Assembly (NCBI GenBank): GCA_052034235.1
Contig: JBPOIT010000007.1
Coordinates: forward strand, 22,234-86,233
Direction: 5' to 3'
DNA from: Candidatus Levyibacteriota bacterium
Lineage (GTDB): Bacteria > Patescibacteriota > Microgenomatia > Levybacterales > UBA12049
DNA: 64,000 bases
Shown: positions 1-64,000 of the stretch, in pieces
Layout of the letters: each line of letters begins with the position of its first letter
How positions within the stretch are numbered: the first letter of the stretch is position 1
Made by a program: the position numbers and the translations under genes
Notes under the pieces: generated by a model
Databases searched by the model: none
The model's input: the letters and a program-made list of their open reading frames with translations, nothing else
Told to the model about the DNA's origin: nothing

Positions 1-884
1 CAAAAGGGAGATTAAAAGGTGTTAACTACACATTTGAAAAGAACACACATACTGGGACTGAAACACTTATTATTGCAGCATCACTTGCAGAAGGGAAGAC
101 AACACTTGAAAACGCAGCTCAGGAGCCTGAAATTGACGAACTTATCGAAATGCTTAATGGCATGGGTGCAAAAATTAAACGCGTTGAACCAAGAAAAATT
201 GAAATTGAAGGTGTACATGTCTTACATGGAACTGAATTTACTATTGGCGCTGATAGAAATGAAATCGTAACATTTGCTATTGGTGCGATAGCGACAAAGG
301 GTGATGTTTTTATTGAAGGAGCTCATAAAGAAGGGCTTGAAGAATTTTTAACTGAACTCGATAATGTTGGTGGTGGGTATGAAATTAAGGAAAACGGCAT
401 ACGCTTTTACTATAAAGAACCTTTGCGGGCAACAGATATAACAACATCACCATATCCAGGTTTTATGACAGATTGGCAAGCACCTTGGGCAATGCTTATG
501 ACACAAGCGACTGGTTCATCAATAGTTCATGAAACTGTTTTTGAAAGTCGTTTCGGTTATGTAAAGGAACTTGAAAAAATGGGAGCAAAATTTAAAATGT
601 TTAATCCCGAAGTTGCAAATCCCGAGACCGTGTATAACTTTAATATTGAAGATAAAAAAGATGGAGTCTTTCATGCGATTTCTATAAAAGGACCTGCCAA
701 GTTACATAGTGCATTTGTGGCAATATCGGATTTGCGAGCAGGTGCGACACTCGCAATTGCAGCTCTTGTTGCTGATGGAACGTCTCATATCACTGGTGTT
801 GAAAAACTCGATCGCGGATATGAAGCTTTTGAAACGCGCCTTACCAAACTTGGTGCGTCCGTAAAACGGGTTTCTGATAAATAA
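1..884 (+). CDS. murA: UDP-N-acetylglucosamine 1-carboxyvinyltransferase (MurA), 5'-truncated by window edge
   Basis: Open frame runs from position 3 with no start. Translation (...TETLIIAASLAEGKTTLENAAQEPEIDELIEMLNGMGAKI...DLRAGATLAIAAL...DRGYEAFETRLTKLGA) is colinear with the MurA family over the whole length; stop at 882-884. Confidence 0.9.
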   Translation, partial: KGRLKGVNYTFEKNTHTGTETLIIAASLAEGKTTLENAAQEPEIDELIEMLNGMGAKIKRVEPRKIEIEGVHVLHGTEFTIGADRNEIVTFAIGAIATKGDVFIEGAHKEGLEEFLTELDNVGGGYEIKENGIRFYYKEPLRATDITTSPYPGFMTDWQAPWAMLMTQATGSSIVHETVFESRFGYVKELEKMGAKFKMFNPEVANPETVYNFNIEDKKDGVFHAISIKGPAKLHSAFVAISDLRAGATLAIAALVADGTSHITGVEKLDRGYEAFETRLTKLGASVKRVSDK

Positions 885-886
885 CT

Positions 887-1624
887 ATGGAGCGATCATT
901 AGGTGCAGTTATTTTAGCTGCTGGCAAAGGTAAAAGAATGCAGGCTAAGCAACTTAATAAAGTTGCAATGCTTTTAAACAATAAACCTATTATTTCCCAC
1001 GTATTGGATGTTTTAGAAAACATGCACTTAAAAACGGTCGTTGTTGTCGTCGGGTTTGCGAAAGAATCAGTTATACAAATTATAAAAAATCCAAATGTTG
1101 TTTTTGCTGAACAGAGTGAACAGTTGGGTACAGGACACGCAGTCCTAACAGCGCTTTCAAAAGTGCCAAATGAAATAACAGACATACTCGTCATCCAAGG
1201 CGATGATTCATATTTTTATAACGAAGATTTGTTTACTCAACTCTCGAAAAAGCACTTTACAACCAGCGCAGCAATGACGTTTTTGACAATTCAGGTTGCA
1301 AAACCTGACGCACTTGGTAGAATTGTGAGAGACGAATATGGTAATGTTGTTTCAGTAGTTGAAGAAAAAGACGCAACTGATGAAATCAGGATGATTTCTG
1401 AAATTAATCCAGCATGTTATATCTTTAATATTACTTTTCTCAAAAAATATTTGTCTAAGATTGAAAAGAGTCCTGTTACAGGGGAATATTATTTAACGAG
1501 TCTTATTGATATTGCACTACAAAATAAGGAAAAAGTTGAAACCGTGCAAGCAGGATTTATCCCGTGGAGAGGGATTAATACACCAGAAGAATTATCTGAA
1601 GCAGAAAGATTGTTTACACATTAA
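887..1624 (+). CDS. sugar-phosphate nucleotidyltransferase (GlmU N-terminal-domain-like)
   Basis: N-terminal G-rich loop AVILAAGKGKRM typical of the nucleotidyl-transferase fold, 245 aa. Start lies 3 nt after the murA stop. Confidence 0.55.
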   Translation: MERSLGAVILAAGKGKRMQAKQLNKVAMLLNNKPIISHVLDVLENMHLKTVVVVVGFAKESVIQIIKNPNVVFAEQSEQLGTGHAVLTALSKVPNEITDILVIQGDDSYFYNEDLFTQLSKKHFTTSAAMTFLTIQVAKPDALGRIVRDEYGNVVSVVEEKDATDEIRMISEINPACYIFNITFLKKYLSKIEKSPVTGEYYLTSLIDIALQNKEKVETVQAGFIPWRGINTPEELSEAERLFTH

Positions 1625-1626
1625 GT

Positions 1627-2082
1627 ATGGAAAATAGTGAATTTATCATTGAAAAATTAGAAGAAGCTACACCCGAGAATGCCGAAATAATAAGAGGCTT
1701 AGTCGCGCAACTAGGAAGTAATTATAAAGAAATTAGTAATAAAGATTTTGAAGCTATGATTAACGCTTCGTGTAATCATCTGTTTGTAGCAAAAAACAAG
1801 AATAACATTGTTGGCATGGTTACTGTAATCGTTTATCGTATACCTTATGCTAAAAAAGCTTACATTGAAGATATCGTTGTTGATGAATCATTCCGCCAGA
1901 TGGGGCTAGGAAAACTTTTATTAGAAAAAGCTGTTGCATTTGCAAAAGAACAAAAAGTTGCATACGTACAATTTACTTCCAAAAAAACCCGGGAAGCTGG
2001 TAATGCACTTTATAATAAACTCGGCTTTGAGATTCATGATACGAACGTTTACAGACTGAACTTTTCTTATGAGCAGGAATAA
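1627..2082 (+). CDS. GNAT family N-acetyltransferase
   Basis: 151 aa with an acetyl-CoA-binding motif-A-like segment (RQMGLGKLLLEKAV). Tightly packed after the previous gene. Confidence 0.55.
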   Translation: MENSEFIIEKLEEATPENAEIIRGLVAQLGSNYKEISNKDFEAMINASCNHLFVAKNKNNIVGMVTVIVYRIPYAKKAYIEDIVVDESFRQMGLGKLLLEKAVAFAKEQKVAYVQFTSKKTREAGNALYNKLGFEIHDTNVYRLNFSYEQE

Positions 2083-2551
2083 AAAAATAGTTTTATTTGA
2101 TATTGATTATACTATCCTTGATACAGATGTTTTAAAAAAGAGTAACCTCGCAAAATTTGAACTTTATAAAGAAGTTTTAGAAACTTTTTCTCAGTTGAAA
2201 GAAGTTGCAGATTTTGGTATTTTTTCTGAAGGAGATATTGCATTTCAAAAAAAGAAAATGCGTGAGACCAATATTGAAAAATATTTTCTCGAAGAGCATA
2301 TTCATATTTTTGAGAAGAAGAACGACGAAATAGAAAATTTGTTGAAAAAATATGATCCAAAAGGATCGTTATATTTTGTTGATGACAAATTATCTGTTTT
2401 ACATCTTGCAAAATCAATAGAACCGAATGTCTTTACGATTTGGGTAAAGCGAGGAATTTACGCCCTTAATCAAAAACCAATCACAGGATTTAATCCGGAT
2501 GCGACGGTACTATCACTCCATGAGATAGTGCCCCTTATTGCAAAGGAGTAA
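2069..2551 (+). CDS. HAD-superfamily hydrolase-like protein
   Basis: N-terminal FDIDYTILD (DxD/DxT HAD motif I) and C-terminal FVDDK (motif IV-like). Confidence 0.45.
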   Translation: MSRNKKIVLFDIDYTILDTDVLKKSNLAKFELYKEVLETFSQLKEVADFGIFSEGDIAFQKKKMRETNIEKYFLEEHIHIFEKKNDEIENLLKKYDPKGSLYFVDDKLSVLHLAKSIEPNVFTIWVKRGIYALNQKPITGFNPDATVLSLHEIVPLIAKE

Positions 2552-2562
2552 TTATATGACAT

Positions 2563-3753
2563 ATGGGATTACTTTTTATTTTAACAAGCAGTTTATTCTT
2601 CCTCTGGGCAATTAGAGATATCCTTTTTTGGTTATGGTTGTGGCAACACAATGAATATCGTGCGGATAGATTTCTGGCTGATCTGAGAAAAAGGAAACCC
2701 CGAATTACCGGTTTTTCTCCAGTATTGGGAGTCATGACGGTAATGTTATTACTTTCTTATGGAATCTTTATTTTCTACGATTCGTATTTGCTCTATTATC
2801 ACATTACCGTTGCAGCATTTTTTGCGTTGAAGATGCTGTTTATCGGTAAAGAAATATATAATAACCGTTTAAAGAAACCAAGACTTGATTTTTCTGCGCT
2901 ACTTATTATTTGCCTCTCAGGGTTAACAATTGTTGTAATTTATATTTTACAACTCATGGATAGCTTCTTTTGGCTTCTTTTCATTGATTCATTGGTGCCC
3001 TTTATTATTGGATTCTTTGTCCTCGTTTTGTCAGTACCTTCAGAGGTATTTGGTGATTGGAGAACTGAACAGGCTTTAAAAAAATTACGTAATAATCCTG
3101 ATCTATTAATCATCGGTGTGACAGGCAGTTATGGTAAAAGTATTGTCAAAGATATTATTGCCCAAGTATTAAGTTTGAAATTCAAAGTGATGAAAACTCA
3201 TGGTTCAGATAATACGCTTGTTGGTATTTCTTCGACAATACTCAAACATTTAGAAAGTGATACAGAGGTTTTTGTAACAGAAATGAGTGCATACAAAAAA
3301 GGAGAAATAGCTGCCCTTTGTCGATATGTTCGACCCACAATTGGGGTACTAACAGGTATAAATAACCAATACAAAAATTTGTTTAAAACGCAGGAGAATA
3401 TAACCAAAACGAATTTTGAACTCGTTGAATCTCTTCCAAAAAAAGGTTTTTGTGTTTTTAATGGAAATAATAAATATACAGCTCAGCTTTATAAAGCAAG
3501 TAAAAAGCAAAAGGTGATCTATTCAACTGAGCTCTCAAAACATTTTGTTCCTAATCCCGATATAAAAGCATTTCAAATTACGCAGAAAGCAAAAAAAGTC
3601 ACCTTTAACATTCAGTTTCGAGACACGTCTTTTCAAAATATTTCTTTGCGAGCAGGCTTAAATGTTGAATATGTTCTACCAGCGATTTACATTGGCTATC
3701 ATTTAGGCATGAGTGAAAATGAAATTAAAAAAGCTGTGGGTCAACTAAAATAA
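2563..3753 (+). CDS. Mur ligase family protein with N-terminal polytopic membrane domain (MurF-position; C-terminal domain absent)
   Basis: The first ~160 aa are strongly hydrophobic (4-5 TM segments). A Mur ligase central-domain P-loop follows (IIGVTGSYGKS). The ORF stops ~235 aa after the P-loop, without a Mur ligase C-terminal domain. It sits directly upstream of mraY. Confidence 0.5.
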   Translation: MGLLFILTSSLFFLWAIRDILFWLWLWQHNEYRADRFLADLRKRKPRITGFSPVLGVMTVMLLLSYGIFIFYDSYLLYYHITVAAFFALKMLFIGKEIYNNRLKKPRLDFSALLIICLSGLTIVVIYILQLMDSFFWLLFIDSLVPFIIGFFVLVLSVPSEVFGDWRTEQALKKLRNNPDLLIIGVTGSYGKSIVKDIIAQVLSLKFKVMKTHGSDNTLVGISSTILKHLESDTEVFVTEMSAYKKGEIAALCRYVRPTIGVLTGINNQYKNLFKTQENITKTNFELVESLPKKGFCVFNGNNKYTAQLYKASKKQKVIYSTELSKHFVPNPDIKAFQITQKAKKVTFNIQFRDTSFQNISLRAGLNVEYVLPAIYIGYHLGMSENEIKKAVGQLK

Positions 3754-3799
3754 AACTCATGTTTTGCACGCATGAAGCAAATGGGGTATAATTCAAGCC

Positions 3800-4804
3800 A
3801 TGGAACAATTACTTGGATTATCTATTTCGTCTTTCATCATAACTGCCATTCTGCTCGTCCCCTTTATTGATTTTCTTTACAAAGTAAAACTGCGCCGCTC
3901 TAAACAAGTCACAAAGGACATGTTTAACAATAGAACTCCAATGTTTGATAAATTTAATTCTTGGAAAGTTGGAACACCATTTGGTGGAGGTTTGCTTATT
4001 ATTCTCATTGTCACTATTTGGTCATTCTGGGCATATGGTATTTTAAATGTCAAAGTAAAGCCTTGGGAAATCTTTGTCATATTTTTCTCGTTTATTAGCT
4101 ACGGCATGCTTGGATTTTACGATGATTTTAAAAAACTCACAGGCAATAAAAGCGGCTTCTGGGGTTTACGTTTCTATCATAAATTCATCATCCAATGGAT
4201 TCTGGCTATCATAATTGCTACCGTTTTTTATGTTCAGTTGCAATATTCATTTATTTTCATTCACGGTTTAGGGACCCTAAATATAGGTGCTCTTTTCATT
4301 CCATTTGCAGCATTCGTTATTGTGTCATTTGTGAATGCATTTAATATAACTGACGGACTAGACGGTTTGGCAACCGGGCTTCTTCTTATTTGTTTGAGTG
4401 CCTTTCTCGTTATTAATTCAGCACAACTTGATCAGGCGCTTGGTATTTTTCTTGCAATTCTAATGGGAAGTATCGCTGCATTTTTGTATTTCAATATTTA
4501 TAAAGCACGTTTGTGGCTTGGGGATGTTGGTTCATTAGCCTTGGGTGCTGCACTTGCAGTTACGGGTTTATTAACAGGTAAAGCATTGGCACTGGTTATC
4601 ATTGGAGGATTCTTTGTTGTGGAGATTGCTTCGTCACTTATTCAGCTTCTTAGTAAACGTTTCTTAGGTAGAAAATTGCTTCCAGCAGCGCCTTTCCATT
4701 TATATTTACAAAAAAAAGGTTGGGAAGAACCAAAAATTGTTATGCGTGCATGGATTATTGGTTTCTTCCTCGCAATTGTTGGAATTTTTATAGCTTTCGT
4801 GTAA
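3800..4804 (+). CDS. mraY: phospho-N-acetylmuramoyl-pentapeptide transferase
   Basis: Polytopic membrane protein of 334 aa with the conserved MraY C-terminal region (GDVGSLALGAALAV...); canonical dcw position before ftsW. Confidence 0.85.
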   Translation: MEQLLGLSISSFIITAILLVPFIDFLYKVKLRRSKQVTKDMFNNRTPMFDKFNSWKVGTPFGGGLLIILIVTIWSFWAYGILNVKVKPWEIFVIFFSFISYGMLGFYDDFKKLTGNKSGFWGLRFYHKFIIQWILAIIIATVFYVQLQYSFIFIHGLGTLNIGALFIPFAAFVIVSFVNAFNITDGLDGLATGLLLICLSAFLVINSAQLDQALGIFLAILMGSIAAFLYFNIYKARLWLGDVGSLALGAALAVTGLLTGKALALVIIGGFFVVEIASSLIQLLSKRFLGRKLLPAAPFHLYLQKKGWEEPKIVMRAWIIGFFLAIVGIFIAFV

Positions 4805-4825
4805 GTCGCATAAGAGTACTGTCCT

Positions 4826-5962
4826 ATGAAACGATTTGATATCGTCCTTTTTTTTACAATTGTTTTATTAACGCTTTTTGGCCTCTTTATGGTGTATGAC
4901 GCTTCTTCTGTTCTGGCCTTTAATGTCTACGGTGATAAGTATCAATTTATAAAAGACCAATCTTTGTGGGCAATTCTCGGTTTTACAATGCTCTTTATCA
5001 CGTACAGGATTGACTACCACAAATGGTATTTACTTGCTTTACCTGCATTAATTATTGCTTTGGTGTTGTTATTGTTGGTGTTTGTGCCAGGTATTGGTGC
5101 TGGGGCCAAAGGAGCGAATCGGTGGATTAATTTGGGTTTTGGAACACTTCAGCCAGCTGAATTTGTGAAATTGTCACTCGCAGTTTATTTGGCTGCATGG
5201 TTTTCTCATAAAGAAAAAGGAAGAGTAATGGCATTTCTTTTATTGTTAGGAGCCGTAATGTTGTTGGTTATGATGCAACCTGATATGGGAACTGCGTCAA
5301 TTATTTTATTTGAAGCTGTTACTATTTATTATCTTTCCGGGGGTAATATTTTATATTTCTTTCTAGGTGCACCTGTTGTCGCGCTCATTGGTTATATTTA
5401 TATCATCCTTGAACCATATAGACTTTCACGTCTGACGAGTTTTCTTAATTTGAATGGTTCTTCTTTTGATGGCGTGTCTTATCATGTCAAACAAATTCTT
5501 ATTGCGCTTGGTTCTGGAGGAGTCGTTGGTTTGGGTATTGGAAATTCCATACAAAAATATGCATATTTACCAGAAAATGTAACTGATTCAATTTTCCCGA
5601 TATTTGCTGAAGAATTTGGATTTATAGGTTCTTGTATTTTGATAGGCGTTTATACGCTTCTTATCTGGAGAGGTTTTTTCATTGCTTCCCGTGCCAAAGA
5701 TGCATTTGGAAAACTTCTAGCAGGAGGGATTGTCTCGTTTATTGGAATTCAGGCGGTTATCAATCTTGCTGCTATGTCAGCACTTGTTCCTCTCACCGGT
5801 GTACCTCTTCCATTTGTCTCATACGGAGGATCAGCTCTCGTTGTTGATCTTGCTTCAATGGGTATTCTTCTCAATATTTATAGACAAAGCTCTCATCATG
5901 AATTAGCCACGGCAGGTTTTTCCCTGAAAAAGATTATAAAAAAGCATAAAAGGAAGAGATAA
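4826..5962 (+). CDS. ftsW: SEDS-family peptidoglycan glycosyltransferase FtsW/RodA
   Basis: 378-aa polytopic membrane protein with SEDS signatures (...PDMGTA..., ...GVPLPFVSYGGSA...), located between mraY and murG. Confidence 0.8.
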   Translation: MKRFDIVLFFTIVLLTLFGLFMVYDASSVLAFNVYGDKYQFIKDQSLWAILGFTMLFITYRIDYHKWYLLALPALIIALVLLLLVFVPGIGAGAKGANRWINLGFGTLQPAEFVKLSLAVYLAAWFSHKEKGRVMAFLLLLGAVMLLVMMQPDMGTASIILFEAVTIYYLSGGNILYFFLGAPVVALIGYIYIILEPYRLSRLTSFLNLNGSSFDGVSYHVKQILIALGSGGVVGLGIGNSIQKYAYLPENVTDSIFPIFAEEFGFIGSCILIGVYTLLIWRGFFIASRAKDAFGKLLAGGIVSFIGIQAVINLAAMSALVPLTGVPLPFVSYGGSALVVDLASMGILLNIYRQSSHHELATAGFSLKKIIKKHKRKR

Positions 5963-5990
5963 CCTGCAGTTTTAGTGATATACTAAGTAT

Positions 5991-7178
5991 ATGAAACTGC
6001 TCATCGTTGTGGGAGGAGGAGGTCATTTTGTTGCTGCATTGGCTGTCATACAACAACTGCCAAAGCATTGGGAAATATTGGTAGTTGGACGCAAATATGC
6101 GTTTGAAGGTGAAACTGCTCTCTCTCTTGAATATCAAACATGTCAAAATCTCGGCATTCCGTTTACTAGCATTTCAACAGGAAGGCTGCAGCGTAAACTT
6201 TCTACACAGACAATTGCATCACTTTTAAAAATACCCGGAGGGCTTTTAGAATCTGGTCAACTGCTTTCTCAATTCAAGCCTGATATCGTTCTCTCCTTTG
6301 GTGGTTACGTTTCGTTTCCTATTATTTCTGCTGCTGCGTTGCAGCGTATACCAATTGTGCTTCATGAACAAACACACCATGCAGGCCTTGCCAATAAATT
6401 TGCAGCCAAGTTTGCGGCAAAGATTTGTATATCATGGCCTGATTCTTCAAAATTTTTCCCTCAAGAAAAAACTATTTTGACAGGCAATCCGCTACGAAAA
6501 GAATTTCTTGCTGCTCAATCTTTTAAACCACCTCATCCCGCCCACGCGATGATAAAAAAAGTTTTACAGAATCTTCCCAAAGGAACGCTTGCAATTTCAA
6601 ATAAAAAAACACCAGTGATTTATGTGACTGGTGGAAGCGCAGGTGCCCATGGGATTAACATGCTGCTTGAAGGTTGTATTGAGCGTTTATTACAAAAATA
6701 TAAAATAATTCATCAAACAGGTGATTCACAGGAGTACAAAGATTTCGATAGATTGAGTCAGCTTCGTGAAACTTTACCTGAAGCTTTGCAAAATCGCTAC
6801 GTGCTACATAAATTTATTGAGACCGAAAAGGTAGCAGATATTTTAACTGAGGCTGATCTCGTTGTCGCAAGGTCGGGGATTAACACGGTAACTGAGCTTC
6901 TTTTTCTTGGAAAGCCAGCCCTGTTTATACCTCTTCCGTATGGTCAGCATAATGAACAACAAACGAATGCGGCATTTGTGAAAGAATTAGGTATGGCAGA
7001 AGTTGTTGATCAGCTTACGATCGATGCTATTTTCTTGCAGACACGTATCGAAACAATGATTCAAAATCTCACTATTTATAAACAACATGGATTAGAAGCG
7101 AAATCTCTTGTCAAAAAAGACGCTGCGGAACAAATCATTGCCGTTGTTAACCAAGTCTATGACCAAACGATTAACTAA
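5991..7178 (+). CDS. murG: undecaprenyldiphospho-muramoylpentapeptide beta-N-acetylglucosaminyltransferase
   Basis: N-terminal GGGGH motif (VVGGGGHFVAALAV) and GT28-family C-terminal domain; dcw position. Confidence 0.85.
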   Translation: MKLLIVVGGGGHFVAALAVIQQLPKHWEILVVGRKYAFEGETALSLEYQTCQNLGIPFTSISTGRLQRKLSTQTIASLLKIPGGLLESGQLLSQFKPDIVLSFGGYVSFPIISAAALQRIPIVLHEQTHHAGLANKFAAKFAAKICISWPDSSKFFPQEKTILTGNPLRKEFLAAQSFKPPHPAHAMIKKVLQNLPKGTLAISNKKTPVIYVTGGSAGAHGINMLLEGCIERLLQKYKIIHQTGDSQEYKDFDRLSQLRETLPEALQNRYVLHKFIETEKVADILTEADLVVARSGINTVTELLFLGKPALFIPLPYGQHNEQQTNAAFVKELGMAEVVDQLTIDAIFLQTRIETMIQNLTIYKQHGLEAKSLVKKDAAEQIIAVVNQVYDQTIN

Positions 7179-7608
7179 CATTAATAAGCTTAAGCGTAAT
7201 AACAAACGGAGACTTATTGTGTTTTATAGTATGATAGTCGCAACAAGTTTACTTTTTGCATCAGGTATTGCATGTATTCTTGTTCTTCAATCACAGTCTC
7301 CAGTTCTTATTAGCCCAGTGCCTGTTTTTAAGGCATTAGCAAATGGTTTGCACGAGGATGAACATGTCCGGGAGATCAAATCGCTTCTTAAAGAAAAATC
7401 GATTAGTTATTCTACTGTAGAAAATACCGATTCTCTTTATATAATTGAGTTAGAAAATGGGTCTGAAGTGACTTTATCTGCAAAAAAAGATATAATAATG
7501 CAAATCTCCTCTTTACAATTTATCCTTGCACGGCTTACAATGGAAGGTAGGCAATTTCGGAAGCTGGATCTGCAGTTTGATAAGCCAATAATTGTTTTTA
7601 AGGAGTGA
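7159..7608 (+). CDS. FtsQ/DivIB-like small cell-division protein (putative)
   Basis: Single N-terminal TM (IVATSLLFASGIACILVL) followed by a short periplasmic domain. It sits between murG and ftsA where ftsQ is expected. The start is ambiguous (7159, 7231, or the track start 7108). Confidence 0.35.
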   Translation: MTKRLTNINKLKRNNKRRLIVFYSMIVATSLLFASGIACILVLQSQSPVLISPVPVFKALANGLHEDEHVREIKSLLKEKSISYSTVENTDSLYIIELENGSEVTLSAKKDIIMQISSLQFILARLTMEGRQFRKLDLQFDKPIIVFKE

Positions 7609-7666
7609 AATTGCAACATAAAGGCGTGAAGACGCAAAGTTTTTTGCGTGGATACCAAGGGGAAAT

Positions 7667-8950
7667 ATGAGTAATGAAGGGAAAATACTAGTCGCAATAG
7701 ATGTAGGAACTTATAAAGTTGTAACTGTCATTGCGAAAGTAACTGAAAATATAATAAACGTCCTCGGTGTCTCCGAAGTCAAGTCCGCTGGAATTCGTAA
7801 AGGACAGGTAGTAGACATTGAAGAATCAGTTGGTGCAATCAATGCATCACTTGAATCCGCCGAACGTATGGCGGGTTTTTCTGCATCTCATGTTATCGTT
7901 TCAATTGGCGGCAGCCAAATAGAATGTCAAAACTCACGCGGTGTCGTCGCTGTATCTACACCTCAGGGAGAGATTAGTTCAAGTGACCTTGCTCGGGTTA
8001 TTGATGCCGCAAAAGCTATTTCATTGCCATCAACACGTGAGATTATTCATGTACTCCCTCGTAATTACATTGTCGACGGTCAGGAAGGTATCAAAGATCC
8101 GGTTGGAATGTCTGGAACGCGTCTTGAAGTCGATACTCATATCATTACCGCCAATAGTGTCTCAGTCAGAAATCTTGAGAAAGCGTTTTCTGAAGTTGGA
8201 GTTGATGTCGACAGTTTCTCATTTAGCGGCTACGCAAGTTCACTTGCCGTGCTTTCAGATACTGAAAAGGAACTTGGTGTTATTTTGGTCGACATCGGTG
8301 CTGGGACAACTGATATTTCTATTTACACCGAAGGGTCAGTTGCTTATTCTTCAGTTCTTGCAATCGGCGCACGTCATGTCACCAATGATTTAGCAATTGG
8401 TCTTCGTATTTCCCTTGAAAGTGCCGAAAAGATAAAATTATTCTTCTCACAAGATGCAGGCAAACGGTTGGTTCCTATTGAAGGAGAAGAGAAAAAACCA
8501 AGTGATGAAGTAGATTTATCGCCACTTAATCTTCCTGAAGAAATTAAAAAAGTTTCACAAAAGACGCTCGTTGATGGCATCATCAAGCCCCGTCTGAATG
8601 AAATCTGCACGATGATCGGTCTGGAAATTAAAAAGAGTGGTTTTGCAGGCCAATGTCCAGCTGGCGTTGTCTTTACAGGTGGAGGATCGCTCACCGTTGG
8701 TCTTAAGGATGCTTCTCGCAGAACACTTGCTATGCCTGTCAGAATTGGCATGCCTCATGATGTAAAAGGAATTATTGATGAAGTGCAGCACCCTGCATTT
8801 TCAACTGCGATCGGCCTTATTCACTATGGACTTGCAAACGGCATCTCCCGAAGCGCATCATCATCACGATTCAACATGCCCAAAGGCATGGGCGGCGGAT
8901 CAAAACTCGTCAAAAAAGTCCTCAACCTCATCAAAACATTTATCCCTTAA
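7667..8950 (+). CDS. ftsA: cell division protein FtsA
   Basis: Actin-like ATPase motifs (ILVAIDVGTYKV; DIGAGTTDIS; VFTGGGS); immediately upstream of ftsZ. Confidence 0.85.
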   Translation: MSNEGKILVAIDVGTYKVVTVIAKVTENIINVLGVSEVKSAGIRKGQVVDIEESVGAINASLESAERMAGFSASHVIVSIGGSQIECQNSRGVVAVSTPQGEISSSDLARVIDAAKAISLPSTREIIHVLPRNYIVDGQEGIKDPVGMSGTRLEVDTHIITANSVSVRNLEKAFSEVGVDVDSFSFSGYASSLAVLSDTEKELGVILVDIGAGTTDISIYTEGSVAYSSVLAIGARHVTNDLAIGLRISLESAEKIKLFFSQDAGKRLVPIEGEEKKPSDEVDLSPLNLPEEIKKVSQKTLVDGIIKPRLNEICTMIGLEIKKSGFAGQCPAGVVFTGGGSLTVGLKDASRRTLAMPVRIGMPHDVKGIIDEVQHPAFSTAIGLIHYGLANGISRSASSSRFNMPKGMGGGSKLVKKVLNLIKTFIP

Positions 8951-9007
8951 ATATCTCCCTTGCATTCTCTAAGTACTTCTGGTAGGATTTGTCCAAGTAC
9001 CTAAACT

Positions 9008-10156
9008 ATGTTAATTCGTCCTCAATCTACAAATTTCGCAAAAATCCGAGTCATTGGTATCGGTGGTGGAGGTAGTAATGCGATTGGTTCTATGATTTCT
9101 CATGGTTCAATTGGTGGTGTTGATTTTGTCTCCATAAATACCGATGCGCAGGCACTGCTTCTCAATAAAGCTGAAACAAAAGTTCAAATAGGTGAGACTC
9201 ATACAAAAGGACTTGGAAGCGGTGGCGATCCTGAAATCGGTAAACAAGCAGCCGAGGAATCAGAAGAAAAAATCAAACATATGCTTGAAGGTTCTGACAT
9301 GGTTTTCTTAACAGCTGGTATGGGCGGCGGAACCGGAACTGGAGCCACTCCAGTTGTCGCTAAAATAGCCAAGGACGTCGGTGCACTCACTGTTGCTGTT
9401 GTTACCAAACCTTTCACTTTTGAAGGTACAAGGCGAATGGTCGCAGCTGAAGAAGGAATCGAAAACCTCAAAGATAAAGTAGATACACTTATTGTAATCC
9501 CAAATCAGAGAATTCTTGATGTCGTTGACCGCAAATTATCCCTGCTTGATGCATTTAAAGTTGCAGATTCAATCCTCACCCAGGGCGTTCAGGGAATTTC
9601 AGAAATCATTACCCAACCAGGTCTTATCAATGTCGATTTCGCCGATGTTCGCGCGATCATGTCAAATGCAGGATCCGCTCTTATGGGTATTGGCTCAGGG
9701 GTCGGCGAAAATCGAGCCCAGACAGCTGCCAGATCAGCAGTTTCCAGTCCACTACTTGAAATCAGTATGGACGGTGCAAGAGGAGTGCTTTTTAACATTG
9801 TCGGTGGTGCAGACCTTACGATGACAGAAGTTGATGAAGCAGCCAAGATCATTACCAGTGCAGCAGATCCAGATGCCAACATCATCTTTGGTGCGACCAT
9901 CGATGAAACCATGCACGACCAAATCCGCATCACCATCGTAGCAACAGGTTTTGATCAAGCCAAACAGCGCCTGCAGCAGTTTGTGATCAACAACGAAAAA
10001 GAAGAAGAAATACAACAAGCAACATCCCCAACAGACATAAACATCGTCCCGCCATCTGCACCACAAATGCAGCAGCCACAACAAGACGATCAAAAAGACA
10101 AAAAAAACACCGAAGACGAATGGGACATCCCCGCATTTCTAAGACAGAGGAATTGA
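9008..10156 (+). CDS. ftsZ: cell division GTPase FtsZ
   Basis: Tubulin signature GGGTGTGA ([14 protein letters not shown]), NAIGSMI and TDAQAL motifs; conserved C-terminal peptide [10 protein letters not shown]-stop. Confidence 0.95.
10127..10148 (+). repeat. ftsZ 3'-end core repeat, copy 1 (native end of ftsZ)
   Basis: atccccgcatttctaagacaga is identical to 11245-11266 and near-identical to 63629-63649. Confidence 0.8.
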
Positions 10157-10203
10157 GTACTATTTTTCATCTATGCCAATATTGTATTCAAATAAAAGTT
10201 GTT

Positions 10204-11091
10204 TCAGATAGTAGCTGGAAGCAAAATGGAAAAGGTTCTGTTTTCACCCATATCTTTCATATTCCATCCTACTTGATTATACTTGTTAAATTCGTCCGTT
10301 CCACTTCTGTTAAAATCGGGTTCTCTTGCTCCATTTATAAGATCAACTAACTCATAGAATTTTTTTGCAGACAATGAAGTGTCATTATGTGCAGGAAATA
10401 CTAATTTTAAATGTCCAATAGACGCAGCTAATTTGTGAACTGAAGGTAAAAACTTTTCATAGTCCGACTCTTTCATGTGTAGGTAGAGTGGTCCCACATA
10501 TAGTGTATCGCCGGTAAATAAATAGCCCGCTTTTTCAAGGTAAAAACTAGAACTGCCCGGCGTGTGGCCAGGAGTGCTTATGACTCTTAATTTATCATTA
10601 CCTAAGTCAATTACATCTCCATCATGAAAAACCTGGAATTCCAATATTCCTGGAACCTCGAAATTTTCTGCTGTGTAAGAAGTGGGAATATCGATATCAA
10701 TAAAATACTCCGAGCTTAATCCAGGCATTTCTCCAGGTTTCCATCCTAAAGATAATCTTGATACTTCGGAGGGTTCATCATTTACTCTCACGTTTGGAAG
10801 GTCAGATGCACCCCCGATATGGTCCCAGTGAGTATGTGTAATTAAAGTTGTTAATTTCCTATTTTGGTTACGTTTGAGGAGCGGTATTGTGGCGCGTATA
10901 TCAGCTAGCCCCATTCCTGAATCTACAAGAATGTCCTGAGCGTTTCCATGTATTAAGTAAGATACAACATCTTGGTCATGATGTGGCTCTCTTATTGCCC
11001 AGACATTCTCTGCTATTTGAGTTGAATGAAACCATTTTTCGGTTTCAAATGGAAATCGACTTTCTTTTTGACGCAAAATTTCACAAGCCAT
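10204..11091 (-). CDS. MBL-fold metallo-hydrolase
   Basis: HxHxDH motif (LITHTHWDHIGGA) and downstream His/Asp ligands; 295 aa. Confidence 0.7.
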   Translation of the reverse strand: MACEILRQKESRFPFETEKWFHSTQIAENVWAIREPHHDQDVVSYLIHGNAQDILVDSGMGLADIRATIPLLKRNQNRKLTTLITHTHWDHIGGASDLPNVRVNDEPSEVSRLSLGWKPGEMPGLSSEYFIDIDIPTSYTAENFEVPGILEFQVFHDGDVIDLGNDKLRVISTPGHTPGSSSFYLEKAGYLFTGDTLYVGPLYLHMKESDYEKFLPSVHKLAASIGHLKLVFPAHNDTSLSAKKFYELVDLINGAREPDFNRSGTDEFNKYNQVGWNMKDMGENRTFSILLPATI

Positions 11092-11234
11092 ACTTCATCA
11101 TAAGTAGATAATACCATTTATACCAACTGACTGTTGATTTTTCAACATACTATTGTTAAATTCATTCCAGGACAAATAGGAATAGCTTTTATTAAAAGGT
11201 GCTTATTAGAATAAATTGAAGCTAAACCGGGAGA

Positions 11235-11266
11235 TGACTTAAAAATCCCCGCATTTCTAAGACAGA
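11235..11266 (+). repeat. ftsZ 3'-end repeat, copy 2 (putative attL of prophage; encodes ...DDLKIPAFLRQKN-stop)
   Basis: gacttaaaaatccccgcatttctaagacaga. 22 nt match copy 1 exactly, and the gacttaRaaatccccgcatt portion matches copy 3. A 13-codon orphan reading frame ends in a stop. Confidence 0.75.
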
Positions 11267-11304
11267 AAAATTAAAGCTAAATAGCTCATACAGCTAAACA
11301 AGAG

Positions 11305-11329
11305 AAGCGCCCACGAGGCGCTTTTTTCT
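11305..11329 (+). terminator. rho-independent terminator downstream of ftsZ-end copy 2
   Basis: GCGCC-cacga-GGCGC hairpin followed by TTTTTTCTT. Confidence 0.6.
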
Positions 11330-11533
11330 TGGCTTTCAAAGTACGGTTACATATTAACGGATAAGGTTAATAACCGTCAAGCGTATGAGCAAACAAAAAA
11401 CTGATCGAAATCAAGAAATCTACAAAAAGCATAAGCAAGGTAAATCTACTTATGCCCTCTCATTTGAGTATCAGATCACTCAACCTGCAATCTTCAAGAT
11501 TATCAAAAGGGAAGAAAAGAAGGAGGCAAAACT

Positions 11534-12148
11534 ATGACCGACTTTGCTCAACCCCAACCATTTGTAAGTTCCAGAGTCAAAAGACTGAAAAGGAGAGCTT
11601 TTATGAGAAAAATCTATCCAATACTCCTATTTTTAGCAATTCTTCTTATTATTGCTTTTCTCTTTAATCACAAAGGAGAGATTGTTAGCTCAGTTTCTAA
11701 TGTAAAAGTAGAAGCTGTACACGCTCAAGAAACTGCTTCAGCTTCGGCTACTCCTGTAATTATTGTTGAAGAAGATAAAAGAATTGCTCTTCTCGAAGAC
11801 TTTTTGACTAAAAAAGATTCTCCTCTTGCTTCGTATTCTAAGTACTTTATTGAGACTGCAGATAAATATGGTTTGGATTGGACATTAATGCCTGCAATCT
11901 CAGGAATTGAGTCAAATTTCGGAAAAAGAATGCCTGAAGGATCAAATAATCCTTTTGGGCTTGGAGGCGGAAAACTGATGTCATTTCCGGCATTATATGA
12001 CTCTATAGAGTACGAGGGAAAGCTCCTGTCCCAACATTACAAGTTAGCAGCCAACCACGCCATCGGATCTATTTACTGCCCAACGACTGAATGTAATCAG
12101 AATTGGGCTTTTATTGTTACAAATTTCTCGGAGGAGATATTGAACTAA
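11534..12148 (+). CDS. membrane-anchored lysozyme-like/transglycosylase-like protein (putative)
   Basis: GGAGG RBS 8 nt upstream; N-terminal TM; C-terminal ISGIESNFGKRMPEGSNNPFGLGGG resembles the SLT/lysozyme-like catalytic region. Confidence 0.4.
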   Translation: MTDFAQPQPFVSSRVKRLKRRAFMRKIYPILLFLAILLIIAFLFNHKGEIVSSVSNVKVEAVHAQETASASATPVIIVEEDKRIALLEDFLTKKDSPLASYSKYFIETADKYGLDWTLMPAISGIESNFGKRMPEGSNNPFGLGGGKLMSFPALYDSIEYEGKLLSQHYKLAANHAIGSIYCPTTECNQNWAFIVTNFSEEILN

Positions 12149-12150
12149 CT

Positions 12151-12369
12151 ATGATACGACGCAGATTTTCAAAACCAAGATCAAATATGTCCGGACTCGC
12201 TTCTTATATGCCAACACCTGAGAGGGATTGGTGCAGAAATAAGGGCTGTTTAAAAACCGTCAGTATGAAAGTCGCAAAGTTTTCAAAAGAAAAATTAGGA
12301 GTAGTACTTTGCTGGGATTGTCAAAGATTAGATCCCGAAGAAAGGAGCGTAGTTAAAGATGACGAGTAA
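12151..12369 (+). CDS. small zinc-ribbon protein
   Basis: CxxC...CxxC (CRNKGC...CWDCQ) in a 72-aa ORF. Confidence 0.35.
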   Translation: MIRRRFSKPRSNMSGLASYMPTPERDWCRNKGCLKTVSMKVAKFSKEKLGVVLCWDCQRLDPEERSVVKDDE

Positions 12370-12589
12370 TTATTGTGTCTATTGTGGGGAAAAGAAAGCA
12401 GTGAAGCTCTGGAAAGAAACAAACGAGTACGTTTGTTTATCATGCAGACTTTCTTTGCTCGCTCAGGAATTTGAAGGAACAGAGAGCAAAGAGGAATGCG
12501 GCTTAGTTCAGTATTGGAGCGAATTATTAAATGCCGATGTAAAAGTTACCAAGTTTGATGAGAAAGGAGAAAAATATGCAACCGAGTGA
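12359..12589 (+). CDS. small zinc-ribbon protein
   Basis: CVYCG...CLSCR, 76 aa; translationally coupled to its neighbours. Confidence 0.35.
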   Translation: MTSNYCVYCGEKKAVKLWKETNEYVCLSCRLSLLAQEFEGTESKEECGLVQYWSELLNADVKVTKFDEKGEKYATE

Positions 12590-12872
12590 AATAAAACTAG
12601 AGGAATTTAACAATTGTCCTGGTGTTGCTGCTCTAAAACAGTATCTCTATAAGCACAATTTAAATCCTTATTTTGAAATTGTCGATATAGATGAGGGAAG
12701 GTCTTATGGTTACAAAAATGATCTGGACACATTGGTCATTTCAATTTTACCTGGACCAACTGAAGCGCAAGTCGCACTAGCTATTGGAGCAATGGCAGTT
12801 GAGCTTAGTGCCGACGAATTTAACTGGAAAGCCATAGATGGAAAATATTTAGTCCGTTTATGGTGGGATTAA
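12576..12872 (+). CDS. hypothetical protein
   Basis: ORF with an AAGGAG RBS before the ATG at 12576; no recognisable domain. Confidence 0.3.
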   Translation: MQPSEIKLEEFNNCPGVAALKQYLYKHNLNPYFEIVDIDEGRSYGYKNDLDTLVISILPGPTEAQVALAIGAMAVELSADEFNWKAIDGKYLVRLWWD

Positions 12873-12905
12873 AAATTAAATTTTGAAAGGAGGTGAAAAA
12901 AATAT

Positions 12906-13727
12906 ATGGAACTCAGAAAAGCACAAAAAAGTAAAAGCAAACTAAGAATAGGGATCGCCGGAACTTCAGGTTCTGGAAAAACTTATTCTGCGCTTCTTTT
13001 GGCAAGTGGCATGACGTCTTGGGACAAAATCTGCGTGATTGATACCGAAAACGGATCAGCAGATTTATACGATGGTCTTGGAGAATATAACGTCATTACT
13101 CTAAAAGCTCCCTTTGCTCCGGAACGCTATATCGAGGCAATTAAAACAGCCGAAGATGCAGGAATGGAAGTCATTATTGTTGACTCTATTACTCATGAAT
13201 GGGATGGCGAAGGAGGGTGTTTAGAGATTGTCGATAAGCTTGGTGGTCGCTATCAAGATTGGGGAAAAGTAACCCCACGACACCAAAAGTTCATTCAGTC
13301 AATTCTTCAATCAACAGCTCATGTCATAACAACTGTTCGCAAGAAACAGGACTATGCAATGACTCAGGATACAAACGGGCGATTGAAGGTTGAAAAGAAA
13401 GGACTCAAGGAAATAACCAGAGAAGGGTTTGAGTACGAGCTGACGCTTTCGTTTGATGTTGGTCAAAATCACTTGGCTAATACTTCCAAAGACAGAACCG
13501 GTCTTTTTATGGATAAGCCTGAATTTCTGATTACAACAGAAACAGGAAAAACCGTTAAAAACTGGGCTGAAAAAGGAGTAGAGCCGGAACCAATAGCAAA
13601 AACAGAAACAGTCGTAAATCATCCTGCCCCACAAGAGCAGGCTGAAATCTCCCCTGTTTCTGGCAAGTGTCAGTATTGTGGAACAACCAATAAGTATCAC
13701 AAGAAGGGTTGTCCAAACGCAGTTTGA
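12906..13727 (+). CDS. phage RecA-like/Sak4-like AAA ATPase with C-terminal zinc ribbon
   Basis: Walker A GTSGSGKTYSA, Walker B VIIVDS; C-terminal CQYCG...HKKGCP. Typical phage recombination/replication ATPase. Confidence 0.6.
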   Translation: MELRKAQKSKSKLRIGIAGTSGSGKTYSALLLASGMTSWDKICVIDTENGSADLYDGLGEYNVITLKAPFAPERYIEAIKTAEDAGMEVIIVDSITHEWDGEGGCLEIVDKLGGRYQDWGKVTPRHQKFIQSILQSTAHVITTVRKKQDYAMTQDTNGRLKVEKKGLKEITREGFEYELTLSFDVGQNHLANTSKDRTGLFMDKPEFLITTETGKTVKNWAEKGVEPEPIAKTETVVNHPAPQEQAEISPVSGKCQYCGTTNKYHKKGCPNAV

Positions 13728-13808
13728 GTCTTGCAGCTGTCTTCCTACCGACTGAGTGGAAGGCGGCTAGAGGATTTAAATAAAAATTAAAAAGTAAATA
13801 TCTGTCCT

Positions 13809-14300
13809 ATGCCCAAGAATGCTGTTTTATCAATTTGGTACAACAAGAAACCTTACCGACAAGGTAAGTTCTACGGGGTCGGCAAAAAATATTACTACAT
13901 TGCAAATATCGATGACGCAAAGCTTTTTAGAAAATTTAATGGTTATGCCATCGCTAAGAGGCTTCTTGATAAGTTTTCAGAATTAAAAATAAGAAACCTC
14001 ACAATTATCTATAGATATGTAGAGCGAAATACTATTTATCTTACAAAGCCTTCGGTATTTAAAACAAAAGGAATTCTCGTTGCATTTGGCGGACATAGCC
14101 AATATGTATTGCCCCTGAAAAATTGGAAAGCACATCAGACAGATTTTAAAGAAGATCCAAAAGATTTACCTGTTATAGATCTTGAGAAATGGGGAAAAGA
14201 GGAAGTCGAGTATATCTATAAAGGTAATGTTGCGGTCACTGTCACCAAAGAAGTTATGCGGGAAAGTTTAGTTCCTACTCAACAGAGGTTACTTATATGA
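13809..14300 (+). CDS. hypothetical phage protein
   Basis: 163-aa ORF in the early operon; no recognised motif. Confidence 0.35.
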   Translation: MPKNAVLSIWYNKKPYRQGKFYGVGKKYYYIANIDDAKLFRKFNGYAIAKRLLDKFSELKIRNLTIIYRYVERNTIYLTKPSVFKTKGILVAFGGHSQYVLPLKNWKAHQTDFKEDPKDLPVIDLEKWGKEEVEYIYKGNVAVTVTKEVMRESLVPTQQRLLI

Positions 14301-15124
14301 AATGGTTTAAACACGATACCAATACATTTTCGAATCCCAAAATAGAAATGCTGAAAGAAAAGCATGGAGTAGCCGGTTATGGTGTCTATTTCCAGTTAGT
14401 AGAGCTGATTGCCTCTGCAGTTGATAAAGAGAACGTTGATGACTGGGGTTATCTGCCGGATGTCTACTCAATGGAATATCTCGCGAAAAAGTTTTGTGTT
14501 GATGGAAACCTCTTAGAAGAAATATTACAAACCTGCATTTCTTTGAAACTTATTGAAAAAAGAAAGGAGAGATTTTTCTGTCCAAAAGTACTAGATCGCT
14601 GCGATGAATTTATTGAAAAAGTAAAAAGGAGTATGTCCGGAGAGAAAAAGGATTCAAACGGGAGTAACTCAGGTTCAAATCCCGAATCAATCGGGACTGA
14701 CTCGGGAGCAAGAAGTAAGAAAGAAGAAACAGAATTAGACGAAGAAGTAGAAGAAGAAAAAGAAAATAAATTAATTACTGGCAAAAGCCCAGAAATTAAA
14801 AAATCTTTAAACTCGATTGGAGCAGTTTTAAAAGACCGATACAGCTTTCCTCCACCTAAGAGCAACGGAATAACAACCCAATGGCAAGATAAAGCTTTTC
14901 GCTATGCGGATAAGCTGCAAATAAAACTCAGCGAAGATTTAAAAGGGCGATGGTTAAAAGTGTTCAAACAAGCGAGTTTAGGGCGTAAGAGCAAGAACTT
15001 AGATCAAGCATATTCTTACCTTGTGGACTATCCAAACCAGTTATCAAGCGAAGAGAAAATTAAATATTTCTTTTACATCTACGAAAACGGATTAAAAGAG
15101 AATTTCGATATAAAACGATTATGA
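14297..15124 (+). CDS. phage replisome organizer / replication initiation protein (DUF4373-like N-terminal domain)
   Basis: N-terminus MKWFKHDTNTFSNPKIEMLKEKHGVAGYGVYFQLVELIA matches the phage replisome-organizer N-terminal domain pattern; acidic low-complexity linker. Confidence 0.55.
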   Translation: MKWFKHDTNTFSNPKIEMLKEKHGVAGYGVYFQLVELIASAVDKENVDDWGYLPDVYSMEYLAKKFCVDGNLLEEILQTCISLKLIEKRKERFFCPKVLDRCDEFIEKVKRSMSGEKKDSNGSNSGSNPESIGTDSGARSKKEETELDEEVEEEKENKLITGKSPEIKKSLNSIGAVLKDRYSFPPPKSNGITTQWQDKAFRYADKLQIKLSEDLKGRWLKVFKQASLGRKSKNLDQAYSYLVDYPNQLSSEEKIKYFFYIYENGLKENFDIKRL

Positions 15125-15245
15125 AATTTTTAATTGAGATCATCAGGTTTTTACAAGATAAGTCAACATGCTGCGGAGCCGATATAGAAGTTTATAGCTG
15201 GAAAAAAGCTTTTTGTTCTAAATGTGGGAGGAAAAATTAAGCCTA

Positions 15246-15541
15246 TGCGAATGCAAACTATTAAAGTCTATGTTCAGCATGTCTCTATTGACGCTTTAGA
15301 AGAATCGGGATGGGAATTAGGAGATGGTGGATTTCAAGCAGAGAATGCAGCAAGTTTTATTCAAAATGATTGGCTTTTTAAATGTTTAACAAAACGACAA
15401 AGATCAGTAGCAGAATTATTAACGGAAGGATACACAAGAAGGGAAACGGCGGAAAAACTAGACGTTTCTCTTCAGGCGGTTCATCAGATAGTACTCAGAA
15501 TGAGAAGCCGGTTGAAGTTAAAAGGCAAATTAAAGATGTAG
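15246..15541 (+). CDS. sigma-70 region-4 / LuxR-type HTH protein (putative late-gene regulator)
   Basis: GGGAGG RBS then ATG at 15246; C-terminal HTH TEGYTRRETAEKLDVSLQAVHQIVLRMRSRL. Confidence 0.45.
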
Positions 15542-15543
15542 TA

Positions 15544-15732
15544 ATGAAAGGCGATATGGAATTAATAAAAAATGTTGTTTATCTCTACTTCCTATTTAAT
15601 CCGGGAGCAAAACCCAGATCTATTTTTATGAAATGGTATAACCATTCGGTTTTAGCTGATTATACTAGACCAGAACTTAGCAGATTAAGGAGGTGGATAA
15701 CTGAATTTCAGCAAGAAATATATGGAAATTAA
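15544..15732 (+). CDS. hypothetical small protein
   Basis: ATG immediately after the previous stop; the longer 15382 form overlaps the preceding gene and was not used. Confidence 0.25.
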   Translation: MKGDMELIKNVVYLYFLFNPGAKPRSIFMKWYNHSVLADYTRPELSRLRRWITEFQQEIYGN

Positions 15733-16225
15733 ATTAATCGATATAAACACATTAAAAGAATATGATCGCAACCCTCGGAATATTACTGAGGAGGGAATGG
15801 AGCGATTAAAAAAACAGATCAAAAAACTTGGACAGTACAAGCCTCTTATTGTTACTCCTGAAGGAATTATTTTGGGTGGGAACATGAGATACAAAGCGCT
15901 TAAAGAATTAGGAATTGAGAAAGTGTGGGTATCAATTGTTAAACCAACAGATGACAACCAAATGCTTGAGTACTCTTTTTCAGATAACGATAGAGCTGGA
16001 TTCTATGACGAGGGATTACTAGAAAAACTACTGCCCGACTTTGATCTGGATTGGAACGATTATGCAGTCGATTTACTTGAGCCAACACTTATTGCAGACC
16101 TTATGAATAATCCAACAGAAAGCTTTGACCAGAAAAATAAGGAAGTAAATACAGATGGATTAGAAAAAGATTTAAATGCAGAGTGCCCGAAGTGTGGCTT
16201 TAAGTTTAAGTATGAACAAGCATAA
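15722..16225 (+). CDS. ParB-like nuclease-domain protein with C-terminal zinc ribbon
   Basis: ParB/Srx N-domain pattern (KEYDRNPRNITEEGMERLKKQIKKLGQYKPLIVTPEGIILGGNMRYKALKE); C-terminal CPKCG. Directly precedes a DNA methyltransferase, as in phage ParB-MTase pairs. Confidence 0.6.
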   Translation: MEIKLIDINTLKEYDRNPRNITEEGMERLKKQIKKLGQYKPLIVTPEGIILGGNMRYKALKELGIEKVWVSIVKPTDDNQMLEYSFSDNDRAGFYDEGLLEKLLPDFDLDWNDYAVDLLEPTLIADLMNNPTESFDQKNKEVNTDGLEKDLNAECPKCGFKFKYEQA

Positions 16226-17258
16226 ATTTCCTTACAGATGGAATCTTTCAGCCGGTTATCCGGCGGAAGGTATTGACCATCATAAATCGACGGTTCTTAC
16301 AACTTTCGCTTGTGGCGGTGGTTCTTCAATGGGCTATAAGTTAGCCGGTTTTGATGTGATTGGCTGTAATGAAATAGATCCGGAGATGATGCGCCTTTAT
16401 GATGCAAACCATCACCCCAAATATAAGTTTTTAGAAGATATTAGAACATTCAAGAATAGGACCGATTTACCAGAAGAATTTTATAACCTGGATGTATTAG
16501 ATGGTTCCCCACCCTGCTCTGTTTTTAGTATCGCCGGTCAAAGGGAGGATGCTTGGGGTAAGGAAAAGAAGTTTCGAGAGGGACAAGCAGAACAGACATT
16601 AGACGATTTATTTTTCGAATTTATAGATTTAGCAAAGAAGCTTCAGCCAAAAGTAATCATTGCTGAAAATGTCAAAGGGTTACTTCTTGGCAACGCTAAA
16701 GGATATACTCTTGAGATTTTTACTAAATTCTCTCAAGCAGGATATGACATGCAATTATTTCTTCTTAACGCTGCAAGTATGGGAGTGCCGCAATCGCGGG
16801 AACGAGTATTCTTTATTGGAAGTAGAAAAGATTTAACTTTACCAGGGTTGAAACTAGATTTTAAAGAACCATCGATACCTTTTAAAGAAATTAAAACAGA
16901 TGGAGTCGGCGCAAAGCGTTTGAGAGGAAAACTTATGGAGCTTTGGAAGAGAAGGCAGCGTGGAGATTTGGCTATGAGTGATCCTTACGAACGAATGTAT
17001 AAAAAACGATCTTTTTATACTCACCGCTTTATCTATGAACATAAAGTTCTCAGGACCATTATTGCAGCTGACAAGAATATGCTCTTTACCGAGCCACGAC
17101 TATTAAATAAGGAAGAATACTGTTTAGCTTCTTCTTTCCCACTTGATTATAACTTTCTAGGTATGGATGTTCCCTATATTGTCGGAATGTCTGTACCGCC
17201 TCTTATGATGGCTCAGGTAGCCCAAAATGTATATTACCAGTGGCTAAGGAACATATAA
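16212..17258 (+). CDS. DNA (cytosine-5)-methyltransferase
   Basis: Motif I FACGGGSSMG, motif IV GSPPCSVFS, motif VI ENVKGLL, motif VIII GVPQSRERVFFIG. The start chosen is the ATG after the ParB stop; the track ATG at 16176 lies inside the ParB gene. Confidence 0.85.
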   Translation: MNKHKFPYRWNLSAGYPAEGIDHHKSTVLTTFACGGGSSMGYKLAGFDVIGCNEIDPEMMRLYDANHHPKYKFLEDIRTFKNRTDLPEEFYNLDVLDGSPPCSVFSIAGQREDAWGKEKKFREGQAEQTLDDLFFEFIDLAKKLQPKVIIAENVKGLLLGNAKGYTLEIFTKFSQAGYDMQLFLLNAASMGVPQSRERVFFIGSRKDLTLPGLKLDFKEPSIPFKEIKTDGVGAKRLRGKLMELWKRRQRGDLAMSDPYERMYKKRSFYTHRFIYEHKVLRTIIAADKNMLFTEPRLLNKEEYCLASSFPLDYNFLGMDVPYIVGMSVPPLMMAQVAQNVYYQWLRNI

Positions 17259-17267
17259 TTCATATGT

Positions 17268-17795
17268 ATGAAAAATCAACAAAATCAACAGAATCAACAA
17301 AACAAAAAATTAGATGATCTTAATCCTTATGACCAACTCGATACATTTGGAAAACAGATTGTTGATTTAAAACTTGAAGGATGGAAATACAAAAGACTAG
17401 AAAGTGTAACCAAAAAGGAAGAGCAGACAATCCGGACATGGTTCATGACCGGAGGGCAGTATCATGACGCTTTTGAATGGAGACGAGACCAGCTTATTAA
17501 AGAAGCTCTTGAGGAGTTTTCAGAAGCTGAGTTTCATCTTAGACAAGGTGTTGCGGATGCAATTGTGGTCCTTAAAGCAGAAGTTGCTAAGAAAAACTGG
17601 AAGGCAGCAGTCGCGCTCCTTAAAATGGTTGGTTTTAACGTTCAAAAGATTATAAGTGATGATGAAAGTGAAGGAACTATATTGCTCAGAGAGTTAATAA
17701 AAATGAGAAGAAATGAAAAACACAAGTCTCGAAAAACTGTTCAAAATAGGAAACCAGAAAATGGATCTGTCTCCAAATCAAAGGAAGATATTTGA
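17268..17795 (+). CDS. putative terminase small subunit
   Basis: 175-aa ORF immediately upstream of and overlapping terminase large subunit; Q/N-rich N-terminus. Call is positional only. Confidence 0.3.
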   Translation: MKNQQNQQNQQNKKLDDLNPYDQLDTFGKQIVDLKLEGWKYKRLESVTKKEEQTIRTWFMTGGQYHDAFEWRRDQLIKEALEEFSEAEFHLRQGVADAIVVLKAEVAKKNWKAAVALLKMVGFNVQKIISDDESEGTILLRELIKMRRNEKHKSRKTVQNRKPENGSVSKSKEDI

Positions 17796-19062
17796 TCTTA
17801 TTGTAGATATTGAGCATCCTCGTAACCAGATTATCGCCCCCACGCAGTATGGAAAATCACTAACTGTTGGTCTTGGAGTCCTGCCCTGCGCTTCTATTAT
17901 GGGTGAGAGATTTACGATTTTAGCTCCAACAGAAAAGAAAGCTCAAATCATCATGGGATATATCATAGATCACTCTTTTGATGATCCTATTTTTACTGAA
18001 AGGCTTGAGCTTGATAACAATACTACGCTTGACCGATTAAGAAGAGAGCGATCGAGAACCCACTTAACTTATAAAGGCGGTGGAGGCGTGATGGTCCTAA
18101 CTCTTGATGCCAGAAACCAGAAAAGAAGTATTGAGGCTGCTATGGGATTTGGAGGAAACAGGATTATTTTAGATGAAAGTTCATTAATTGATGATCCTCT
18201 GTATGCAACAGTAAAAAGAATGCTTGGAGGCTATAAATACCAGGACACTTTTCTTCTTGAGATCGGAAATCCCTTTTATCGCAACCATTTCTATAGAACT
18301 TGGCATGATGACAGGTATAACAAGATCTTTATTGATTACAAGATAGCTTTAGAAGAAGGTCGGTATTCAGAAGAGTTTATAGATGAGATGCGCCAGGAAG
18401 CTTTTTTTGACATTTTTTATGAATGTAAGTTCCCTGATGAGGATATGCTTGATGAGAGAGGCTATAGAAATCTTATTACCCACGAGAAGCTAGAAGGCTC
18501 CTTTACGACTGATATTACTGAAGGCGATGGTAAGCTAAAGCTAGGCGTAGATATTGGCGGTGGTGGGGATTACAACGTCTATGTGCTCCGAAATCAAGAT
18601 GCGGCATGGATAGAATCAAAAAACAAGTCAAACGATACAATGAGCAATGTTTCTGAGGTGCAAAGAATATTAAGAGAGCATCCTAATCTTAGAGCTGAAG
18701 ATGTCTTCATTGATGATATTGGTATTGGTAGAGGTGTTTCTGATCGATTAAGGGAACTCGAAATTTCGGTTAATGGTGTATCTGTTGGAGAGAGGCCACA
18801 AGATACAACAAAATACAAAAATATTAAGGCGGAAGCATACTGGTTACTCAAGGTATGGCTTGATGCTGGTGGGAAACTGGCAAAAGAAGAAGGGTTTAAG
18901 CAATTAACCTGGATGAAATACAAAGTGAATACCGATAAGGTTTTACAGATCGAGCCAAAAGACGAGTTAAAAAAGAGGACCGGCAAATCACCAGATTATG
19001 CGGATGCTTTAATGCTGACATTTACTCCCCAACCACCTGAGCCTTCAGTTTCTTGGATATAA
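17761..19062 (+). CDS. phage terminase large subunit
   Basis: ATPase P-loop-like QYGKSLTVG, Walker B ILDESS, C-terminal nuclease-domain acidic residues (VDIGGGGDYNV...FIDDIGIGRGV). Confidence 0.75.
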   Translation: MDLSPNQRKIFDLIVDIEHPRNQIIAPTQYGKSLTVGLGVLPCASIMGERFTILAPTEKKAQIIMGYIIDHSFDDPIFTERLELDNNTTLDRLRRERSRTHLTYKGGGGVMVLTLDARNQKRSIEAAMGFGGNRIILDESSLIDDPLYATVKRMLGGYKYQDTFLLEIGNPFYRNHFYRTWHDDRYNKIFIDYKIALEEGRYSEEFIDEMRQEAFFDIFYECKFPDEDMLDERGYRNLITHEKLEGSFTTDITEGDGKLKLGVDIGGGGDYNVYVLRNQDAAWIESKNKSNDTMSNVSEVQRILREHPNLRAEDVFIDDIGIGRGVSDRLRELEISVNGVSVGERPQDTTKYKNIKAEAYWLLKVWLDAGGKLAKEEGFKQLTWMKYKVNTDKVLQIEPKDELKKRTGKSPDYADALMLTFTPQPPEPSVSWI

Positions 19063-19074
19063 CGTTTCCCACAA

Positions 19075-19109
19075 ATGTATAAGTATTCTCCATTTCGTCA
19101 ATAGAATTG
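19075..19109 (+). promoter_or_regulatory. conserved late intergenic motif ATGTATAAG-N14-TCAATAGAATTG (copy 1, before portal)
   Basis: One of 7 near-identical copies. Like the others it lies just after the upstream stop codon, here 6 nt before the portal ATG. Confidence 0.5.
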
Positions 19110-19115
19110 TTGGGT

Positions 19116-21080
19116 ATGGGATTATTGGATAGATTTAGACAAAAGCAAACCGCCATCAACACTTCAATTTTTTCTGTCCTTTTTGGTAGGGAAGCTCCAA
19201 ACATGAAGGGACCGGAATTCTTAGGAGCATATAAAGGTTGGGTATACTCCTGTGTTAATGCGATAGCTGAAGAAGTTTCGACAATTGAACTTCAGTTACA
19301 ACGTCTTACCTCTGATGGATGGGTTGAAATTCCTGAGCATTTAGCGCTTTCAACTCTTGCTGATGTAAATCCCTTTATGTCTTCTTCAGATCTGCTTATT
19401 GCAACACAATCATTTTTAGAGCTTGAAGGAAACGCTTTTTGGTATTTACCACGAGGATCTGTAACTAGAAAGCCTGCTGAGATATGGCTTCTTGATCCAA
19501 CAAGAACGTATGTGGTTAAGTCTGCAACCGAGTTTATTGGCGGATACGTATATAAAAACGAAAAAGGTGAGGATGTTCCTTTTAAGCGAGAAGAAATAAT
19601 CCATTTCAAACGATTCAATCCACAGAATAAATATCGTGGTATGGGTACGGTTCAAGCTGCAGCAATGGCGATTGACATAGATACCTATTCTGCAACTTGG
19701 AATAGGAATTTCTTTTTCAACTCCGCCATGCCTTCCGCAACTCTTGAAACAGCCGGAACATTAACAGCAGAACAATATAACAGAGTCAAGGCTGAATGGG
19801 ATTCCAGATATAAAGGTGTTGATAATGCTCATAAATTGGCAATTTTACAAGGAGGGCTTCATTTCAATCCAATTTCTCTCTCTCAAAAAGATATGGAGTT
19901 TTTGGAGCAAAGAAAGATGTCCAGAGATGAAATATTGGGAATCTTTAGAGTACCGAAAACTATTTTAGGTATTAGTGATGATGTAAACAGAGCAAATGCT
20001 GAAGCGACAGAGTATGTCTTTTCAAAACGTGTCATTAAGACCCGAATGGAATTTATTGTTGATCGGCTTAATGAGTTTTATATTGAAATGTTTGGTGAAG
20101 ACCAAAAGAAGCTCAGATTCACCTATACAGATCCGGTTCCGAAAAATAGAGAGTTGGTATTGCAAGCAAATGAAACAGGAATTAGAGCTGGTTATTTAAC
20201 AATCAATGAAGTTCGAGAACAAGAAGGGAAACAACCGGTAAGCGGTGGAGATGAAATATATTTGCCTCTCAATCTTACTCCTATTGGATCGGTCCAGGAA
20301 GATTCACAAAATAGTCAAAAGAAAGTTCAAAAAGTTATATCACTGGTAAAAAGTACAGATGCTGACCGCGTGGAGAAACGAGTGAGATTTATTCAATCAG
20401 AAATCAAAAACAGACAAGGTGATTACAGGGAGACACTGCTTCTTATTAAAAACTTCTTAGTCAGACGAGTAAAACAGGGTAAAAAGGCAGTTAAGAAAGA
20501 TCCAACTGAAGATATTCTCAGGACCGTATTTGATTCATTCGAAGATACTTTTATTCCTCTGACAGGTAAGCTCAATAAAAATGCTTTGGAAGCTGCATTT
20601 CTATTTGGAGGTAAACAAGCACTCTCTCAACTTGAGACTGATGTAAGTTTTGATCTACAAAATCCACGAGCTGATGAATGGCTTAAAACTAACGCCCTCG
20701 ATCATGCTAAATCAATTGTTTCAACTCTAAAAGACGAAGCAAAAACAAGAATACTAGCAGGATTAAAAGAAGGACTTGGATCTGGGGATATAGCTTCAAA
20801 CCTTTCAGACTTTTTTGATTCTCAATCTTCCTGGAGAGCATTACGAATAGCGCGAACTGAGGTGATTGGTGGCTATGCAGAAGGATCAATCGAAGGATAT
20901 AGACAGTCAGGAGTAGTCAGCATGAAGCGTTGGATTACTGCAGAAGATGACAAAGTAGATGATTCGTGTTCTCAGAATGAAGCAGATGGTCCTATTTCTT
21001 TGGGAGCATCTTTTTCAAGTGGTGATGATGCCCCGCCACTTCATCCCAATTGTCGATGTGTAATAGCACCTGAAATTTAA
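19116..21080 (+). CDS. phage portal protein fused to Mu gpF-like minor head/morphogenesis domain
   Basis: N-terminal ~400 aa are portal-like. The C-terminal ~150 aa carry the MuF/SPP1 gp7 signature (RTEVIGGYAEGS...PLHPNCRCVIAP). The ATG at 19116 sits 6 nt after the conserved intergenic motif; the track start 19107 is TTG. Confidence 0.65.
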   Translation: MGLLDRFRQKQTAINTSIFSVLFGREAPNMKGPEFLGAYKGWVYSCVNAIAEEVSTIELQLQRLTSDGWVEIPEHLALSTLADVNPFMSSSDLLIATQSFLELEGNAFWYLPRGSVTRKPAEIWLLDPTRTYVVKSATEFIGGYVYKNEKGEDVPFKREEIIHFKRFNPQNKYRGMGTVQAAAMAIDIDTYSATWNRNFFFNSAMPSATLETAGTLTAEQYNRVKAEWDSRYKGVDNAHKLAILQGGLHFNPISLSQKDMEFLEQRKMSRDEILGIFRVPKTILGISDDVNRANAEATEYVFSKRVIKTRMEFIVDRLNEFYIEMFGEDQKKLRFTYTDPVPKNRELVLQANETGIRAGYLTINEVREQEGKQPVSGGDEIYLPLNLTPIGSVQEDSQNSQKKVQKVISLVKSTDADRVEKRVRFIQSEIKNRQGDYRETLLLIKNFLVRRVKQGKKAVKKDPTEDILRTVFDSFEDTFIPLTGKLNKNALEAAFLFGGKQALSQLETDVSFDLQNPRADEWLKTNALDHAKSIVSTLKDEAKTRILAGLKEGLGSGDIASNLSDFFDSQSSWRALRIARTEVIGGYAEGSIEGYRQSGVVSMKRWITAEDDKVDDSCSQNEADGPISLGASFSSGDDAPPLHPNCRCVIAPEI

Positions 21081-21082
21081 AA

Positions 21083-21117
21083 ATGTATAAGTTCTTTAAA
21101 GTCCGTCAATACAATTG
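21083..21117 (+). promoter_or_regulatory. conserved late intergenic motif (copy 2, before prohead protease)
   Basis: ATGTATAAG-N14-TCAATACAATTG. Confidence 0.5.
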
Positions 21118-21135
21118 GGTAGGAAATTAAAAACT

Positions 21136-22179
21136 ATGAAGCTTATTCGAAAAACATACCAGGCCGAAACTAAAGCAAGCGGTGAAGATCGCACGCTTAT
21201 TGTAAAGATTTCTACTGCAAATCCTGATCGCTCTAATGATGTCGTAATGCCTAAAGGAGTTATTTTTGATAACTACCAAAAAAATCCGGTTGTTGCATTT
21301 GCTCATAACTACTCCGGACTCTCCATTGGAAAAACTATTGATATTCAAAAAGTTGATGACGGCATAGTTGCTCAAGTCGAGTTTGTGCCAAAAGGTGTCT
21401 ATCCTCTGGCAGATCAACTTTATGAAATGTACAAAGGTGGATTTATGAACGCTTGGTCCATTGGTTTTATTCCAAAAAAATGGAGTGATAGACCAGATGG
21501 AGGCCGCGAGTTCCAGGAATGGGAATTATTAGAGTATTCAGCAGTACTCGTTCCGGATAATCCTGAAGCTTTAACTCTTTTGAGAAGTAAAGGTATCGAT
21601 CCAGAGCCTCTCGTTGAAGAGTCAGAAAATGTAAAACCTGAAGAAGATGTTAAGGAAGATAAGCCGAAAGAAGAACCTAAAGAAGAGAAAGAGGAAGACA
21701 AAAAAACTGTAAAGCTCGAAGAAGTTGATAAAAATGTTGAAAATCCTCAGATAGAGAGTATTGAAGTGGACAGTAAAGAAAAGACTCTTATTCTCCGTTT
21801 TGCTGATAAGAAAACGCTTGAGTTTAAAGGACAGGAAACAGTCTTGGGTTACCTTGATGAGTTACAAACAGCATATCGAGAAGTAAAAGAAGGAAGAGTT
21901 TTGTCCGAGAAGAATAGAAAGCTTGTTTCTGACTGCTTAACATCACTGAAAAGTACAGAATCGGCACTTCAGGCTCTTGTAGATGCTTCTGAGAAAGAGC
22001 CAAAAGAAGTTTCAGATAGCAACCAAGTAGTGGTTATCGATCTTGCACAGGCACTAAGGGTCATTGATAAAGTGGCCGGTGTCGCGCTACGCGATTTAAA
22101 GCGCAAGGTCAATGGAGAACTGGGCATAGTACCCGAAGACTCCCGTGTTCCAATCGAAATAGGAAAGAAAGAGGGGTGA
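21136..22179 (+). CDS. HK97-family prohead protease with C-terminal scaffold-like acidic coiled-coil domain
   Basis: N-terminal S78-like region (TANPDRSNDVVMPKGV...VAFAHN) followed by a 150-aa E/K-rich helical region. AGGAAA RBS before ATG 21136. Confidence 0.6.
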   Translation: MKLIRKTYQAETKASGEDRTLIVKISTANPDRSNDVVMPKGVIFDNYQKNPVVAFAHNYSGLSIGKTIDIQKVDDGIVAQVEFVPKGVYPLADQLYEMYKGGFMNAWSIGFIPKKWSDRPDGGREFQEWELLEYSAVLVPDNPEALTLLRSKGIDPEPLVEESENVKPEEDVKEDKPKEEPKEEKEEDKKTVKLEEVDKNVENPQIESIEVDSKEKTLILRFADKKTLEFKGQETVLGYLDELQTAYREVKEGRVLSEKNRKLVSDCLTSLKSTESALQALVDASEKEPKEVSDSNQVVVIDLAQALRVIDKVAGVALRDLKRKVNGELGIVPEDSRVPIEIGKKEG

Positions 22180-22186
22180 AATAAAT

Positions 22187-23272
22187 ATGGATGCAAATCA
22201 AAAAGTAATGACAATGGATGAGTTTACTAAGTTCTTCTCTGATCTCATGGATCAAAAAATCCGTGATATGGGGCTTGATAAGGTAGATAGAAAGCATGGT
22301 GTCTTTCCTTCAAAAGATGATCCGAATGGTGATGGTTTAGAAAATCTCACCAAGGAAGAGAAAGTTAAGAAGTTTTTGAAAGCCATTATCGACAACGATA
22401 GTGTTACTGCAAAAGCTCTCTCTGAGGGTACATCTGCTGATGGTGGATACCTGGTCCCGAATGAATTTAAGGCGGCGATTATAGCAAAGCGAGATGTCGC
22501 AGCTGTAATTAGGCCACGAGCTACAGTTTTCCCAATGACAAGAGACAAGATGGATGTTCCATCTGAGGGAAACGCAGTAACCCTTTATTGGGCTGCTGAG
22601 AACGCTGCTCTTACCGAATCTAATCCAACATTTGGCAATACAACGCTTAACACTAATAAGCTTACCGGTTTATCAAAAATGAGCCGTGAGTTATTTGGTG
22701 ACAGTGCAGTAAATCTTATGGATTTCTTAGCTGGGCTGTATGGTCGAAAGTTTGCTTTGGAAGAGGATAAGAAGTTCATGACTGGAACGGGTACTGGCGA
22801 ACCGAAAGGTATTCGTCAATACACGCTTACTAACGCTGCACAAGCCGCAGCTAACTTAGCTGCAGATGATCTCGTCAAATTGTTCTATACACTTGGCTCT
22901 CAATATCGAAGTCAATCAACTTGGATACTGCATAACAGCATTATTCGATTGATAAGGTTGCTCAAAGATTCCAATGGTCGCTATTTGTGGACCGATGGAT
23001 TCCAAGATGCACCGGCAACGATTCTGGGAAGACCAGTTGTTGAAGAAAACGATATTCCAACCAATTTGGGTGCTGGAACGAATGAATCTGAAATATTCTT
23101 CGGTGATCTTTCTTACTATCTCATTGGAGATAGGCAGGAGATGACTATTGAATCAACAACCGAGGGTGCTGGAACGTTTGAGAATCATCAGGTTGCTGTA
23201 AAAGTTCTTGAGCGTGTTGATGGACAGCTCGGTCTAACCGATCCATTTGTCAAACTGACAGCAGTGAAATAA
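22187..23272 (+). CDS. phage major capsid protein (HK97 fold)
   Basis: 361 aa directly after protease/scaffold; composition and size typical of HK97-like MCP (GGYLVPNEF..., TGTGTGEPKGI...). Confidence 0.7.
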   Translation: MDANQKVMTMDEFTKFFSDLMDQKIRDMGLDKVDRKHGVFPSKDDPNGDGLENLTKEEKVKKFLKAIIDNDSVTAKALSEGTSADGGYLVPNEFKAAIIAKRDVAAVIRPRATVFPMTRDKMDVPSEGNAVTLYWAAENAALTESNPTFGNTTLNTNKLTGLSKMSRELFGDSAVNLMDFLAGLYGRKFALEEDKKFMTGTGTGEPKGIRQYTLTNAAQAAANLAADDLVKLFYTLGSQYRSQSTWILHNSIIRLIRLLKDSNGRYLWTDGFQDAPATILGRPVVEENDIPTNLGAGTNESEIFFGDLSYYLIGDRQEMTIESTTEGAGTFENHQVAVKVLERVDGQLGLTDPFVKLTAVK

Positions 23273-23371
23273 TAGTTTATTTCTGCTCTGGCTCTTAAAG
23301 GTGTTTGGGAGATTCACCAATTTAGGAGTCAGGCAAAAGTAAAGTATTTAAAGAAAAGGAGGTGAATTAAT

Positions 23372-23635
23372 ATGACGCGAGTAGTTAAATTTATAAAACC
23401 ATTTTCAGTCTATGCAGTAGACGATATTGCAGGTCTTACCGAATCGGAAGCGAGAGCAGCAATCGAAGCTGAAGCTGCGGTTCCTTATAAAGCTGAAAAA
23501 CAGATTGAAAAAGAATCAGAAAAAGTTAAAGAAGATCCTAAAAAGGAAGAGCCTAAAGAAGAAACTGATGAGACAAAATCTGTTGATTCACCTGTTGAAG
23601 ACAAAATGGCAAAAAATGCACCTGTAAAGAAATAA
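23372..23635 (+). CDS. hypothetical acidic head-region protein
   Basis: 87-aa ORF with AGGAGG RBS; E/K-rich tail. Confidence 0.3.
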   Translation: MTRVVKFIKPFSVYAVDDIAGLTESEARAAIEAEAAVPYKAEKQIEKESEKVKEDPKKEEPKEETDETKSVDSPVEDKMAKNAPVKK

Positions 23636-23637
23636 AA

Positions 23638-23672
23638 ATGTATAAGAGTCTTTAGATCTCTTAATACAATGA
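23638..23672 (+). promoter_or_regulatory. conserved late intergenic motif (copy 3)
   Basis: ATGTATAAG-N14-TTAATACAATGA. Confidence 0.45.
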
Positions 23673-23687
23673 TGCAGGAGTACACCT

Positions 23688-23876
23688 ATGGAAGATAAAC
23701 AGAAAAAACAGGAAACCAAAAAGCCTTTAACCAATAAGGATATTCTTGAGTCTCACGGACTTGTTGAGATTTACGATGCTTCAATTGGTGCTTATCGACA
23801 AGTACCAAAAGAGGAAGCTGAAAAAATGGTTGAAAAGCTTGAGGAAATTAAAAAGGCAATGGAGGGTAATAAATAA
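23688..23876 (+). CDS. hypothetical small protein
   Basis: 62-aa ORF preceded by the conserved late intergenic motif. Confidence 0.3.
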   Translation: MEDKQKKQETKKPLTNKDILESHGLVEIYDASIGAYRQVPKEEAEKMVEKLEEIKKAMEGNK

Positions 23877-23877
23877 T

Positions 23878-24489
23878 ATGAATCCAGTACCTCACGAAAC
23901 AGGACAAGGTTTTGATTCTCTCGGTGTAAGTCGAGGATATAACATTCATGACAAAGCGTTTTATAAGACGCGTTGGAAGATTGATAAATGGGACTTTGCT
24001 CCTGAAGTGAGAAAACAAGCTGAAGCAGATATGCGGTCGGGTATGTCGTTTGCAGCTCTTATTGATAAGTACGGGGCAAAATCTTATGTAGGAAAAGAAC
24101 TAGTTGAGGGAAATCTACTTTTAAATGAGGGTATCAATGCAATCTGGACTCTAGTTGCTGGTGGATCTGAAACCGCTTTTAATAACGCTAATGCAAGACT
24201 TGGCGTTGGAGATTCAAATACTGCTGAATCAGCAGCTCAAACCGACTTACAAGCTTCCACAAATAAACTTTTTAAAGCTATGGATGCTTCTTATCCAACG
24301 TACGGGACCAGCCAAAAGATTACTTTCCGTTCAACTTTTGGATCTTCTGAAGCGAATTATGCCTGGCAAGAGTTCTCAGTTGATAATGGTTCAACTCCTC
24401 TGAAGAACCTAAACCGCAAAGTTTCTGCTCAAGGAACTAAAACCTCTGGTCAGACATGGCAGCTAACATTAGACATCACACTCTCTTAA
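23878..24489 (+). CDS. hypothetical head-region structural protein
   Basis: ATG at 23878 immediately after the previous stop; the longer 23746 form overlaps and was not used. Confidence 0.35.
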   Translation: MNPVPHETGQGFDSLGVSRGYNIHDKAFYKTRWKIDKWDFAPEVRKQAEADMRSGMSFAALIDKYGAKSYVGKELVEGNLLLNEGINAIWTLVAGGSETAFNNANARLGVGDSNTAESAAQTDLQASTNKLFKAMDASYPTYGTSQKITFRSTFGSSEANYAWQEFSVDNGSTPLKNLNRKVSAQGTKTSGQTWQLTLDITLS

Positions 24490-24492
24490 TAT

Positions 24493-25041
24493 ATGTCAAG
24501 ACAATTTTGGAATGAAACATTAACATGGGCAGTCGCAAATGGTGCAGCAATTGCAAACACCACTACCGAAACGATTTTATTTCCCAATGTAACTATTCCA
24601 GCTAACTTTCTTCAGGATGGAAGAGTACTTCGTCTTACTGCTCAAGGGAAACTTTCTAATATTGTTACTTCTCCTGGAAATCTTATTTTTGCTCTGAGAT
24701 GGGGTGGCGTTGCTGGAACTATTTTGGCTCAAACTTCAGCGTTCAACTTAAACACTACAGCTCAGACAGACGTAATGTTCAGAATAACTATAGAGATTGT
24801 AGTAAGAGGGAATGGATCTTCTGGATCTCTTCTGGCAATGGGTTTGGCTGATCTTGCCTTCAAATCTGTCATACAACCGGAGTTTATGGGTTCTGCAGGT
24901 GGTAGCTCTGGAAATACACCAGCTGCTGTTACTGTTGATCTTACTGCAGATACAGCACTTGCTCTTACTGCTAAATTCTCAGTTGCCAATTCAGGAAATT
25001 CAATTACAGGTATGAATTATTTGCTTGAAGCATTGAATTAA
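24493..25041 (+). CDS. hypothetical head-region structural protein
   Basis: 182-aa ORF, tightly packed in the operon. Confidence 0.35.
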   Translation: MSRQFWNETLTWAVANGAAIANTTTETILFPNVTIPANFLQDGRVLRLTAQGKLSNIVTSPGNLIFALRWGGVAGTILAQTSAFNLNTTAQTDVMFRITIEIVVRGNGSSGSLLAMGLADLAFKSVIQPEFMGSAGGSSGNTPAAVTVDLTADTALALTAKFSVANSGNSITGMNYLLEALN

Positions 25042-25049
25042 ACATATGT

Positions 25050-25736
25050 ATGACACGATTCTATTTTCCATCTTCTGGAAATGCGCCAAACATTTCACCC
25101 GCCTTTGATGCAGGTTGGGATCAAACCGGCGAAGCAGACCGGTTAATTTTAATTCCAAAACTTCAACTCGATGTAGCAACTTCAAGAACAGGTAAACAGA
25201 TAACAGTTCCTATCACGACTACTCAGGATATATTAGCGAGACAATTTGTTTCTGGTCCTATTCCTCCAACAAATTTTAAAACTACTGACACAATCTCAGC
25301 AATTGTCCGATGTGTAGAGAGTGCCACAACAATAAACGCTTCACTCGCAATTGTTGTCAAAATCGTATCTCAGGATGGAAGTATTGTTCGAGGAACGCTT
25401 TATTCTAATTTTAATATTGATTCGGAATTTCCAGCTTCAGGTTCAGATGCAACCAGAATTATGAATTCAGTTAATATTTCTGCACTTCAAACTTTGCCTG
25501 GAGACAGAATTGTTATAGAGGTTGGGGTTCATGCAGCTGCTCCTTCAGCAGGCGGAACAGCAAGTGTAAGGTTTGGCAATAACTCAACAAGTGGAGATTT
25601 TGCCATGACTAGCGGTCTCACAACCGATTTAAATCCCTGGTTTGAAATGTCAAAAGATCTATGGGCGACTGTGTTTAATAATCAGCAATTCGTTAAGGTT
25701 GGAGACGGAATGTCTACAGGAGAAAAAATAAGATAA
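25050..25736 (+). CDS. hypothetical structural protein
   Basis: 228-aa ORF; no recognised motif. Confidence 0.35.
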   Translation: MTRFYFPSSGNAPNISPAFDAGWDQTGEADRLILIPKLQLDVATSRTGKQITVPITTTQDILARQFVSGPIPPTNFKTTDTISAIVRCVESATTINASLAIVVKIVSQDGSIVRGTLYSNFNIDSEFPASGSDATRIMNSVNISALQTLPGDRIVIEVGVHAAAPSAGGTASVRFGNNSTSGDFAMTSGLTTDLNPWFEMSKDLWATVFNNQQFVKVGDGMSTGEKIR

Positions 25737-25737
25737 T

Positions 25738-26382
25738 ATGCCTAAACTACATACATTACAGGAAACATGGGATGGACAATATCAAAATGCCGGTTCATGG
25801 GTAGGACAATTTAATACTGCGCAGATTACTTACACAAATGGGCAGTTAAATATTGCTTTACCTTCTGGTAGTGCTTTATATCATGGTTTTGATTCTGCTC
25901 CTGACTCAACATTAGTAGATTCTTCTTACACCACGCGGGTTATTGATGCTGGAAATCAGTCTTTAATCTCAGTTGAATGTTATCCGGTCCAACTTGTAAA
26001 GGACAGCAGTAATACTATTTACTTTCTTATTTCCGGAGGCACTGTTTACGCAGTTAAAAAAGTAGCGAATGTTTCCACCAATATTGCAACGGCAACTTAT
26101 AACTCAAGCGTTCATGTCTGGTTTAGGATTCGTGAAGAAAACAATGTTGTCTATTGGGAAACCTCAAGGGATGGAATTACTTGGACTCAGTTTGCAAGTG
26201 AAACTGTCGCAAATCTTTTTGCAATCACACTTTTAAGGATGGAAGCTGTAGCCGGAACATGGCAGGCGGAAGCAAGCTCAACGCAGTGTATTTATGACAA
26301 TTTTAATTATATTCCGACAAACAAACCTGGAAACATGCTTCCAAATGTAAGAGTCGGAAACGGAATGGGGAGGTCTGGATAA
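25738..26382 (+). CDS. hypothetical structural protein
   Basis: 214-aa ORF; no recognised motif. Confidence 0.35.
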   Translation: MPKLHTLQETWDGQYQNAGSWVGQFNTAQITYTNGQLNIALPSGSALYHGFDSAPDSTLVDSSYTTRVIDAGNQSLISVECYPVQLVKDSSNTIYFLISGGTVYAVKKVANVSTNIATATYNSSVHVWFRIREENNVVYWETSRDGITWTQFASETVANLFAITLLRMEAVAGTWQAEASSTQCIYDNFNYIPTNKPGNMLPNVRVGNGMGRSG

Positions 26383-26383
26383 T

Positions 26384-26914
26384 ATGCCACGAGGAGTTTT
26401 AGATCAACATCAAGATAGTGAAGGTGCGAATTTCGGCTTTGGACAAGCTGCTGGTGTCAAATATAGAGGTGGTCTATTTACCCCTGCAATTTCAGGTTTT
26501 TTGACCTCTCTTGGGTTTTCAAGAGATGTTGGAACAACTGACATTAAGGTTTACATAGATAGCACTGTTTCAGGTTTGCCGGAACACGCAGTCGGAAGTG
26601 AGCTTTATTCTTTTACTATTACAAATGCCCAACTTACCACATATGGAGCCTATGACTTACCTGTTCCTCTTCAGCTTAAAGCTGGAAAACAATATTGTTT
26701 TTATTTGGCTCCATTTTCAGGAGGAGTTTATTCTGATGACTATCGTGATGCTCATGGAGTAGCTGGGGGATTTGCTGAAATTACTTATGCAGGTTCATGG
26801 TTTAGTGAAAATCTAACCTATCACTATGCAACATACATGGACCCGAATCCTTTTACTTTTCCGAATAGAGGAAGAACTAGACCAAGGCCATTTGCGCCAG
26901 GAATTGCGAGGTAA
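26384..26914 (+). CDS. hypothetical structural protein
   Basis: 176-aa ORF; no recognised motif. Confidence 0.35.
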   Translation: MPRGVLDQHQDSEGANFGFGQAAGVKYRGGLFTPAISGFLTSLGFSRDVGTTDIKVYIDSTVSGLPEHAVGSELYSFTITNAQLTTYGAYDLPVPLQLKAGKQYCFYLAPFSGGVYSDDYRDAHGVAGGFAEITYAGSWFSENLTYHYATYMDPNPFTFPNRGRTRPRPFAPGIAR

Positions 26915-26917
26915 AAT

Positions 26918-28477
26918 ATGTCATTTATACAAAGAAGATCACCATTTTTTAGTAACAAACCACTTACACTCACTTTTGTAACAGTGGATTTATCCGATAC
27001 TGGTTCAGGTGCAGAAACTCTTTCGCTCTTGAACTTAGTTAATTTGGCAGAATCAAGTTTAGGATGGGATGCAATCGCTCCTCTACTCCTACTTGAGCAG
27101 TTTGAATCAATTTCAGGTTGGGATCAGGATCAAGGAACATGGCAAGTGGCAGGAAATCAACTTGATCCGGTATCACAAAGCGCGCCTAACTGGGGAGGTA
27201 TGGTTCTGACCAAAAATGTAAGTTATCAAGACTTTGATGCTTACATGAGAATTAAAAGTCCAACGGATAATAAAGGTATCCAGTTTATTTTCCGGACAGG
27301 ATCAACGGAAGGCTCAGGATACGGACTTCAACTTCGTTTAAATGATGGCAATTTCAGGATTGAAAACTGGGGCGTAGCGAATTTATCTAATGTTTCGTAT
27401 TCCTATACGAATGATGTTTACTATCGAGTAAGAGTTCGGGTTCGTGGATCAAATATAAAGGCAAAGATATGGCTTGATGGAAACACAGAGCCTTCAAGTT
27501 GGAATATTGATTTTAACGATACTACCTTCCCAAATGCTGGAAAGGTTGGTTTTTCATCTGAAGATTCAATCAGTTGGTTAGTTGATTGGTTAATTATTGA
27601 ATCATACGATGTAAATATTTTAAGTTTTATTCCAGTTTCTGATTCAGGAGGTGGAAGCGAAGCCATAAGCTTACTTGCTCAAGTTGCTCTCAGTGATTCA
27701 GCATTTGGGACCGATGCAATTAATATACTTGCACAAATTGCTCTTTCTGATTCCGGAAGCGCGACAGAAGCACTATCGGCACTGGTTACGATCTCTTTAT
27801 CTGATAGTGGAACTTCGAATGAGGCATTATCAATTGTAGTAAGTTTGCTCTTAAATGATTCCGGAAGTAGCTCTGAAGCTCTCTCAATAATTATTTCTTT
27901 CCTTATATCTGATACAGGTTCACATTCTGATGTAATCGATATATTAGCAATGGTCGCTATCTCAGATAGCGCAGTAGCAAATGATACATTAACAGCTTTG
28001 GTTTCTCTGGCGATCTCGGACTCTGGTTCTCACGCAGACGCAGTTTCTATCCTCGCTTCAATAGGAGTCGCAGATACAGGAATAGGAGATGAAATATTAT
28101 CTATTCTTGCTCAAATAAATCTTTCAGATAGCGCTCAAGGAACTGAAACACTTCAAATTCTTAACTCTTTTATTCTTTCTGACTCAGGACTAGGGGTTGA
28201 AAGCTTAAACATCTTAGCTCAAGTGGCAATAGCTGATAGTGGAAGTATTTCATCTGAAGCAATTTCAATTATTGCCGGTGTTGCGGTTTCAGATTCAGTA
28301 AGTGCGACAGATGCACTATTTACCCTAACTATTGTGGCTCTTTCAGATTCTGGTATTGCCGAAGAAGCGGTAACTGCTGGGTTGGCTTCTGGATTATTCG
28401 CGAGAGGATCATCCCTCTACGATCTAAAAGCCAAATTATATAACAAAACAAGCGTAGGTCTTTACAATAAAAAATAG
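26918..28477 (+). CDS. LamG/DUF1080-like domain protein with 13x tandem ~20-aa (A/I)LS(D/L)SGxxxEALSILAQV repeats
   Basis: N-terminal ~230 aa resemble a concanavalin/LamG-like jelly roll (GIQFIFRTGSTEGSGYGLQLRLNDGNFRIENWG). The C-terminal 260 aa are 60-nt tandem coding repeats. Confidence 0.45.
   Translation: MSFIQRRSPFFSNKPLTLTFVTVDLSDTGSGAETLSLLNLVNLAESSLGWDAIAPLLLLEQFESISGWDQDQGTWQVAGNQLDPVSQSAPNWGGMVLTKNVSYQDFDAYMRIKSPTDNKGIQFIFRTGSTEGSGYGLQLRLNDGNFRIENWGVANLSNVSYSYTNDVYYRVRVRVRGSNIKAKIWLDGNTEPSSWNIDFNDTTFPNAGKVGFSSEDSISWLVDWLIIESYDVNILSFIPVSDSGGGSEAISLLAQVALSDSAFGTDAINILAQIALSDSGSATEALSALVTISLSDSGTSNEALSIVVSLLLNDSGSSSEALSIIISFLISDTGSHSDVIDILAMVAISDSAVANDTLTALVSLAISDSGSHADAVSILASIGVADTGIGDEILSILAQINLSDSAQGTETLQILNSFILSDSGLGVESLNILAQVAIADSGSISSEAISIIAGVAVSDSVSATDALFTLTIVALSDSGIAEEAVTAGLASGLFARGSSLYDLKAKLYNKTSVGLYNKK
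27650..28400 (+). repeat. tandem 60-nt in-frame coding repeats (about 13 units)
   Basis: Repeated gctctttctgattccgg / ...agtgattc... units encoding SDSG/SDSA-containing 20-mers. Confidence 0.7.
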
Positions 28478-28480
28478 AAT

Positions 28481-29020
28481 ATGTCATACGTTTTACGAGT
28501 CGATATTGAAACATTTTTAGATATAACGCTTTCAGCTAATGGTCAAGCATTGGTTGATTCACTTATTCCGGCTATAGAGAAGTACGCTGAAGATTATTGT
28601 GGCAGAGTTTGGAATAAAGGAGCAAATGATGATATTACTGAGATTTTTGATGGCGGTACAGACCTCTTTTTCCCTGCAAACCCTCCGATAGCTTCGATCC
28701 AGTCAATTACCGTCCAGGGGTCAGTATATGACCTCACGCGTGCCTACAATTACGGATCTCACATTAAACTTTCTTCAAAAGCTGTTGATATTCCCCGCGC
28801 TGTAGTTATTGTCTATAGAACTTCGGCTACTGCTATTCCAGCAGACTTAAAACACGCTCTTATCAGATGGATCTCTGAGGTATTTAAATCTTCAGATGAT
28901 GCCGGAAAGGTTACAGGTAGAGTTTCCAGCGGTCCCGTATCCGTTGATTACCTTACTCAAGATGGAATTCCTAAATTTGTTGAAATGGTACTGAATAAAT
29001 ATCGTTTAGAACCAAAATAA
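28481..29020 (+). CDS. head-tail connector (gp6-like) protein
   Basis: Position after the head genes; N-terminal pattern (LRVDIETFLDITLSANGQALVDSLIPAIEKYAEDYCGRVW) typical of the Phage_connect family. Confidence 0.45.
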   Translation: MSYVLRVDIETFLDITLSANGQALVDSLIPAIEKYAEDYCGRVWNKGANDDITEIFDGGTDLFFPANPPIASIQSITVQGSVYDLTRAYNYGSHIKLSSKAVDIPRAVVIVYRTSATAIPADLKHALIRWISEVFKSSDDAGKVTGRVSSGPVSVDYLTQDGIPKFVEMVLNKYRLEPK

Positions 29021-29021
29021 T

Positions 29022-29339
29022 ATGGGATTTCAAAAAATAACACATTCAGCTGATGTTTATAGATTGACGAGAACCGGTGATACGGAAAGTTATCATACAA
29101 CTCCTGTTATAACCGGTTTGGAATGCGGCATTTTTCCAGCTTCAACAGATATTCTAGCCGTTTATCCTGGTGAATCATCATTTCAGCTTTACGAGTGTTA
29201 CGTTTATGAATTTGTAGTTCTTAAAAATGGAGATAAGTTTAAAGCTTTAGGTGAAGAATGGATTGCAAGAGGAGTCCCGCAGGTTTTCGACACAAATCAT
29301 TTGTATTACCAGAGATTAGTACTTGAGAAAGTAGTGTAA
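29022..29339 (+). CDS. head-tail adaptor/closure protein (putative)
   Basis: 105-aa ORF in connector position. Confidence 0.3.
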   Translation: MGFQKITHSADVYRLTRTGDTESYHTTPVITGLECGIFPASTDILAVYPGESSFQLYECYVYEFVVLKNGDKFKALGEEWIARGVPQVFDTNHLYYQRLVLEKVV

Positions 29340-29341
29340 TT

Positions 29342-29824
29342 ATGGCCGGATATAAATTAACCACCGATGTAATAGGAGCAGATGAGTTAAAAGCAGCTTT
29401 TTCGAAAGCTCCTGAAGTCGTGGCAAGAAATTTGAAGGATGCAGTGGGTAAAACTGCTTTTTCTGTTGAAGGTAAAGCAAAATCTTACGCTCCGATCCAA
29501 TATGGAAACTTGCGAGGATCTATCCATACAGAGGGACCAACTGTATTAAGCACAAATGTTGAAGCTGCAGTAGGTACAAACGTAAAGTACGCCGAATGGC
29601 AAGAAAAAGGAACAGGTATTTATGCAGGAAAAGGGATGATTACTCCTAAAAGTAAGAAATTTCTCGCTTGGAAACAAAATGGAAGATGGATTTTTGCAAG
29701 GCAGGTAAAAGGAGTAAGACCGAAGCTTTTCTTCAAGAAAGCAAGAACAGAAGCTTTGCCTTTATTGGAAGCGAATCTGAAAGCGGCAATGGCAAATATA
29801 ACAACGTTTTTAGCGAAAGGATAA
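29342..29824 (+). CDS. HK97 gp10-like tail-component protein (putative)
   Basis: 160 aa in the synteny position of the gp10 family. Confidence 0.4.
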   Translation: MAGYKLTTDVIGADELKAAFSKAPEVVARNLKDAVGKTAFSVEGKAKSYAPIQYGNLRGSIHTEGPTVLSTNVEAAVGTNVKYAEWQEKGTGIYAGKGMITPKSKKFLAWKQNGRWIFARQVKGVRPKLFFKKARTEALPLLEANLKAAMANITTFLAKG

Positions 29825-29825
29825 T

Positions 29826-30227
29826 ATGAGTTACACAAGTATCAGAGCCGGTATCGTTTCAATGTTACAAACTGTTTCAGGGATTCAACAGGTCTATAAC
29901 TATGAAGCAAAAGAGCTAGCAAAATATCCGGCTGCAACAGTTACAAATCTTTCTCACAAAAATCTGTTTGCAGATACCGCAAGGAACAGAAGGCAATATA
30001 GCTTTATGATCCGGCTTTACTTTAGGACTGATGTAGCTCAGGATGCTGAAACGATTTTATCAACGATTACTGATGCAGTTATTGTAAAAATCGAATCTGA
30101 TCCGACACTTGGCGGTGTTTGTGATTTTGCCGAACCCTCTGAAGGGAAATGGTTATTTCAAGAACGCGAAGTTCCTCTACGCCTAGTTGAGATAGTAGTT
30201 ACCGCAATGAAACAAGTCCTCCGTTAA
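29826..30227 (+). CDS. tail completion protein (putative)
   Basis: 133-aa ORF before the major tail gene. Confidence 0.3.
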   Translation: MSYTSIRAGIVSMLQTVSGIQQVYNYEAKELAKYPAATVTNLSHKNLFADTARNRRQYSFMIRLYFRTDVAQDAETILSTITDAVIVKIESDPTLGGVCDFAEPSEGKWLFQEREVPLRLVEIVVTAMKQVLR

Positions 30228-30230
30228 AAA

Positions 30231-30265
30231 TGTATAAGACTTCGGGTATTCCTCAATAGAATTAG
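30231..30265 (+). promoter_or_regulatory. conserved late intergenic motif (copy 4, before a ~48-aa ORF starting at 30274 and the major tail gene)
   Basis: ATGTATAAG-N14-TCAATAGAATTA. Confidence 0.5.
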
Positions 30266-30416
30266 TTCGGATATGAAGAAATATAAATACTCAGGTTCAG
30301 TTGAAGTCCATATTGCAGGTGTCGGTATTGTAAAGCCTGGTGCTGAGGTGGAGACAGAAATTGAAATCAATCATCCAGATTTTAAGGAGATCAAAAAGAA
30401 AGAGGATAAATAACCT

Positions 30417-31367
30417 ATGTCAGCTGGACAATTAAATCAACTATCATTCAAACGAGAATCCACATGGGGAACTGCTGTAGTTCCCGATAAGTCTATTCCG
30501 GTCCATTTCTCCGGAGGAATTCAGACTGACAATGACACACAAATAATCTCAAATGCTCGCGCTGTTCTTCCTAAGAATCAAGACGCGTTCTTAGGTGCAA
30601 GAAAACATGAAGGAGAGTATGAGTTTGATCTTTTTGGAGATTATATCGGCTATTTCCTTCTCTCTGCTCTAGGTAGTATTTCTTCAGCTTTAAAAGGTGG
30701 AGAATCAGTTGTTTATAACCACACAATTACTGAACAGGAAACAAAACAACCTTTAACACTTGAACAGGTAGTTGGTGAGAATGTCAGACGATATGCCGGA
30801 GCGATTGCAACCGGATTTAAGATTTCCTCTAAAGCCGGTGAAGTTGCAGTAATGAGCGCTTCATTTAAGGCAAAATCTCAAGCATCTGCTACAAAAATTA
30901 CACCTGCCTATACTACAGCTCCAGTTTTTGACTTTACAGATGCGGCACTTAAGATCGGTGGAGTCCAAGTTACTGAAGTATCTAACTTCGAACTTGAATA
31001 TAAAAATAATATTGAATTTTTGGCTGCTCTTAATAACACCAACGATCCAGCTTTTAACTATGTAAAAGGCTCTGAGATCAAGGGAAAGATTGATATGTAT
31101 TTGGATAATACAACTCTTGCTGAAATGACAGCCTATCTTGCCAAGACCAATAGAGCTTTGGATGTTGTATTTACCGGAGATGCTATCGGGACTTCTTCAA
31201 ACTATGCTCTTGCAATTAGTATTCCAAAAGTTGTTTATACAGCAGCTGAGACAAAACTTTCGGACGACTACAACTTATTAAGTATCGAGTTCGAAGGATT
31301 GTATGATACTTCAACTTCAAAACTATTATCGGCAGTATTAACAAATTTACTAGCTAACTTAAACTAA
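30417..31367 (+). CDS. major tail (tube) protein
   Basis: 316 aa immediately upstream of the chaperone/frameshift pair and the tape measure gene. Confidence 0.5.
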   Translation: MSAGQLNQLSFKRESTWGTAVVPDKSIPVHFSGGIQTDNDTQIISNARAVLPKNQDAFLGARKHEGEYEFDLFGDYIGYFLLSALGSISSALKGGESVVYNHTITEQETKQPLTLEQVVGENVRRYAGAIATGFKISSKAGEVAVMSASFKAKSQASATKITPAYTTAPVFDFTDAALKIGGVQVTEVSNFELEYKNNIEFLAALNNTNDPAFNYVKGSEIKGKIDMYLDNTTLAEMTAYLAKTNRALDVVFTGDAIGTSSNYALAISIPKVVYTAAETKLSDDYNLLSIEFEGLYDTSTSKLLSAVLTNLLANLN

Positions 31368-31368
31368 T

Positions 31369-31743
31369 ATGGAACCAATTGAATTTACTACTCCTGGACA
31401 GTACAAAGTGCTTATAAAGCCATATTTGACCTATGGTGAGTATAAGCAGATCAAACAGAGCATAAAAGACCATATTATGGTCGAATTGTCAGCAAGCGGT
31501 AAAGCTGAAGATATAAAAGCTGAGGATGTTAAATTCCAGCCTATCAGTTTGGCTAGTATTTTGTCCTCAAATGATATTGCTTTAAAGATTCTAGTCAAAA
31601 AAGTAACCGATAAAGATGGAAAAGACTTAGGAGATCCGGCGCAAGCAATTGATAACATGCCAATTGAAGATGCAGATTCAGTTGTTGAGAAGGTAAACGA
31701 GATCACAAAGGCTGCTGAACTCTCAAAAAAAAAGGGGATTTAA
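31369..31743 (+). CDS. tail assembly chaperone (G-like, zero-frame product)
   Basis: 124-aa acidic ORF ending KKKGI-stop, with an A9G4 slippery run at its 3' end, located between the major tail and tape measure genes. Confidence 0.6.
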   Translation: MEPIEFTTPGQYKVLIKPYLTYGEYKQIKQSIKDHIMVELSASGKAEDIKAEDVKFQPISLASILSSNDIALKILVKKVTDKDGKDLGDPAQAIDNMPIEDADSVVEKVNEITKAAELSKKKGI

Positions 31744-31958
31744 TTTCTGCTAAGGTCTTCCAGGCTTTCTACTCCGAAAACTTTCGTGTTTTTCCTGATG
31801 AAGTTAGGACCGTTTGGGTATGCGATATGTTGGGGATTACCTATTCTGAGCTTATTAAACAACCGGCTGAATGGGTGAATATGTATATTGTCTATCTGGA
31901 AGGTAAATCAAAAGCAGAGAAACAAAAAATGAAACAGAACCAAAGTAAAAAAAGTTAG
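31369..31958 (+). CDS. tail assembly chaperone -1 frameshift fusion product (G-T-like)
   Basis: A -1 shift at A_AAA_AAG (31728-31734) enters a 72-codon ATG-less ORF (GDLISAKVFQAFYSENFRVFPDEV...KQNQSKKS) that ends at 31958. Confidence 0.55.
31728..31734 (+). promoter_or_regulatory. programmed -1 ribosomal frameshift slippery heptamer A_AAA_AAG
   Basis: X_XXY_YYZ heptamer in the zero frame of the chaperone gene, 3 codons before its stop. The downstream -1 frame stays open for 72 codons. Confidence 0.55.
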
Positions 31959-32103
31959 TCTTTTTTTGATAGCTTTATTGAGAACTCATATATCTTTCTA
32001 ATCCCTCTAGTCATAAAAAGAAGACCATCTACAAATGCTGGAAGAAAGATCAGGCGAATACTTTTTCCGATTAACTTTTTTGAATTTTCCAAAGGATTTT
32101 GCA

Positions 32104-32140
32104 TTTTATATAAGATCGAGATCATTCCTCAATACAATTT
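32104..32140 (+). promoter_or_regulatory. conserved late intergenic motif (copy 5, variant, before tape measure gene)
   Basis: TTTTATATAAG-N14-TCAATACAATTT. Confidence 0.4.
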
Positions 32141-32180
32141 GCTAGTAGTGTGTCGGGTTTAGACATACTCGTCAAGGTAT

Positions 32181-34073
32181 ATGGAAGAAAGAATCCTCGA
32201 AATCGTTTTAAAAGCAAGAGATGAAGCCTCAAAAGAAATTCAGAATGTGGGGAAGGAAGCTGGTGGATTAGCTAATCTCTTAGCCGGATCATTTAAAAAT
32301 GCTGCAATTCTATCTGGTGCGGCTCTAGCGGGTATCGCTGTTGAGGCGGTCCGATCAGTAGGAGCATTTGAAGAATCCCAAGCTGCAGTAGCACAACTTG
32401 AAACAGTATTAAAATCAACCAGAAATGCAGCTGGATTATATAAAGATGACTTAATAGAGCAAGCTTCGGCTCTTGAAAGAGTAACTTCTTATTCGGATGA
32501 AGCAATTATCGGCACTGAAAATTTACTTCTCACATTTACAAATATTAAAGGAGCAATTTTCCAGCAAGCACTTCCAGCAGTTTTAGATATGTCTCAGGCT
32601 CTAGGACAAGATTTAAAGTCCTCCTCTATTCAGTTAGGTAAAGCACTAAACGATCCTATTCAGGGTATTACAGCGCTTCGAAGAGTCGGAGTTTCTTTTA
32701 CTGATTCGCAGCAAGACATGATTAAGTCTTTAGTCGAGAGCGGAAAAACAATTGATGCTCAAAAGATGATTTTGAAGGAGATTCAAACTGAGTTCGGAGG
32801 AAGTGCCGAGGCAGCAGGCAAAACTTTTGCTGGATCTGTAACAAGACTTAAGAATCAAATTAATAACCTCGAAGAATCACTTGGTGGAATAATTGTTAAT
32901 GCACTTCAACCCTTCATTGATAAAGCTTCTAATGTAGCAACTGTTCTTGTGGAGTTTTTTAACGGTGCAAAAAGCCTCGATGATGTTACCAAATCACTAA
33001 AAGAAAACTTCGGGGGGTTTGGGGAGGTACTCGGAAACATTATTACTTTCTTTGCTACTCATCGAGAAGCAGTTATAGCATTAGCCGGAGCAATCGGTGG
33101 GTTCTTAGCAATAGCTCTCATTGCTGCAGGAGTGGCAATGGCTTCATTTATCGGCCTTTCGCTTCCTGTTATCGGTATCGCAATGTTGATAGGTGCTGCA
33201 GTTGCACTTCTAATTGCAAACTGGGGTAATATTTCCGGCTTCTTTATCAATTTATGGAATAGTATTGTTGCCAAATTCAATGAAGCAAAACAATTTGTGA
33301 TTGATATTTTAACTGCAATCTGGACTGTTGTTGGTCCTATTCTTCAGTCAATTTTTGATACTTTCTCAACGATTTTTAACGCTATTTGGGCAGTCGTTTC
33401 ATATGTATTTAATTTTATCTGGACTCTTATTCAGTTTTACTTCTATATCTATCTGGCAGAGATACAACTTGTACTTGGTCTAATTCAAGCTGTCTGGAAC
33501 GCAATTTGGGGAGCAATAGGACCATACGTTACAGCGATTTGGGAAGGAATTAAAAATATTATTTCCGGAGCAATTAATGGAGTAAAAACGATTATCACCA
33601 GTGTCCTTACTGCAATCAGTCAAATATGGGAAAACTCCTGGAAAGAAAAATACGAGACTGTTGTTTCCTGGTTTACGAAAATTCATAACTATATCTCAGA
33701 TGCAGTAAATAAGGTTAAGGGATTTTTTCAGGACTTGGCAAATAGCATTACAAATATCTTGTCAAACATCCATATTCCCACGCTTCATATAGAAACAGAA
33801 ACAAAAGAAGTAATGGGACAAAAGATTCAAGTTCCTAAGCTCGGTTGGTATGAGCAGGGTGGATTTGTGCCAGAGACAATGCTGGCGGTCTTACACAAAG
33901 GAGAATTTGTTTTATCAAAGAATATGCTTGCAGGTAATCAACCGGCTCCAATTCCAGGCAATTCTTACAGTACTCCTATTTCAATTGGTCCTGTATATGT
34001 TTCTGATTTAGGAGACGTTGATACATTAGCCCAGAGATTAGCTTTCTTTATGCAAACTAGCGGAAATCTATGA
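32181..34073 (+). CDS. tail tape measure protein
   Basis: 630 aa, helical N-terminal half, central hydrophobic/TM-like block (AIGGFLAIALIAAGVAMASFIGLSLPVIGIAMLIGAAVALLIA); position after the chaperone pair. Confidence 0.7.
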   Translation: MEERILEIVLKARDEASKEIQNVGKEAGGLANLLAGSFKNAAILSGAALAGIAVEAVRSVGAFEESQAAVAQLETVLKSTRNAAGLYKDDLIEQASALERVTSYSDEAIIGTENLLLTFTNIKGAIFQQALPAVLDMSQALGQDLKSSSIQLGKALNDPIQGITALRRVGVSFTDSQQDMIKSLVESGKTIDAQKMILKEIQTEFGGSAEAAGKTFAGSVTRLKNQINNLEESLGGIIVNALQPFIDKASNVATVLVEFFNGAKSLDDVTKSLKENFGGFGEVLGNIITFFATHREAVIALAGAIGGFLAIALIAAGVAMASFIGLSLPVIGIAMLIGAAVALLIANWGNISGFFINLWNSIVAKFNEAKQFVIDILTAIWTVVGPILQSIFDTFSTIFNAIWAVVSYVFNFIWTLIQFYFYIYLAEIQLVLGLIQAVWNAIWGAIGPYVTAIWEGIKNIISGAINGVKTIITSVLTAISQIWENSWKEKYETVVSWFTKIHNYISDAVNKVKGFFQDLANSITNILSNIHIPTLHIETETKEVMGQKIQVPKLGWYEQGGFVPETMLAVLHKGEFVLSKNMLAGNQPAPIPGNSYSTPISIGPVYVSDLGDVDTLAQRLAFFMQTSGNL

Positions 34074-34900
34074 TAAGTTCACTAAACATTCGATCAACGA
34101 CATTTAATACTGGAAGTAATTTCTTTATTACTGAACTTCCTGGTCTTGAAATGCCTCCGATGCGAGTTGTTAATTATAACTTAGCAGGTGAGCATTTTGG
34201 ATTGTATGTTTCTGCGTTTTACGGGAAAAGAAGATTCTCTATCAAAGGATGGGTTGTCGGTAGTTCTCAGTCTGATTTTCAAACACAAAGAGATCAGTTG
34301 CAAAGAGATTTAGATATAACAAGTGGTGAGATTCCAATTAATATAACGCTTGTTAATGGAAGACAACTTACAATCAATGCAATTCTTATTGCGCTTGATT
34401 TTTCTCCGAAGCCTGGAGAATTAACAGCAACACAATTTAACGCTTCTTTTGATGCCTCTTTCCCTTTTTTAGTTTCTCAAACTGAAAATTCACAAAATAT
34501 TAACCTGGCAACCGGTGGAGGAGGAAAAGTACCACCGGATACCATGCCGATGGCACTTGCACCTGATTCAGGTGGAGCTAACTTTATCATCAATAATGGT
34601 AATGCTCCTTACTATCCTTTTGCTCGAATAACCGGTCCTGTTTTAAATCCATCACTCCGAAATAATACTTCTGGAAAGGTTGTTAGATTTGCAGTGAATC
34701 TAGCTGCAGGTGAATATATAGACATTGATTTCAAAAGAAAGACCATTTTTGATAATCAAGGAAGGAATCAGTATTCCACAAAATCTGGTGATTGGTGGTT
34801 TCTGCAGCCTGGTACTTCAGAGATTCGTTTTCTGGCCGACTCCTATGATGCTTCAGCAGTCGCAAATATTAAGTTTAGAGATAGTTTCTTAGGAATATAG
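34070..34900 (+). CDS. distal tail protein (putative)
   Basis: 276-aa ORF overlapping the TMP stop by 4 nt; synteny. Confidence 0.4.
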   Translation: MISSLNIRSTTFNTGSNFFITELPGLEMPPMRVVNYNLAGEHFGLYVSAFYGKRRFSIKGWVVGSSQSDFQTQRDQLQRDLDITSGEIPINITLVNGRQLTINAILIALDFSPKPGELTATQFNASFDASFPFLVSQTENSQNINLATGGGGKVPPDTMPMALAPDSGGANFIINNGNAPYYPFARITGPVLNPSLRNNTSGKVVRFAVNLAAGEYIDIDFKRKTIFDNQGRNQYSTKSGDWWFLQPGTSEIRFLADSYDASAVANIKFRDSFLGI

Positions 34901-34901
34901 T

Positions 34902-35936
34902 ATGGGACTTTACGAATTTCTTATTAAAGATAAAAGTGGAAATGTAATTGCCTCTTTGGATTCAGCAAAAGAGAGATCTTTTGAAGTTTATTTGAACAAG
35001 TCAGGTGCTGCAGGCTTTACAATTTCACCAACAGATCCAAAAGTTACTCAAGATTTACTGTTGTTAGGCAATAAAGAGCTTTACATTTATCGTGCAGGAA
35101 CGCTTGTTTGGGGAGGAGAATTAGGTTATAGAAAAACCGATGTTGCAGATGGTCGCGAAGGAATCATGGTTACTGCAAAAGGTTTTATTGATTTACTAAG
35201 CAAAAAAATAATAGGGAGTGCTGCGACTCCTAAGCTCTACACCAATACTGATGCTGGACAAATTGCCTGGGACATTATTAATACAGTTCAAACCGGCACA
35301 AATGCTTCTTTTGGAATTACTGCAGGGAGTATTCCAGCCTCTGTTAATAGAGATCGAACATATGAATTTAAAAATGTTAAAGATGCTATTGAAGGTTTGT
35401 CTTCACTCAATATTAATAATGGGTTTGATTTTGAGATTGATGCTAACAAGCAGTTTTCAGTTTTCTATCCGCGAAAAGGATTAGATAAATCTGATCTTGT
35501 TTTTGAATATGGTAAAAACATTCTTTCTTTTTCGGAAACCCTGGATGCAACAGATATGGCGAATGAGATATTGGTTTTAGGTTCAGGAAATGGTTCTGAG
35601 ATGATTACCTCTGTTCGCGACTCAAACGCTACTACTCAGTCTCAATACAAAGTAAGACAAAAAGTAATCTCTTTTAAAGACGTTATAGAAACCGCAACGT
35701 TAAACGACAATGGAGATAAGGAGCTTTCACTACGACAGGTTCAGCAACAAATTATTTCACTGAAAACAAAAGGAAATCTTGAACCATTTTATGGATCGTA
35801 TGTTGTGGGAGATTCAGTAAGAGTAAAGATTAAGTACGGAATTATATCGATTGATTCGCTTTTTAGAATCTATGGAATAAAAGTAAAAATTTCCGATGAT
35901 GACGATGAAGATATAGAGTTAGTATTCAATCCTTAA
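34902..35936 (+). CDS. tail-associated/baseplate protein (putative)
   Basis: 344-aa ORF after the distal tail protein; synteny. Confidence 0.4.
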   Translation: MGLYEFLIKDKSGNVIASLDSAKERSFEVYLNKSGAAGFTISPTDPKVTQDLLLLGNKELYIYRAGTLVWGGELGYRKTDVADGREGIMVTAKGFIDLLSKKIIGSAATPKLYTNTDAGQIAWDIINTVQTGTNASFGITAGSIPASVNRDRTYEFKNVKDAIEGLSSLNINNGFDFEIDANKQFSVFYPRKGLDKSDLVFEYGKNILSFSETLDATDMANEILVLGSGNGSEMITSVRDSNATTQSQYKVRQKVISFKDVIETATLNDNGDKELSLRQVQQQIISLKTKGNLEPFYGSYVVGDSVRVKIKYGIISIDSLFRIYGIKVKISDDDDEDIELVFNP

Positions 35937-35937
35937 T

Positions 35938-36171
35938 ATGGCATTACAAAAATCAATTATTGAAGAAATAAAAGACTTAAAGGATAGGCTTGATTCACTT
36001 GAGAGGGCGAATCAGGTAAAAAACATCAAAATTCCAACTGGAGGAAAGATGGTGGTTAATGCTGAGGCTTCCGATCCGCCGGTTCAGAATGGAAAGATTT
36101 ATTACAACACTACAACCAATAAGTACAAGGTTTGTGAGAATGGCACCTGGAAAACAATTACTACTTCTTAA
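35938..36171 (+). CDS. hypothetical small tail-region protein
   Basis: 77-aa ORF. Confidence 0.3.
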   Translation: MALQKSIIEEIKDLKDRLDSLERANQVKNIKIPTGGKMVVNAEASDPPVQNGKIYYNTTTNKYKVCENGTWKTITTS

Positions 36172-36174
36172 TTT

Positions 36175-36208
36175 TGTATAAGATTTCCGCTTTCCATCAA
36201 TAGAATTA
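36175..36208 (+). promoter_or_regulatory. conserved late intergenic motif (copy 6)
   Basis: TGTATAAG-N14-TCAATAGAATTA. Confidence 0.5.
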
Positions 36209-36214
36209 TTCAGC

Positions 36215-36529
36215 ATGGACCCAATAGAAGATACTCAGGCTGAAGAAACGCAGCCAAAACCAGTTGAAACAGTAGATAAAGCGCTTGAAGAGCGTGTGGC
36301 AGTTCTGGAAGAAAAAGTTGCAGCTCTTGAGCCGAAAGTATCAGATGTCGAGGAGGCAGTTAAGCCAATCCGGCAGACTTTGCAAGTGGTTATTGAAAGA
36401 GAAGGTAGTGTTACCAAAGTTCGAAGAAAAGTATTAGTAACTATTGCCGGAAATAGCCAAGAGAAATGGGAAGACGCGACTGAGGAAGTCGATCCACAAG
36501 TAAAGGAGGACTTATTAAATGGCACATAA
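36215..36529 (+). CDS. hypothetical acidic coiled-coil protein
   Basis: 104-aa ORF preceded by the conserved late intergenic motif. Confidence 0.3.
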   Translation: MDPIEDTQAEETQPKPVETVDKALEERVAVLEEKVAALEPKVSDVEEAVKPIRQTLQVVIEREGSVTKVRRKVLVTIAGNSQEKWEDATEEVDPQVKEDLLNGT

Positions 36530-37490
36530 AGTAGCAGTCATTAACGGTAAACAGCCATCAGGAGGAACAGGTGGTGTTTCTGATGCCGATTTATCGAATA
36601 TCGGAGTCAATTTCCTCAATAAAGGGGTCGTGAAGGCCAATGATTATAAAGTCGCTGCTCAAGGTACTCCAAACATGACAGTTCAGGTTGCAGCTGGTAT
36701 TGCTTATTGTTTTAAGCCGGATGGATCAAATGTGTATGTTAGCAATCTTGATACAGCCCAAAACGCGACAATCGGAGCAAATGCTTCAGGTAATCCAAGA
36801 ATAGACTCGGTTGTGATAAAAATCGATCTAGGTGTTACTCCAAACAATCTTGCTGATAATGTAGCCACTATAGTTGTTGTTCAGGGTACTCCGGCCGCTT
36901 CACCAACTGCTCCCTCAGATTCGGCAATTCAAACTGCTGTAGGATCTGGAAATCCATTTCTAAGACTGGCGGATATAACAGTTGCCAATGGTGCGACATC
37001 TATCACAAACGGAAATATTACCGATCCAAGAGTTGCTGTAGAATTCAAACTCCTTTCCGGAAGAATCAGATATAATCTTTCAACCAGTAAGCTTCAGTTT
37101 TCGAATGACGGGACCACCTATAAAGATTTCGGTTCAGCTGGATCTACACCGACTTTTACAGTGGTTGGCACTCTTTCAGTTAATACTTCGGTAACACCTC
37201 TCCTGATTGCTCCAATTCCATTAAATATTAAAAAAGCCTTTGCAAGAGTAAAAACTGCTCCAACCGGTCAAGCTCTTATTGTCGATATTAATAAGAATGG
37301 TACTTCAATCTGGAATACAAATCAGGCAAACAGACTTCAAATAGCCGCAACTGCAAATTCTGGATCTCAAACCTCTTTTGATACTACCTCCCTTGCTGAA
37401 GGTGATTATTTAACTCTCGATATTGACCAGGTTGGTTCAACAATTGCAGGAGCGGATTTAACAGTTGAGATTCTTTGTGAAGGAGCCTAA
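36519..37490 (+). CDS. tail fibre/receptor-binding-like protein (putative)
   Basis: 323 aa, Ser/Thr/Asn/Gly-rich beta-rich composition typical of fibre proteins. Confidence 0.35.
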   Translation: MAHKVAVINGKQPSGGTGGVSDADLSNIGVNFLNKGVVKANDYKVAAQGTPNMTVQVAAGIAYCFKPDGSNVYVSNLDTAQNATIGANASGNPRIDSVVIKIDLGVTPNNLADNVATIVVVQGTPAASPTAPSDSAIQTAVGSGNPFLRLADITVANGATSITNGNITDPRVAVEFKLLSGRIRYNLSTSKLQFSNDGTTYKDFGSAGSTPTFTVVGTLSVNTSVTPLLIAPIPLNIKKAFARVKTAPTGQALIVDINKNGTSIWNTNQANRLQIAATANSGSQTSFDTTSLAEGDYLTLDIDQVGSTIAGADLTVEILCEGA

Positions 37491-37492
37491 TT

Positions 37493-38662
37493 ATGAACTT
37501 TATTGGATTTGGTAACGGAAAAGATGGGGACTTAGTAGTTTCCTCTGCAAATACCATTATAAACAGCTACACAAGCCTTTCTGCCTCATATAGCGCAGGC
37601 GATAAGGTTTTTAATGTTGCAGATGCCACAAATTTTGCAGTTGGTGACGCAATTATTATTCATCAGTCGAGAGGTACGGGATTTGGTAATACTCAGAAAA
37701 ATAGAATTGAAGGGAAATCCGGAAATCAGCTTACTGTTAGCATTCCTTTTGATTATGGCTATGGAGATGACGGAGGAAACAGGCAGGCTCAAATTATTCG
37801 CTGCCCGGAATATAGTTCTGTAAAGATTAATAATACTGCTTCTATAGCGCCAACTGCTTGGAATGGGGATATTGGTGGAATTATTGCTTATTCATGTAAT
37901 GGGAAAACGACTGTTGATGGTTTCTTCAATTTGAAAGGAAAGGGTTATCGAGGTGGTCTTGGTGCAAATGATGATGCCGGAAGAATTCCTGCTTACTATG
38001 GCGAATCTGGTACTGGTCCCTCTGCGCAAGGACCAGGTGGAATTGATGGAACAGGTGCAGCAAATGGAGCCGGTGGAGGTGCAGGTGGCTCACGATCTGA
38101 TAACGGAGCAGGAGGAGGCGGTGGAGGTCATGCAAACGCAGGATCTAATGGCTTTACTGCTGGCTCAAATCCAAATCCTGGACAAGGTGGATCTTCTGTG
38201 GGTGATGCTGCATTTTCTAGTGCTCACATGGGAGCTGGTGGCGGTGGCGGTGGAATTGATGATTCTACTTATGGTGGACAGGGAGGAGATGGGGCAGGTC
38301 TTTTGTTTGCGGATTCTTATGAGTTTGTAATCAATAACAGCACTGGATATATCGATATGGATGGTACGAATGGTACTGGTCATGGAGATTCAGGAGGCGG
38401 TGGTGGTGGCGCTTCTGCAGGTGGAGCGTTTATCAGAGCTGTAAAAGGTGATATTGGCACTGATCGTATTTATGCAAGGGGAGGAACGGGTGGTCCGGCC
38501 GGTCATGCCTTTGCAGACGGAGGAGATGGTGGTCCTGGAAGTAAAGGAAGAGCAAGAGTTGAAGCCTGTACTCTTTCTGGATCACTCGGCTCATCATTTG
38601 CAGACTATTCATCAGTAGTAGGTGGGAAGGAATGGTGCGGAACCGGCACTGTAATGATGTAA
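37493..38662 (+). CDS. glycine-rich tail fibre-like protein
   Basis: 389 aa with long GGxGG tracts (GAGGGAGGSRSDNGAGGGGGGHANAG; GAGGGGGGIDDSTYGGQGGDGAG). Confidence 0.4.
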   Translation: MNFIGFGNGKDGDLVVSSANTIINSYTSLSASYSAGDKVFNVADATNFAVGDAIIIHQSRGTGFGNTQKNRIEGKSGNQLTVSIPFDYGYGDDGGNRQAQIIRCPEYSSVKINNTASIAPTAWNGDIGGIIAYSCNGKTTVDGFFNLKGKGYRGGLGANDDAGRIPAYYGESGTGPSAQGPGGIDGTGAANGAGGGAGGSRSDNGAGGGGGGHANAGSNGFTAGSNPNPGQGGSSVGDAAFSSAHMGAGGGGGGIDDSTYGGQGGDGAGLLFADSYEFVINNSTGYIDMDGTNGTGHGDSGGGGGGASAGGAFIRAVKGDIGTDRIYARGGTGGPAGHAFADGGDGGPGSKGRARVEACTLSGSLGSSFADYSSVVGGKEWCGTGTVMM

Positions 38663-38666
38663 AACT

Positions 38667-39023
38667 ATGCCAACTCAAGACTTAACAGATCATGACATAT
38701 TAATTACGCTTGTCGAATCGACAAAGAATAACCATACGACTGTTATGGATAAGATTTCTGATGTTAAATCGGATGTTATGGACTTAAAAAGTACGGTTAA
38801 TCTAAAAATTGCAGACCATGAAATCCGTATTAAAGAATTAGAAAAATTGCGAGATGAACTTCAACCGCATACATTAGTTGAAACTCTCAAGAAGAATGAT
38901 AAATGGATTAATGATTTTAAACTTACTTGGAAAGTAACACTTGGTATTGCCTCTGGAATTGCTACAGTCATTGGATTTATTTTGGCAACAGTCGCACAAG
39001 TCTTCAAACTCTTCGGACACTAA
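38667..39023 (+). CDS. coiled-coil protein with C-terminal TM helix (holin-like or tail-associated)
   Basis: 118 aa; C-terminal VTLGIASGIATVIGFILATVAQVF transmembrane segment. Confidence 0.3.
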   Translation: MPTQDLTDHDILITLVESTKNNHTTVMDKISDVKSDVMDLKSTVNLKIADHEIRIKELEKLRDELQPHTLVETLKKNDKWINDFKLTWKVTLGIASGIATVIGFILATVAQVFKLFGH

Positions 39024-39025
39024 AA

Positions 39026-39060
39026 ATGTATAAGGATTAGACCTCATCTCAATATCATTG
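39026..39060 (+). promoter_or_regulatory. conserved late intergenic motif (copy 7, before lysin)
   Basis: ATGTATAAG-N14-TCAATATCATTG, followed by GGTAGG and the ATG. Confidence 0.5.
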
Positions 39061-39066
39061 GGTAGG

Positions 39067-40098
39067 ATGAGAAACTACCCAAAAATCTATTCACAGCGCG
39101 ATCCTAAATGGGCTTCTCAAAGACTAGGAACAGTCAATGGGTCAACCATTGGCCAATATGGTTGTTATTTGACTTGTGATGCCATGACTGCAGGTTATTT
39201 TCATCAAGAAATAACCCCAAATGCTCTAGATGACATCTTCACCAATAAAAAGTACTACGTAAGCGGAAATTTACTCACTGATGACGCATTAACAAAGGTA
39301 TTTCCTGAAATTGTCTACCAAAGGACGTATTCCTATAAGGACGTCCCAGCTGATTTAAATTTACTCAGACAGCTTGCTCAAGACGACACACTAGCAATCA
39401 TTCTATGTATAGACTTCGATCACGATCCAAATGATGGAATTCAGACTCATTTTGTATGTGTTCAATCATATGAAGGAAATACTCTCAAAATTTATGATCC
39501 TTGGTATGGAACTGAAGATGACTTTGCACTCCACTATGGTAATAACCCAGGACTCACGATTCAAAAAGTTGTGGTTTATAAAGGTAATCCGGTTAATGGA
39601 ACCGTTGCTGTAGATGCAGCCGTTTTTCCCCAACTTGTCGATAAAGCCACAAAATATGATGCCTTTCATGCTGCAGGTTATACGACTGTAGATGATGTCA
39701 TAAAGAAAGTAGGTGACCTAACCAATGCCAATACTCAGTTTCAGCAAGATATTCAAAAGCTTCAAGGTCAAATTTCTGATATGGCGACTGCGATTCAAAA
39801 AGTTAAGGATGAAGATTTACAGGCAGTGGACGACTCCTTAAAAGCGCAGCATGAACGAGATAGTGCAGTTTCAGACTTAAATTTTGCAAAGAAACTTCTT
39901 GGTTTAGATCCTCAAGCAACTCCGGATGATATGGATAAAGCAGTTAGTACTTTGAAAGACAAGAATAAGGAGTTAGAGAAAGAAATTAAAGAACAAACTA
40001 AGCCTCAAGCAGAAATTACAGATCCAGATGTTAAAGCTGCATTTAGTTTAATAACTTTCTTGAAAAAGATATTCGGAAAAGGAGGTGATACTCAGTGA
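39067..40098 (+). CDS. putative endolysin: peptidase C39-like/CHAP-like cysteine peptidase with C-terminal coiled-coil domain
   Basis: YSQRDPKWASQRLG...TIGQYGCYLTCDAMTAGYF matches the Peptidase_C39_2-type Cys active-site region. Followed by a holin-like gene. Confidence 0.5.
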   Translation: MRNYPKIYSQRDPKWASQRLGTVNGSTIGQYGCYLTCDAMTAGYFHQEITPNALDDIFTNKKYYVSGNLLTDDALTKVFPEIVYQRTYSYKDVPADLNLLRQLAQDDTLAIILCIDFDHDPNDGIQTHFVCVQSYEGNTLKIYDPWYGTEDDFALHYGNNPGLTIQKVVVYKGNPVNGTVAVDAAVFPQLVDKATKYDAFHAAGYTTVDDVIKKVGDLTNANTQFQQDIQKLQGQISDMATAIQKVKDEDLQAVDDSLKAQHERDSAVSDLNFAKKLLGLDPQATPDDMDKAVSTLKDKNKELEKEIKEQTKPQAEITDPDVKAAFSLITFLKKIFGKGGDTQ

Positions 40099-40373
40099 AT
40101 GACTTAATTGGATTGGTTTTACCACCGGTTATTGATCTTATAAATCATAAAGTATCAAATTCAGCAGCAAAAGTTCTCCTCTCTTTAGCAATTTCACTTA
40201 TTGTTGGTGCATTATTGAATCTTGATAAGCTTAATGTCAAAGACGCAGGAGATGTTTTACAGGCTGGACTAGTGGTTTTCGGATCAGCTCAGGTAACTTA
40301 TCAGCTTTATTGGAAAAAGTCTTTAGATAGGCAACAGATGGTCTCAAAATTGCAAGGAAAAATTTCTAGTTGA
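40095..40373 (+). CDS. putative holin
   Basis: 92 aa with two hydrophobic segments; overlaps the lysin stop by 4 nt. Confidence 0.4.
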   Translation: MNDLIGLVLPPVIDLINHKVSNSAAKVLLSLAISLIVGALLNLDKLNVKDAGDVLQAGLVVFGSAQVTYQLYWKKSLDRQQMVSKLQGKISS

Positions 40374-40632
40374 AGAGTATAATTGCTAGAAGAAGAACTA
40401 TAAATAAAATTGTTCCTACTACCCATATTGTACTCTTTTTGGAGCCTTTTCTTACATCGACAATTATTGGATAATTGAATGGTTGTTTATCTTCTTTTGT
40501 AGTAAATCTCATCATAATTAATTCTATATCATTTTAGGATTGTTTTCTTTTGTGTATTCGTCTGTAATTTGATCCTATATGCGCTATAATAATAGTGTTA
40601 ATAACCTTATGGGCGAAGTAGGTGATAATTCT

Positions 40633-42837
40633 ATGACTGTAAGAGTTGAAGGAGCTGGTATCAGTGATCATCCTGGGGTAGAGCATTCCGCCCCTGTTTT
40701 TCGTGCTCTTAGAAGAGACCAAGATAGACAAGCTGAAATACTTGGTGGTTTTTCTCCGGACCAACAACGAGATATAAGATATAAACAAAAAATACTCACT
40801 TCACTCGCTTCTTTTATAGGAAAGGATTTTAGCATCCCCGTTAAACTGAATGAGCCAGGACAAGGCTGGCATTGGAACTTCCAAGACAACGAAATCAAAG
40901 TAGACCCACAAGATTTAGTAGAAAAGCCACTGGATTATTTAAGATTTGTTACTTCTCATGAAGGTACTCATAGAAGAATATCCAGAGCAGGCGATATTCC
41001 TCAGGAGGTTTGGAGACAACCTGGATTTTCTTTTATGGCAAATGCTATTGAAGATCCAAGAGTAAATAACTTTCTAGCTGATGCATATCCTAAGTCCAGG
41101 GAACAAATGAAGCTTGCCTATGAAATGGATGCTCAATTTGAAGCTCAAGCTAAGAAAGATGCAAAAGATCAGTTAGGATTTCAGCCAAGATTTGTAACAG
41201 CTGGCTTTGAATATATAAAGCAGTGGTTTAGAAGCACACAAGGTCAACCTGTAGAGCTAACTGACGACTTAGCTCCTGAAGTAAGAGAAGTTGTAAAGAA
41301 AACCTTGGAGTCTGCAAGAGATGCATGGCTCAGATACCCGTCAAAGCAAGAAGCAGATCAAGGCGAGGGAATAATAAAAAGATACTCACAGGTGTCTTAC
41401 GAAATTCAAAGAGATGAAGTATGGCCAGAATTTAAGAAGTTGGTAGATCAAGACATGCAAGACCAAGAAACGCAAGAGTTAATCCAACAAATGATGCAAG
41501 GGCAATCCGGTGAGGGTGAAGGCGAAGGACAAAGTGGTCAAGGTATGCCGCAAGACCTAAAAGATAAATTGACACCAGAGCAACAGGGAGAATTAGAGCA
41601 AGCAATGCAACAGGCAGCACAAAAAGGGCAACCTCAGCCTGGCGAGGGACAACCTCAAGCTGGAGATGGTCAGCCAGGGCAAGGAAAAAGAACCGCTGTT
41701 GACTTAGATTCTTTATCACCTGAATTAAGACAAAAATTAAAAGAGCATATTGATAGCAAACCCCAACCCACGCAACAGCAGTTAGAAGAAATGGCTAGGC
41801 AAGCACTTAAAGAATTAGAGGATATGATAAATGAACAATTGCAAGGTAAGTTATCGGATAATCCGGATAAAAAAGCGGAGAGAGAAGCAGCACAAGCTCA
41901 AGCAAAACCTGCAGGAGAAGCTGCTCAGGGTGATAAAAAACCAACTGAAGAAGGAGAGCCTAGCGATAAGCCCGCCACTCCATCTGACTATGAAGGATCA
42001 GATGATTTCAGAAAATTTAAAGACCAATTAGAGCAGGTCATGCAAAAAGACGAAAGCGTATATGAGCAAAACAGAAGAGAAGTTTTACCTGTTATCGATG
42101 CTCTGGAGGGTGATTTAAGAGAGTTGTTCGTGGCACGAAGAGCCAATAAGTGGCACAGTGGTTTCAGAACGGGTAAAAGGATAGATATTAAGAAAAGAAT
42201 GCAGGAGAAAGCCTTGGGTGTCTCTCCTATTGAAAGTAAAGCTTGGCAAAAAAGAGAGGTTCCTCAGGAAAAAGATTATGCAATTACTCTTTTAGTTGAT
42301 CTTTCTGGTTCAATGAGAGGACAAAAGATTTCTGAAACCTTTAAAGGTGCGGTTGCTCTAGCCGAAGTATTAAATAGATTATCGATAAACACGGAAATAT
42401 TAGGATTTAATGACCGACTTTATGAATATCAGGCATATGGACAAGACATGTCGCAAGAAATTAGAGATCGAATGGGAACAATGCCACGGGAGGTTAACAC
42501 CGAAAGAGCTTCATATAATGACGATGGGTGGGCTTTAGAAGAAGCCTCTGAAAGATTAGCCAGACAAAAAGCAACCGAAAAATTCTTATTTGTGTTATCT
42601 GATGGTGTACCAGAGCCATCATCTGCGCACTCTGGTCCCAGGTATGAGTTAGGAGCTGCAGTTAGAAGGATTATGGAAGGATCAGATCAAAAATTAATTG
42701 GTTTAGGAATTGGTCAAGGAACTGAGCATGTCAGTAGATTTTACCCCAATAGTATTGCTAATATAAATGTAGGAGAAATGCCAGAAAAGCTGGCAGATGT
42801 AATTCGAGAAGCAATTGCTAATTACGATACCTTTTAG
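40633..42837 (+). CDS. DUF2201-like protein: N-terminal HExxH metallopeptidase-like domain + Q/G/E-rich linker + C-terminal von Willebrand A (VWA) domain; partner of MoxR-type ATPase
   Basis: HEGTHRR (HExxH) near the N-terminus; VWA MIDAS DxSxS (LLVDLSGSMRGQK) and VLSDG near the C-terminus. AGGTGA RBS before ATG 40633; the track start 40579 is further upstream. Confidence 0.6.
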   Translation: MTVRVEGAGISDHPGVEHSAPVFRALRRDQDRQAEILGGFSPDQQRDIRYKQKILTSLASFIGKDFSIPVKLNEPGQGWHWNFQDNEIKVDPQDLVEKPLDYLRFVTSHEGTHRRISRAGDIPQEVWRQPGFSFMANAIEDPRVNNFLADAYPKSREQMKLAYEMDAQFEAQAKKDAKDQLGFQPRFVTAGFEYIKQWFRSTQGQPVELTDDLAPEVREVVKKTLESARDAWLRYPSKQEADQGEGIIKRYSQVSYEIQRDEVWPEFKKLVDQDMQDQETQELIQQMMQGQSGEGEGEGQSGQGMPQDLKDKLTPEQQGELEQAMQQAAQKGQPQPGEGQPQAGDGQPGQGKRTAVDLDSLSPELRQKLKEHIDSKPQPTQQQLEEMARQALKELEDMINEQLQGKLSDNPDKKAEREAAQAQAKPAGEAAQGDKKPTEEGEPSDKPATPSDYEGSDDFRKFKDQLEQVMQKDESVYEQNRREVLPVIDALEGDLRELFVARRANKWHSGFRTGKRIDIKKRMQEKALGVSPIESKAWQKREVPQEKDYAITLLVDLSGSMRGQKISETFKGAVALAEVLNRLSINTEILGFNDRLYEYQAYGQDMSQEIRDRMGTMPREVNTERASYNDDGWALEEASERLARQKATEKFLFVLSDGVPEPSSAHSGPRYELGAAVRRIMEGSDQKLIGLGIGQGTEHVSRFYPNSIANINVGEMPEKLADVIREAIANYDTF

Positions 42838-42848
42838 TAAGATAAAAA

Positions 42849-43265
42849 TTGATGATTATGAATAGCAAATTTACAGACTTTCTAAAACACTCACTCTCTC
42901 AAAAAGAAATTTCTCTGGCTATTGCAAAAGACGATCAGGAGCTAAATAGCTTCCAAGAGACTCTTCATCAAGCTGGATTTAAGAAGGCTTATGATATTCC
43001 CGAAATCTTAAATGACATGAAGGAAAACTCAAAGGTCTACTACTTTATTGATGAGAAATTCCCCAAAGCGCTGTATGACTTAATAATTCAATACCCCACT
43101 GGTCAAGTAGAGACTTTTGATGTTCGAACAATGAAATCTACAGTGGTTACGCCGTCTTATAGCAAATCAGCTATAATACTGCTTGTCACAAAGGATACTT
43201 TAGCTTATTTTCAGACTAAAGGCTATTCAATATTAGAAAAAGTTGGAATAGCATATCAAAGTTAA
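42849..43265 (+). CDS. hypothetical protein between VWA and AAA genes
   Basis: 138-aa ORF, tightly spaced with both neighbours. Confidence 0.3.
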   Translation: MMIMNSKFTDFLKHSLSQKEISLAIAKDDQELNSFQETLHQAGFKKAYDIPEILNDMKENSKVYYFIDEKFPKALYDLIIQYPTGQVETFDVRTMKSTVVTPSYSKSAIILLVTKDTLAYFQTKGYSILEKVGIAYQS

Positions 43266-43268
43266 AAT

Positions 43269-45269
43269 ATGGAAGATCCGAATGTAGACTCAGCTATGAT
43301 AGAAAGACAAGGACCGATTGACCGAAAGACTGCTCCTATTGTGGAAACTCCTGATACAGTTTCCTATTTGGGCGTGCGTTTAGAGAAGTCATCGGCTCCT
43401 CCTGGATTGTACGTTCCCAGAAAAGAACAATATGCTGATTATATCAATGATAGATTTTCCCTAGACCTTCAAAAACAACTAGCAGTAAGCTTTCTTCAGG
43501 GTGATCCAATTCTTGTGGAAGGTGGTACTAGTATCGGTAAAACAACTACTGTAAGAAAGATGGCAGCAGATCTTGGGTGGGAAGTTCACTACGCCAACCT
43601 TAATGGAGCAACGGATGTAGAAGATTTAATGGGTAGATACATCCCTAATCCAGATAAACATGCTCCTGAAGATCCTGAATATGTATTTGCTGATGGAAAA
43701 GTCACCAGTGGTCTAAGACAAGAAGATGGGAAAATTAAAGTTATTATTTTGGATGAGTTTAATGCTGCAGCTCCTAATATTTTAATTCGTTTACATGAGG
43801 TATTGGATGCTGTAGGCAGAGGGGAAAATGTTGTTTTATCAGAGGATGCTTCAGAAGTTGTTCCTGTTGATAAAGCTAAGACCAAAGTAGTAGCACTCAT
43901 GAATCCTCCTGGAAAAGGTTATTTTGGAAGAGAGCCGCTAGATCCGGCACAGCTAAGACGTTGGGTATACACAAAAGCCCCTACAGATTTACCAGACGAA
44001 ACGTTCAGCCATGCTACAGACGCTTTATTTACGCTGGCTCCTCAAATGCAGGATGTGCCGGAGGATGCATATTTATTAAATCGAGACTTGGCCTTGCTAC
44101 CAGAGCAATTACAAGAAATACCAGGTATCCACGAAGTACTGGCTAAATATAAGGAATTTCACAAAGGAGCAAAATTGTTGGTCAGAGAAAGAAGAGTTGC
44201 TGCAGATCAACCGCAACCATTTACTTACGATGACAGAATGGAACCTAGAAGAGTGAGAGATTTCGTTTTGTCTTTTTATAATGGAGATGTTAATGACACC
44301 TTCCAAACAGCTCTGCGTTATTACTATGAAAATAAATTAGATTCAGCAGTAGATAAAGCTGCTATGGATGAATTAGTCAGAACAGTCGAATATGTAGAGC
44401 CAATACAAAATGTTTCTTCTCAAAGGCGAGGACTAGAAAGGGACGCTGCTGTCAGACCTGGAGAACCATTAGTAGATATTGTTAGGTCTACCGCTACGGA
44501 GACATCTGAGCTTGGAAGAAGGGAAACTGAAGCATGGCAAAGAGTTTTGGGTACAAGAGTTGAAGTAAAGCCATTGCCTGAATCTGTTACACCAGAAGTA
44601 AGAAGAAATCTTGAACGACTTGGGTTTGATTTACGGTATGTTCCCAAAATTGAGCTTGCTGATCGTGATGCTATTAGGCGTAAAGGTGTTGACCAGTACT
44701 TAAAAGATTTACAACGTCAATATCCAAATTGGAAGCCATATGAATCTCTTGGTGATAGAGAGCAATCCGACCATAGAATTCCTCGAAACTTGAGGGAATG
44801 GTATTGGGAGTTAGTAAAAGATGGAAAAGTGGATATGCCTGTGCTTCCTGGACAGTGGTTAGCTGTTGAAACAGTCGATAAGCCATCATATGGGAATAAA
44901 TATGCAAGAACTGCTTTTGCTGAAAAGTTAGGATTTAGAGATGATAGGTTTAATGTCTCTTGGAATGATGCAAATAACGCTATAGAAAGGCAAAAGAGAG
45001 CAGTTTTAGGTGAAGTCGGGCTTACTGGAAGGTCTGCAGATATTCGATTACTAGAGACTCCTGAATGGAATTTATTAGGAAATCGTGAGGGTTGGGGTGC
45101 AACTGATACTTATGAGTGGACAAATACAGAATATCGTGAGTCCGGTGGTCCGCGCCGTCTCGTGGTTGGTGGCTCCGACTACGGTGGTGCGGCGAACGTC
45201 TACTGGGCTCATCCTGACTACTCGTACGACAACGTGGGGTTCCGTGCTGCGGTAGTCGTGGGTTCTTGA
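43269..45269 (+). CDS. DGR target: AAA_5 (MoxR/dynein-related) ATPase with C-terminal FGE-sulfatase/C-type-lectin-fold variable domain
   Basis: Walker A ILVEGGTSIGKTTT, Walker B VIILDEFNAA; no signal peptide. The C-terminal WTNTEYRESGGPRRLVVGGSDYGGAANVYWAHPDYSYDNVGFRAAVV matches the FGE-sulfatase fold signature (RGGSW...GFRcA). The last 122 nt form the VR of the downstream DGR. Confidence 0.75.
   Translation: MEDPNVDSAMIERQGPIDRKTAPIVETPDTVSYLGVRLEKSSAPPGLYVPRKEQYADYINDRFSLDLQKQLAVSFLQGDPILVEGGTSIGKTTTVRKMAADLGWEVHYANLNGATDVEDLMGRYIPNPDKHAPEDPEYVFADGKVTSGLRQEDGKIKVIILDEFNAAAPNILIRLHEVLDAVGRGENVVLSEDASEVVPVDKAKTKVVALMNPPGKGYFGREPLDPAQLRRWVYTKAPTDLPDETFSHATDALFTLAPQMQDVPEDAYLLNRDLALLPEQLQEIPGIHEVLAKYKEFHKGAKLLVRERRVAADQPQPFTYDDRMEPRRVRDFVLSFYNGDVNDTFQTALRYYYENKLDSAVDKAAMDELVRTVEYVEPIQNVSSQRRGLERDAAVRPGEPLVDIVRSTATETSELGRRETEAWQRVLGTRVEVKPLPESVTPEVRRNLERLGFDLRYVPKIELADRDAIRRKGVDQYLKDLQRQYPNWKPYESLGDREQSDHRIPRNLREWYWELVKDGKVDMPVLPGQWLAVETVDKPSYGNKYARTAFAEKLGFRDDRFNVSWNDANNAIERQKRAVLGEVGLTGRSADIRLLETPEWNLLGNREGWGATDTYEWTNTEYRESGGPRRLVVGGSDYGGAANVYWAHPDYSYDNVGFRAAVVVGS
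45135..45256 (+). repeat. DGR variable repeat (VR) at the 3' end of the target gene
   Basis: 122 nt aligning with TR at 45723-45844. The 10 differences (G/A, CG/AA, GG/AA, T/A x4, C/A) all fall on TR adenines. The identical GC-rich 3' end (ggggttccgtgctgcggtagt) is IMH-like. Confidence 0.9.
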
Positions 45270-45284
45270 TAGCTTGATCCTTTG

Positions 45285-45315
45285 GATCTTTTGGTTTTTT
45301 TGGTTTTGATCTCTT
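45285..45315 (+). terminator. rho-independent terminator of DGR target gene
   Basis: GATCC-ttt-GGATC hairpin followed by TTTTGGTTTTTTTGG. Confidence 0.5.
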
Positions 45316-45722
45316 GAATTACCCGCTTGCGGGTCGATTCAAAAAAATAATTTCAGCCTCATAATAATTGCATACGATAGATAGCATTTGACCTTGATTT
45401 TTGTTAGTACCCTCCGATATACTCCTAAATAGATTTTGTTAATGTAAGCGTGGGCATGCCTGCGTTTCACGAAATCTCTCTTTTTATCAATGTGTGAGTT
45501 TTGATGGGTACGCCTATCAGAAGAGAGCAAATAAGAAGATGAAACTACTTGTCCCTTTTTGAAGGTCTCAATAAGTAATTGTTGAGCCAAGTTAAATACA
45601 GGAGACAGTCTTTAGTGTCTAAAGACCATCTCGGTACGAATATAAAGGTAAGGGTTTGTAATTTAACATTCAGTGGCAAGAACTCCGATTCAATCGGAGG
45701 GAAAGAAAAGGGGCAATGCACA

Positions 45723-45844
45723 CGTGAGTCCGGTGATCCGAACCGTCTCGTGGTTGGTAACTCCGACAACGGTGGTGCGGCGAACGTCAACTGGGATCAT
45801 CCTGACAACTCGAACGACAACGTGGGGTTCCGTGCTGCGGTAGT
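45723..45844 (+). repeat. DGR template repeat (TR)
   Basis: Adenine-rich at the variable codons (AAC/AAT). Differs from VR only at adenines. Lies in a 380-nt untranslated spacer upstream of avd/RT. The overlapping 144-aa ORF 45579-46013 is rejected. Confidence 0.9.
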
Positions 45845-45894
45845 ATTATCTTTAAGTGAAATACGGCCTGCTCTATCAAGGGTAGGCCTTATTT

Positions 45895-46272
45895 TTAGGT
45901 GGAAGATGACCTTATCCATCCACCTAACATTTTACCAATTTCTTGAAGGGAGGATTCTAATTCAAGATATTTTTTATTATCAAGTATTTTTAGATCTTTA
46001 CATAACCTTATGAGTACTTTTGTTAAATCGAGCTTTGTACTTGCTCTTTGCAAGACTGGTATTTTTTCTTGTTTAGGTAGGCTCGCAGCGATTGTAACTG
46101 ATTCTAGAAAATCGAGAAGAGCATTTTCGCATCTCTGGCCAAGTGTATATTTATCTTTTTTAGGAAAGTTAACAAGGTAACCATAAAAGGTTTTGTATGT
46201 TTCGTAAGTTTTTTGAAAAATGGGAAAATCTAAAGTTTTATTAATTGATTGAAAATCATGAGAGTCTGGCAT
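45895..46272 (-). CDS. avd: accessory variability determinant (Avd; four-helix-bundle / 23S rRNA-IVS family)
   Basis: 125 aa. FPKKDKYTLGQRCENALLDF... and C-terminal EIGKMLGGWIRSS match the four-helix-bundle family signature (FPKxEKYxLxsQlrRA...EIGKMLNGLIKSL). Head-to-head with the RT gene, overlapping it by 24 nt. Confidence 0.55.
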   Translation of the reverse strand: MPDSHDFQSINKTLDFPIFQKTYETYKTFYGYLVNFPKKDKYTLGQRCENALLDFLESVTIAASLPKQEKIPVLQRASTKLDLTKVLIRLCKDLKILDNKKYLELESSLQEIGKMLGGWIRSSST

Positions 46273-47295
46273 AACATTTACTCAAATCTTATCACATTGG
46301 AGAGCGTTTTTACAGCGTGGGATGAGTTTATTCAAGGCAAAAAGAAAAAAGATGACGTAATGGCTTTTAGAAGGTTTCTCGAGGATAATTTATTCGAACT
46401 TCATCAAAGCTTAAAAGCTAAGACATACCAACATGGTGGGTACAAATCTTTTTATATTAGAGATCCAAAAGTGCGCCATATTTCAAAAGCTTGTGTCAGA
46501 GATAGAGTCGTCCATCATCTCGTCAGTAATGTCTTAGAAAGAATTTTTGACCCTACATTTTATGTGCATTCCTATTCCTGCCGTAAAAACAAAGGAACTC
46601 ATAAAGCAATCGAATCATTTGTTAAGCTTGCCAGAAAAGCTAGCAAAAATAATACGTCACCTCTTTTTGTTCTTAAATGTGACGTAAAGAAGTTTTTTGC
46701 CAGCGTCGATCATGAAATATTATATAGACTACTGGATAGGAGAATTTTTGATGAAGATTTTTTGTGGTTATTGAGAGAAATAATTAATAGCTTTAGTATA
46801 GATGCTCAGGAAAGGGGTATGCCTATAGGGAATCTCACTTCTCAATTTTTCGCTAATATTTACCTGGATCCTTTTGACCGTTTCATTAAGCATGATCTTA
46901 AAATTGAATATTATATTCGCTATGCTGATGACTTCATAATCTTGTCAGACAATAAGGAATATTTAGAGAAGTTAATTGTCAATCTTGAACACTTTTTGGA
47001 ATTTGAGCTAAAGCTATTCCTTCACCCTCACAAAATATCAATTCGAGATTATTATTTAGGAATAGATTTTTTAGGCTATATCGTTTTTCCTAATTTTGTC
47101 TTACCCAGAACCAAAACGAAGAAGCGGCTTTTTAGGAAGATTCATAAAAAGGTGGAACTTTATAAGATGAGTAAAATTACAGCAGAATCCCTTAGCCAGT
47201 CAATTCAATCCTACCTTGGTTATCTTACTCATGCCAATGCGTACAAACTCTCTCAACAGCTGAAGAATCAAATTATATTTTGGCTAAACGACTAA
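46249..47295 (+). CDS. DGR-type reverse transcriptase
   Basis: RT motifs including YADDFII (motif 5) and the DGR-specific MPIGNLTSQFFANIYL (I/LGxxxSQ in place of QGxxxSP). 348 aa with no maturase or endonuclease domains. Confidence 0.9.
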   Translation: MKIMRVWHNIYSNLITLESVFTAWDEFIQGKKKKDDVMAFRRFLEDNLFELHQSLKAKTYQHGGYKSFYIRDPKVRHISKACVRDRVVHHLVSNVLERIFDPTFYVHSYSCRKNKGTHKAIESFVKLARKASKNNTSPLFVLKCDVKKFFASVDHEILYRLLDRRIFDEDFLWLLREIINSFSIDAQERGMPIGNLTSQFFANIYLDPFDRFIKHDLKIEYYIRYADDFIILSDNKEYLEKLIVNLEHFLEFELKLFLHPHKISIRDYYLGIDFLGYIVFPNFVLPRTKTKKRLFRKIHKKVELYKMSKITAESLSQSIQSYLGYLTHANAYKLSQQLKNQIIFWLND

Positions 47296-47507
47296 AACAT
47301 AAATAACTCTTTTGGCTCTACCTTCAGAGCCTTGGAGAGCTTATATATGTTGTCCAGGGAGACATTTTGCTCTCCTCTCTCCACCGCTCCAATATAGGTG
47401 CGGTGAATACTGGCCTTAAACCCCAATGCTTCCTGAGAAAGCTTTGCGGCTTTTCTAACCTCCCTTAGTCTGTTTCCGAATTTTTTTCGGATATTAGTTT
47501 GTCCCAT
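47292..47507 (-). CDS. XRE-family HTH transcriptional regulator
   Basis: 71 aa; LSQEALGFKASIHRTYIGAVERGEQNVSLDNIYKLSKAL is a classic Cro/C1-type HTH. Confidence 0.6.
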   Translation of the reverse strand: MGQTNIRKKFGNRLREVRKAAKLSQEALGFKASIHRTYIGAVERGEQNVSLDNIYKLSKALKVEPKELFMF

Positions 47508-47585
47508 AATGACGCTGCAATCAAGGTTAGTATTTTGTAGTCAATAACTCTACAGACGATAACTAGCATTTCTGCTATAATTAGC

Positions 47586-47930
47586 TTGAAAATGAAAAGA
47601 AATTTAATTATCGAACAATATGAATTCGGGACAATTGAGGGAATAAATGATGAAGCTTTACTCAAAGCGATTAATAAGGCTCAATCAAGGTTTTTTACCA
47701 AGCAGGATGGGTTTTTATATGCGGAAGTACTTAAAGAAGGTGACAAGTGGATAAAACTTACTTACTGGAACAGCCGAGATGAAGCTATGGGGGCACAAAA
47801 AGCATTTTTAGATCATTCTAGCTGCTTACCTTTTGTTCAGATGATTTCTCCTGGTAATGTGAAGATATTGTACCTAGAACGAATTTTGAGATATAAGAGC
47901 AAAGCTTTTGGTGAAAGGAGGTTTAGTTAA
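47586..47930 (+). CDS. hypothetical protein (possibly ABM/dimeric alpha-beta-barrel-like)
   Basis: 114-aa ORF divergent from the XRE gene. Confidence 0.25.
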   Translation: MKMKRNLIIEQYEFGTIEGINDEALLKAINKAQSRFFTKQDGFLYAEVLKEGDKWIKLTYWNSRDEAMGAQKAFLDHSSCLPFVQMISPGNVKILYLERILRYKSKAFGERRFS

Positions 47931-48114
47931 TCAGTTTATCCAAGAAAATGTTCAGGAAATGTTTTATGTTATTACCTTAAAAATTGAGAATAAAGGCAAA
48001 GAAACTAAAAACAGTTCTCGAATCCGCTTAACGAATAACTCCCATAGATATAATCTGGGGGTTATTAATAGTCTATGTAATGCCTTAGTTTTCTGATAAA
48101 ATGCAGTTATATCT

Positions 48115-50388
48115 ATGAAATTATCAGACAATGAAAAACGAGACATTATTAAGTATCTTGAATCTGGGAAACCCCTTCCAGATAAATACAGATTCCTCCT
48201 CTTCGATGATGACCATGAAGTAGAACTGGTTTGGAATGGTAAAACAAACGAAATCTCCAATATTGTACTACCTTTTCAGACGATAGAACATATTGATGAA
48301 CCAAGAAGCGATGAATCAATCCGGATGCAGAAATCCCTTTTTGATATGTCTGGCCGTCAGATTGAAGGTTGGACAAATAAGCTCATTTGGGGCGATAACA
48401 AACTAATTCTGTCCTCACTCAAAAATGGCCCTCTTAGAAAAGAAATAGAAGCTCAAGGCGGTATAAAACTTATTTATATTGATCCTCCTTTTGATGTAGG
48501 CGCAGACTTTTCTATTGATGTTCAAATTGGTGAGGAAGAATTTATAAAGAAACCATCAGTAATTGAAGAAGTTGCATTTAGAGATACATGGGGTAAAGGT
48601 GTAGATAGTTTTATTGCAATGATTTATGAACGATTGCAATTAATGCACGATCTTTTAGCTGAAGATGGAAGTATTTATATTCACTGCGATGGTCGCGTGA
48701 GCGCATATCTTAAGCTTTGTCTTGATGAAATATTTGGAGCAGACAATAAAATGGCAGAGATAATTTGGAAAAGAAGTTCTGCTCATAATGATAGTAATTC
48801 TTATGGCACGATACATGACACAATTCATTTTTATACTAAAACAGATTTGAATATTTGGAATCCCACCTACGTTGAATACGACCAAGATTATATTGACCAA
48901 TATTATAGATATAAAGATCCTGATGGAAGAAAATGGTTGTCTCGCGACTGTAGTGCTCCTGGAGGGCGAGGGCCGAGATATGAATGGAATGGACATATTC
49001 GAAACTGGCGATACACCAAAGTTAAGATGCAAGAGCTTCATGATGCTGGGAAATTATTTTATACATCAAATGGTATACCTCGCTTTAAGCAGTATATGGA
49101 TGAGATGCCAGGTGTGCCCTCACAAAGTTTATGGATAGACAAAAGTGTTCAAGCAATTAATTCGTGGCATCAAGAAAATGAAGCTTACCCCACACAAAAA
49201 CCAGAAGGACTTTTAGAGCGAATTATAAAAGCGAGTAGTAATGAAAATGATATTGTGGCTGACTTTTTTGTTGGATCGGGAACAACATTGGCTGTCGCAG
49301 AAAAATTAGGTAGAAAATGGATAGGTTCTGATTTAGGAAGATTTTCAATGCACACTACCCGCAAAAGAATGATTAAAGTTCAAAGAGAGCTTAAGAAAGC
49401 AGGTAAAGATTTCAGAGCTTTTGAGATCCTAAATTTAGGAAAATATGAACGGGAACAGTTTATTGGGAAAAACGACAATCTAAGAGAAGAAGACCGACAA
49501 TTGCAGCAGCAAAAGAAAGAACAAGAATTTATAAAATTGATTCTATCAGCTTACAAAGCAGAGGCTGTTGATTCATTTTTAACTATGGTTGGTAAAAAAA
49601 GAGATCGTCTTGTAGCAATCGGACCAATAAATTTTCCTGTTACTGCAGAATTCTTACATCAAGTCGTTACAGAGTGTATAGAGAAGAATATCACTAAAGT
49701 AGATGTGCTTGGGTTTGATTGGGAAATGGGTCTTGAAGTAGATCAATTTAAGAATCAAGGAGTTGATCTTCAGCTTAGAGTAATTCCAAGAGAAGTATTT
49801 GATAAGCGAGCAGTTGAAAAAGGACAAGTTAAATTTTATGAGGTAGCTTTTATTGAAGTTAAGCCCATTATAAAAAAGAATACTATCGCGGTTCAGTTAA
49901 TGGATTTTAGCGTCTTTTATAACCAAGATGATTCAGGTGAAATCGAAGAAAAATTAAAATCAGGTGGTTCTAAAGTTGTTGTCGAGAACGGTCAAGTGAT
50001 TAAGCTTAGTAAAGATAAAGGATCTGAGATTGTTAATCGAGAAGTATTAACAACTAAATGGACAGATTGGGTTGATTATTGGGCTGTTGATTTTAATTTT
50101 GAAAGTAAGAAAGAGTTCATTAGGAAAGCTAAAGATTTCGATATATCTCAACCAAAACTTGATGGTACCGAAGATCCAACACAAACAAAATTCCCTGAGT
50201 ATGAAGAATTATGGACTGGTAGTTATATTTTTGAAAATGAATGGCAATCATTTAGATCTCAAAAAGATAGAAATTTGGAATTAACTACAGTATTTAAAGA
50301 AGTCTCAAGAGGAACTTTAAAGATTGCAGTTAAAGTCGTTGATATTTTTGGTAACGATACAACAAAGGTGATTGAAGTTACAGTTTAA
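48115..50388 (+). CDS. mod: Type III restriction-modification system methyltransferase (Mod; N6-adenine/N4-cytosine, beta class)
   Basis: Motif IV LIYIDPPFD precedes motif I FFVGSGTTLAVAEKLGRKWIGSD (beta-class order). 757 aa, followed directly by a DEAH helicase-nuclease. Confidence 0.75.
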   Translation: MKLSDNEKRDIIKYLESGKPLPDKYRFLLFDDDHEVELVWNGKTNEISNIVLPFQTIEHIDEPRSDESIRMQKSLFDMSGRQIEGWTNKLIWGDNKLILSSLKNGPLRKEIEAQGGIKLIYIDPPFDVGADFSIDVQIGEEEFIKKPSVIEEVAFRDTWGKGVDSFIAMIYERLQLMHDLLAEDGSIYIHCDGRVSAYLKLCLDEIFGADNKMAEIIWKRSSAHNDSNSYGTIHDTIHFYTKTDLNIWNPTYVEYDQDYIDQYYRYKDPDGRKWLSRDCSAPGGRGPRYEWNGHIRNWRYTKVKMQELHDAGKLFYTSNGIPRFKQYMDEMPGVPSQSLWIDKSVQAINSWHQENEAYPTQKPEGLLERIIKASSNENDIVADFFVGSGTTLAVAEKLGRKWIGSDLGRFSMHTTRKRMIKVQRELKKAGKDFRAFEILNLGKYEREQFIGKNDNLREEDRQLQQQKKEQEFIKLILSAYKAEAVDSFLTMVGKKRDRLVAIGPINFPVTAEFLHQVVTECIEKNITKVDVLGFDWEMGLEVDQFKNQGVDLQLRVIPREVFDKRAVEKGQVKFYEVAFIEVKPIIKKNTIAVQLMDFSVFYNQDDSGEIEEKLKSGGSKVVVENGQVIKLSKDKGSEIVNREVLTTKWTDWVDYWAVDFNFESKKEFIRKAKDFDISQPKLDGTEDPTQTKFPEYEELWTGSYIFENEWQSFRSQKDRNLELTTVFKEVSRGTLKIAVKVVDIFGNDTTKVIEVTV

Positions 50389-50393
50389 AAATT

Positions 50394-53078
50394 ATGGCAT
50401 TACATAAAGATTTTCCAATCGATCCATACGCAATTTTAGATCCAAATATAAGATGGTTTCCTGCTGTCGAGGATTTAAGAGAAAAAGGTGGATATGAGCG
50501 GCTTTTGCCTCCATTTATTTCGGAACTTCGAAAAAGAGTAAAAGAATGGAGGGACAACGACTATGCTGAAGCTAGTGAAACTTCAAAAGCGCTTTTAAAT
50601 TGGTGGTTTAAAGAAGAACATACGATTTTTGATAAAAATGGCATGTCCACTCCATTTAAGTATTATTTCTCTCAAAGAGAAGCCGTTGAAACAGTTATCT
50701 GGTTATACGATGTTGCAAAGGTTAAAAGTAAATACGATTTAATTAAATTCGATTCATTGGGAAGAGTCAGTCCTAATATGTTTAATGAGGATTGGTTAAG
50801 ATTCGTTATTAAAATGGCAACAGGAAGCGGGAAAACAAAAGTAATGAGTTTGATTTTGGCATGGGCATACTTCCACAAACTCTATGAGAAGGACTCAAAA
50901 TTAGCTCGTAATTTCTTACTTATAACTCCAAATATTATCGTACTTGAAAGAATAAAAACAGACTTCTTAGGTTTAAAGATATTTCATGAAGATCCAATAC
51001 TACCTGATAATGGATATTCCGGACAGAATTGGCAAGACGATTTTCAATTGACCTTACACTTACAAGATGAGATCGGTTCTATATCTCCTACCGGGAATAT
51101 ATTTTTAACAAATATTCATCGAGTTTTTGAAGGCAATATAGAAGAATCTAGTCCCGATGATGAGGATAGTACAACATATTTTCTTGGTCCAAAACCTGTT
51201 AACAAGACAAATGATTCAAGAGTAGATTTAAGTTCGATTATTCGTGAAATCGATGAATTAATAGTTATTAATGACGAAGCTCACCACATTCATGACGAGA
51301 AGTTAGCTTGGTTTAAATCAATTCAGGACATTCACAATAAACTTAAATTAAAAAATGGAGAACTAGCACTACAGATTGATGTAACTGCCACACCTAAACA
51401 TAACAATGGCGCAATTTTTGTTCAAGTAGTATCTGACTATCCGCTTGTAGAAGCGATTCACCAACGAGTTGTAAAAAATCCCGTATTGCCAGATCAAGCT
51501 AGCAGAGCAAAGCTAAAAGAGAATCAAAGCTCTCTATTTACTGAGAAATACGAAGATTACATAAACTTGGGAGTTATCGAGTGGAAAAAGACCTATGAAG
51601 AATTATTAAAAGCTGGTAAAAAGTCGATTTTATTTATAATGACAGATGACACAAAAAACTGTGATGAGGTGGCTGAATATTTGGAGAGAACATATGCTGA
51701 ATTTAAGGGTGCGGTTTTGACAATTCACACAAATAAAAGCGGTGAAATATCAGAGACTATTCAAGGAAAAGATGAAAAAGAATTGGTAAAGCTTAGGGAA
51801 CAAGCAAATGCAATAGATAGTAACGAAAGTCCTTTTAAAGCGATTATTTCTGTATTGATGCTTAAAGAGGGTTGGGATGTAAAAAACGTTACAACAATTG
51901 TTGGGTTGAGAGCATATTCCTCTACTGCAAATATATTGCCGGAGCAAACATTAGGTCGAGGTTTAAGAAGGATGTTTTTTGGAAGAGATGATCTGGCAGA
52001 GTACGTAAGCATTATTGGTACGCCTGCATTTATGGATTTCGTTGAGTCCATTAAAGGAGAAGGTGTTATTTTGGAAAAGCGCGCAATGGATATAGGAGCA
52101 AAGCCTATTACTCCGGTTGTTATTGAAGTTGATAAAGAAAATGTTAAGAAAGATATTGAAAAACTCGATATTGAACTGCCTATTCTTACTCCAAGAATTC
52201 AGAGAGAGTACAAAAATCTCTCAAAGCTAGATGTTTCAAGCTTTCCTCATAAAAAAATGCCGGTAAAACAATTTAGTGATAAGGAGAAAAAGGAAATAAT
52301 TTTTAAAGAAGTTATCGCGGACAAGCTTCACCACACAACTGTTTTAGATACAAATATTGAACCTAGTTATCAAAGTGCCGTTGGGTTTTTTGCTCAAACG
52401 ATAATGAGAGAACTGCGGCTATTTGGCTGCTACGATATTTTATTTGGACAGGTAAAAGAGTTTGTGAGTAATTACTTATTCGAGACTGCAGTAAATTTGG
52501 ATGATTTAAATATTCTTCGCAATTTATCTGAGCCTGAAGTAACGAAAACCATAACAGAAGTATTCAAAAAGGAAATTAACGATCTCACAATCGAAGATAA
52601 AGGGGATGCTGAGATAAAAAATTACATAAAAATCAGTAATTGTAGGCCATTTGTTGTTAACGACAACGCTTATCTCTTACCGAAGAAGAGCATTTTTAAT
52701 AAAATTGTTGGCGATAGTCATTTTGAGCTTGAATTTGCTGATTTTCTTGAAAGTTGTGAGGACATATTGTCATTTGCTAAAAACTACTTTGAAATACATT
52801 TCAAAATTGATTATAAAAACTCCGATGGATCAATCTCTTATTACTATCCTGATTTCTTTGTAAAAAAAGATAATAAAACTGTTTATATTATCGAAACAAA
52901 AGGCAGAGAAGATCTTGATGATCCAATTAAGATAGCTCGTTTGGCTCAGTGGTGCAATGATGCAAATGGAAGACAAAGCAAGATACAGTACGAAATGTTA
53001 TATGTTAAGGAAGATGAATGGAATAAATATAAACCGAAAGATTTTACCGAGTTGGTTAAAATTTACAAATCTGAATAA
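50394..53078 (+). CDS. res: Type III restriction enzyme Res subunit (SF2 helicase + nuclease)
   Basis: Walker A MATGSGKTKV, DEAH box VINDEAHHIHD, helicase motif VI-like region; 894 aa. C-terminal IIETKGRED resembles a PD-(D/E)XK motif. Confidence 0.75.
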   Translation: MALHKDFPIDPYAILDPNIRWFPAVEDLREKGGYERLLPPFISELRKRVKEWRDNDYAEASETSKALLNWWFKEEHTIFDKNGMSTPFKYYFSQREAVETVIWLYDVAKVKSKYDLIKFDSLGRVSPNMFNEDWLRFVIKMATGSGKTKVMSLILAWAYFHKLYEKDSKLARNFLLITPNIIVLERIKTDFLGLKIFHEDPILPDNGYSGQNWQDDFQLTLHLQDEIGSISPTGNIFLTNIHRVFEGNIEESSPDDEDSTTYFLGPKPVNKTNDSRVDLSSIIREIDELIVINDEAHHIHDEKLAWFKSIQDIHNKLKLKNGELALQIDVTATPKHNNGAIFVQVVSDYPLVEAIHQRVVKNPVLPDQASRAKLKENQSSLFTEKYEDYINLGVIEWKKTYEELLKAGKKSILFIMTDDTKNCDEVAEYLERTYAEFKGAVLTIHTNKSGEISETIQGKDEKELVKLREQANAIDSNESPFKAIISVLMLKEGWDVKNVTTIVGLRAYSSTANILPEQTLGRGLRRMFFGRDDLAEYVSIIGTPAFMDFVESIKGEGVILEKRAMDIGAKPITPVVIEVDKENVKKDIEKLDIELPILTPRIQREYKNLSKLDVSSFPHKKMPVKQFSDKEKKEIIFKEVIADKLHHTTVLDTNIEPSYQSAVGFFAQTIMRELRLFGCYDILFGQVKEFVSNYLFETAVNLDDLNILRNLSEPEVTKTITEVFKKEINDLTIEDKGDAEIKNYIKISNCRPFVVNDNAYLLPKKSIFNKIVGDSHFELEFADFLESCEDILSFAKNYFEIHFKIDYKNSDGSISYYYPDFFVKKDNKTVYIIETKGREDLDDPIKIARLAQWCNDANGRQSKIQYEMLYVKEDEWNKYKPKDFTELVKIYKSE

Positions 53079-53746
53079 TGATAAAACTATCACGATCAAA
53101 AATTGAGTTACTTTTCGACTGCCCTCGTTGCTTTTGGTTTTATGCCGGAAAAAGCATTGCCCGCCCGTTTGGTGCTCCTTACACAATAAATAATGCGGTA
53201 GATTTTATCCTTAAAAAGGAATTTGATGTCCATAGAGCCAATGGAACTGCTCACTATCTAATTGTAAGGGATGGAATTGATGCAATTCCATATATGCACG
53301 AAGATATTGATAAATGGAGACACAACTTTACAGGTATTCAATTTCACCACCAAGAGACAGATTTCCTTGTTTTTGGAGCAGTTGATGATATATGGGTCGA
53401 TTCCCAGGGAAATCTCATTGTGGTGGATTACAAAGCCTCTGGGGCTAAAGAAGGAGAGCTTTACGATAGTTATAAAAGACAGATGGAAATTTACCAATGG
53501 ATACTAAGACAAAATGGATTTAAGGTGCAAAATCGTGGGTATTTCGTATATTGCCGAGTAAATAAAGAGAATGGGTTTCCAGAGGGTAAACTTAGCTTCG
53601 ATATTAAACTTCAGCCATATGATGGTGATGATAGTTGGGTTACAAATAAGATCTTCGAAGCAAAAAAGATATTGGATGGAAAAATGCCTGATAGCTCCGA
53701 GGCGTGCACATATTGCAAGTATGTTAAATCTCTTCAGATCGATTAA
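53078..53746 (+). CDS. Cas4-like PD-(D/E)XK nuclease with N- and C-terminal Cys pairs
   Basis: CPRCFW near the N-terminus and CTYCKY at the C-terminus flank VDD...VVDYKAS (D...D-x-K). Start overlaps the res stop. Confidence 0.5.
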   Translation: MIKLSRSKIELLFDCPRCFWFYAGKSIARPFGAPYTINNAVDFILKKEFDVHRANGTAHYLIVRDGIDAIPYMHEDIDKWRHNFTGIQFHHQETDFLVFGAVDDIWVDSQGNLIVVDYKASGAKEGELYDSYKRQMEIYQWILRQNGFKVQNRGYFVYCRVNKENGFPEGKLSFDIKLQPYDGDDSWVTNKIFEAKKILDGKMPDSSEACTYCKYVKSLQID

Positions 53747-53772
53747 AGCTATAAAAAGGAAAGGAAACCCTC

Positions 53773-56700
53773 ATGCCAAGTAGGGTTGATTACTCTATAC
53801 CTCCTCCGACTAATTGGGAGGCTTTTGAGAGCCTCTGCCGTGATTTATGGGCAGAAATTTGGAATGATACCAATACTCAAAAGAATGGAAGACAAAGCCA
53901 ACCTCAACATGGAGTCGATGTTTATGGTGAACCGAAAAAAAGTCAGTGGGCAGGCTTACAGGCTAAAGAGAAAGATCAACTTCCAGCAAAAACTCTTACG
54001 ATCACTGAGCTTCGGGCTGAAGTTAAAAAGGCAAAGAGTTTTACACCCGCACTAAAAGAGTATGTCGTAGCAACCACTGGTCCCAGAGATGTAAATGTTC
54101 AAGAGGAAGCAAGAAAAATAACAGAGGAAAATCGTAAGAGCGGGTTATTTGATGTGGTTGTTTATAGCTGGGAAGATATTGAGGCACTTCTTAAGAAATA
54201 TCAGAATGTTTATAGACTCCACTATCCTCAACATTTCCCTGATTTAGAAGGTGTAGAATCCCTAACTAAGCAAGTATTAGATAAACAAGATGAAAATTTT
54301 GAAAAGTCTTCAGAAGAAATTAGTGGTCTGAAATTTGAAGTAGGTAGTGGATTTAAACATTTAGCTGACCAAATGTCTGTAGGTGGCGATGTTACCCAAG
54401 AACATCAAGTAGAGATAGACTATGCAAGAGATTTAATTGATAAGCATAAACCTGCTTCAGCTTTAAGTTATTTAGAACCGATAAAAGATCGTATCTGGAA
54501 TCAGACAACTCCAAGTGTGAAATTCCGACTTCTCACTAATATCGCTGCAGCAAAACTTGAATTGGGCGAGGAGAAAGATGCTGCTCAATTATTCATTGAA
54601 GCATTGCAATACAACCCCGATGAGGAAAAAGCATTATGTAATGTTGCACTTGCATATATTCTCCTTGATAAGCCTGATAAAGCTGAAGAATATGTCAAAA
54701 AAGTATTACTAAAAAATCAAGCAAGTGGGCGTGGATATTCAATGCTAATTCAGATTCGTTCTGACGCTTCAGTCCCTGTCGAAAAAATTATTAGTGAGAT
54801 ACCTTCTGAATATCACGACCTACCGGTGGTTGCCTACGCATTAGGAACGGTGTGCAGGAGAAGTCAGCACTTCAAAGAAGCACTTGAATGGTTTAAAAAG
54901 GCTGGGACTGCAAAAAATAAGGAACCAGAATATTTAGTTTCTCAAGCAACTACTCTCCTTGCATCTATTTCCACAAACATGCACTTGTCTTTCTCTAAAA
55001 GATTGACAAAGGATGAGCATGAAAAAGTAATAGAGGCTGTCGGTTTGTTTGAGCAAGCTTGGGAAGAAATAAAATCACACGAAGATAAAAGTCTAAAAAT
55101 TGAGTGTCTAACCAATAAAGGTATTTCATACATGTTACTTGGTGATACTCAAAAAGCAGCGATAAGTTTTGACGATGCTCTTGTTATGGAGCCGGATAAC
55201 CCAAGCTACATTTTCAACAGAGCATTTATTGATTATGAATCGGGTAAGAAGGATCTTGCTTTAGAGAGAATAAAAAAAATAGCTGAAAACCCCGAACTTC
55301 CAGCCGCCATTTTAATTGGTGATATATATCTGAGTAGCAGCAACAGTAATCCAGAAATATTACGCAAAGAGGCTCTTCCCGTAGTTGAAAAGTACATAAA
55401 ACTTAATCCACCACCTTTCTTAAGAGGTGCAGCTGAAAGATTATTAATTCAGCTGAATGTAGCATTAAACCAACTAAAGGAAGCTGCTGAAATCGCTGAT
55501 GAGTTAGTAAAACGAAATCCTAAGGATATAAATTCGCTTGTGAGTCAGTCCAGAATATACAGATTACTTAAGGATGAAAAAAAAGCTGATGAAAGCCTTT
55601 CAGCAGCAGAAAAACTTGTAGACAAAGATACGACATATTTTGATCTGCTAGCTTTAGCTGATGAATATAATTTCGTAGGTAAATTTGGTAAAGCATCAAC
55701 TTTTTATGAGAGGGTTACGGATATTAAAGTCGATAGTGAAATAACTAGGCGATTGATCGATACATATCTTAAATCAGGAAATAATCAAAAAGCGCTTTCT
55801 GTTTGTAAATCGATAAGAGAGAATCAAGGCTTAATCAGAGAGGTTATTGAACTTGAAGCCACACTTCATGAAGATATTGGAGATCTCGAAAATGCAACAA
55901 AATTGTGCGAAGAATATCTTAAGGAAAACCCAAATGACGAGAGAGTAAAGTTACACCTTGCTGCTATTAACTTCAGGAACCAAAAACTAAATCAGGTTGA
56001 TGAATTTTTAAAAACACCTTTTGATTATGAAAACTTATCTTTAAGGTATCGCATTCAGTATGCTCAACTGTTAGGAATTAGAGGATTTAATAAAGAAGCA
56101 ATAAATGTAATGTATGAAACGAGACGAAAATATTTCGATCAAAGTGAAGCACACTTACAATATATCACCACGCTCTTCAGAACCGAAGAGAGAGATGATA
56201 AATGGATTCATCCGGATGCAATTTCTGAAGGAACCGCCGCATTGTTAGAAGACAAAAATGGTACGAAAGTTTGGTATCTCATAGAAGATAGAGCCGATGC
56301 AGATTTTGCCAAAAATGAACTGAAGCCTCAACATTCCCTTGCCCAGAGAATGATCGGAAAAAAGATCGGTGATGAAGTTGAATTAGTATCCTCTGGTCCT
56401 CAAAAAAAGTACGGAAAAGTTGTAGAGATAAAAAGCAAATATATTTACGCTTTGCATAACAGCATGAATTCTTATCAAAAAATGTTTCCGGAAGCTGATG
56501 GACTATATGAAATTGATTTAAAAAGTGGAGAAACTGGAGAAATCGAAAAAAAAGATCTGGAAATACTTTTTAAGCAAGTAGATCAACAACACGAACGTTA
56601 TTCTAAAGTGATGAAACTGTATACAGAAGGGCATCTGACAGTTGGAGCTTTATCTAAGATGTTGAGCAGGAATGAGGTTGAAGCTTGGGGTTTATTAACA

Positions 56701-57702
56701 AGTCAGGAAGAACCAGGATTAAAATGCTGTATTGGCGATGTTAATTTAAGAAGAAGCGCACAAACAAGCCTAAATACCAATCCAAAACCCAAGATAGTTA
56801 TTGATGTTCTAGCTCTTCTTACGATTCATGGTTTGGAAGGCGCAGATATTGTAGTGAAACATTATGGAAAATTCCTAATCTCTCAGTCCACGATTGATGT
56901 TTTTAATGAGTTAGTGACCAATTGTAAGGGAATGCAGGCAAAAGGATTTATGAGTGTAGGTAAACAAGGCGATCAATATGTAAAAGAAGAAATTACTGCA
57001 GATCAACTAAAGAAAAATTCAGAATATCTCAAGGGTATTTTGGCGTGGATTAAAAAGAATTGTGTAATTACTCCTTGCCATGAAGCATTAAAACTAGATG
57101 CAGATAAGAGAGAAGAGTTATATAAACTTTTTGGTATTTCATCTATCGACAGTATTTTAATTGCTAAGCAGGAAGATGCACTTCTTTATTCAGATGATGA
57201 AAGATTACGATCATTTGCTCTTGGTTCGTATAGTGTCCAGGGAGTATGGACACAAGCTGTTATAGAGAATTTACTTAATTTGGGTATTATCAGTAACGAA
57301 AAATATCAAGATTTCGTAATACGCTTGGTCAATTCTAATTATGTTTTTACGAGTATTAACTCTGATACTTTGATTGAAGCTACAAAACAGTCTCAGTGGA
57401 AGCCGGATAGAAATTTTATGAAAATGGTAAGTTTGTTGAATGGAAAAAAGTGTGATGACATACCTGCAATAATTGTCGTCTCTGACTATATTCAAAAACT
57501 AATTAATCAACCAATATTTATTGATGATCCTAAAAACATATGCTTTGTTGTTTTGGATAATGCTATTAAAGATAGGCTTAATAAGCCTGAATTTCTTCAG
57601 AGGTTGGAGATAAGACTTAATAAACTATTTATGCTGTCTCCGACAAAACTTTCTGAGGCTAAACTAATACTAGCTGCGTGGTTAAAAACTCAGATTGTGT
57701 AA
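53773..57702 (+). CDS. 1309-aa protein: N-terminal Mrr/restriction-endonuclease-like domain + very long TPR/helical-repeat region (candidate defence protein)
   Basis: N-terminal HGVDVYGE...AGLQAKEKD fits a D...(Q)xK PD-(D/E)XK pattern. Residues ~200-1000 are TPR-like (repeated A/L/Y/N/P helical hairpins). No P-loop was found. Confidence 0.45.
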   Translation: MPSRVDYSIPPPTNWEAFESLCRDLWAEIWNDTNTQKNGRQSQPQHGVDVYGEPKKSQWAGLQAKEKDQLPAKTLTITELRAEVKKAKSFTPALKEYVVATTGPRDVNVQEEARKITEENRKSGLFDVVVYSWEDIEALLKKYQNVYRLHYPQHFPDLEGVESLTKQVLDKQDENFEKSSEEISGLKFEVGSGFKHLADQMSVGGDVTQEHQVEIDYARDLIDKHKPASALSYLEPIKDRIWNQTTPSVKFRLLTNIAAAKLELGEEKDAAQLFIEALQYNPDEEKALCNVALAYILLDKPDKAEEYVKKVLLKNQASGRGYSMLIQIRSDASVPVEKIISEIPSEYHDLPVVAYALGTVCRRSQHFKEALEWFKKAGTAKNKEPEYLVSQATTLLASISTNMHLSFSKRLTKDEHEKVIEAVGLFEQAWEEIKSHEDKSLKIECLTNKGISYMLLGDTQKAAISFDDALVMEPDNPSYIFNRAFIDYESGKKDLALERIKKIAENPELPAAILIGDIYLSSSNSNPEILRKEALPVVEKYIKLNPPPFLRGAAERLLIQLNVALNQLKEAAEIADELVKRNPKDINSLVSQSRIYRLLKDEKKADESLSAAEKLVDKDTTYFDLLALADEYNFVGKFGKASTFYERVTDIKVDSEITRRLIDTYLKSGNNQKALSVCKSIRENQGLIREVIELEATLHEDIGDLENATKLCEEYLKENPNDERVKLHLAAINFRNQKLNQVDEFLKTPFDYENLSLRYRIQYAQLLGIRGFNKEAINVMYETRRKYFDQSEAHLQYITTLFRTEERDDKWIHPDAISEGTAALLEDKNGTKVWYLIEDRADADFAKNELKPQHSLAQRMIGKKIGDEVELVSSGPQKKYGKVVEIKSKYIYALHNSMNSYQKMFPEADGLYEIDLKSGETGEIEKKDLEILFKQVDQQHERYSKVMKLYTEGHLTVGALSKMLSRNEVEAWGLLTSQEEPGLKCCIGDVNLRRSAQTSLNTNPKPKIVIDVLALLTIHGLEGADIVVKHYGKFLISQSTIDVFNELVTNCKGMQAKGFMSVGKQGDQYVKEEITADQLKKNSEYLKGILAWIKKNCVITPCHEALKLDADKREELYKLFGISSIDSILIAKQEDALLYSDDERLRSFALGSYSVQGVWTQAVIENLLNLGIISNEKYQDFVIRLVNSNYVFTSINSDTLIEATKQSQWKPDRNFMKMVSLLNGKKCDDIPAIIVVSDYIQKLINQPIFIDDPKNICFVVLDNAIKDRLNKPEFLQRLEIRLNKLFMLSPTKLSEAKLILAAWLKTQIV

Positions 57703-57712
57703 AAATTAATTT

Positions 57713-58552
57713 ATGAATGACGAACAACAATTTAAACATAGATATTCACTACTAAAAATAGATGTAACTGATACTCTTCCTATTGCTGATTTTTTTGATG
57801 ACGATCATTATGTTGGATTTCAAAACAGCGACAATCTTGAAGAACTTTTAGATTTAGCGGTAGTTGGCTTTTGGAAGTTAAACCCAACAATGAAAACTTA
57901 TGAAGATTGGGAAACAAAAGCAGAAGATGGTGGTTTTGATTTTCAAATTACTGCAGGCAAACGGATTATTTTTAGATCAAGCTTATTGTTAGCTGATCCA
58001 AGAATTATGGGGGCAATTTATCTTGTTCGAGATTTCCATAGTGGTCAAGTACGCAAAGGCGATGGATTTCCGTACTTAGAACATCCTTTAGAAGTTGGAT
58101 ACCGTTTATGGAGAGATAAATTTCCGGGCGATGTTGTTGCTGCAGGATTTTGCCACGATCTTTTAGAAGATACTAAATGTACTGAGGATGAAATTAAAGA
58201 AAAATGCGGTGACGAGGTGTTGCGAATAGTCAAAGCTGTATCTAACGATGAGTCATTATCTGATAAGAAAGACTGGGAAAAGAAAAAAGAGAAATATATT
58301 ATGTCTGTCAAAAATGGTGGAGAAAAAGCAATAGCAGTAAGTATAGTAGATAAAATCAGTAATCTTTATTCTTTTTTTGATCAGTATGAGAAAGAAGGGC
58401 CAGCACTTTGGAAAAAGTTTAATAGGGGAAAAGACAAAAAGGTGTGGTTTGAAAAAGAAGTTATGAGCATGGCACGAAGCAACTGGAAACATCCATTACT
58501 TGATGAATTAGAAAAATTGATTTCTAAACTTGAGCAGACTCAGGCGGGCTAA
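57713..58552 (+). CDS. HD-domain (p)ppGpp-hydrolase-like protein (RelA/SpoT HD family, small alarmone hydrolase-like)
   Basis: HSGQVRKGDGFPYLEHPLEVG...AAGFCHDLLEDT matches the RelA/SpoT hydrolase HD signature (H...HD...D). Confidence 0.6.
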   Translation: MNDEQQFKHRYSLLKIDVTDTLPIADFFDDDHYVGFQNSDNLEELLDLAVVGFWKLNPTMKTYEDWETKAEDGGFDFQITAGKRIIFRSSLLLADPRIMGAIYLVRDFHSGQVRKGDGFPYLEHPLEVGYRLWRDKFPGDVVAAGFCHDLLEDTKCTEDEIKEKCGDEVLRIVKAVSNDESLSDKKDWEKKKEKYIMSVKNGGEKAIAVSIVDKISNLYSFFDQYEKEGPALWKKFNRGKDKKVWFEKEVMSMARSNWKHPLLDELEKLISKLEQTQAG

Positions 58553-58559
58553 TTATAAA

Positions 58560-60125
58560 ATGAATATGATAATTACTCCACGCCGAAGAAAATTAAAACT
58601 TATATTAAAGAGGTTATTAAGGTTAAAGATAGTTTTTACAGTTTTTGCTCTCCTGCTTATTTTAGATGTCGTATTCACAAAAGCATTGGGAGATAAATAT
58701 GAAGATAGGTTTCCGGTCATATTCTGGACATCTCTTCCTTTTATGCTCTATGTTCTTCTCGGATTAAGTTTCCCAATAGTCTTAAGAGTGGAAAGAAGTA
58801 GAAAATACTATTTGATCCTCTGGTTATTATTACTGTCCATTATTCTTTTTGGCATATATTGGATCTCAGATGAGAAATTACATTCCTGGTTTTTACTAAG
58901 TAATGTTTTAAGCTATTTTGTTGTCAGTTTATGGGTAGCCGTTATTATTCTCTTACTTTTACAGATTCCAAAAATAAAGAAAGTTCACTTCTCTACACTT
59001 ATTTCAAAAACTTTTTCTGTTGTAGCAAATATTAAAAAAAGATTAACTGTAAATACCTTATTGTTGATCCTTATTCTTTCAGCTGTGGTTTACTACGGGA
59101 ATGCTCAACTGCAAAAAGTAAATAGTAGGCTCGATACAATTGAGAATAGACTTGGGGGACCGAAAAAGATTGCATGCAATGAAAAAGACACAATTAATAA
59201 AGTAAGACGTTCTGTTGTGCGCATTGTAGGTGGTGAATCAGAAGGATCAGGTTTTGCAGTGAAAACAGGCGGATTAATTCTTACCAATTTCCATGTAATT
59301 GAATTTGAACCCGCTCCAAAAGTCGTTTTGCCGGACAATACATTTGAAACAGCTGAGGTTATTATGGCTGACAAGAACGCTGATCTGGCAATAATAAAAA
59401 TCAGCAAAGATCTTCCTGTAATTTCTTGGGGTGAACCTACTGAGCTTGAACCGGCAGAAGAACTTTTAGCAATTGGATTTCCTTTGGGTGGCTCACTTTC
59501 AGGGGAATCATCTGTAAATAAAGGATCTCTAGCAGGTAGACGAAAATCAAAAGATGTTGGAGTTGAATATTTACAGACTGATATTACATTAACTCCTGGA
59601 GTAAGCGGTGGTCCTATGGTTAATGTATGTGGAGACGTAATGGGAATAAATACTGCAGGGCTGTCAGGGCTAGGATTAGCTATCTCTGCTGATTCCGCAA
59701 AGCAGAAATGGCTTGAAATGGCGACATCTGACGATTCACTTAAGGATATTAAAAAAATCTCATTCAATGATACTGAAAGTGCTGAATTTGCTGTTGCAAC
59801 TTTCTACAATTATTTAAAAGTAAGAAAGCTTGATAAAGCATTTGAACTACTTTCAGACAATTTTAAGAATGGGCACGGTTTCGATTATTGGAAAGGTGGA
59901 TATACAACACTTCTTGATACAACTGTAATTAAGATTGAGGATGATAAAACTAAAAAGGATCGTGTAACAATTAAGCTCTCTACTAAGGATATGGTTGATG
60001 ACGAGATTGTATATAAATATTTTGAGGGCTATTGGGATGCAAAAAATATTAACGGAAAATGGAGGCTTTGGGACCCTGAAATTAAAGAAGTGAAAGATCC
60101 AGGCTATCTCTGGTTCTATGAATAA
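58560..60125 (+). CDS. membrane-anchored trypsin-like (S1) serine protease with C-terminal extra domain
   Basis: N-terminal TM helices; catalytic triad context TNFHV (His), DLAIIKI (Asp), GVSGGPMVN (Ser). The C-terminal ~130 aa are unassigned. Confidence 0.6.
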   Translation: MNMIITPRRRKLKLILKRLLRLKIVFTVFALLLILDVVFTKALGDKYEDRFPVIFWTSLPFMLYVLLGLSFPIVLRVERSRKYYLILWLLLLSIILFGIYWISDEKLHSWFLLSNVLSYFVVSLWVAVIILLLLQIPKIKKVHFSTLISKTFSVVANIKKRLTVNTLLLILILSAVVYYGNAQLQKVNSRLDTIENRLGGPKKIACNEKDTINKVRRSVVRIVGGESEGSGFAVKTGGLILTNFHVIEFEPAPKVVLPDNTFETAEVIMADKNADLAIIKISKDLPVISWGEPTELEPAEELLAIGFPLGGSLSGESSVNKGSLAGRRKSKDVGVEYLQTDITLTPGVSGGPMVNVCGDVMGINTAGLSGLGLAISADSAKQKWLEMATSDDSLKDIKKISFNDTESAEFAVATFYNYLKVRKLDKAFELLSDNFKNGHGFDYWKGGYTTLLDTTVIKIEDDKTKKDRVTIKLSTKDMVDDEIVYKYFEGYWDAKNINGKWRLWDPEIKEVKDPGYLWFYE

Positions 60126-60133
60126 TACGAAGC

Positions 60134-60823
60134 TTATTCCTGAGGTTTTATAAGCTCTTCTGAATCATTTTTAGGACTGTTGACTGCAGTAGATACTCTG
60201 GTTGCTTTCATTTGATCGCTTGGATAAGGTTTTAAGAGTGGTAATAGTCGTTCCGGTTCTATAACATCAGGATCTAGCCAAAAATCCTCATCTTCTTTAC
60301 TGAGTATTACCGGCATTCTTTGATGGACAGGAGCAACTACATCATTTGGTTCAGTTGTAATAATTGTGTAGCTGTAAATTTCTTGTCCATCCTTCGGATC
60401 TTTCCAGACATCATATAAGCCTGCAAAGGCAAATAATGATTCGTCTTTCAGTTGAAAATAATAAGGAATACTTGGTTTTGTCGATTTATCCCATTCATAA
60501 AATCCTGAAGCCGGTATCAAACATCTTTGAAAGCGAAGTGGTTTTTTATACGACGGTTTACTCTCAATTCCTTCAGCGCGAGCATTAATTGTTTTATAAC
60601 TCATGCTAGAGTCTTTTGCCCAGTGGGGAATTAAGCCCCAGAGCATGAATTGAATTGAGTTTGGACTATGCCGAGTAATTGTAGGCTGCATTGTACCAGG
60701 CGCGATATTATAATGAGATTTCAGATTCGGTACTTCATTCTCGATCTCGAAGCGCTTGTATACATCCCTGGCACTGCTTATTGAGAAGCCATATCTGCCA
60801 CACATAATACTGTTATTATACAC
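60134..60823 (-). CDS. SOS-response-associated peptidase (SRAP/YedK/HMCES family) abasic-site processing protein
   Basis: N-terminal MCGRY with catalytic Cys2, 229 aa; divergent from the LexA-like gene. Confidence 0.8.
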   Translation of the reverse strand: MYNNSIMCGRYGFSISSARDVYKRFEIENEVPNLKSHYNIAPGTMQPTITRHSPNSIQFMLWGLIPHWAKDSSMSYKTINARAEGIESKPSYKKPLRFQRCLIPASGFYEWDKSTKPSIPYYFQLKDESLFAFAGLYDVWKDPKDGQEIYSYTIITTEPNDVVAPVHQRMPVILSKEDEDFWLDPDVIEPERLLPLLKPYPSDQMKATRVSTAVNSPKNDSEELIKPQE

Positions 60824-60840
60824 TATGTGCCTCTTGAAAA

Positions 60841-60856
60841 GTAAACAAATGTTTAT
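60841..60856. promoter_or_regulatory. palindromic operator GTAAACA-AA-TGTTTAT (putative LexA/repressor box) in SRAP-repressor divergent promoter region
   Basis: One of three copies of GTAAACA-N2-TGTTTAC. It lies 18 nt upstream of the SRAP start and 40 nt upstream of the repressor start. Confidence 0.5.
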
Positions 60857-60896
60857 TATACTTAAGAGCGTGGTTTTATTAAATAATTATTAACTT

Positions 60897-61484
60897 ATGC
60901 GTACTCCAAGTATCAAAACTGAAATTGCGATTAAAAAAATTAGACAGTTCCACCAAAAGCAGCGAAGAGTGCCTACTTTAGAAGAGATGTCAAAACTCTT
61001 TAAATTTGCTTCCAAGAGATCTGCTTTCCTTCTAGTGGAAAGATTGGTTGAAGCTGGGTTAATTGAGAAAGACATTAAAGGTCGCATAACAATCAAACGG
61101 ATGTTTCTCCCTTTACCTGTTTTAGGTTCGATTAGAGCAGGATTTCCGCAAGACGAGGAAGAACAACTTATTGATACTCTTTCATTTGACGAGTACTTAG
61201 TAGATCGTCCAGAGTCTTCTTATTTACTCAAAGTTATTGGAGATTCAATGGAAGATGCAGGGCTTCGCGAGGGAGATATTGTAATTGTCGATAAGAGAAA
61301 AGAACCGAAAGAAAATGATATTGTAGTCGCAAATGTTGATGACCAATTTACTCTTAAATATTTTCGAACGATAGATGGTAAGGTTTGTTTAGTTCCTGGA
61401 AACAATAAATATAAGACTATTTACCCAAAAGATAGTTTGAGCATACAAGGTGTTATTATTAGCACAGTGCGTAGGTATCGTTAA
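60897..61484 (+). CDS. lexA: LexA-type S24 autopeptidase repressor (host-like LexA or prophage CI analogue)
   Basis: N-terminal LexA-type winged HTH (VPTLEEMSKLFKFASKRSAFLLVERLVEAGLIEK). Cleavage-site region VLGSIRAGFP, catalytic GDSM (Ser) and VANVDDQFTLKYF (Lys). Confidence 0.75.
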   Translation: MRTPSIKTEIAIKKIRQFHQKQRRVPTLEEMSKLFKFASKRSAFLLVERLVEAGLIEKDIKGRITIKRMFLPLPVLGSIRAGFPQDEEEQLIDTLSFDEYLVDRPESSYLLKVIGDSMEDAGLREGDIVIVDKRKEPKENDIVVANVDDQFTLKYFRTIDGKVCLVPGNNKYKTIYPKDSLSIQGVIISTVRRYR

Positions 61485-61487
61485 TAT

Positions 61488-62156
61488 ATGTTTATTTATC
61501 TTGATGAAAGTGGAACTCTTACAGAAAGTAATGGCAAATATTTTGTCATAGGCACTTATACTGTTGGTGATCCTCGGAAAATTACTAAAGCTTTCAGAAA
61601 ATGGCAGAAAACTAAGTTCCCCAAGAAATTGAGAAGGCAAGCTGAGTTAAAGTTTAACGATTCTCACATAGATGACAAGCTTAGACTTAAAACACTTCAA
61701 TATTTCGCTAAACAAGACATCCGGATCTTTTATACTTATCTTCAGAAAAAGAATATTCCAAAGGAATATTACAAAAAAGGTAAGGTAACTGAGACTGGAT
61801 TACTCTATACCGAAATCGTCAGAGCAACTCTTGAATTATATATGCCAGTTACTGATAGCCAACTTACTATCGTGAGGGATCAAAGGACTTTAAAAGGAGT
61901 TAGTGTAAGTAAATTTGACGAGATTCTTCGAGCGAGTTTATTGCCTAAGCTTCCCGCAAAGGTAGTTTTGGAAGTACAAGCTGTTGATTCTACCAGTAAT
62001 CCGCTTATTCAAGTTTCTGATTGGGTTTGTGGCGCTCTTGCTAGATATTATGAAGGAAAGCCATCAGGAGAAGAGTTTTATACTGTTCTTAAAGGGAATA
62101 TCGTTCAGGAGAAAGAACTGTTTTCAGAGAAATGGACAAAGACTTGGGAGAAGTAG
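61488..62156 (+). CDS. DUF3800-family protein
   Basis: N-terminal MFIYLDESGT signature of DUF3800. Confidence 0.5.
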   Translation: MFIYLDESGTLTESNGKYFVIGTYTVGDPRKITKAFRKWQKTKFPKKLRRQAELKFNDSHIDDKLRLKTLQYFAKQDIRIFYTYLQKKNIPKEYYKKGKVTETGLLYTEIVRATLELYMPVTDSQLTIVRDQRTLKGVSVSKFDEILRASLLPKLPAKVVLEVQAVDSTSNPLIQVSDWVCGALARYYEGKPSGEEFYTVLKGNIVQEKELFSEKWTKTWEK

Positions 62157-62348
62157 ATACAAAAAAGACCTGCGTATGCAGATCTGTTTTGTTAGAGCGG
62201 CGGTGCTATAAATGTTGTTCCTAGACTCGTACTGAATGAACCATTCAGGAGCATCTAGGCATATATAGCGTATTATTACCAGCTCCATGAATAATATACC
62301 AAATCAGGGAGAGTTTGTCAAGGGTAAATGGAGAGTTCTAGCCTCAAA

Positions 62349-63371
62349 TCACTTCACAAACATAGTAAAAGCAAGAGAATTACTACCCCTTTCTAGTTTA
62401 TAGTTAAATCTCTCATCTGTGTCTATTTTAAAGCCGTCAATTAAATCCTGAAGCATTTTAATAATTTCTTTAGGATCAATGTTTCTTCGAATCAAAGGAT
62501 GTCTATACATAGCCTTCTTGAGGGTTTCATCGGCTAAATGAACATAATTCTCATAAGTGGTTTGAATATCTTTGTGCCCCAAGATTGCAGCAACCATTGT
62601 AATATCAACTCCGGACATTAACAGTTGAGTAGCTAGGCTATGACGAAACAAATGGGGATGAACTCTTTTGGTTACACCGGCTGCTACTGCTCGGCGCTTT
62701 AGATCCTTTATAAAATCTTGAGGATGAATTCTTCCACCAGTTAGACTATTAAATACCAAATCTTCGGGATTCTTACCTTCAACAAGTTTTTTCAATCGTG
62801 AAATAAGAGGTTCAGTAATATGAGCGTGGCGGATCTCTTTATTCTTGGTTAATACGAATGTTGCTTTTCCAGCTGAGAGATCAAGTAGCTTTACCTTAAG
62901 TGAGGCCATTTCATCAAACCGGCAACCAGTATAGGCAAGAAACATACATACGGTCCTGTGTCTAAAATCCAAGATTTCTGTTACTTCTGCAGCAGTGCGT
63001 TTGTAAAAATGCCCATAAGTTAAAGGCATATTGATAATACTTTCAATTTCATCAGGAGTAAGGATGATAATAGTGGGTTTTACTTTAGTGAATGCAGTGA
63101 AGCTTTCGAAGAAATTATTATCTGATCCACGATCCTTAATATAGTCTTGGATATATCTGAGAGTGAAGAAGTAGGTGTTTAGAGTGTTATTATTGAGTCC
63201 CTTTTGCTTCAAATAGAAAAAGAACTCTTCTACAGAGTCCTTATTGAGTTCTTTATTGTTTTCCTTGAGCCAATTGTTTATGATATTGAAGCGAACCTTG
63301 CAGAGACGAACAGAGTTAGCTGCTAAGCTTTTCTTGATAGTTATGTATCTTATAAAATCTAGTTCATCCAT
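62349..63371 (-). CDS. int: tyrosine-type site-specific integrase
   Basis: C-terminal catalytic domain with R...HxLRHS...Y (HLFRHSLATQLLMSGVDITMVAAILGHKDIQTTYENYVHL). It lies next to the right att repeat. Confidence 0.85.
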   Translation of the reverse strand: MDELDFIRYITIKKSLAANSVRLCKVRFNIINNWLKENNKELNKDSVEEFFFYLKQKGLNNNTLNTYFFTLRYIQDYIKDRGSDNNFFESFTAFTKVKPTIIILTPDEIESIINMPLTYGHFYKRTAAEVTEILDFRHRTVCMFLAYTGCRFDEMASLKVKLLDLSAGKATFVLTKNKEIRHAHITEPLISRLKKLVEGKNPEDLVFNSLTGGRIHPQDFIKDLKRRAVAAGVTKRVHPHLFRHSLATQLLMSGVDITMVAAILGHKDIQTTYENYVHLADETLKKAMYRHPLIRRNIDPKEIIKMLQDLIDGFKIDTDERFNYKLERGSNSLAFTMFVK

Positions 63372-63390
63372 AATAAGGAATTATTCATAA

Positions 63391-63406
63391 GTAAACATTT
63401 GTTTAC
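63391..63406. promoter_or_regulatory. palindromic operator GTAAACA-TT-TGTTTAC 20 nt upstream of integrase start
   Basis: Perfect 7-bp arms. Same motif as at 60841 and 63471. Confidence 0.5.
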
Positions 63407-63470
63407 TATTAATAATAGTTGATGAGATGTTAATTGACAATTGGTTGTTAAGGAATCTAACAATATCAAA

Positions 63471-63486
63471 GTAAACTTTTGTTTAC
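63471..63486. promoter_or_regulatory. palindromic operator GTAAAC-TTTT-GTTTAC (third copy)
   Basis: 100 nt upstream of the integrase start. Confidence 0.45.
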
Positions 63487-63494
63487 TTTACCCC

Positions 63495-63524
63495 TTGACA
63501 ACCGTTATTAACGCTCGATATAAT
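63495..63524 (+). promoter_or_regulatory. sigma70-like promoter TTGACA-N18-TATAAT
   Basis: Consensus -35 and -10 hexamers with an 18-nt spacer, immediately after operator copy 3 and pointing towards the right att repeat. Confidence 0.35.
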
Positions 63525-63619
63525 GTTAATGTACTTTTGAAAACACAAAAAAAGACCCACTTTCGTGAGTCTTCTCCCAAATAACTGTACGCAGTTATTT
63601 TAGCTTTAAAATGAGACTT

Positions 63620-63657
63620 GACTTAGAAATCCCCGCATTCATCAGACAGCGTAATTA
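63620..63657 (+). repeat. ftsZ 3'-end repeat, copy 3 (putative attR; encodes ...DLEIPAFIRQRN-stop)
   Basis: gacttagaaatccccgcattcatcagacagcgtaattaa matches copy 2 at 20 of 21 positions in gacttaRaaatccccgcatt, then in agacag, and encodes an FtsZ C-terminal peptide variant. Confidence 0.75.
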
Positions 63658-63701
63658 AACGAGCATTTCACTTCTTAACCTAGAAAATCTGTTTATACTC
63701 C

Positions 63702-63908
63702 TTACCATGTATACGCATGGCGGCCGCAGGCGTCGAAGTATTGGCCGTGACGAAGGAGTTTATCATTGGACGGGGGAGTCTGGCATTCTTGTGTTCCAAC
63801 GGTATAGGTTGAACTAGGACTATTTTGGTTGGTGTATTCTGTTTGCACCCATCCTGTCGTTCTCGTAGTGTTTGCGATTCTCAATTCATCCATAACTCCA
63901 TTAAACAA
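63702..63908 (-). CDS. hypothetical protein (possibly 3' part of a longer gene running off the window)
   Basis: 68-aa ORF on the minus strand outside the prophage; the upstream region runs to the window edge. Confidence 0.2.
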   Translation of the reverse strand: MFNGVMDELRIANTTRTTGWVQTEYTNQNSPSSTYTVGTQECQTPPSNDKLLRHGQYFDACGRHAYTW

Positions 63909-64000
63909 GTTAATACCGACGAATGGATTGCAGTCAGCGCCAATACAAAGATCATTATTAGCATTACGTGTAGAGCCACTGGTTGTAGGATTACCAGCGG

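Follow-up and report, generated by a model that had tools for sequence, protein, structure and literature searches.

The 3' end of ftsZ as a probable integration site for a prophage and a small cassette in a Levyibacteriota genome

Three copies of the ftsZ 3' end

Why should the last codons of ftsZ occur three times on a single stretch of DNA from a Candidatus Levyibacteriota bacterium? The window analysed here, 64 kb of contig JBPOIT010000007.1, contains the complete gene and two further copies of its end. A reading of the letters alone (hereafter the sequence-only reading) had attributed all three copies to one prophage inserted in ftsZ. The reading favoured here, to which we assign a probability of about 0.88, is that Xer-like tyrosine integrases of one family would use the ftsZ tail as attB, and that a phage and a cassette would lie in tandem in the window. 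The features concerned are as follows.

9008-10156, forward strand: ftsZ, final gene of the dcw cluster (murA ... mraY, ftsW, murG, ftsQ, ftsA, ftsZ); TIGR00065 (NCBIfam), 443.6 bits, cut-off 295.2
10120-10143, forward strand: copy 1, attL of the MBL cassette, ATGGGACAT-CCCCGC-ATTTCTAAG
10144-11237: cassette body, 1,118 bp core to core (10127 to 11245)
10204-11091, reverse strand: MBL-fold metallo-hydrolase, 295 aa, cargo of the cassette; Pfam Lactamase_B, 2.1e-23
11238-11274, forward strand: copy 2, hybrid site, CTTAAAAAT-CCCCGC-ATTTCTAAG followed by acagaaaaattaa
11256-63628: prophage, repeat unit 52,384 bp core to core
63622-63658, forward strand: copy 3, attR of the phage, CTTAGAAAT-CCCCGC-ATTCATCAG followed by acagcgtaattaa
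63702-64000, reverse strand: 3' part of a host Peptidase_M23 gene (1013 aa in full), from the gene calls of contigs L084 and L085 and from collinearity

The three copies reported by the sequence-only reading are real. The 22-mer ATCCCCGCATTTCTAAGACAGA is present exactly twice (10127-10148 and 11245-11266; none expected from 100 shuffles), and the 11-bp core ATCCCCGCATT starts at 10127, 11245 and 63629, on the same strand throughout and hence as direct repeats. Copies 2 and 3 share gacttaRaa left of the core, a common flank that had likewise been noticed. The third copy had been placed at 63620-63657; the site is there, and its stop codon ends one nucleotide later (63620-63658, DNA gacttagaaATCCCCGCATTcatcagacagcgtaattaa, reading DLEIPAFIRQRN-stop). 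A tRNA-type attB is excluded because the 64-kb window contains no tRNA or tmRNA genes.

Composition of the attachment sites

Two elements in tandem would make copy 1 the attL of the cassette, copy 2 a hybrid that joins the cassette P arm to the phage P' arm, and copy 3 the junction of the phage P arm with the native ftsZ tail. In copy 1 the left half-site is that of host ftsZ, the spacer lies at 10129-10134 and the right half-site, which is perfect, comes from the cassette; the left flank equals that of the empty-site contig L085, and the right flank departs from L085 and runs into the cassette. Copy 2 has the cassette P arm on its left and on its right the phage P' arm, which encodes ..FLRQKN-stop (the translation of the copy ends ...GDDLKIPAFLRQKN-stop). 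Its left flank matches the attR of cassette-only contigs and its right flank the ftsZ::phage junction of contig L158, so that copy 2 is the exact recombinant expected of cassette attR and phage attP. Exact-protein look-ups returned no contig spanning copy 2 besides the window; the fragments carrying AAA_24 stop short of it. Copy 3 joins the left half-site of the phage P arm to the displaced native ftsZ tail, which carries one substitution (L to I), and its right flank continues into the post-ftsZ DNA of L085 at 99.5-99.7% identity. The stretch with the integrase gene, copy 3 and the M23 gene of the host recurs at 100% identity in an independent contig (L094). Judged by these flanks, the three ftsZ-tail copies are att sites of integrated mobile DNA.

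The placement of the prophage inside ftsZ, as first proposed, does not hold for the window: it occupies the attR of the 1,118-bp cassette, an orphan stub belonging to an independent element, and two tandem elements take the place of the single one assumed. Because the prophage sits in this stub, the 3' end of ftsZ in the window comes from the cassette.

Occupancy of the site in related contigs

Contigs of the same species, with an identical FtsA protein and flanks of 99.6-99.9% nucleotide identity, display three states of the site: empty, cassette only, and cassette plus the 52,384-bp prophage (the window). The sequence-only reading had suggested looking for an empty site in related genomes, and L085 provides a clean one, in which ftsZ is followed by its native downstream neighbour, the M23-peptidase gene, with a single core. 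L084, L086, L088, L089 and L091 contain the cassette but not the phage, as does L165, where the genes likewise run M23, MBL, ftsZ. Compared with L084 and similar contigs, the prophage is a clean 52-kb insertion/deletion. The insertion breakpoints coincide exactly with the 11-bp core.

The element-derived portion of ftsZ in the window is limited to the final 19-22 nt. Within its last 26 nt ftsZ differs from L085 at five synonymous positions, one of them in the stop codon (TAA to TGA), and since the 3' end supplied by the cassette is fully synonymous, the FtsZ protein is 100% identical to that of the empty-site allele. A coupling of prophage state to the C-terminal sequence of FtsZ, which the sequence-only reading had considered, is unsupported: FtsZ is the same protein, at 100% identity, whether or not the insertions are present.

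Direct use of ftsZ by the phage is observed in a second host. In L158, the homology to the window phage (94.0% identity over 5.9 kb) begins precisely at the core and is fused to host ftsZ, with no cassette. The phage here supplies FLRQKN-stop and a terminator, so that the earlier proposal of an element-borne replacement end for ftsZ is seen directly; element-borne sequence thus restores an intact ftsZ ORF in L158 as well as in the window (compared with L085). The phage tail FLRQKN is one residue apart (K for R) from the FLRQRN native to the window host. With amino-acid identities of 70.7% for FtsZ and 58.5% for FtsA, the hosts of the window and of L158 probably belong to different genera. A further three-copy array, with def and other genes as cargo, is present in L010; no empty-site relatives of it were found among the fetched loci.

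The prophage

The interval between copies 2 and 3 holds the phage genes, with the integrase at copy 3, in agreement with the bracketing first described. Gene identities were taken from Pfam and PHROGs matches.

11301-11333, forward strand: phage-supplied intrinsic terminator (terminator scan; 11-pair stem, then a T run)
11385-11537: Mor-like protein, 50 aa
17713-19062: TerL
19107-21080: portal
22187-23272: major capsid protein
32181-34073: tape measure
60897-61484, forward strand: Peptidase_S24 (CI/LexA-like) repressor; Pfam, 4.9e-28
62349-63371, reverse strand: Xer-like two-domain tyrosine integrase, 340 aa; Pfam Phage_integrase PF00589 (4.5e-33) and SAM_1
63390-63407 and 63470-63487: two operator-like palindromes between the integrase start and the att site

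Together with genes for a C5 methylase, a prohead protease, tail proteins, a DGR and defence-like cargo, these make up a complete-looking prophage of the siphovirus type. The terminator noted earlier behind copy 2 was recovered by the scan as a terminator-like hairpin at 11301-11327; it directly follows the replacement tail of copy 2, and the same sequence lies 3' of ftsZ in L158. The palindrome AGTAAAC-N4-GTTTACT occurs upstream of the S24 repressor gene (60840-60857), and the window has three such sites against 0.5 expected. The two palindromes beside the integrase gene are candidate repressor operators, and the repressor may control int by way of all three sites.

The integrase and its attachment site

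The integrase gene starts 258 nt from copy 3. The catalytic R...HxxR...H...Y of tyrosine recombinases is present in the protein, and R151, H240, R243, H266 and Y276 are invariant in four relatives, down to 26% identity. The closest models and structures are XerA, XerC and XerD, all under cut-off; against the Xer equivalogs the integrase reaches 120-123 bits, with cut-offs of 220-335. These scores and the position of the gene at the prophage end led us to reject a chromosomal XerC/XerD/XerA recombinase for dimer resolution. Among GenBank phages no relative of the integrase above 31% identity was found. An ftsZ gene or FtsZ-tail stub adjoins the integrase gene in all ten relatives with at least 45% identity and readable flanks (L011, L094, L095, L096, L097, L098, L108, L109, L111 and L113), which, in a small survey, links the integrase family to the ftsZ-tail target.

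The attP reconstructed from the junctions is a perfect 9-6-9 palindrome, CTTAGAAAT-CCCCGC-ATTTCTAAG, with a 9/9 inverted repeat and a 6-bp spacer; the reconstructed phage junction reads cttgaCTTAGAAATCCCCGCATTTCTAAGacagaaaaattaaagc. Neither an attP nor a circular junction was found in IMG/VR or in the contig look-ups, and an exact search of IMG/VR with the 22-mer gave no match. The look-ups for alternative junctions used the exact proteins of the integrase, the first phage genes, AAA_24 and the MBL hydrolase: the integrase retrieved only the attR contig L094, and the first phage genes led to L158.

From these parts the following mechanism may be proposed. In Microgenomates-group Patescibacteria, whose phages and small islands carry the integrase family, the target would be the DNA for the conserved C-terminal peptide ..D-I-P-A-F-L-R.... 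Strand exchange, at positions that we infer, would take place in or adjoining the 6-bp spacer CCCCGC (codons I-P-A), which two 9-bp half-sites flank. As the right arm of attP would extend to ..FLRQKN-stop and the terminator, integration would replace the last six codons and the stop codon of ftsZ with the element-borne copy, and the native tail, displaced to the far end, would persist there as an orphan stub. In the window, the cassette would occupy ftsZ itself, giving the fully synonymous tail, and the prophage would have used, or would now occupy, the attR stub of the cassette.

The cassette

The cassette lacks an integrase. Between copies 1 and 2 the only gene is that of the MBL-fold hydrolase, without recombinase or transfer genes. 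No NCBIfam model reached its cut-off for this protein. Its homologues with 51-59% identity reside in ordinary chromosomal neighbourhoods, near which ftsZ and stubs are absent, and the cassette was not found as a mobile unit elsewhere. The exact protein was located by look-up only beside ftsZ in this species, in cassette-only contexts.

The likeness between cassette and phage is confined to a short P-arm stretch: the left half-site of the cassette agrees with those of the family's P arms at 8 of 9 positions, and about 20 nt upstream there is a similar AGCT-centred motif. The AGCT-centred motif shows no enrichment across the window as a whole. The motif TTNNAGCTNNAA, found at a constant distance in several P arms, occurs nine times in the window against 3.4 expected (two of 100 shuffles reach nine); its possible significance is tentative because it is not enriched in the window overall. 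Since only the short P-arm stretch is common to cassette and phage, the cassette can only weakly be linked by descent to a related element. It may be a CIME-like relative that has decayed and that could be mobilised by the phage integrase. An integron-like arrangement was rejected, as the integrase scores 65 bits with the integron-integrase model (cut-off 265 bits) and the boundaries of the cassette are FtsZ-tail core sites, not attC.

Order of the insertions and other explanations

The order that we infer, cassette before phage, could be reversed, with the phage entering ftsZ first, the MBL cassette later entering its attL, and the cassette-only contigs arising by phage excision. The final structure would be alike under either order, the phage of L158 uses ftsZ directly, and the right half-site of copy 1 is perfect. 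We nevertheless consider the reverse order improbable, since six or more contigs of independent samples carry the cassette alone, whereas lysogens are rare; having no integrase, the cassette would depend on one supplied in trans either way. The reverse order alters the history, not the mechanism.

Very unlikely, in our judgement, is one composite phage that extends from copy 1 to copy 3, with MBL as cargo and copy 2 as an internal relic site. Because copies 1 and 3 point the same way and have a common spacer, the integrase could excise a composite of 53.5 kb, which fits the model of CIME accretion and cis-mobilisation (PMC7563491). Against it, the cassette occurs without the phage (L084 and others) and the phage without the cassette (L158), and the exact MBL protein is restricted to the surroundings of ftsZ in this species.

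Duplicated host segments from the ftsZ 3' end, or an error of assembly, are almost certainly not the source of the repeats, although the window is the only contig across copy 2 and contig L093, from the same sample, breaks at the repeat: the repeats measure merely 11-22 bp and lie exactly at insertion/deletion boundaries and at the start of the integrase gene, L094 confirms the attR junction independently at 100% identity, and the architecture is found again in other lineages and in unrelated assemblies.

A bolder extension of the tandem integration favoured here is that the FtsZ tail would be a universal, cross-genus landing pad in Microgenomates-group CPR bacteria, at which phage integrases capture and move integrase-less cargo cassettes. 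We regard it as rather unlikely. If true, one phage lineage could lysogenise hosts with 59% FtsA identity because the target peptide is invariant, cassettes (MBL here; def and others in L010) would be moved by excision between copies 1 and 3, and the window would have caught moron capture in the act. Some P arms start a 15-codon mini-ORF (63611-63658 in the window) that encodes the C-terminal peptide of FtsZ by itself. As a weaker addition to the landing-pad proposal, the encoded peptide could interfere with FtsZ-FtsA binding.

Significance

No report of ftsZ as attB, of CPR prophages associated with ftsZ or of this integrase family was found in the open-access literature, in which the ftsZ tail is thus an integration target not previously reported. 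Very little is known of the temperate phages of uncultured CPR bacteria (Patescibacteria), and the locus offers a resolved att system with attB, attL, attR, an inferred attP and natural empty sites. One phage lineage is seen in two hosts whose FtsZ and FtsA are 71% and 59% identical, and the FtsZ-tail stub might, judging from a small survey, serve as a marker by which CPR phage contigs are assigned to hosts. An essential cell-division gene joins the short list of protein-coding 3'-end attB sites with exact functional replacement. With its short palindromic site, the small Xer-like integrase might become a genetic tool for CPR organisms or their hosts.

Comparison with known integration systems

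Protein-coding attachment sites have a precedent in icd, for which Campbell and colleagues reportedly described in 1992 that the phage brings a substitute 3' end and the gene stays functional. In E. coli, icd contains the attachment site for the lambdoid phage 21, the prophage e14 and NC-SV (PMC12803456). Like the icd phages, the present element is a temperate phage with a tyrosine integrase and a housekeeping protein-coding target. It differs in the target, ftsZ, of which six codons and the stop are replaced compared with roughly 50 codons for icd, in the Xer-like integrase without an arm-binding domain, in the attP, a short perfect palindrome, and in the host, an uncultured CPR bacterium.

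Integrases that target tRNA or tmRNA genes, e.g. those of the P4 type, duplicate the conserved 3' end, so that an intact gene is regenerated and a displaced stub is left behind. Tandem arrays are common at a single tRNA or tmRNA integration site. The ftsZ elements likewise regenerate an intact gene and leave a displaced stub. In contrast to tRNA targets, the ftsZ tail is protein-coding; because of this it is conserved at the peptide level and can be replaced synonymously, five of the last 26 nt differing in this way.

The closest parallel for the tandem layout comes from streptococci, in which ICESt1 and ICESt3 integrate at the 3' end of fda and integrase-less CIMEs keep their att sites (PMC7563491). 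During CIME accretion, an autonomous element enters the att site of a CIME and a tandem composite results (PMC7563491; Bellanger et al. 2011, cited there). Correspondingly, an autonomous element with its cognate integrase, the phage, sits in an att site of the cassette, its attR, and the window shares with the streptococcal systems the 3' end of a conserved gene, an integrase-less att-flanked cassette and a tandem composite. Unlike in those systems, the autonomous partner is a phage and not a conjugative element, and the cassette is only putatively derived from a related element. The CIMEs of S. salivarius are always farthest from the target gene (PMC7563491), whereas the cassette in the window adjoins it.

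With Xer/dif, XerA, XerH and XerS, which include its closest models and structures, the integrase has in common a site of two inverted half-sites around a 6-bp spacer. Unlike Xer/dif, the enzyme is phage-borne, its site lies in ftsZ, and it is predicted to integrate and excise an element, not to resolve dimers. By analogy with icd, fda and tRNA targets, the mechanism would be classical 3'-end integration with tandem accretion, and because it is classical, the general picture of site-specific integration is unchanged.

The ftsZ 3' end and its copies

In the window, ftsZ holds the final position of a dcw cluster (murA ... mraY, ftsW, murG, ftsQ, ftsA, ftsZ). By its FtsZ homologues the host belongs to the Microgenomates group of Patescibacteria; a Levyibacteriota MAG comes closest, with 78% FtsZ identity. 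The genes at the site are:

9008-10156, + strand: ftsZ (TIGR00065, 443.6 bits), ending in the FtsZ C-terminal peptide and a stop
10204-11091, - strand: MBL-fold hydrolase (Lactamase_B, 2.1e-23), the single gene between copies 1 and 2
62349-63371, - strand: tyrosine integrase, consisting of a SAM-like core-binding and a catalytic domain only

The sequence-only reading had described three copies of the ftsZ tail, and these were confirmed. The 22-mer ATCCCCGCATTTCTAAGACAGA occurs exactly twice in the window, at 10127 and 11245 (chance expectation none), and a diverged tail copy, gacttagaaATCCCCGCATTcatcagacagcgtaattaa, lies at 63620-63658. Each of the three encodes an FtsZ C-terminal peptide and then a stop. 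The third copy was present as claimed, but its stop codon ends at 63658, the sole correction to the observation. A terminator 3' of copy 2 and an integrase near copy 3, both reported earlier, were also recovered, the integrase gene starting 258 nt from copy 3. No tRNA genes were found in the window.

Occupancy states of the site

An exact look-up of the FtsA protein returned ten same-species contigs from independent assemblies, whose flanks share 99.6-99.9% identity with the window. Comparison with a related empty site had been proposed as a check, and one of these contigs, L085 (ENA ERZ3602260), provides it: ftsZ reads ..gggacATCCCCGCATTcctcagacagcgtaattaa, directly into a convergent M23-peptidase gene. 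This is the empty attB, with neither cassette nor phage. In five others (L084, L086, L088, L089 and L091) the ftsZ end is that of window copy 1, followed by the MBL gene, gacttaaaaATCCCCGCATTcatcagacagcgtaattaa and the M23 gene; here the cassette is present and the phage absent. The window equals this cassette-only state plus 52,384 bp placed exactly at the second core. Because of the empty and cassette-only contigs, copy 1 is identified as attL of the 1,118-bp cassette, copy 2 as the cassette P arm joined to the phage P' arm, and copy 3 as the phage P arm joined to the displaced native ftsZ tail. The prophage of the window therefore resides in the orphan stub of the cassette and not in ftsZ. 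Of the earlier interpretation, in which the three copies were att sites of a prophage within ftsZ, the att sites stand but the location does not. The int/copy 3/M23 junction was matched at 100% identity by a further contig (L094), independently of the window.

The present ftsZ tail of the window was supplied by the cassette. Five positions, among them a TAA to TGA change, distinguish it from the native tail, and the FtsZ proteins are identical. A coupling of prophage state to FtsZ function, as had been suggested, finds no support, the replacement in the window being synonymous. A contig from the lysogen sample SRR34217540 (L093) breaks exactly after the 22-mer, its end corresponding to window position 10148, as expected if two continuations exist in that sample. 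Besides the window, no second contig across copy 2 was found, and look-ups in IMG/VR and among contigs returned no attP or circular form.

The cassette carries att sites and no recombinase, and the phage occupies one of these sites. Homologues of its MBL protein (51-59% identity) are ordinary chromosomal genes, and an exact-protein look-up found the protein nowhere outside the cassette-only context of this species. Copies 1 and 3 have the same orientation and the same spacer, so excision of cassette and phage together by the integrase is conceivable. Some MBL homologues have weak precomputed Pfam matches to PF23023 (Anti-Pycsar Apyc1) (P0002, P0005; L161-L163); the window protein did not reach an E value of 0.01 against this family.

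The phage in ftsZ of a second host

On a 54-kb contig, L158 (Logan SRR21621035), the second phage gene recurs with an identical 204-aa product. The gene order of the contig is ftsW, murG, ftsQ, ftsA and ftsZ, followed immediately by phage genes. The two phages are 94.0% identical over 5,905 nt, with homology starting exactly at the core. At the junction the ftsZ sequence is ..gacttctttgacATCCCCGCATTTCTAAGACAGAAAAATTAA, and the terminator behind it is that of the window; this supports the proposal of a phage-borne substitute for the ftsZ 3' end, terminator included. The tail supplied by this phage is one residue (K for R) off the native tail of the window host. With identities to the window host of 70.7% for FtsZ and 58.5% for FtsA, the L158 host is clearly a different organism, probably of a different genus. 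Window and L158 together place a single phage lineage in two divergent hosts.

Attachment site architecture and integrase

The phage attP was reconstructed by joining its P arm, to the left of copy 3, with its P' arm, to the right of copy 2. In the resulting site, CTTAGAAAT-CCCCGC-ATTTCTAAG, a 6-bp spacer separates two 9-bp arms that form a perfect inverted repeat. The native attB is ATGGGACAT-CCCCGC-ATTCCTCAG (consensus match 5/9 + 7/9), and the cassette attR occupied by the phage is CTTAAAAAT-CCCCGC-ATTCATCAG (8/9 + 6/9). The identity block ATCCCCGCATT is common to all sites and strand exchange must therefore fall inside it; the layout of Xer/Cre-type sites makes the edges of the CCCCGC spacer the most plausible positions. 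The nearest models and structures to the integrase are XerA, XerC and XerD, with scores well under their cut-offs, and residues R151, H240, R243, H266 and Y276 are invariant across its relatives. Both the domain make-up and the Xer affinity fit a short, simple site.

The palindrome AGTAAAC-N4-GTTTACT occurs three times, versus 0.5 expected:

60840-60857: upstream of the S24 repressor gene
63390-63407 and 63470-63487: upstream of int, between int and the att site

The three palindromes are candidate repressor operators, through which int would be kept silent in the lysogen. At window 63611-63658 the phage P arm opens a mini-ORF of 15 codons, MRLDLEIPAFIRQRN-stop. No ribosome-binding site is obvious for it. 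Among contigs with related integrases, its in-frame ATG is also present in L096; it is missing in L095 and L097, and the mini-ORF is thus probably not functional.

Prophage content

The interval between copies 2 and 3 is a complete-looking tailed prophage. It encodes a Mor-like 50-aa protein, a C5 methylase, TerL, portal, prohead protease, major capsid, tape measure and tail proteins, a diversity-generating retroelement (DGR), a defence-like gene block, an S24 repressor, a DUF3800 protein and the integrase. Among its regions are:

40579-45269: VWA and AAA_5 gene pair
45135-45256 and 45723-45844: variable and template repeat of the DGR (122-nt repeat)
46249-47295: DGR reverse transcriptase gene, after the template repeat
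48115-60823: defence-like cargo block

The variable repeat (122 nt) is located at the 3' end of a 666-aa AAA_5-domain gene (43269-45269), and the template repeat lies 588 nt downstream. At each of the ten mismatches the template has A and the variable copy another base; together with the reverse transcriptase, the repeats constitute a textbook DGR. The defence-like block comprises an N6/N4 methylase with a ResIII helicase-nuclease (type III R-M-like), a 1309-aa TPR-GreAB-C-PIN protein, an HD-domain protein, a trypsin-like peptidase and an SRAP protein.

Related integrases and other arrays at ftsZ tails

Searches of IMG/VR, JGI metagenomes and GTDB genomes yielded integrase relatives of 45-83% identity, and all those with readable flanking DNA adjoin ftsZ or an FtsZ-tail stub. 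Three contigs (L095, L096 and L097) have the window-type arrangement, with int diverging from a stub ~250 nt upstream; the L095 stub consists of the FtsZ-tail peptide and a stop, and L097 ends inside the core, at gacttagaaATCCCCGC. The short-read contigs L093 and L097 stop exactly at or inside the att repeat. In five others (L098, L109, L111, L113 and L011) int lies directly downstream of the real ftsZ on the same strand, and in L098 a ~6-kb non-phage island (EamA-type transporter, RidA and others) separates ftsZ from an orphan stub. Three IMG/VR contigs (L107, L110 and L112) start at the first codon of the integrase or <=16 nt from it; viral contigs thus systematically lose the att sites of this family. 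The spacer varies by subgroup (CCCCGC, TCCCAC). Several P arms have in common an AGCT-centred motif ~20 nt from the half-site, which is tentative because the window as a whole shows no enrichment of it.

The viral contig L108 (IMGVR_UViG_3300027835_000014) has two direct stubs 5.9 kb apart (99 and 6015), which bracket an integrase 50% identical to that of the window; immediately past the inner stub comes another, distant integrase (26%), set divergently as in the window. The arrangement resembles a tandem of elements that occupy one site but have different integrases. In a Gottesmanbacteria genome (L010, JAZDOQ010000024.1), three direct IPAFLRQRN-stop copies follow ftsZ at 7123, 8485 and 10620. 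The first interval holds peptide deformylase (def) and a hypothetical gene, the second a DNA-alkylation-repair-like and other ORFs. Neither the array nor the 2.5 kb downstream of it contains an integrase. Here, in another lineage, cassettes form an array at the ftsZ tail. The nearest named relative, Levyibacteriota JACROF010000004.1 (L004), has an inverted orphan FtsZ-tail stub 1.7 kb downstream of ftsZ. Its tail cores at 7147 (+) and 8871 (-) differ (ATACCAGCC versus ATTCCCGCA), and the stub is possibly left over from an old rearrangement.

Comparison with known systems

The 3' ends of tRNA genes are used by many elements, and phage 21, e14 and NC-SV replace the 3' end of icd. The attachment site of these three lies within icd (PMC12803456), and ICESt1/3 target the 3' end of fda (PMC7563491). 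A full-text search of open-access papers found no report of ftsZ as attB. The elements in the window follow the same, classical strategy as those targeting icd, fda and tRNA genes. Cassette and phage match what is described for CIMEs and tandem accretion in streptococci (PMC7563491). The cassette may be a decayed relative of the phage family at the ftsZ tail, with which it has only a half-site and the short AGCT-centred motif in common. What appears to be new is the target, the coding region for the C-terminal peptide of FtsZ in an essential division gene, together with the integrase family (<31% identity to any GenBank phage integrase), the host clade and the evidence that a single phage lineage has used this site in two divergent hosts.

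Follow-up and report, generated by a model that had tools for sequence, protein, structure and literature searches.

The short element that recurs between the structural and lysis genes of the prophage studied here, a temperate siphovirus in the genome of an uncultivated, Patescibacteria-like bacterium, is probably a late promoter, combining a -10 hexamer with a phage-specific box that replaces the -35. Such a promoter would have four parts: an A-tract, a family-specific box T(G/A)TATAA(G/C) (block 1) spanning roughly -38 to -31, 18 bp of unconstrained spacer, and a sigma-70-type -10 hexamer TAnAAT (block 2). The hexamer would probably be read by host RNA polymerase with its primary sigma factor. 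The box would probably be read by the phage's own 98-aa sigma-region-4-like helix-turn-helix (HTH) protein, a product of the early/middle operon that directly precedes the packaging genes. At the box, this protein would work as an activator of the class-II type or stand in for sigma region 4. Some nine of these promoters would start transcription anew at the head of each module (packaging, portal, head, neck, tail tube, tape measure/tip, fibres and lysis), and at more than half of the sites, where the start codon follows the -10 by 7–12 nt, the mRNA would start on the AUG or a few nucleotides from it. We infer promoter activity, the transcription start site and the identity of the box-reading protein from sequence comparison.

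Seven strong copies of ATGTATAAG-N14-TCAATAnAATTG are present in the window, the 64-kb stretch of DNA that was analysed, all on the plus strand. A search with this pattern, tolerating up to three mismatches, returned exactly these seven matches (dinucleotide shuffles give a mean of 0.02 and a maximum of 1), and a weight-matrix scan of the whole 64 kb found no additional strong copy, the next best score being 7 against 37–50 for the seven. A preliminary description had listed the same seven, with a fixed 14-nt gap between the blocks that is indeed identical in every one, and had named the genes downstream of them correctly (portal, prohead protease, ORF 23688, a 46-aa ORF at 30273, tape measure, ORF 36215 and lysin). 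Its count was a lower bound, however, as it missed weaker copies at 17227 and 28436 and a doubtful one at 15634, which a matrix refined with related phages brought out. It had also placed the copies directly after stop codons; five begin exactly 2 nt past a TAA (ORF ends at 21080, 23635, 30227, 36171 and 39023). The features discussed below are as follows.

15245–15541, plus strand: gene for the 98-aa sigma-region-4/LuxR-type HTH protein, candidate reader of the TGTATAAG box
15544–15732, plus strand: conserved 62-aa ORF, abutting or overlapping the HTH gene; detected in eight of ten phages
15634–15668, plus strand: doubtful copy, TGGTATAAC-N18-TATACT, inside the small ORF 15544–15732
17227–17261, plus strand: probable weaker copy, ATGTATATT-N18-TATAAT, at the 3′ end of a C5 methylase gene and 8 nt ahead of ATG 17268, which opens the terS-position gene
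19075–19109, plus strand: copy 1, putative late promoter preceding the portal gene; box ATGTATAAG; -10 TAGAAT at 19102–19107; ATG at 19116, 8 nt after the -10
21083–21117, plus strand: copy 2, putative late promoter preceding the prohead protease/scaffold gene; -10 TACAAT at 21110–21115; ATG at 21136 (20 nt); weak Shine-Dalgarno-like TAGGAA
23638–23672, plus strand: copy 3, putative late promoter preceding ORF 23688; -10 TACAAT; Shine-Dalgarno sequence AGGAG; ATG 17 nt after the -10
28436–28470, plus strand: weaker copy, TTATATAAC-N18-TACAAT, within the last 14 codons of ORF 26918–28477
30230–30264, plus strand: copy 4, putative late promoter preceding the 46-aa ORF 30273–30413 and the major tail gene at 30417; -10 TAGAAT; ATG 10 nt after it
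32106–32140, plus strand: copy 5, putative late promoter preceding the tape measure gene (ATG at 32181, 42 nt after the -10); TTATATAAG ... TACAAT
36174–36208, plus strand: copy 6, putative late promoter preceding ORF 36215; ATG 8 nt after the -10 TAGAAT
39026–39060, plus strand: copy 7, putative late promoter preceding the lysin gene; ATG at 39067, 8 nt after the -10 TATCAT

Counting the weaker ones, there are about nine copies over 23 kb, spanning 17227 to 39026. The element occupies all but one of the late intergenic gaps of at least 43 nt, and the remaining late genes lie 1–8 nt apart or overlap; terminator-like matches are at background level in a simple scan of the window. Copy 2 follows the portal stop codon and has syntenic copies in related phages, copy 5 is the most divergent of the seven, and the copy at 28436 sits 12 nt ahead of the head-tail adaptor ATG at 28481. 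The copy at 17227 scores below 15 bits with the refined matrix, and equivalents of it are found ahead of the same terS-position gene in the related prophages L001 (5298), L003 (5203) and L005 (6077).

Conservation of the element extends to matching gene junctions in nine related prophages (L001 and L003–L010), whose portal proteins are about 44–66% identical. A copy precedes the portal gene in all nine, and in L003–L007 counterparts of copy 4 are found ahead of the small ORF upstream of the tail-tube gene. When matches of at least 15 bits are counted in the window and these nine prophages, 51 are found in the ten phages (0–1 in shuffles). Every one of them reads in the direction of the genes and comes after the HTH gene, within 149 kb, and none falls in the 72 kb upstream of that gene or in 24 kb of downstream host DNA (96 kb in the ten phages; p about 1e-11). 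The copy embedded in coding sequence (28436) is informative, in that its first Tyr-Asn pair is written TAT-AAC and its second TAC-AAT in six of six phages while neighbouring codons vary, which points to selection on the DNA sequence itself. The element can serve as a sequence tag to recognise and orient the late regions of such prophages in metagenomes.

What is fixed across the phages is AAA(A/T)-T(G/A)TATAA(G/C), 18 bp, TAnAAT. In sigma-70-type promoters the -10 hexamer has the form TAnnnT, in which the second position is A and the sixth is T almost without exception, and the primary 5′ end lies about 7 nt downstream. Column counts over the 51 sites (T28 50/51, A29 51/51, A31 50/51, A32 47/51, T33 50/51) indicate that the conservation of block 2 is that of a -10 hexamer with the invariant T-12, A-11 and T-7 of the sigma-70 type. 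Together with the TATAA of block 1, which is itself invariant, these are the most conserved positions over the ten phages. Block 1 is preceded by a short A-tract and is not TTGACA; it occupies the position, 16–18 bp from the -10, at which a TTGACA-like -35 would be looked for, and a consensus promoter scan of the window did not report the plus strand of the elements. The preliminary description was therefore right to note a -10-like hexamer lacking a sigma-70 -35. Of the two functions that it had offered, a phage-specific late promoter gains support from the conservation of the -10, the strand bias, the position downstream of the HTH gene, the constrained distance to the ATG and the occurrence of the HTH gene in all ten phages. 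The host genes mraY (TTGCAC-17-TATAAT-7-ATG) and murG share this spacing of -10 and ATG, but their -35 is an ordinary one.

Over the 51 sites, -10 and ATG are most often 8 nt apart. An ORF-opening ATG follows within 25 nt at 43 of the 51; it lies within 12 nt at 29, none of which has a Shine-Dalgarno sequence, and 13–25 nt away at 14, nine of which have one. Because the ATG of the 29 sites is so close to the -10 and is not preceded by a Shine-Dalgarno sequence, this geometry implies that the mRNAs predicted to start there are leaderless or nearly so. At a distance of 8 nt the preferred start may lie 1–2 nt upstream of the AUG, which makes strict leaderlessness uncertain. Leaderless translation would explain why a gene has its own promoter instead of an internal ribosome-binding site, and it provides a rationale for internal promoters, as each gene whose translation is leaderless has to lie at the 5′ end of a transcript.

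Dense late promoters of this kind have been described in Thermus phages (Lalka27a, and phiYS40 as cited), in which many late promoters share a class-specific consensus, no terminators separate collinear genes, most transcripts lack a leader and begin with the start codon, and a phage factor is inferred to alter the specificity of host RNA polymerase (bioRxiv 10.64898/2026.04.20.719267). Internal late promoters repeated within one operon are accordingly not unprecedented, which corrects the preliminary description. The present arrangement resembles that of the Thermus phages in its density and in the lack of terminators beyond background, most elements beginning 2 nt past the preceding stop; the short distance to the start codon would suit leaderless transcripts. 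The late promoters of Lalka27a are marked by an atypical -10, TAGGGT, and a C at -25, with no upstream box (bioRxiv 10.64898/2026.04.20.719267); here the -10 is canonical and the specific element is the 8–9-bp box that takes the place of the -35. The two cases also differ in phage family and host phylum.

The 98-aa HTH protein is the best candidate reader of block 1, as inferred from co-occurrence and gene position. Its gene is found in all ten motif-bearing phages, with a near-invariant recognition helix, in agreement with the expected co-occurrence of the motif and a sigma-region-4-like gene in related phages; in the window it lies 1.7 kb upstream of the terS-position gene, in a rightward early/middle operon adjoining the packaging genes. 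The protein matches GerE in Pfam above the cut-off (E=1.7e-6) and Sigma70_r4 and r4_2 below it (about 3e-4), as well as sigma70-ECF region 4 in NCBIfam and 'RNA polymerase sigma factor' in PHROG. An AlphaFold2 (AF2) model confirms the fold, with a C-terminal four-helix HTH at pLDDT above 90; among the structures that it matches are ECF sigma -35-binding domains, GerE and NarL. The domain is not distinguishable from LuxR/GerE-type regulators. Regulators of that type usually bind dyads as dimers; the box is a weak palindrome at best (TTATATAA in some copies). The adjoining 62-aa ORF matched nothing in Pfam or PHROG; its translation may be coupled to that of the HTH gene, and it possibly encodes a cofactor.

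Small sigma-region-4-like proteins are known from the Ltr late activators of Gram-positive temperate phages, especially the family II LtrA (Sigma70_r4), and RinA, which are proposed to recognise late promoters and are needed for expression of morphogenesis and lysis genes; their described site of action is a single promoter region ahead of terS, from which the entire late operon is transcribed (Quiles-Puchalt et al., 2013, PMC3753634; Ferrer et al., 2011, PMC3152322). The 98-aa protein is likewise sigma-region-4-like, and its gene precedes the packaging genes in a temperate siphovirus, a likeness of class and gene order. In contrast to the single LtrA/RinA promoter, about nine copies run through the operon here, the copy at the terS position is the weakest, and the host phylum is different.

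A second parallel is provided by the middle promoters of T4, in which a MotA box at -30 is combined with a sigma-70 -10 and the sigma factor is appropriated by MotA and AsiA. These too have a host-type -10 and a phage-specific box in place of the -35, in many copies per genome. Unlike T4, the present phage is temperate and offers a single small sigma4-like candidate, and no MotA or AsiA family match was found among the phage proteins scanned. One speculative extension, to which we give only limited credence, would make the 98-aa protein a stand-alone version of sigma region 4 that, possibly with the 62-aa protein, replaces region 4 of the host primary sigma factor. Polymerase would then be retargeted to TGTATAAG boxes while host region 2 opens the canonical -10, coupled in these Patescibacteria phages to an obligatory promoter-per-module, leaderless mode of expression. 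Such a one-domain 'sigma swap' would differ from MotA/AsiA appropriation and, if true, would constitute a new phage route to redirect host RNA polymerase.

A sigma factor of the host, whether primary or alternative, or another phage protein could read the box instead. That the promoters are read wholly by host factors, either a sigma factor or the alpha subunit with an UP-like element, leaving the HTH protein another role, is the foremost alternative, though an improbable one. The -10 is fully canonical, and the box is invariant among phages with such diverged portals, the pattern to be expected of a site read by a conserved host factor; the recognition helix of the HTH protein is likewise near-invariant, so that box and helix show no variation in which co-variation, the real test of the link between protein and DNA, could appear. 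In addition, the A-tract would lie near the position of the proximal UP subsite, which is known from E. coli promoters. Set against this, no match was found in about 34 kb of host DNA within the window, nor in the host DNA flanking L004, L006 and L008, so the motif is not common in the non-phage DNA scanned, and the host promoters observed here carry TTGnnn-type -35 boxes. A more distant phage, L011 (37% portal identity), has TATAAT, 8 nt and ATG before its portal gene but a different sequence at the position of the box, pairing the same -10 with another box. Finally, 596 Gb of representative genomes (185,579) gave 73 single matches, about the level estimated for chance (roughly 35 at uniform base composition, higher in AT-rich genomes), and the sole locus with multiple copies is a Patescibacteria contig, probably itself part of a phage of this family.

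Considerably less plausible is a role as silencer sites, at which a phage repressor would block promoters or elongating polymerase in the lysogen. The model here is provided by the stoperators of cluster A mycobacteriophages (L5, Bxb1), short asymmetric repeats in small intergenic gaps and in one orientation, which match the early-promoter operator and are spread over early and late regions; the start-associated sequences (SAS) of cluster K lie near start codons and include the ribosome-binding site. The elements share with these the repetition of a short asymmetric sequence in short gaps, in a single orientation relative to transcription and close to start codons, and an HTH protein is at hand to bind them. 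They are confined to the late region, however, with no match upstream of the HTH gene in ten phages, that is, no copy in the early/immunity region where a true operator would be expected. They also carry a -10 hexamer at fixed spacing and no Shine-Dalgarno sequence, and a roadblock needs neither a canonical -10 at a fixed 18 bp nor a constrained distance to the ATG. The HTH gene, moreover, belongs to the rightward operon by the packaging genes and not to a divergent immunity module.

Regular placement between cistrons, right after stops and before starts, would also suit signals acting at the RNA level on one long late transcript, for instance in processing, in anti-termination (nut/put-like) or as translation enhancers, but we regard this as very unlikely. 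The preliminary description's second suggestion, an anti-termination or processing signal, gains no support here: folding is no better than in shuffled sequence at six of the seven sites (z -0.5 to +2.3; -1.9 at the seventh), no conserved RNA fold emerged, and no Rfam match reached the gathering score between 11000 and 48000. The spacer is free, the blocks have no mutual complementarity, the conserved columns fit a DNA -10 element, and antitermination signals act once per operon, not nine times. Antisense promoters, with the minus strand of the window copies reading TTGAnn-N16-TACATT and driving antisense RNA into the preceding gene, are scarcely credible: four copies do reach 9 of 12 matches on the minus strand in a simple promoter scan (19101, 21109, 32132 and 39052), but the TTGA (TCAA on the plus strand, where it is favoured in the window) is only 60–80% conserved across the phages and the would-be -7 T 69%, the invariant TATAA would fall in a minus-strand spacer where no conservation is expected, and it is the plus-strand geometry to the ATG that is constrained.

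To our knowledge, almost nothing is known about the timing of gene expression in phages of Patescibacteria (CPR), or about the promoter and translation-initiation signals of that radiation. The late-promoter reading supplies a sharply defined, testable consensus common to a large uncultivated phage family (hundreds of homologues for the portal protein and 144 for the regulator), together with a candidate regulator and the prediction of many leaderless late mRNAs. As for the doubtful copy at 15634, it is kept only in the closer relatives and absent in L008–L010; the protein sequence KWYN...YTRPE is also conserved there, and the copy may be a by-product of coding.

The element lies in the late region of a siphovirus-type prophage that is transcribed rightward and occupies approximately 11.1-40.4 kb of the window; a cell-wall and division cluster, murF-mraY-murG-ftsA-ftsZ, is found at 2563-10156. 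Prophage genes encode an AAA_24 protein, a replication protein of the Lin1244 type, a small helix-turn-helix (HTH) protein, a ParB-like protein and a C5 methylase. The terS and terL positions are both occupied, and other genes specify a portal containing a Mu-F domain, an S78 protease, an HK97 capsid protein, a head-tail adaptor, neck proteins, tail terminator, tail tube, tape measure, tip, fibre proteins and lysin. No cultured phage is close to this prophage (top portal identity 28%). Portal homologues number in the hundreds, and the names on the homologue records ('Patescibacteria group bacterium', 'Candidatus Woykebacteria' and one Patescibacteria contig) point to Patescibacteria/CPR hosts. 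Nine related prophage loci (L001 and L003-L010) were fetched via the portal, their portals being ∼44-66% identical to that of the window; a search by the major tail protein in viral_contigs and genome_contigs found no related loci.

A search of the window with the pattern ATGTATAAG-N14-TCAATAnAATTG, allowing up to three mismatches, returned exactly seven matches, all on the + strand, where 0.02 were expected from shuffled sequence. The gap between the two halves is constant at 14 nt in all seven, which bears out the seven conserved, regularly spaced copies of the preliminary description. Five of the seven start exactly 2 nt past a TAA stop codon, and an A-tract is usual as their 5′ flank (TAAAAATGTATAAG). 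A weight matrix built from these copies found no other strong copy on either strand of the 64 kb, the next best site scoring 7 against 37-50. Seven therefore stands as the number of strong copies but not as the full count, since weaker or doubtful copies are to be added.

Copies of the element in the window
19075, + strand, match to the search pattern
21083, + strand, match to the search pattern
23638, + strand, match to the search pattern
30230, + strand, match to the search pattern
32106, + strand, match to the search pattern
36174, + strand, match to the search pattern
39026, + strand, match to the search pattern
28436, weaker copy, TTATATAAC-N18-TACAAT, 5′ of the head-tail adaptor gene
17227, probable weaker copy, ATGTATATT-N18-TATAAT, 5′ of the gene in the terS position
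15634, doubtful copy, within a small ORF

The element is present in all nine relatives at the same junctions as in the window, namely 5′ of the portal, protease and head-tail adaptor genes and of the small ORF preceding the tail tube, and also following the capsid block. An iteratively refined family matrix, applied to the window and the nine relatives with a hit threshold of at least 15 bits, gave 51 hits in these ten phages, all of which lie on the gene strand, with the opposite strand yielding none (0-1 in shuffled sequence). All 51 fall downstream of the conserved regulator gene that encodes the HTH protein, within 149 kb, and none in the 72 kb of early phage and host DNA upstream of it or in 24 kb of host sequence right of the window prophage (p ∼1e-11 for this confinement). 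Across 185,579 representative genomes (596 Gb), the exact pattern AAAATGTATAAG-N18-TASAAT yielded 73 single matches, spread over unrelated AT-rich taxa and close to the number estimated for chance (∼35 with uniform base composition, more for AT-rich DNA). The sole locus with two strong matches was a 4.7-kb Patescibacteria contig, which probably derives from a member of this phage family. A general bacterial signal is thereby excluded, and the frequent occurrence in non-phage host DNA that the preliminary description had considered was not seen in the host DNA scanned. A literature search for the box sequence gave irrelevant matches only.

Column counts over the 51 sites give the family consensus AAA(A/T)-T(G/A)TATAA(G/C), 18 bp, TA(n)AAT. 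The TATAA of the first block, or box, is invariant, and the specified positions of the second block are nearly so (T 50/51, A 51/51, A 50/51, A 47/51 and T 50/51). As judged from these columns, the second block is conserved in the manner of a sigma-70-type -10 hexamer, down to the critical A-11 and T-7. The -10-like character originally ascribed to this block is thus upheld, while the TCAA that was included in it is favoured in the window and just 60-80% conserved across the family. Setting the second block at -12 to -7 places the first at -38 to -31, where it matches TTGACA at no more than 3/6 positions in any register, in agreement with the reported lack of a sigma-70-like -35.

We consider the element a probable late promoter. 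Host RNA polymerase with its primary sigma would open the canonical -10, and the phage-specific box located where a -35 would be is expected to be read by a factor of the phage, for which the sigma4-like HTH protein, produced earlier from the same strand, is the most likely candidate. Approximately nine promoters, placed at the heads of the modules for packaging, portal, head, neck, tail tube, tape measure, fibres and lysis, would then be active in parallel and give rise to nested transcripts, many of them leaderless or nearly so. Reading of the same promoters by host factors alone seems unlikely. Stoperator-like sites, bound by a repressor or silencer, would be very unlikely, and are rejected as the main reading given the absence of copies from the early region and the constrained spacing of the -10 and the ATG. 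An RNA-level signal is more doubtful again, and the processing or anti-termination function proposed at the outset found no support: the seven sites with their flanks show no stable or shared fold, with z-scores of -0.5 to +2.3 for six and -1.9 for one relative to shuffled sequence, no Rfam family reaches threshold in window 11-48 kb, and the sequence of the spacer between the blocks is free. Finally, an antisense sigma-70 promoter, suggested by the resemblance of the minus strand of the window copies to TTGAnn-N16-TACATT, is the least likely reading and was rejected because the minus-strand -35 (60-80%) and -7 T (69%) belong to the more variable positions of the family and the invariant TATAA would sit in the spacer, so that the plus-strand reading accounts for the conservation and the minus-strand reading does not.

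Late genes in the window are spaced 1-8 nt apart or overlap, and all but one of the late-region gaps of at least 43 nt contain the element. Taken over all 51 sites, the spacing that separates the ATG from the end of the -10 peaks sharply at 8 nt. [quoted passage not shown] Bacterial RNA polymerase usually starts ∼7 nt past the -10, so the ≤12-nt class would yield mRNAs beginning at the AUG or 1-2 nt before it. On this geometry, leaderless or near-leaderless transcripts are rather likely for the 8-nt class. In the same window, host mraY has TTGCAC-17-TATAAT-7-ATG, with an ordinary -35, and murG has TATACT-6-ATG; as these genes share the -10-to-ATG geometry, leaderless initiation is plausibly normal in this host. 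A gene with a 5′-terminal AUG must head its own transcript, which suggests a reason for the repeated promoters. Nothing specific on Patescibacteria phage promoters or on leaderless mRNAs in CPR was found in the literature.

The copy at 28436 is embedded in coding sequence, within the last 14 codons of ORF 26918-28477 (encoding LYNKTSVGLYNKK and the stop). In all six phages having the embedded copy, the first Tyr-Asn is written TAT-AAC and the second TAC-AAT, amid Leu and intervening codons that differ among the six, which argues for selection on the box and -10 DNA and not on the protein alone. The stretch 28436-28477 thus appears to be constrained as coding sequence and as promoter alike.

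The only late gap without the element, 23273-23371, lies 3′ of the major capsid gene and contains a long hairpin (23273-23345; -31.7 kcal/mol, z -4.5) without a U-tract, after which ORF 23372 has a strong Shine-Dalgarno sequence (AAGGAGGTG). Equivalent hairpins of differing sequence follow the capsid gene in 7/8 relatives (z -3.9 to -6.4). The window hairpin may act as a transcript stabiliser or partial terminator raising capsid mRNA levels. Elsewhere in the late region (31743-32106), 437 nt separate a tail chaperone-like ORF (31369-31743) from the tape measure gene and hold short ORFs in other frames only; a gap between these two genes is the usual site of a frameshifted chaperone extension.

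The candidate reader of the box is the 98-aa HTH protein encoded at 15245-15541. It matches GerE (E=1.7e-6), Sigma70_r4 and r4_2 (∼3e-4), the sigma70-ECF superfamily region 4 and PHROGs annotated 'RNA polymerase sigma factor'. A structure model built with 65 homologues has a four-helix C-terminal domain (pLDDT >90) and an N-terminal 36 residues of low confidence. In fold it is closest to the domains by which ECF sigma factors bind the -35 and to domains of the GerE, NarL and DosR type, with which the PDB sequence matches agree; these data do not distinguish a sigma4 domain from a LuxR-type HTH. The gene is found in all ten motif-bearing phages, always in the rightward operon and 5′ of the packaging genes, and the recognition helix is nearly invariant (SLQAVHQIVLRMRKRL). 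On co-occurrence and gene position, it is about an even prospect that this protein reads the box. Box and recognition helix are both invariant in the family and thus carry no co-variation signal. The more distant relative L011 (37% portal identity, GC 45%) has tcaaTATAAT + 8 nt + ATG upstream of its portal gene and TATAAT upstream of its protease gene (sites 9960-10003 and 11920-11972), with AGGGCAAAA and CTGAGAAAA, respectively, at the box position. It may represent a different box specificity class; its contig stops short of the regulator.

Directly 3′ of the HTH gene, and abutting or overlapping it, eight of the ten phages carry a conserved ORF of ∼62 aa (15544-15732 in the window) that matches no known family and may be translationally coupled to the HTH gene. 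The first rightward ORF at the left end of the prophage (11385-11537) encodes a 50-aa HTH of the Mor transcription-activator family (HTH part, E=1.2e-6); it was rejected as box reader, being present in just one relative (L004) and not following the motif.

Middle promoters of phage T4 combine a host -10 with a phage box replacing the -35, and are similar in architecture to the element; no match to the MotA or AsiA families was found among the scanned phage proteins. The HTH protein resembles the family II (LtrA, Sigma70_r4) late regulators of Gram-positive temperate phages, which are hypothesised to recognise the terS promoter (PMC3753634). However, LtrA/RinA-type systems are described with a single promoter region upstream of terS (PMC3753634; RinA, PMC3152322), whereas here the copies are spread along the operon and the one preceding the gene in the terS position is the weakest. 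The overall strategy is like that of Thermus phages: Lalka27a (and phiYS40 as cited there) has many late promoters with a class-specific consensus and leaderless transcripts, without intervening terminators, and a phage factor is inferred to alter polymerase specificity (bioRxiv 10.64898/2026.04.20.719267). The class signature of Lalka27a resides in the -10 (TAGGGT), in contrast to the box at the -35 position here.

Several further features of the prophage and its surroundings were observed. The prophage adjoins the 3′ side of ftsA-ftsZ in the window (9008-11537), in L004 (1-1800; GCA_003589615.1) and in the P0105 contig, which suggests that the insertion site is conserved. No integrase was seen among the scanned window ORFs; a serine recombinase is present in two relatives, L008 and L011. 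The terL-portal junction, just 5′ of the portal promoter copy, is an insertion hotspot in the relatives, with RecD-like helicases in L001 (7419-9935), cation-efflux and NAD-binding genes on the opposite strand in L005 (7945-9912) and, in L008 (8069-10624), an 851-aa terL-position ORF with weak or faint matches to homing-endonuclease families (LAGLIDADG_3, Hom_end). Next to the lysis genes on their right, 40579-45269 encodes a vWA-domain protein (CobT_C/VWA, 752 aa) and an AAA_5 ATPase (666 aa), which could be either phage cargo or host genes. ORF 46249-47295 matches group II intron reverse transcriptase/maturase (E=5.7e-46, under the family cut-off) and, more weakly, defence-type reverse transcriptases; Rfam reported no group II intron RNA up to 48000. 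Further right, 48115-53078 looks like a restriction-modification island, in which a 757-aa protein resembling adenine-specific DNA methyltransferases precedes an 894-aa restriction endonuclease-like protein of the BPTD_3080 family.

Follow-up and report, generated by a model that had tools for sequence, protein, structure and literature searches.

The locus and its genes

The locus lies in a 64,000-nucleotide stretch of contig JBPOIT010000007.1 from a Candidatus Levyibacteriota bacterium (the window), and comprises genes for a VWA protein with an HExxH motif, a small protein and a MoxR-type AAA_5 ATPase, followed by the template repeat (TR), accessory gene and reverse transcriptase (RT) of a DGR (Table 1). 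The three ORFs reported by a first-pass annotation are all present in the sequence. The VWA, small-protein and ATPase genes form a tight operon, with tightly packed genes and only 3 nt ahead of the ATPase gene.

Table 1. Positions of genes, motifs and DGR elements in the window
Feature	Position	Strand	Evidence or remark
HExxH + linker + VWA (MIDAS) protein	40579..42837	+	CobT_C 4.8e-16, VWA 4.7e-5
HEGTH (HExxH) motif, N-terminal domain of VWA protein	40957..40971	+	Invariant, 30 homologues
MIDAS DxSxS motif, VWA domain	42298..42312	+	D556, S558, S560 invariant
Conserved small protein	42849..43265	+	138-aa ORF between VWA and ATPase genes
DGR target, MoxR-type AAA_5 ATPase with C-terminal CLec-fold module	43269..45269	+	666 aa; AAA_5 1e-12
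AAA_5 core, residues 81-231	43509..43961	+	Walker A 43521-43544, Walker B 43740-43757
C-terminal module, residues 412-666: helical N-extension + C-type-lectin/FGE fold	44502..45266	+	
Variable repeat (VR), target residues 623-662	45135..45256	+	122-nt repeat, 92% identical to TR
Template repeat (TR)	45723..45844	+	24 adenines
GC-rich hairpin + T-run directly 3' of TR	45865..45897	+	Terminator-like; 10 pairs, 6 G-C
bAvd accessory protein	45895..46272	-	PF22296 bAvd 9.3e-19
DGR reverse transcriptase	46249..47295	+	RVT_1 7e-25
114-aa ORF just downstream of RT	47586..47930	+	Homologues after RT in 9 non-redundant loci

The ORF of the VWA protein has 752 aa when counted from 40579, and the protein probably starts with the ATG at 40633, giving 734 aa (this Met is residue 1 below). 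An N-terminal HExxH domain is followed by a long acidic/Gln-rich linker and a C-terminal VWA domain, the latter matching CobT_C and VWA in a Pfam profile search. The nearest solved sequences in a PDB sequence search are CobT, Midasin and NorD, CobT being the best match of the VWA domain. Homologues (n=480) are mostly 690-740 aa long and some carry CPR (Candidate Phyla Radiation) source names. Among 30 of them H109, E110 and H113 of the HExxH motif are invariant, as are E140-D141 downstream of it and S656-D657-G658 in addition to the DxSxS residues, with the MIDAS DxSxS...D motif intact. Hence, the HExxH and VWA parts of the initial description hold, and its label 'DUF2201-like' is unsupported, since neither DUF2201 nor DUF2201_N matches any of the 30 members at E<=1. 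The HExxH domain has no match in Pfam or by PDB sequence search and none to a known peptidase family, and because of the latter its proteolytic activity is a guess.

The ORF between the VWA and ATPase genes represents a real conserved family, with a mean column identity of 49% over 26 aligned homologues, and lies in this same place in 61 of the 71 non-redundant loci. In annotations its homologues have 135 aa, the length that results if translation begins at ATG 42858, and those with names are all called 'hypothetical protein'. No match to the small protein was obtained in Pfam, PDB, PADLOC, NCBIfam or PHROG.

The third protein, a soluble AAA_5 ATPase of MoxR type, ends in a hypervariable C-terminal CLec fold. 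Its AAA_5 match exceeds the Pfam cut-off, and the Walker A (G85-T92) and Walker B (D162, E163) motifs are conserved in 39 homologues, the invariant residues being G86, T87, G90, K91, T92, D162 and E163, in agreement with the N-terminal ATPase proposed at first. Homologues number 422, with 339 representatives at E<=1e-30. The best structural matches of the ATPase are CbbQ2 (6l1q, 5.9e-13) and NorQ/NorQD (9qh4-9qhg). The full-length model (pLDDT 82) has two halves, between which residues 378-411 form a disordered linker. For the C-terminal half, structural evidence supports the predicted C-type-lectin fold, while the FGE-sulfatase family that was expected with it is undetected by Pfam. By a hydropathy heuristic (not SignalP), the three proteins lack any hydrophobic segment (maximal Kyte-Doolittle 19-residue mean of about 1.0) and have polar N-termini. 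A cytoplasmic location, also claimed earlier, is supported because hydrophobic segments are absent and such a machine needs ATP.

A complete DGR directed at the ATPase subunit

The DGR is complete, recently active and of the CPR type, and it has one target only, the ATPase subunit within a conserved MoxR-VWA machine of three genes, as had been suspected for this gene. VR and TR differ at 10 positions, all of them TR adenines; read in the target frame, 23 of the 24 adenines of TR occupy the first or second codon position, many of them as part of AAC codons, and 15 codons of VR are able to vary. Within the family, entropy amounts to 2.92 bits at the variable VR residues as compared to 1.43 in the rest of the domain, and near-identical alleles differ at 14 of 35 residues in the VR window versus only 3 of 614 outside it. 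Mismatches confined to adenines between VR and TR are seen again in 37 related loci. These data show that about 15 residues of the C-terminal module are recoded by adenine-specific mutagenic retrohoming.

The RT, whose start is probably ATG 46258, contains IGNLTSQ and YADD, the former fitting the DGR-type [I/L]GxxxSQ motif. The bAvd gene is inverted relative to target and RT, an arrangement shared by related loci. A passage of Wu et al. 2018 (PMC5758913) ascribes a B3 architecture, there named without definition, to 90% of CPR DGRs, and the inverted layout would, in our view, fit it. The 114-aa ORF downstream of the RT, which has no family match in Pfam, PADLOC, NCBIfam or PHROG, is a possible accessory gene of uncertain membership.

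Conservation, module swapping and genomic setting

Linkage of the VWA gene to the cassette is maintained across dozens of independent loci, counter to the unlinking that would have spoken against the first-pass annotation, and the collinear order of VWA, small-protein and ATPase genes is found in 56-61 of 71 non-redundant related loci. These loci come from CPR bacteria, one DPANN archaeon and three IMG/VR viral contigs. The N-terminal half of the ATPase bears at least seven types of C-terminus in other genomes, among them repeat arrays, an HTH and a second CLec type that has a DGR of its own, and the same CLec module also occurs in fusions with other AAA_5 ATPases and with a ClpB-like AAA_2 ATPase. 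Such a pattern of module swapping points to an unfoldase or remodeller equipped with a recruiting domain. In the widespread P0113 subgroup (>130 contigs), the triad with a CLec module lies in a core-genome context with no DGR within 10 kb, and therefore the machine does not need ongoing diversification.

In the window, the cassette belongs to the cargo of a siphovirus-type prophage, is co-oriented with its late genes and directly follows its lysis genes, with a type III R-M system, a Cas4-like nuclease and a PIN-TPR protein downstream, which confirms the prophage setting beside R-M and nuclease genes described initially. R-M genes are found again in the flanks of other loci, and HEPN_LA2681 adjoins the cassette in seven. 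Most related loci have housekeeping genes rather than defence islands in their flanks, and most non-redundant loci with long flanks are chromosomal without phage genes; some cassettes reside on prophages and others on islands with recombinases. None of the PADLOC models matches the cassette, apart from a weak match to mad8 at 4e-4.

Relation to known systems

The first-pass annotation regarded the combination as uncharacterised. This novelty claim was overstated, and as regards the target it was wrong, since AAA-CLec targets are already catalogued and DGR-diversified MoxR-vWA systems have been proposed before. According to the text of Dore et al. 2024 (PMC10907252) that cites Paul et al. 2017, AAA-CLec fusions are the architecture met most often among the DGR targets of CPR bacteria, and a suggestion made there is that their ATPase domain transduces signals sensed by the C-terminal region. 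Wu et al. 2018 list, among CPR targets, proteins with Midasin/AAA motifs (category g1 / UVR4 'Midasin'), leave open their CLec fold and state that virtually nothing was known of an association of CPR DGRs with phages. The locus is a member of this group without essential difference, sharing the N-terminal AAA/Midasin-type (AAA_5) ATPase, the C-terminal VR, CPR-type homologues, the order target, TR, inverted avd and RT, and the lack of membrane or secretion signals.

DGR-diversified sensors in MoxR-vWA conflict systems have been proposed by Kaur et al. 2020 (PMC7159879) and also by Dore et al. 2024. In these vWA-MoxR (VMAP) ternary systems, as here, a MoxR ATPase, a vWA protein and a third component are encoded in one operon, a DGR-diversified CLec/FGS domain is the proposed sensor or interactor for invader molecules, and action is predicted to be cytoplasmic. 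However, here it is the MoxR ATPase instead of the vWA protein that carries the variable CLec, the vWA domain lies at the C-terminus and is preceded by an HExxH domain and a long linker, the product of the third gene has about 135 aa and no VMAP match, effectors of the trypsin, caspase, TIR or EAD kind are absent, and the host is a CPR rather than a multicellular bacterium.

Among MoxR-VWA remodelling pairs, CbbQ and NorQ come closest to the fold of the ATPase, and NorD, one of the nearest solved sequences to the VWA protein, is likewise built from an N-terminal domain, a linker and a VWA domain. In contrast to NorQ-NorD, CbbQ-CbbO, CobS-CobT and phage CobS/CobT-like pairs, the cassette lacks a client gene (NOR, Rubisco or CobN) and has an additional hypervariable CLec on the ATPase and an HExxH domain on the VWA protein. 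With Mtd of Bordetella phage BPP-1 and TvpA of Treponema denticola the target shares the C-type-lectin/FGE fold, VR at the extreme C-terminus, an AAC-rich TR and adenine-specific mutagenesis; whereas Mtd serves as the receptor-binding protein of a tail fibre and TvpA is a lipoprotein at the surface, the fold is here joined to a cytoplasmic AAA+ motor. What appears undescribed is the fixed triad of HExxH-VWA protein, small protein and ATPase, the swappable C-terminal module and the carriage on two unrelated CPR prophage types. Relative to the literature consulted, the additions are the conserved partners (HExxH-VWA protein and small protein), the confirmation of the CLec fold by structure, module swapping and prophage carriage.

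Proposed function and alternatives

The cassette is proposed, with a probability of about one half and by analogy with NorQ-NorD, CbbQ-CbbO and CobS-CobT, to be an ATP-driven machine that would capture variable cytoplasmic ligands, probably in phage-host conflict. NorQ remodels the NorD linker by means of a VWA finger that enters the pore of the hexamer (PMC13036017). By the same principle, an ATPase hexamer would display six hypervariable lectin-fold domains and the VWA protein would dock on it, such that ATP hydrolysis might pull the acidic/Gln-rich linker and thereby position or activate the N-terminal zincin-like HExxH domain. The lectin-fold domain could hence serve as a reprogrammable module recruiting a substrate or ligand, which would most plausibly be a protein from an invading phage or other mobile element, to a machine for remodelling and perhaps proteolysis. 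The position in prophage cargo by R-M, nuclease and PIN-TPR genes fits a role in conflict between phage and host or between phages, for example in superinfection exclusion, and the earlier reading as an intracellular invader sensor is a plausible inference.

The prophage itself might be served by a CobS/CobT-like MoxR-VWA machine whose lectin-fold domain captures variable host proteins for host takeover or counter-defence, or else chaperones virion assembly, with the DGR allowing the phage to track host variation. The placement and orientation relative to lysis and late genes would suit such a role, and so would locus L006 and about seven related loci, in which the cassette lies between SU10-type portal and capsid genes, as well as its presence on the three viral contigs. 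In addition, CobS/CobT-like pairs are common in phages, the VWA protein matches phage families (phrog_1576, phage 'CobT'), and phrog_249 is also among the matches of the VWA and ATPase proteins. We nevertheless consider this unlikely, given the prevalence of chromosomal loci with housekeeping neighbours, a post-lysis position beside R-M and PIN-TPR genes that is typical of cargo benefiting the lysogen, and the lack of similarity between the cassette proteins and structural proteins.

A role in the interaction of CPR episymbionts with their hosts, with the variable protein exported or delivered by an unrecognised route and binding variable surface or cytoplasmic molecules of the host, is judged quite improbable, although it is what has been suggested for CPR/DPANN DGRs in general. 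DGRs are strongly enriched in CPR and DPANN organisms, from which the source-named homologues come, and reviews ascribe to the DGRs of these organisms a function in attaching cells to each other. However, an AAA+ ATPase requires cytoplasmic ATP, signal peptides, membrane segments and anchors are lacking by the hydropathy heuristic in the target and in its equally soluble partners, and CPR targets are typically without transmembrane domains (Roux et al. 2021).

Given the P0113 subgroup, the triad machine may have a housekeeping client. As an explanation of the present cassette, a housekeeping chaperone for the insertion of a metal or cofactor, related to CobS/CobT, NorQ/NorD or CbbQ/CbbO and with a lectin-fold domain that recognises a client enzyme, is nonetheless very improbable: the DGR-less triads, the annotation 'CobT' in some sources, the CobT, CbbQ and NorQ likeness and weak NCBIfam matches speak for it, but the latter score far under the equivalog cut-offs (CobT 41 vs 759 bits, CobS 21 vs 558), no CobN, NorB or Rubisco gene is seen in annotated neighbourhoods or among the top flank families, hypermutation of the domain for recognition is hard to reconcile with a client that is fixed, and the cassette is carried by prophages and recombinase-bearing islands.

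The DGR and its target operon

To judge from its sequence, the element in the window is a complete DGR with recent activity, and its target is the last gene of a tightly packed operon of three ORFs. VR and TR differ at 10 of 122 positions, and all 10 differences lie at TR adenines. As 23 of the 24 TR adenines fall on codon position 1 or 2 of the target frame, 15 residues (624-655), located at the C-terminus of a predicted C-type-lectin/FGE-fold (CLec) domain, can vary. The pair is adjoined by an Avd accessory protein and a DGR-type reverse transcriptase (RT), whose translation contains the IGNLTSQ and YADD motifs. Within the window this TR has a single VR, and no second VR or target was found. 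Between the TR and the inverted avd gene lies a GC-rich hairpin of 10 pairs followed by a T-run, which could act as a terminator for the TR RNA or give it structure in the inverted-avd architecture.

Among related loci, 37 contain a TR/VR pair with mismatches almost solely at TR adenines. In related assemblies, near-identical alleles show differences at 14 of 35 residues within the VR window as compared to 3 of 614 elsewhere, and family-wide entropy reaches 2.92 bits at the 15 adenine-coded residues versus 1.43 bits over the rest of the domain. This distribution of differences and of entropy thus provides indirect evidence that diversification in the target family is real and ongoing in nature. 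Most studied DGR targets act outside the cell. DGRs are the sole known system by which prokaryotes diversify a binding protein pre-emptively, in an antibody-like manner, and in the family described here the diversified domain would be part of a motor that is powered by ATP in the cytoplasm.

Coordinates of the DGR cassette and of the surrounding prophage features in the window
Feature	Position	Strand	Remarks
Prophage	~11500-63400		In a CPR-like chromosome; terminase 17713, portal 19107, capsid 22187, tail genes 30417-35936
C-5 cytosine DNA methylase	16176-17258	+	Inside prophage
Glycine-rich ORF	37493-38662	+	389 aa; past tail genes
Lysis genes	39058-40373		Prophage
Operon of three ORFs	40579-45269	+	Tightly packed
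VWA protein ORF	40579-42837	+	752 aa; start probably ATG at 40633
Small middle ORF	42849-43265	+	138 aa; homologues annotated at 135 aa
DGR target ORF	43269-45269	+	666 aa; starts 3 nt past end of the 138-aa ORF
VR	45135-45256	+	Last 40 codons of target gene; 122-nt direct repeat of TR
TR	45723-45844	+	Downstream of target gene
Hairpin with T-run	45865-45897	+	Directly 3' of TR
bAvd gene	45895-46272	-	bAvd 9.3e-19
RT	46249-47295	+	RVT_1 7e-25
Xre-type HTH gene	47292-47507	-	71 aa; 4-nt overlap with RT 3' end
114-aa ORF	47586-47930	+	Directly past RT
Type III R-M, Mod	48115-50388	+	Prophage cargo
Type III R-M, Res	50394-53078	+	Prophage cargo
Cas4-like PD-(D/E)xK nuclease	53078-53746	+	Prophage cargo, after Res
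TPR-PIN protein	53773-57702	+	1309 aa, many TPR repeats; PIN-TPR-GreABC type, 2.7e-30
Tyrosine integrase	62349-63371	-	Far end of prophage

The target protein

The N-terminal half of the target is predicted to be a MoxR-class AAA+ ATPase by profile, motifs and modelled fold alike. Residues 81-231 match the Pfam family AAA_5 (E 1e-12; 48.7 bits, cut-off 22), and across 39 sequences no variation occurs in Walker A (GxxxxGKT; G85-T92), Walker B (hhhhDE; D162, E163) or additional AAA+ positions. An AlphaFold2 model of the full-length protein, built with 39 homologues, has a pLDDT of 82 and contains two folded halves separated by a disordered linker (378-411). The best Foldseek matches of the N-terminal half, in the range of 6e-13 to 2e-10, are CbbQ2 (6l1q, 5.9e-13), NorQ (9qh4 and NorQD complexes) and the MoxR protein CHU_0153. 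The AAA_5/MoxR-like N-terminus proposed in the first-pass annotation was hence borne out.

The CLec/FGE fold proposed for the C-terminus is upheld by modelling but not by family profiles, since Pfam gave no match on the C-terminal 266 residues and a sequence-profile search of the module against the PDB returned chance synaptotagmin matches only (E 0.2). The fold is therefore established through structure prediction: modelled alone, the C-terminal half has a pLDDT of 95.8 and a pTM of 0.93, the model matches solely C-type-lectin/FGE-fold proteins, and Foldseek retrieves the same families. None of the three proteins of the operon contains a hydrophobic stretch (maximal 19-residue Kyte-Doolittle mean of about 1.0) and all have polar N-termini, in line with the earlier view of a cytoplasmic target without signal peptide; these features and the requirement for ATP speak for a cytoplasmic location. 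Cysteines are absent from all three proteins (752, 138 and 666 aa).

The partner proteins

The protein encoded by the first gene, numbered here from the Met at 40633, combines an N-terminal HExxH domain and a C-terminal VWA domain connected by a long acidic, Gln/Gly-rich segment. Its C-terminus matches CobT_C (4.8e-16) and VWA (4.7e-5) in Pfam, and among solved structures the VWA domain is nearest in sequence to CobT, the Midasin MIDAS domain and NorD. Across 30 aligned homologues, the MIDAS DxSxS motif (D556, S558, S560) and S656-D657-G658 are invariant, as are the HExxH residues (H109, E110, H113) with the downstream E140-D141, in agreement with the presence of both motifs noted initially. 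The proposed likeness to DUF2201, by contrast, could not be maintained: neither PF09967 nor PF13203 matches the window protein or 29 homologues at E<=1, and DUF2201_N and the VWA protein have just the bare HExxH motif in common. For the HExxH domain, none of the 30 members gives a Pfam match, and no PDB sequence resembles it.

The small middle protein represents a genuine conserved family with motifs including SQKEVSL and QYPTGQ.E.FD, for which searches of Pfam, PADLOC and NCBIfam gave no match and no relatives of known function were detectable. PADLOC likewise assigned the cassette to no defence system. Among PHROGs, the two large proteins match phage 'CobT', 'porphyrin biosynthesis' (CobS-like) and phrog_1576 (function unknown). 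An identity as the cobaltochelatase pair CobS/CobT was rejected because of both scores and context, as the NCBIfam models TIGR01651 (CobT) and TIGR01650 (CobS) give 41 bits against a cut-off of 759 and 21 bits against 558, respectively, and CobN is found neither in the annotated neighbourhoods nor among the top flank families.

Conservation of the triad and exchange of the C-terminus

A large protein database contains 422 homologues of the target, many of them full length with 55-80% identity, and the few that are named derive from Patescibacteria, Shapirobacteria and an Anstonellales (DPANN) archaeon. Named homologues overall further include Saccharibacteria, Parcubacteria, Gottesmanbacteria and Magasanikbacteria, and the triad is present in a Saccharibacteria MAG (L002). 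A profile search of 1.84 billion representatives yielded 339 matches at E<=1e-30. Megablast of the cassette against GenBank phages gave none. Together with the window, 98 loci collected from genomes, metagenomes and viral contigs form 71 non-redundant groups, in which the ATPase is present in 69, the small protein in 61, the VWA protein in 56, Avd in 28 and RT in 27. Wherever present, the VWA gene is collinear, and the groups without it are explained by contigs that end there. The gene neighbourhood, named as a check in the first-pass annotation, is conserved, and comparison of these loci identifies the HExxH-VWA protein, small protein and ATPase as a conserved linkage.

The ATPase half (residues 1-400) is 58-86% identical across loci and occurs with no fewer than seven kinds of C-terminal part. 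The CLec module of the window type accounts for 42 loci and a second CLec type, whose DGR is more distant, for 24; the other kinds comprise repeat arrays that reach 1117 aa, additional CLec variants that have DGRs, an HTH resembling sigma-70 region 4 and others of unknown type. The same helical and CLec module also exists as a stand-alone protein of 260-320 aa and as a fusion to more divergent AAA_5 ATPases and to a ClpB-like AAA_2 ATPase; such alternative forms were seen in the related proteins P0391, P0338, P0339 and P0366 and in two collected loci (L004, 9806-10771; L005, 4746-5624). This recurrence of the CLec module on different AAA+ remodellers fits a substrate-recruiting role.

One widespread subgroup, P0113 (L095-L098; more than 130 contigs), has the triad with its CLec module in a core-genome setting amid HisRS, HSP20 and SpoU genes. 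RhuM and VanY genes come after it, and RT, Avd and TR are all absent within 10 kb. This subgroup is a natural DGR-less control.

Genomic setting

The window begins with cell-division and cell-wall genes (Mur ligase, MraY, FtsW, MurG, FtsA and FtsZ), after which follows a siphovirus-type prophage with terminase, portal, protease, capsid, tail tube, tape measure, Dit and Tal genes. Beyond the lysis genes come the DGR cassette, the type III R-M system, the Cas4-like nuclease, the TPR-PIN protein and the tyrosine integrase. With phage structural and lysis genes upstream and R-M genes through to the integrase downstream, the cassette constitutes prophage cargo, and its initial placement next to R-M and nuclease genes holds. 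The PIN-TPR protein beside the R-M genes is predicted to belong to a conflict system.

In a different prophage lineage, comprising about seven groups that include three IMG/VR contigs, the cassette is located between SU10-type portal and capsid genes. Other copies occur in small islands that contain serine recombinases together with a HEPN_LA2681 gene; the commonest setting consists of ordinary chromosomal genes, with some R-M genes nearby. A strictly phage-borne element was rejected, because most loci with long flanks are chromosomal. The HEPN_LA2681 gene lies beside or near the VWA gene in seven non-redundant loci (for example L006, 988-2574, and L091, 6175-7431), both in the podovirus-like (SU10-type) prophage lineage and in the recombinase-bearing chromosomal island, which suggests either a linked RNase effector or a co-travelling module.

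Relation to known systems

According to Dore et al. 2024 (PMC10907252), who cite Paul et al. 2017, AAA-CLec fusions are the commonest type of DGR target in CPR bacteria, and CPR targets with P-loop or Midasin AAA motifs are listed by Wu et al. 2018 (PMC5758913). The window locus shares with this class (Paul et al. 2017; g1/UVR4 of Wu et al. 2018) a probable CPR/DPANN origin, an AAA/Midasin-type N-terminus, a C-terminal VR and an inverted avd, and it is a member of the class. The inverted-avd layout would fit B3 of Wu et al. 2018. The first-pass annotation had considered the combination uncharacterised; this does not hold for the target class, which these sources already catalogue. The triad and the exchange of modules appear to be undescribed. 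What the present analysis adds is the conserved triad, C-terminal module swapping, confirmation of the CLec fold by modelling and two unrelated CPR prophage types as carriers, the last a subject on which almost nothing had been available.

The ternary conflict systems of MoxR, vWA and VMAP components described by Kaur et al. 2020 (PMC7159879) resemble the present locus in that a MoxR ATPase and a vWA protein are encoded in one operon, and to this extent the earlier description as a vWA-MoxR three-gene conflict-type cassette stands. However, the third gene encodes the ~135-aa protein rather than a VMAP with a peptidase, cyclase or EAD N-terminus, and no VMAP-like gene occurs in the annotated neighbourhoods. 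Moreover, the DGR-diversified FGS domain resides on the vWA protein in the systems of Kaur et al., whereas here the CLec/FGS module is on the ATPase and the vWA protein bears an HExxH domain instead. Lacking a VMAP component and a vWA-borne effector, the locus falls outside the VMAP ternary systems, even though it would work like them.

Proposed function

By analogy with characterized MoxR-VWA pairs, the triad is proposed, with a probability of about one half, to be an ATP-driven machine that captures variable cytoplasmic ligands, probably in phage-host or phage-phage conflict. In NorQ-NorD (PMC13036017), a finger of the VWA domain reaches into the pore of the hexamer, and the linker of NorD is remodelled by the motor. 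Similarly, the target ATPase would form a hexamer that engages the VWA protein and spends ATP to remodel its long linker, and thereby its HExxH domain, and the role of the CLec module would be to bring in a variable ligand from the cytoplasm. The cargo position by R-M, nuclease, PIN and HEPN genes would point to conflict as the setting. A suggestion close to this capture-and-remodel model is made for CPR AAA-CLec targets by Dore et al. 2024.

A more far-reaching proposal, of fairly low probability, is that the triad may be a separate and so far uncharacterised kind of programmable AAA+ machine, in which the six reprogrammable lectin-fold domains of a hexamer capture arbitrary cytoplasmic proteins, for example of invading phages, and a VWA-tethered zincin receives these for remodelling or cleavage driven by ATP, with spread among ultra-small CPR/DPANN cells by phages and recombinase-bearing islands. 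If true, it would amount to an intracellular, diversifiable system for targeted degradation or an immune receptor system, and the presence of CLec on AAA_5 and ClpB-like clades would reflect a general principle of a 'variable adaptor on an unfoldase'.

Among the alternatives, a function that benefits the phage is an unlikely reading. More doubtful again is a role in the interaction of an episymbiont with its host, for a triad whose proteins all appear to be soluble. A housekeeping cofactor-insertion chaperone is the least credible reading and has very little probability.

If the capture-and-remodel model is true, it would provide a new principle of intracellular recognition and a compact scaffold for programmable protein targeting; if it is wrong, the locus remains a well-annotated example of a catalogued target class. 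Roux et al. 2021 (PMC8144416) noted a lack of transmembrane domains in CPR targets and left open whether these are truly non-membrane. For this question the triad offers a testable unit, consisting of a putative fixed machine with catalytic residues in Walker A/B, MIDAS and HExxH, a swappable recognition module and natural examples with and without a DGR.

Neighbouring genes

Several genes around the cassette were recorded in addition. The 114-aa ORF past the RT gives no match in Pfam, NCBIfam, PADLOC or PHROG, its position is kept in nine non-redundant related loci, and it may be an extra accessory gene of the DGR or of the cassette. The Xre-type HTH gene that abuts the RT is a possible regulator of the cargo region. 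The glycine-rich 389-aa ORF, which has no family match and is not a DGR target, may encode a prophage fibre or receptor-binding protein. Five further loci (L049, L050, L060, L069 and L085) have homologues of the C-5 cytosine methylase, which is encoded inside the prophage, in the vicinity of their triad.
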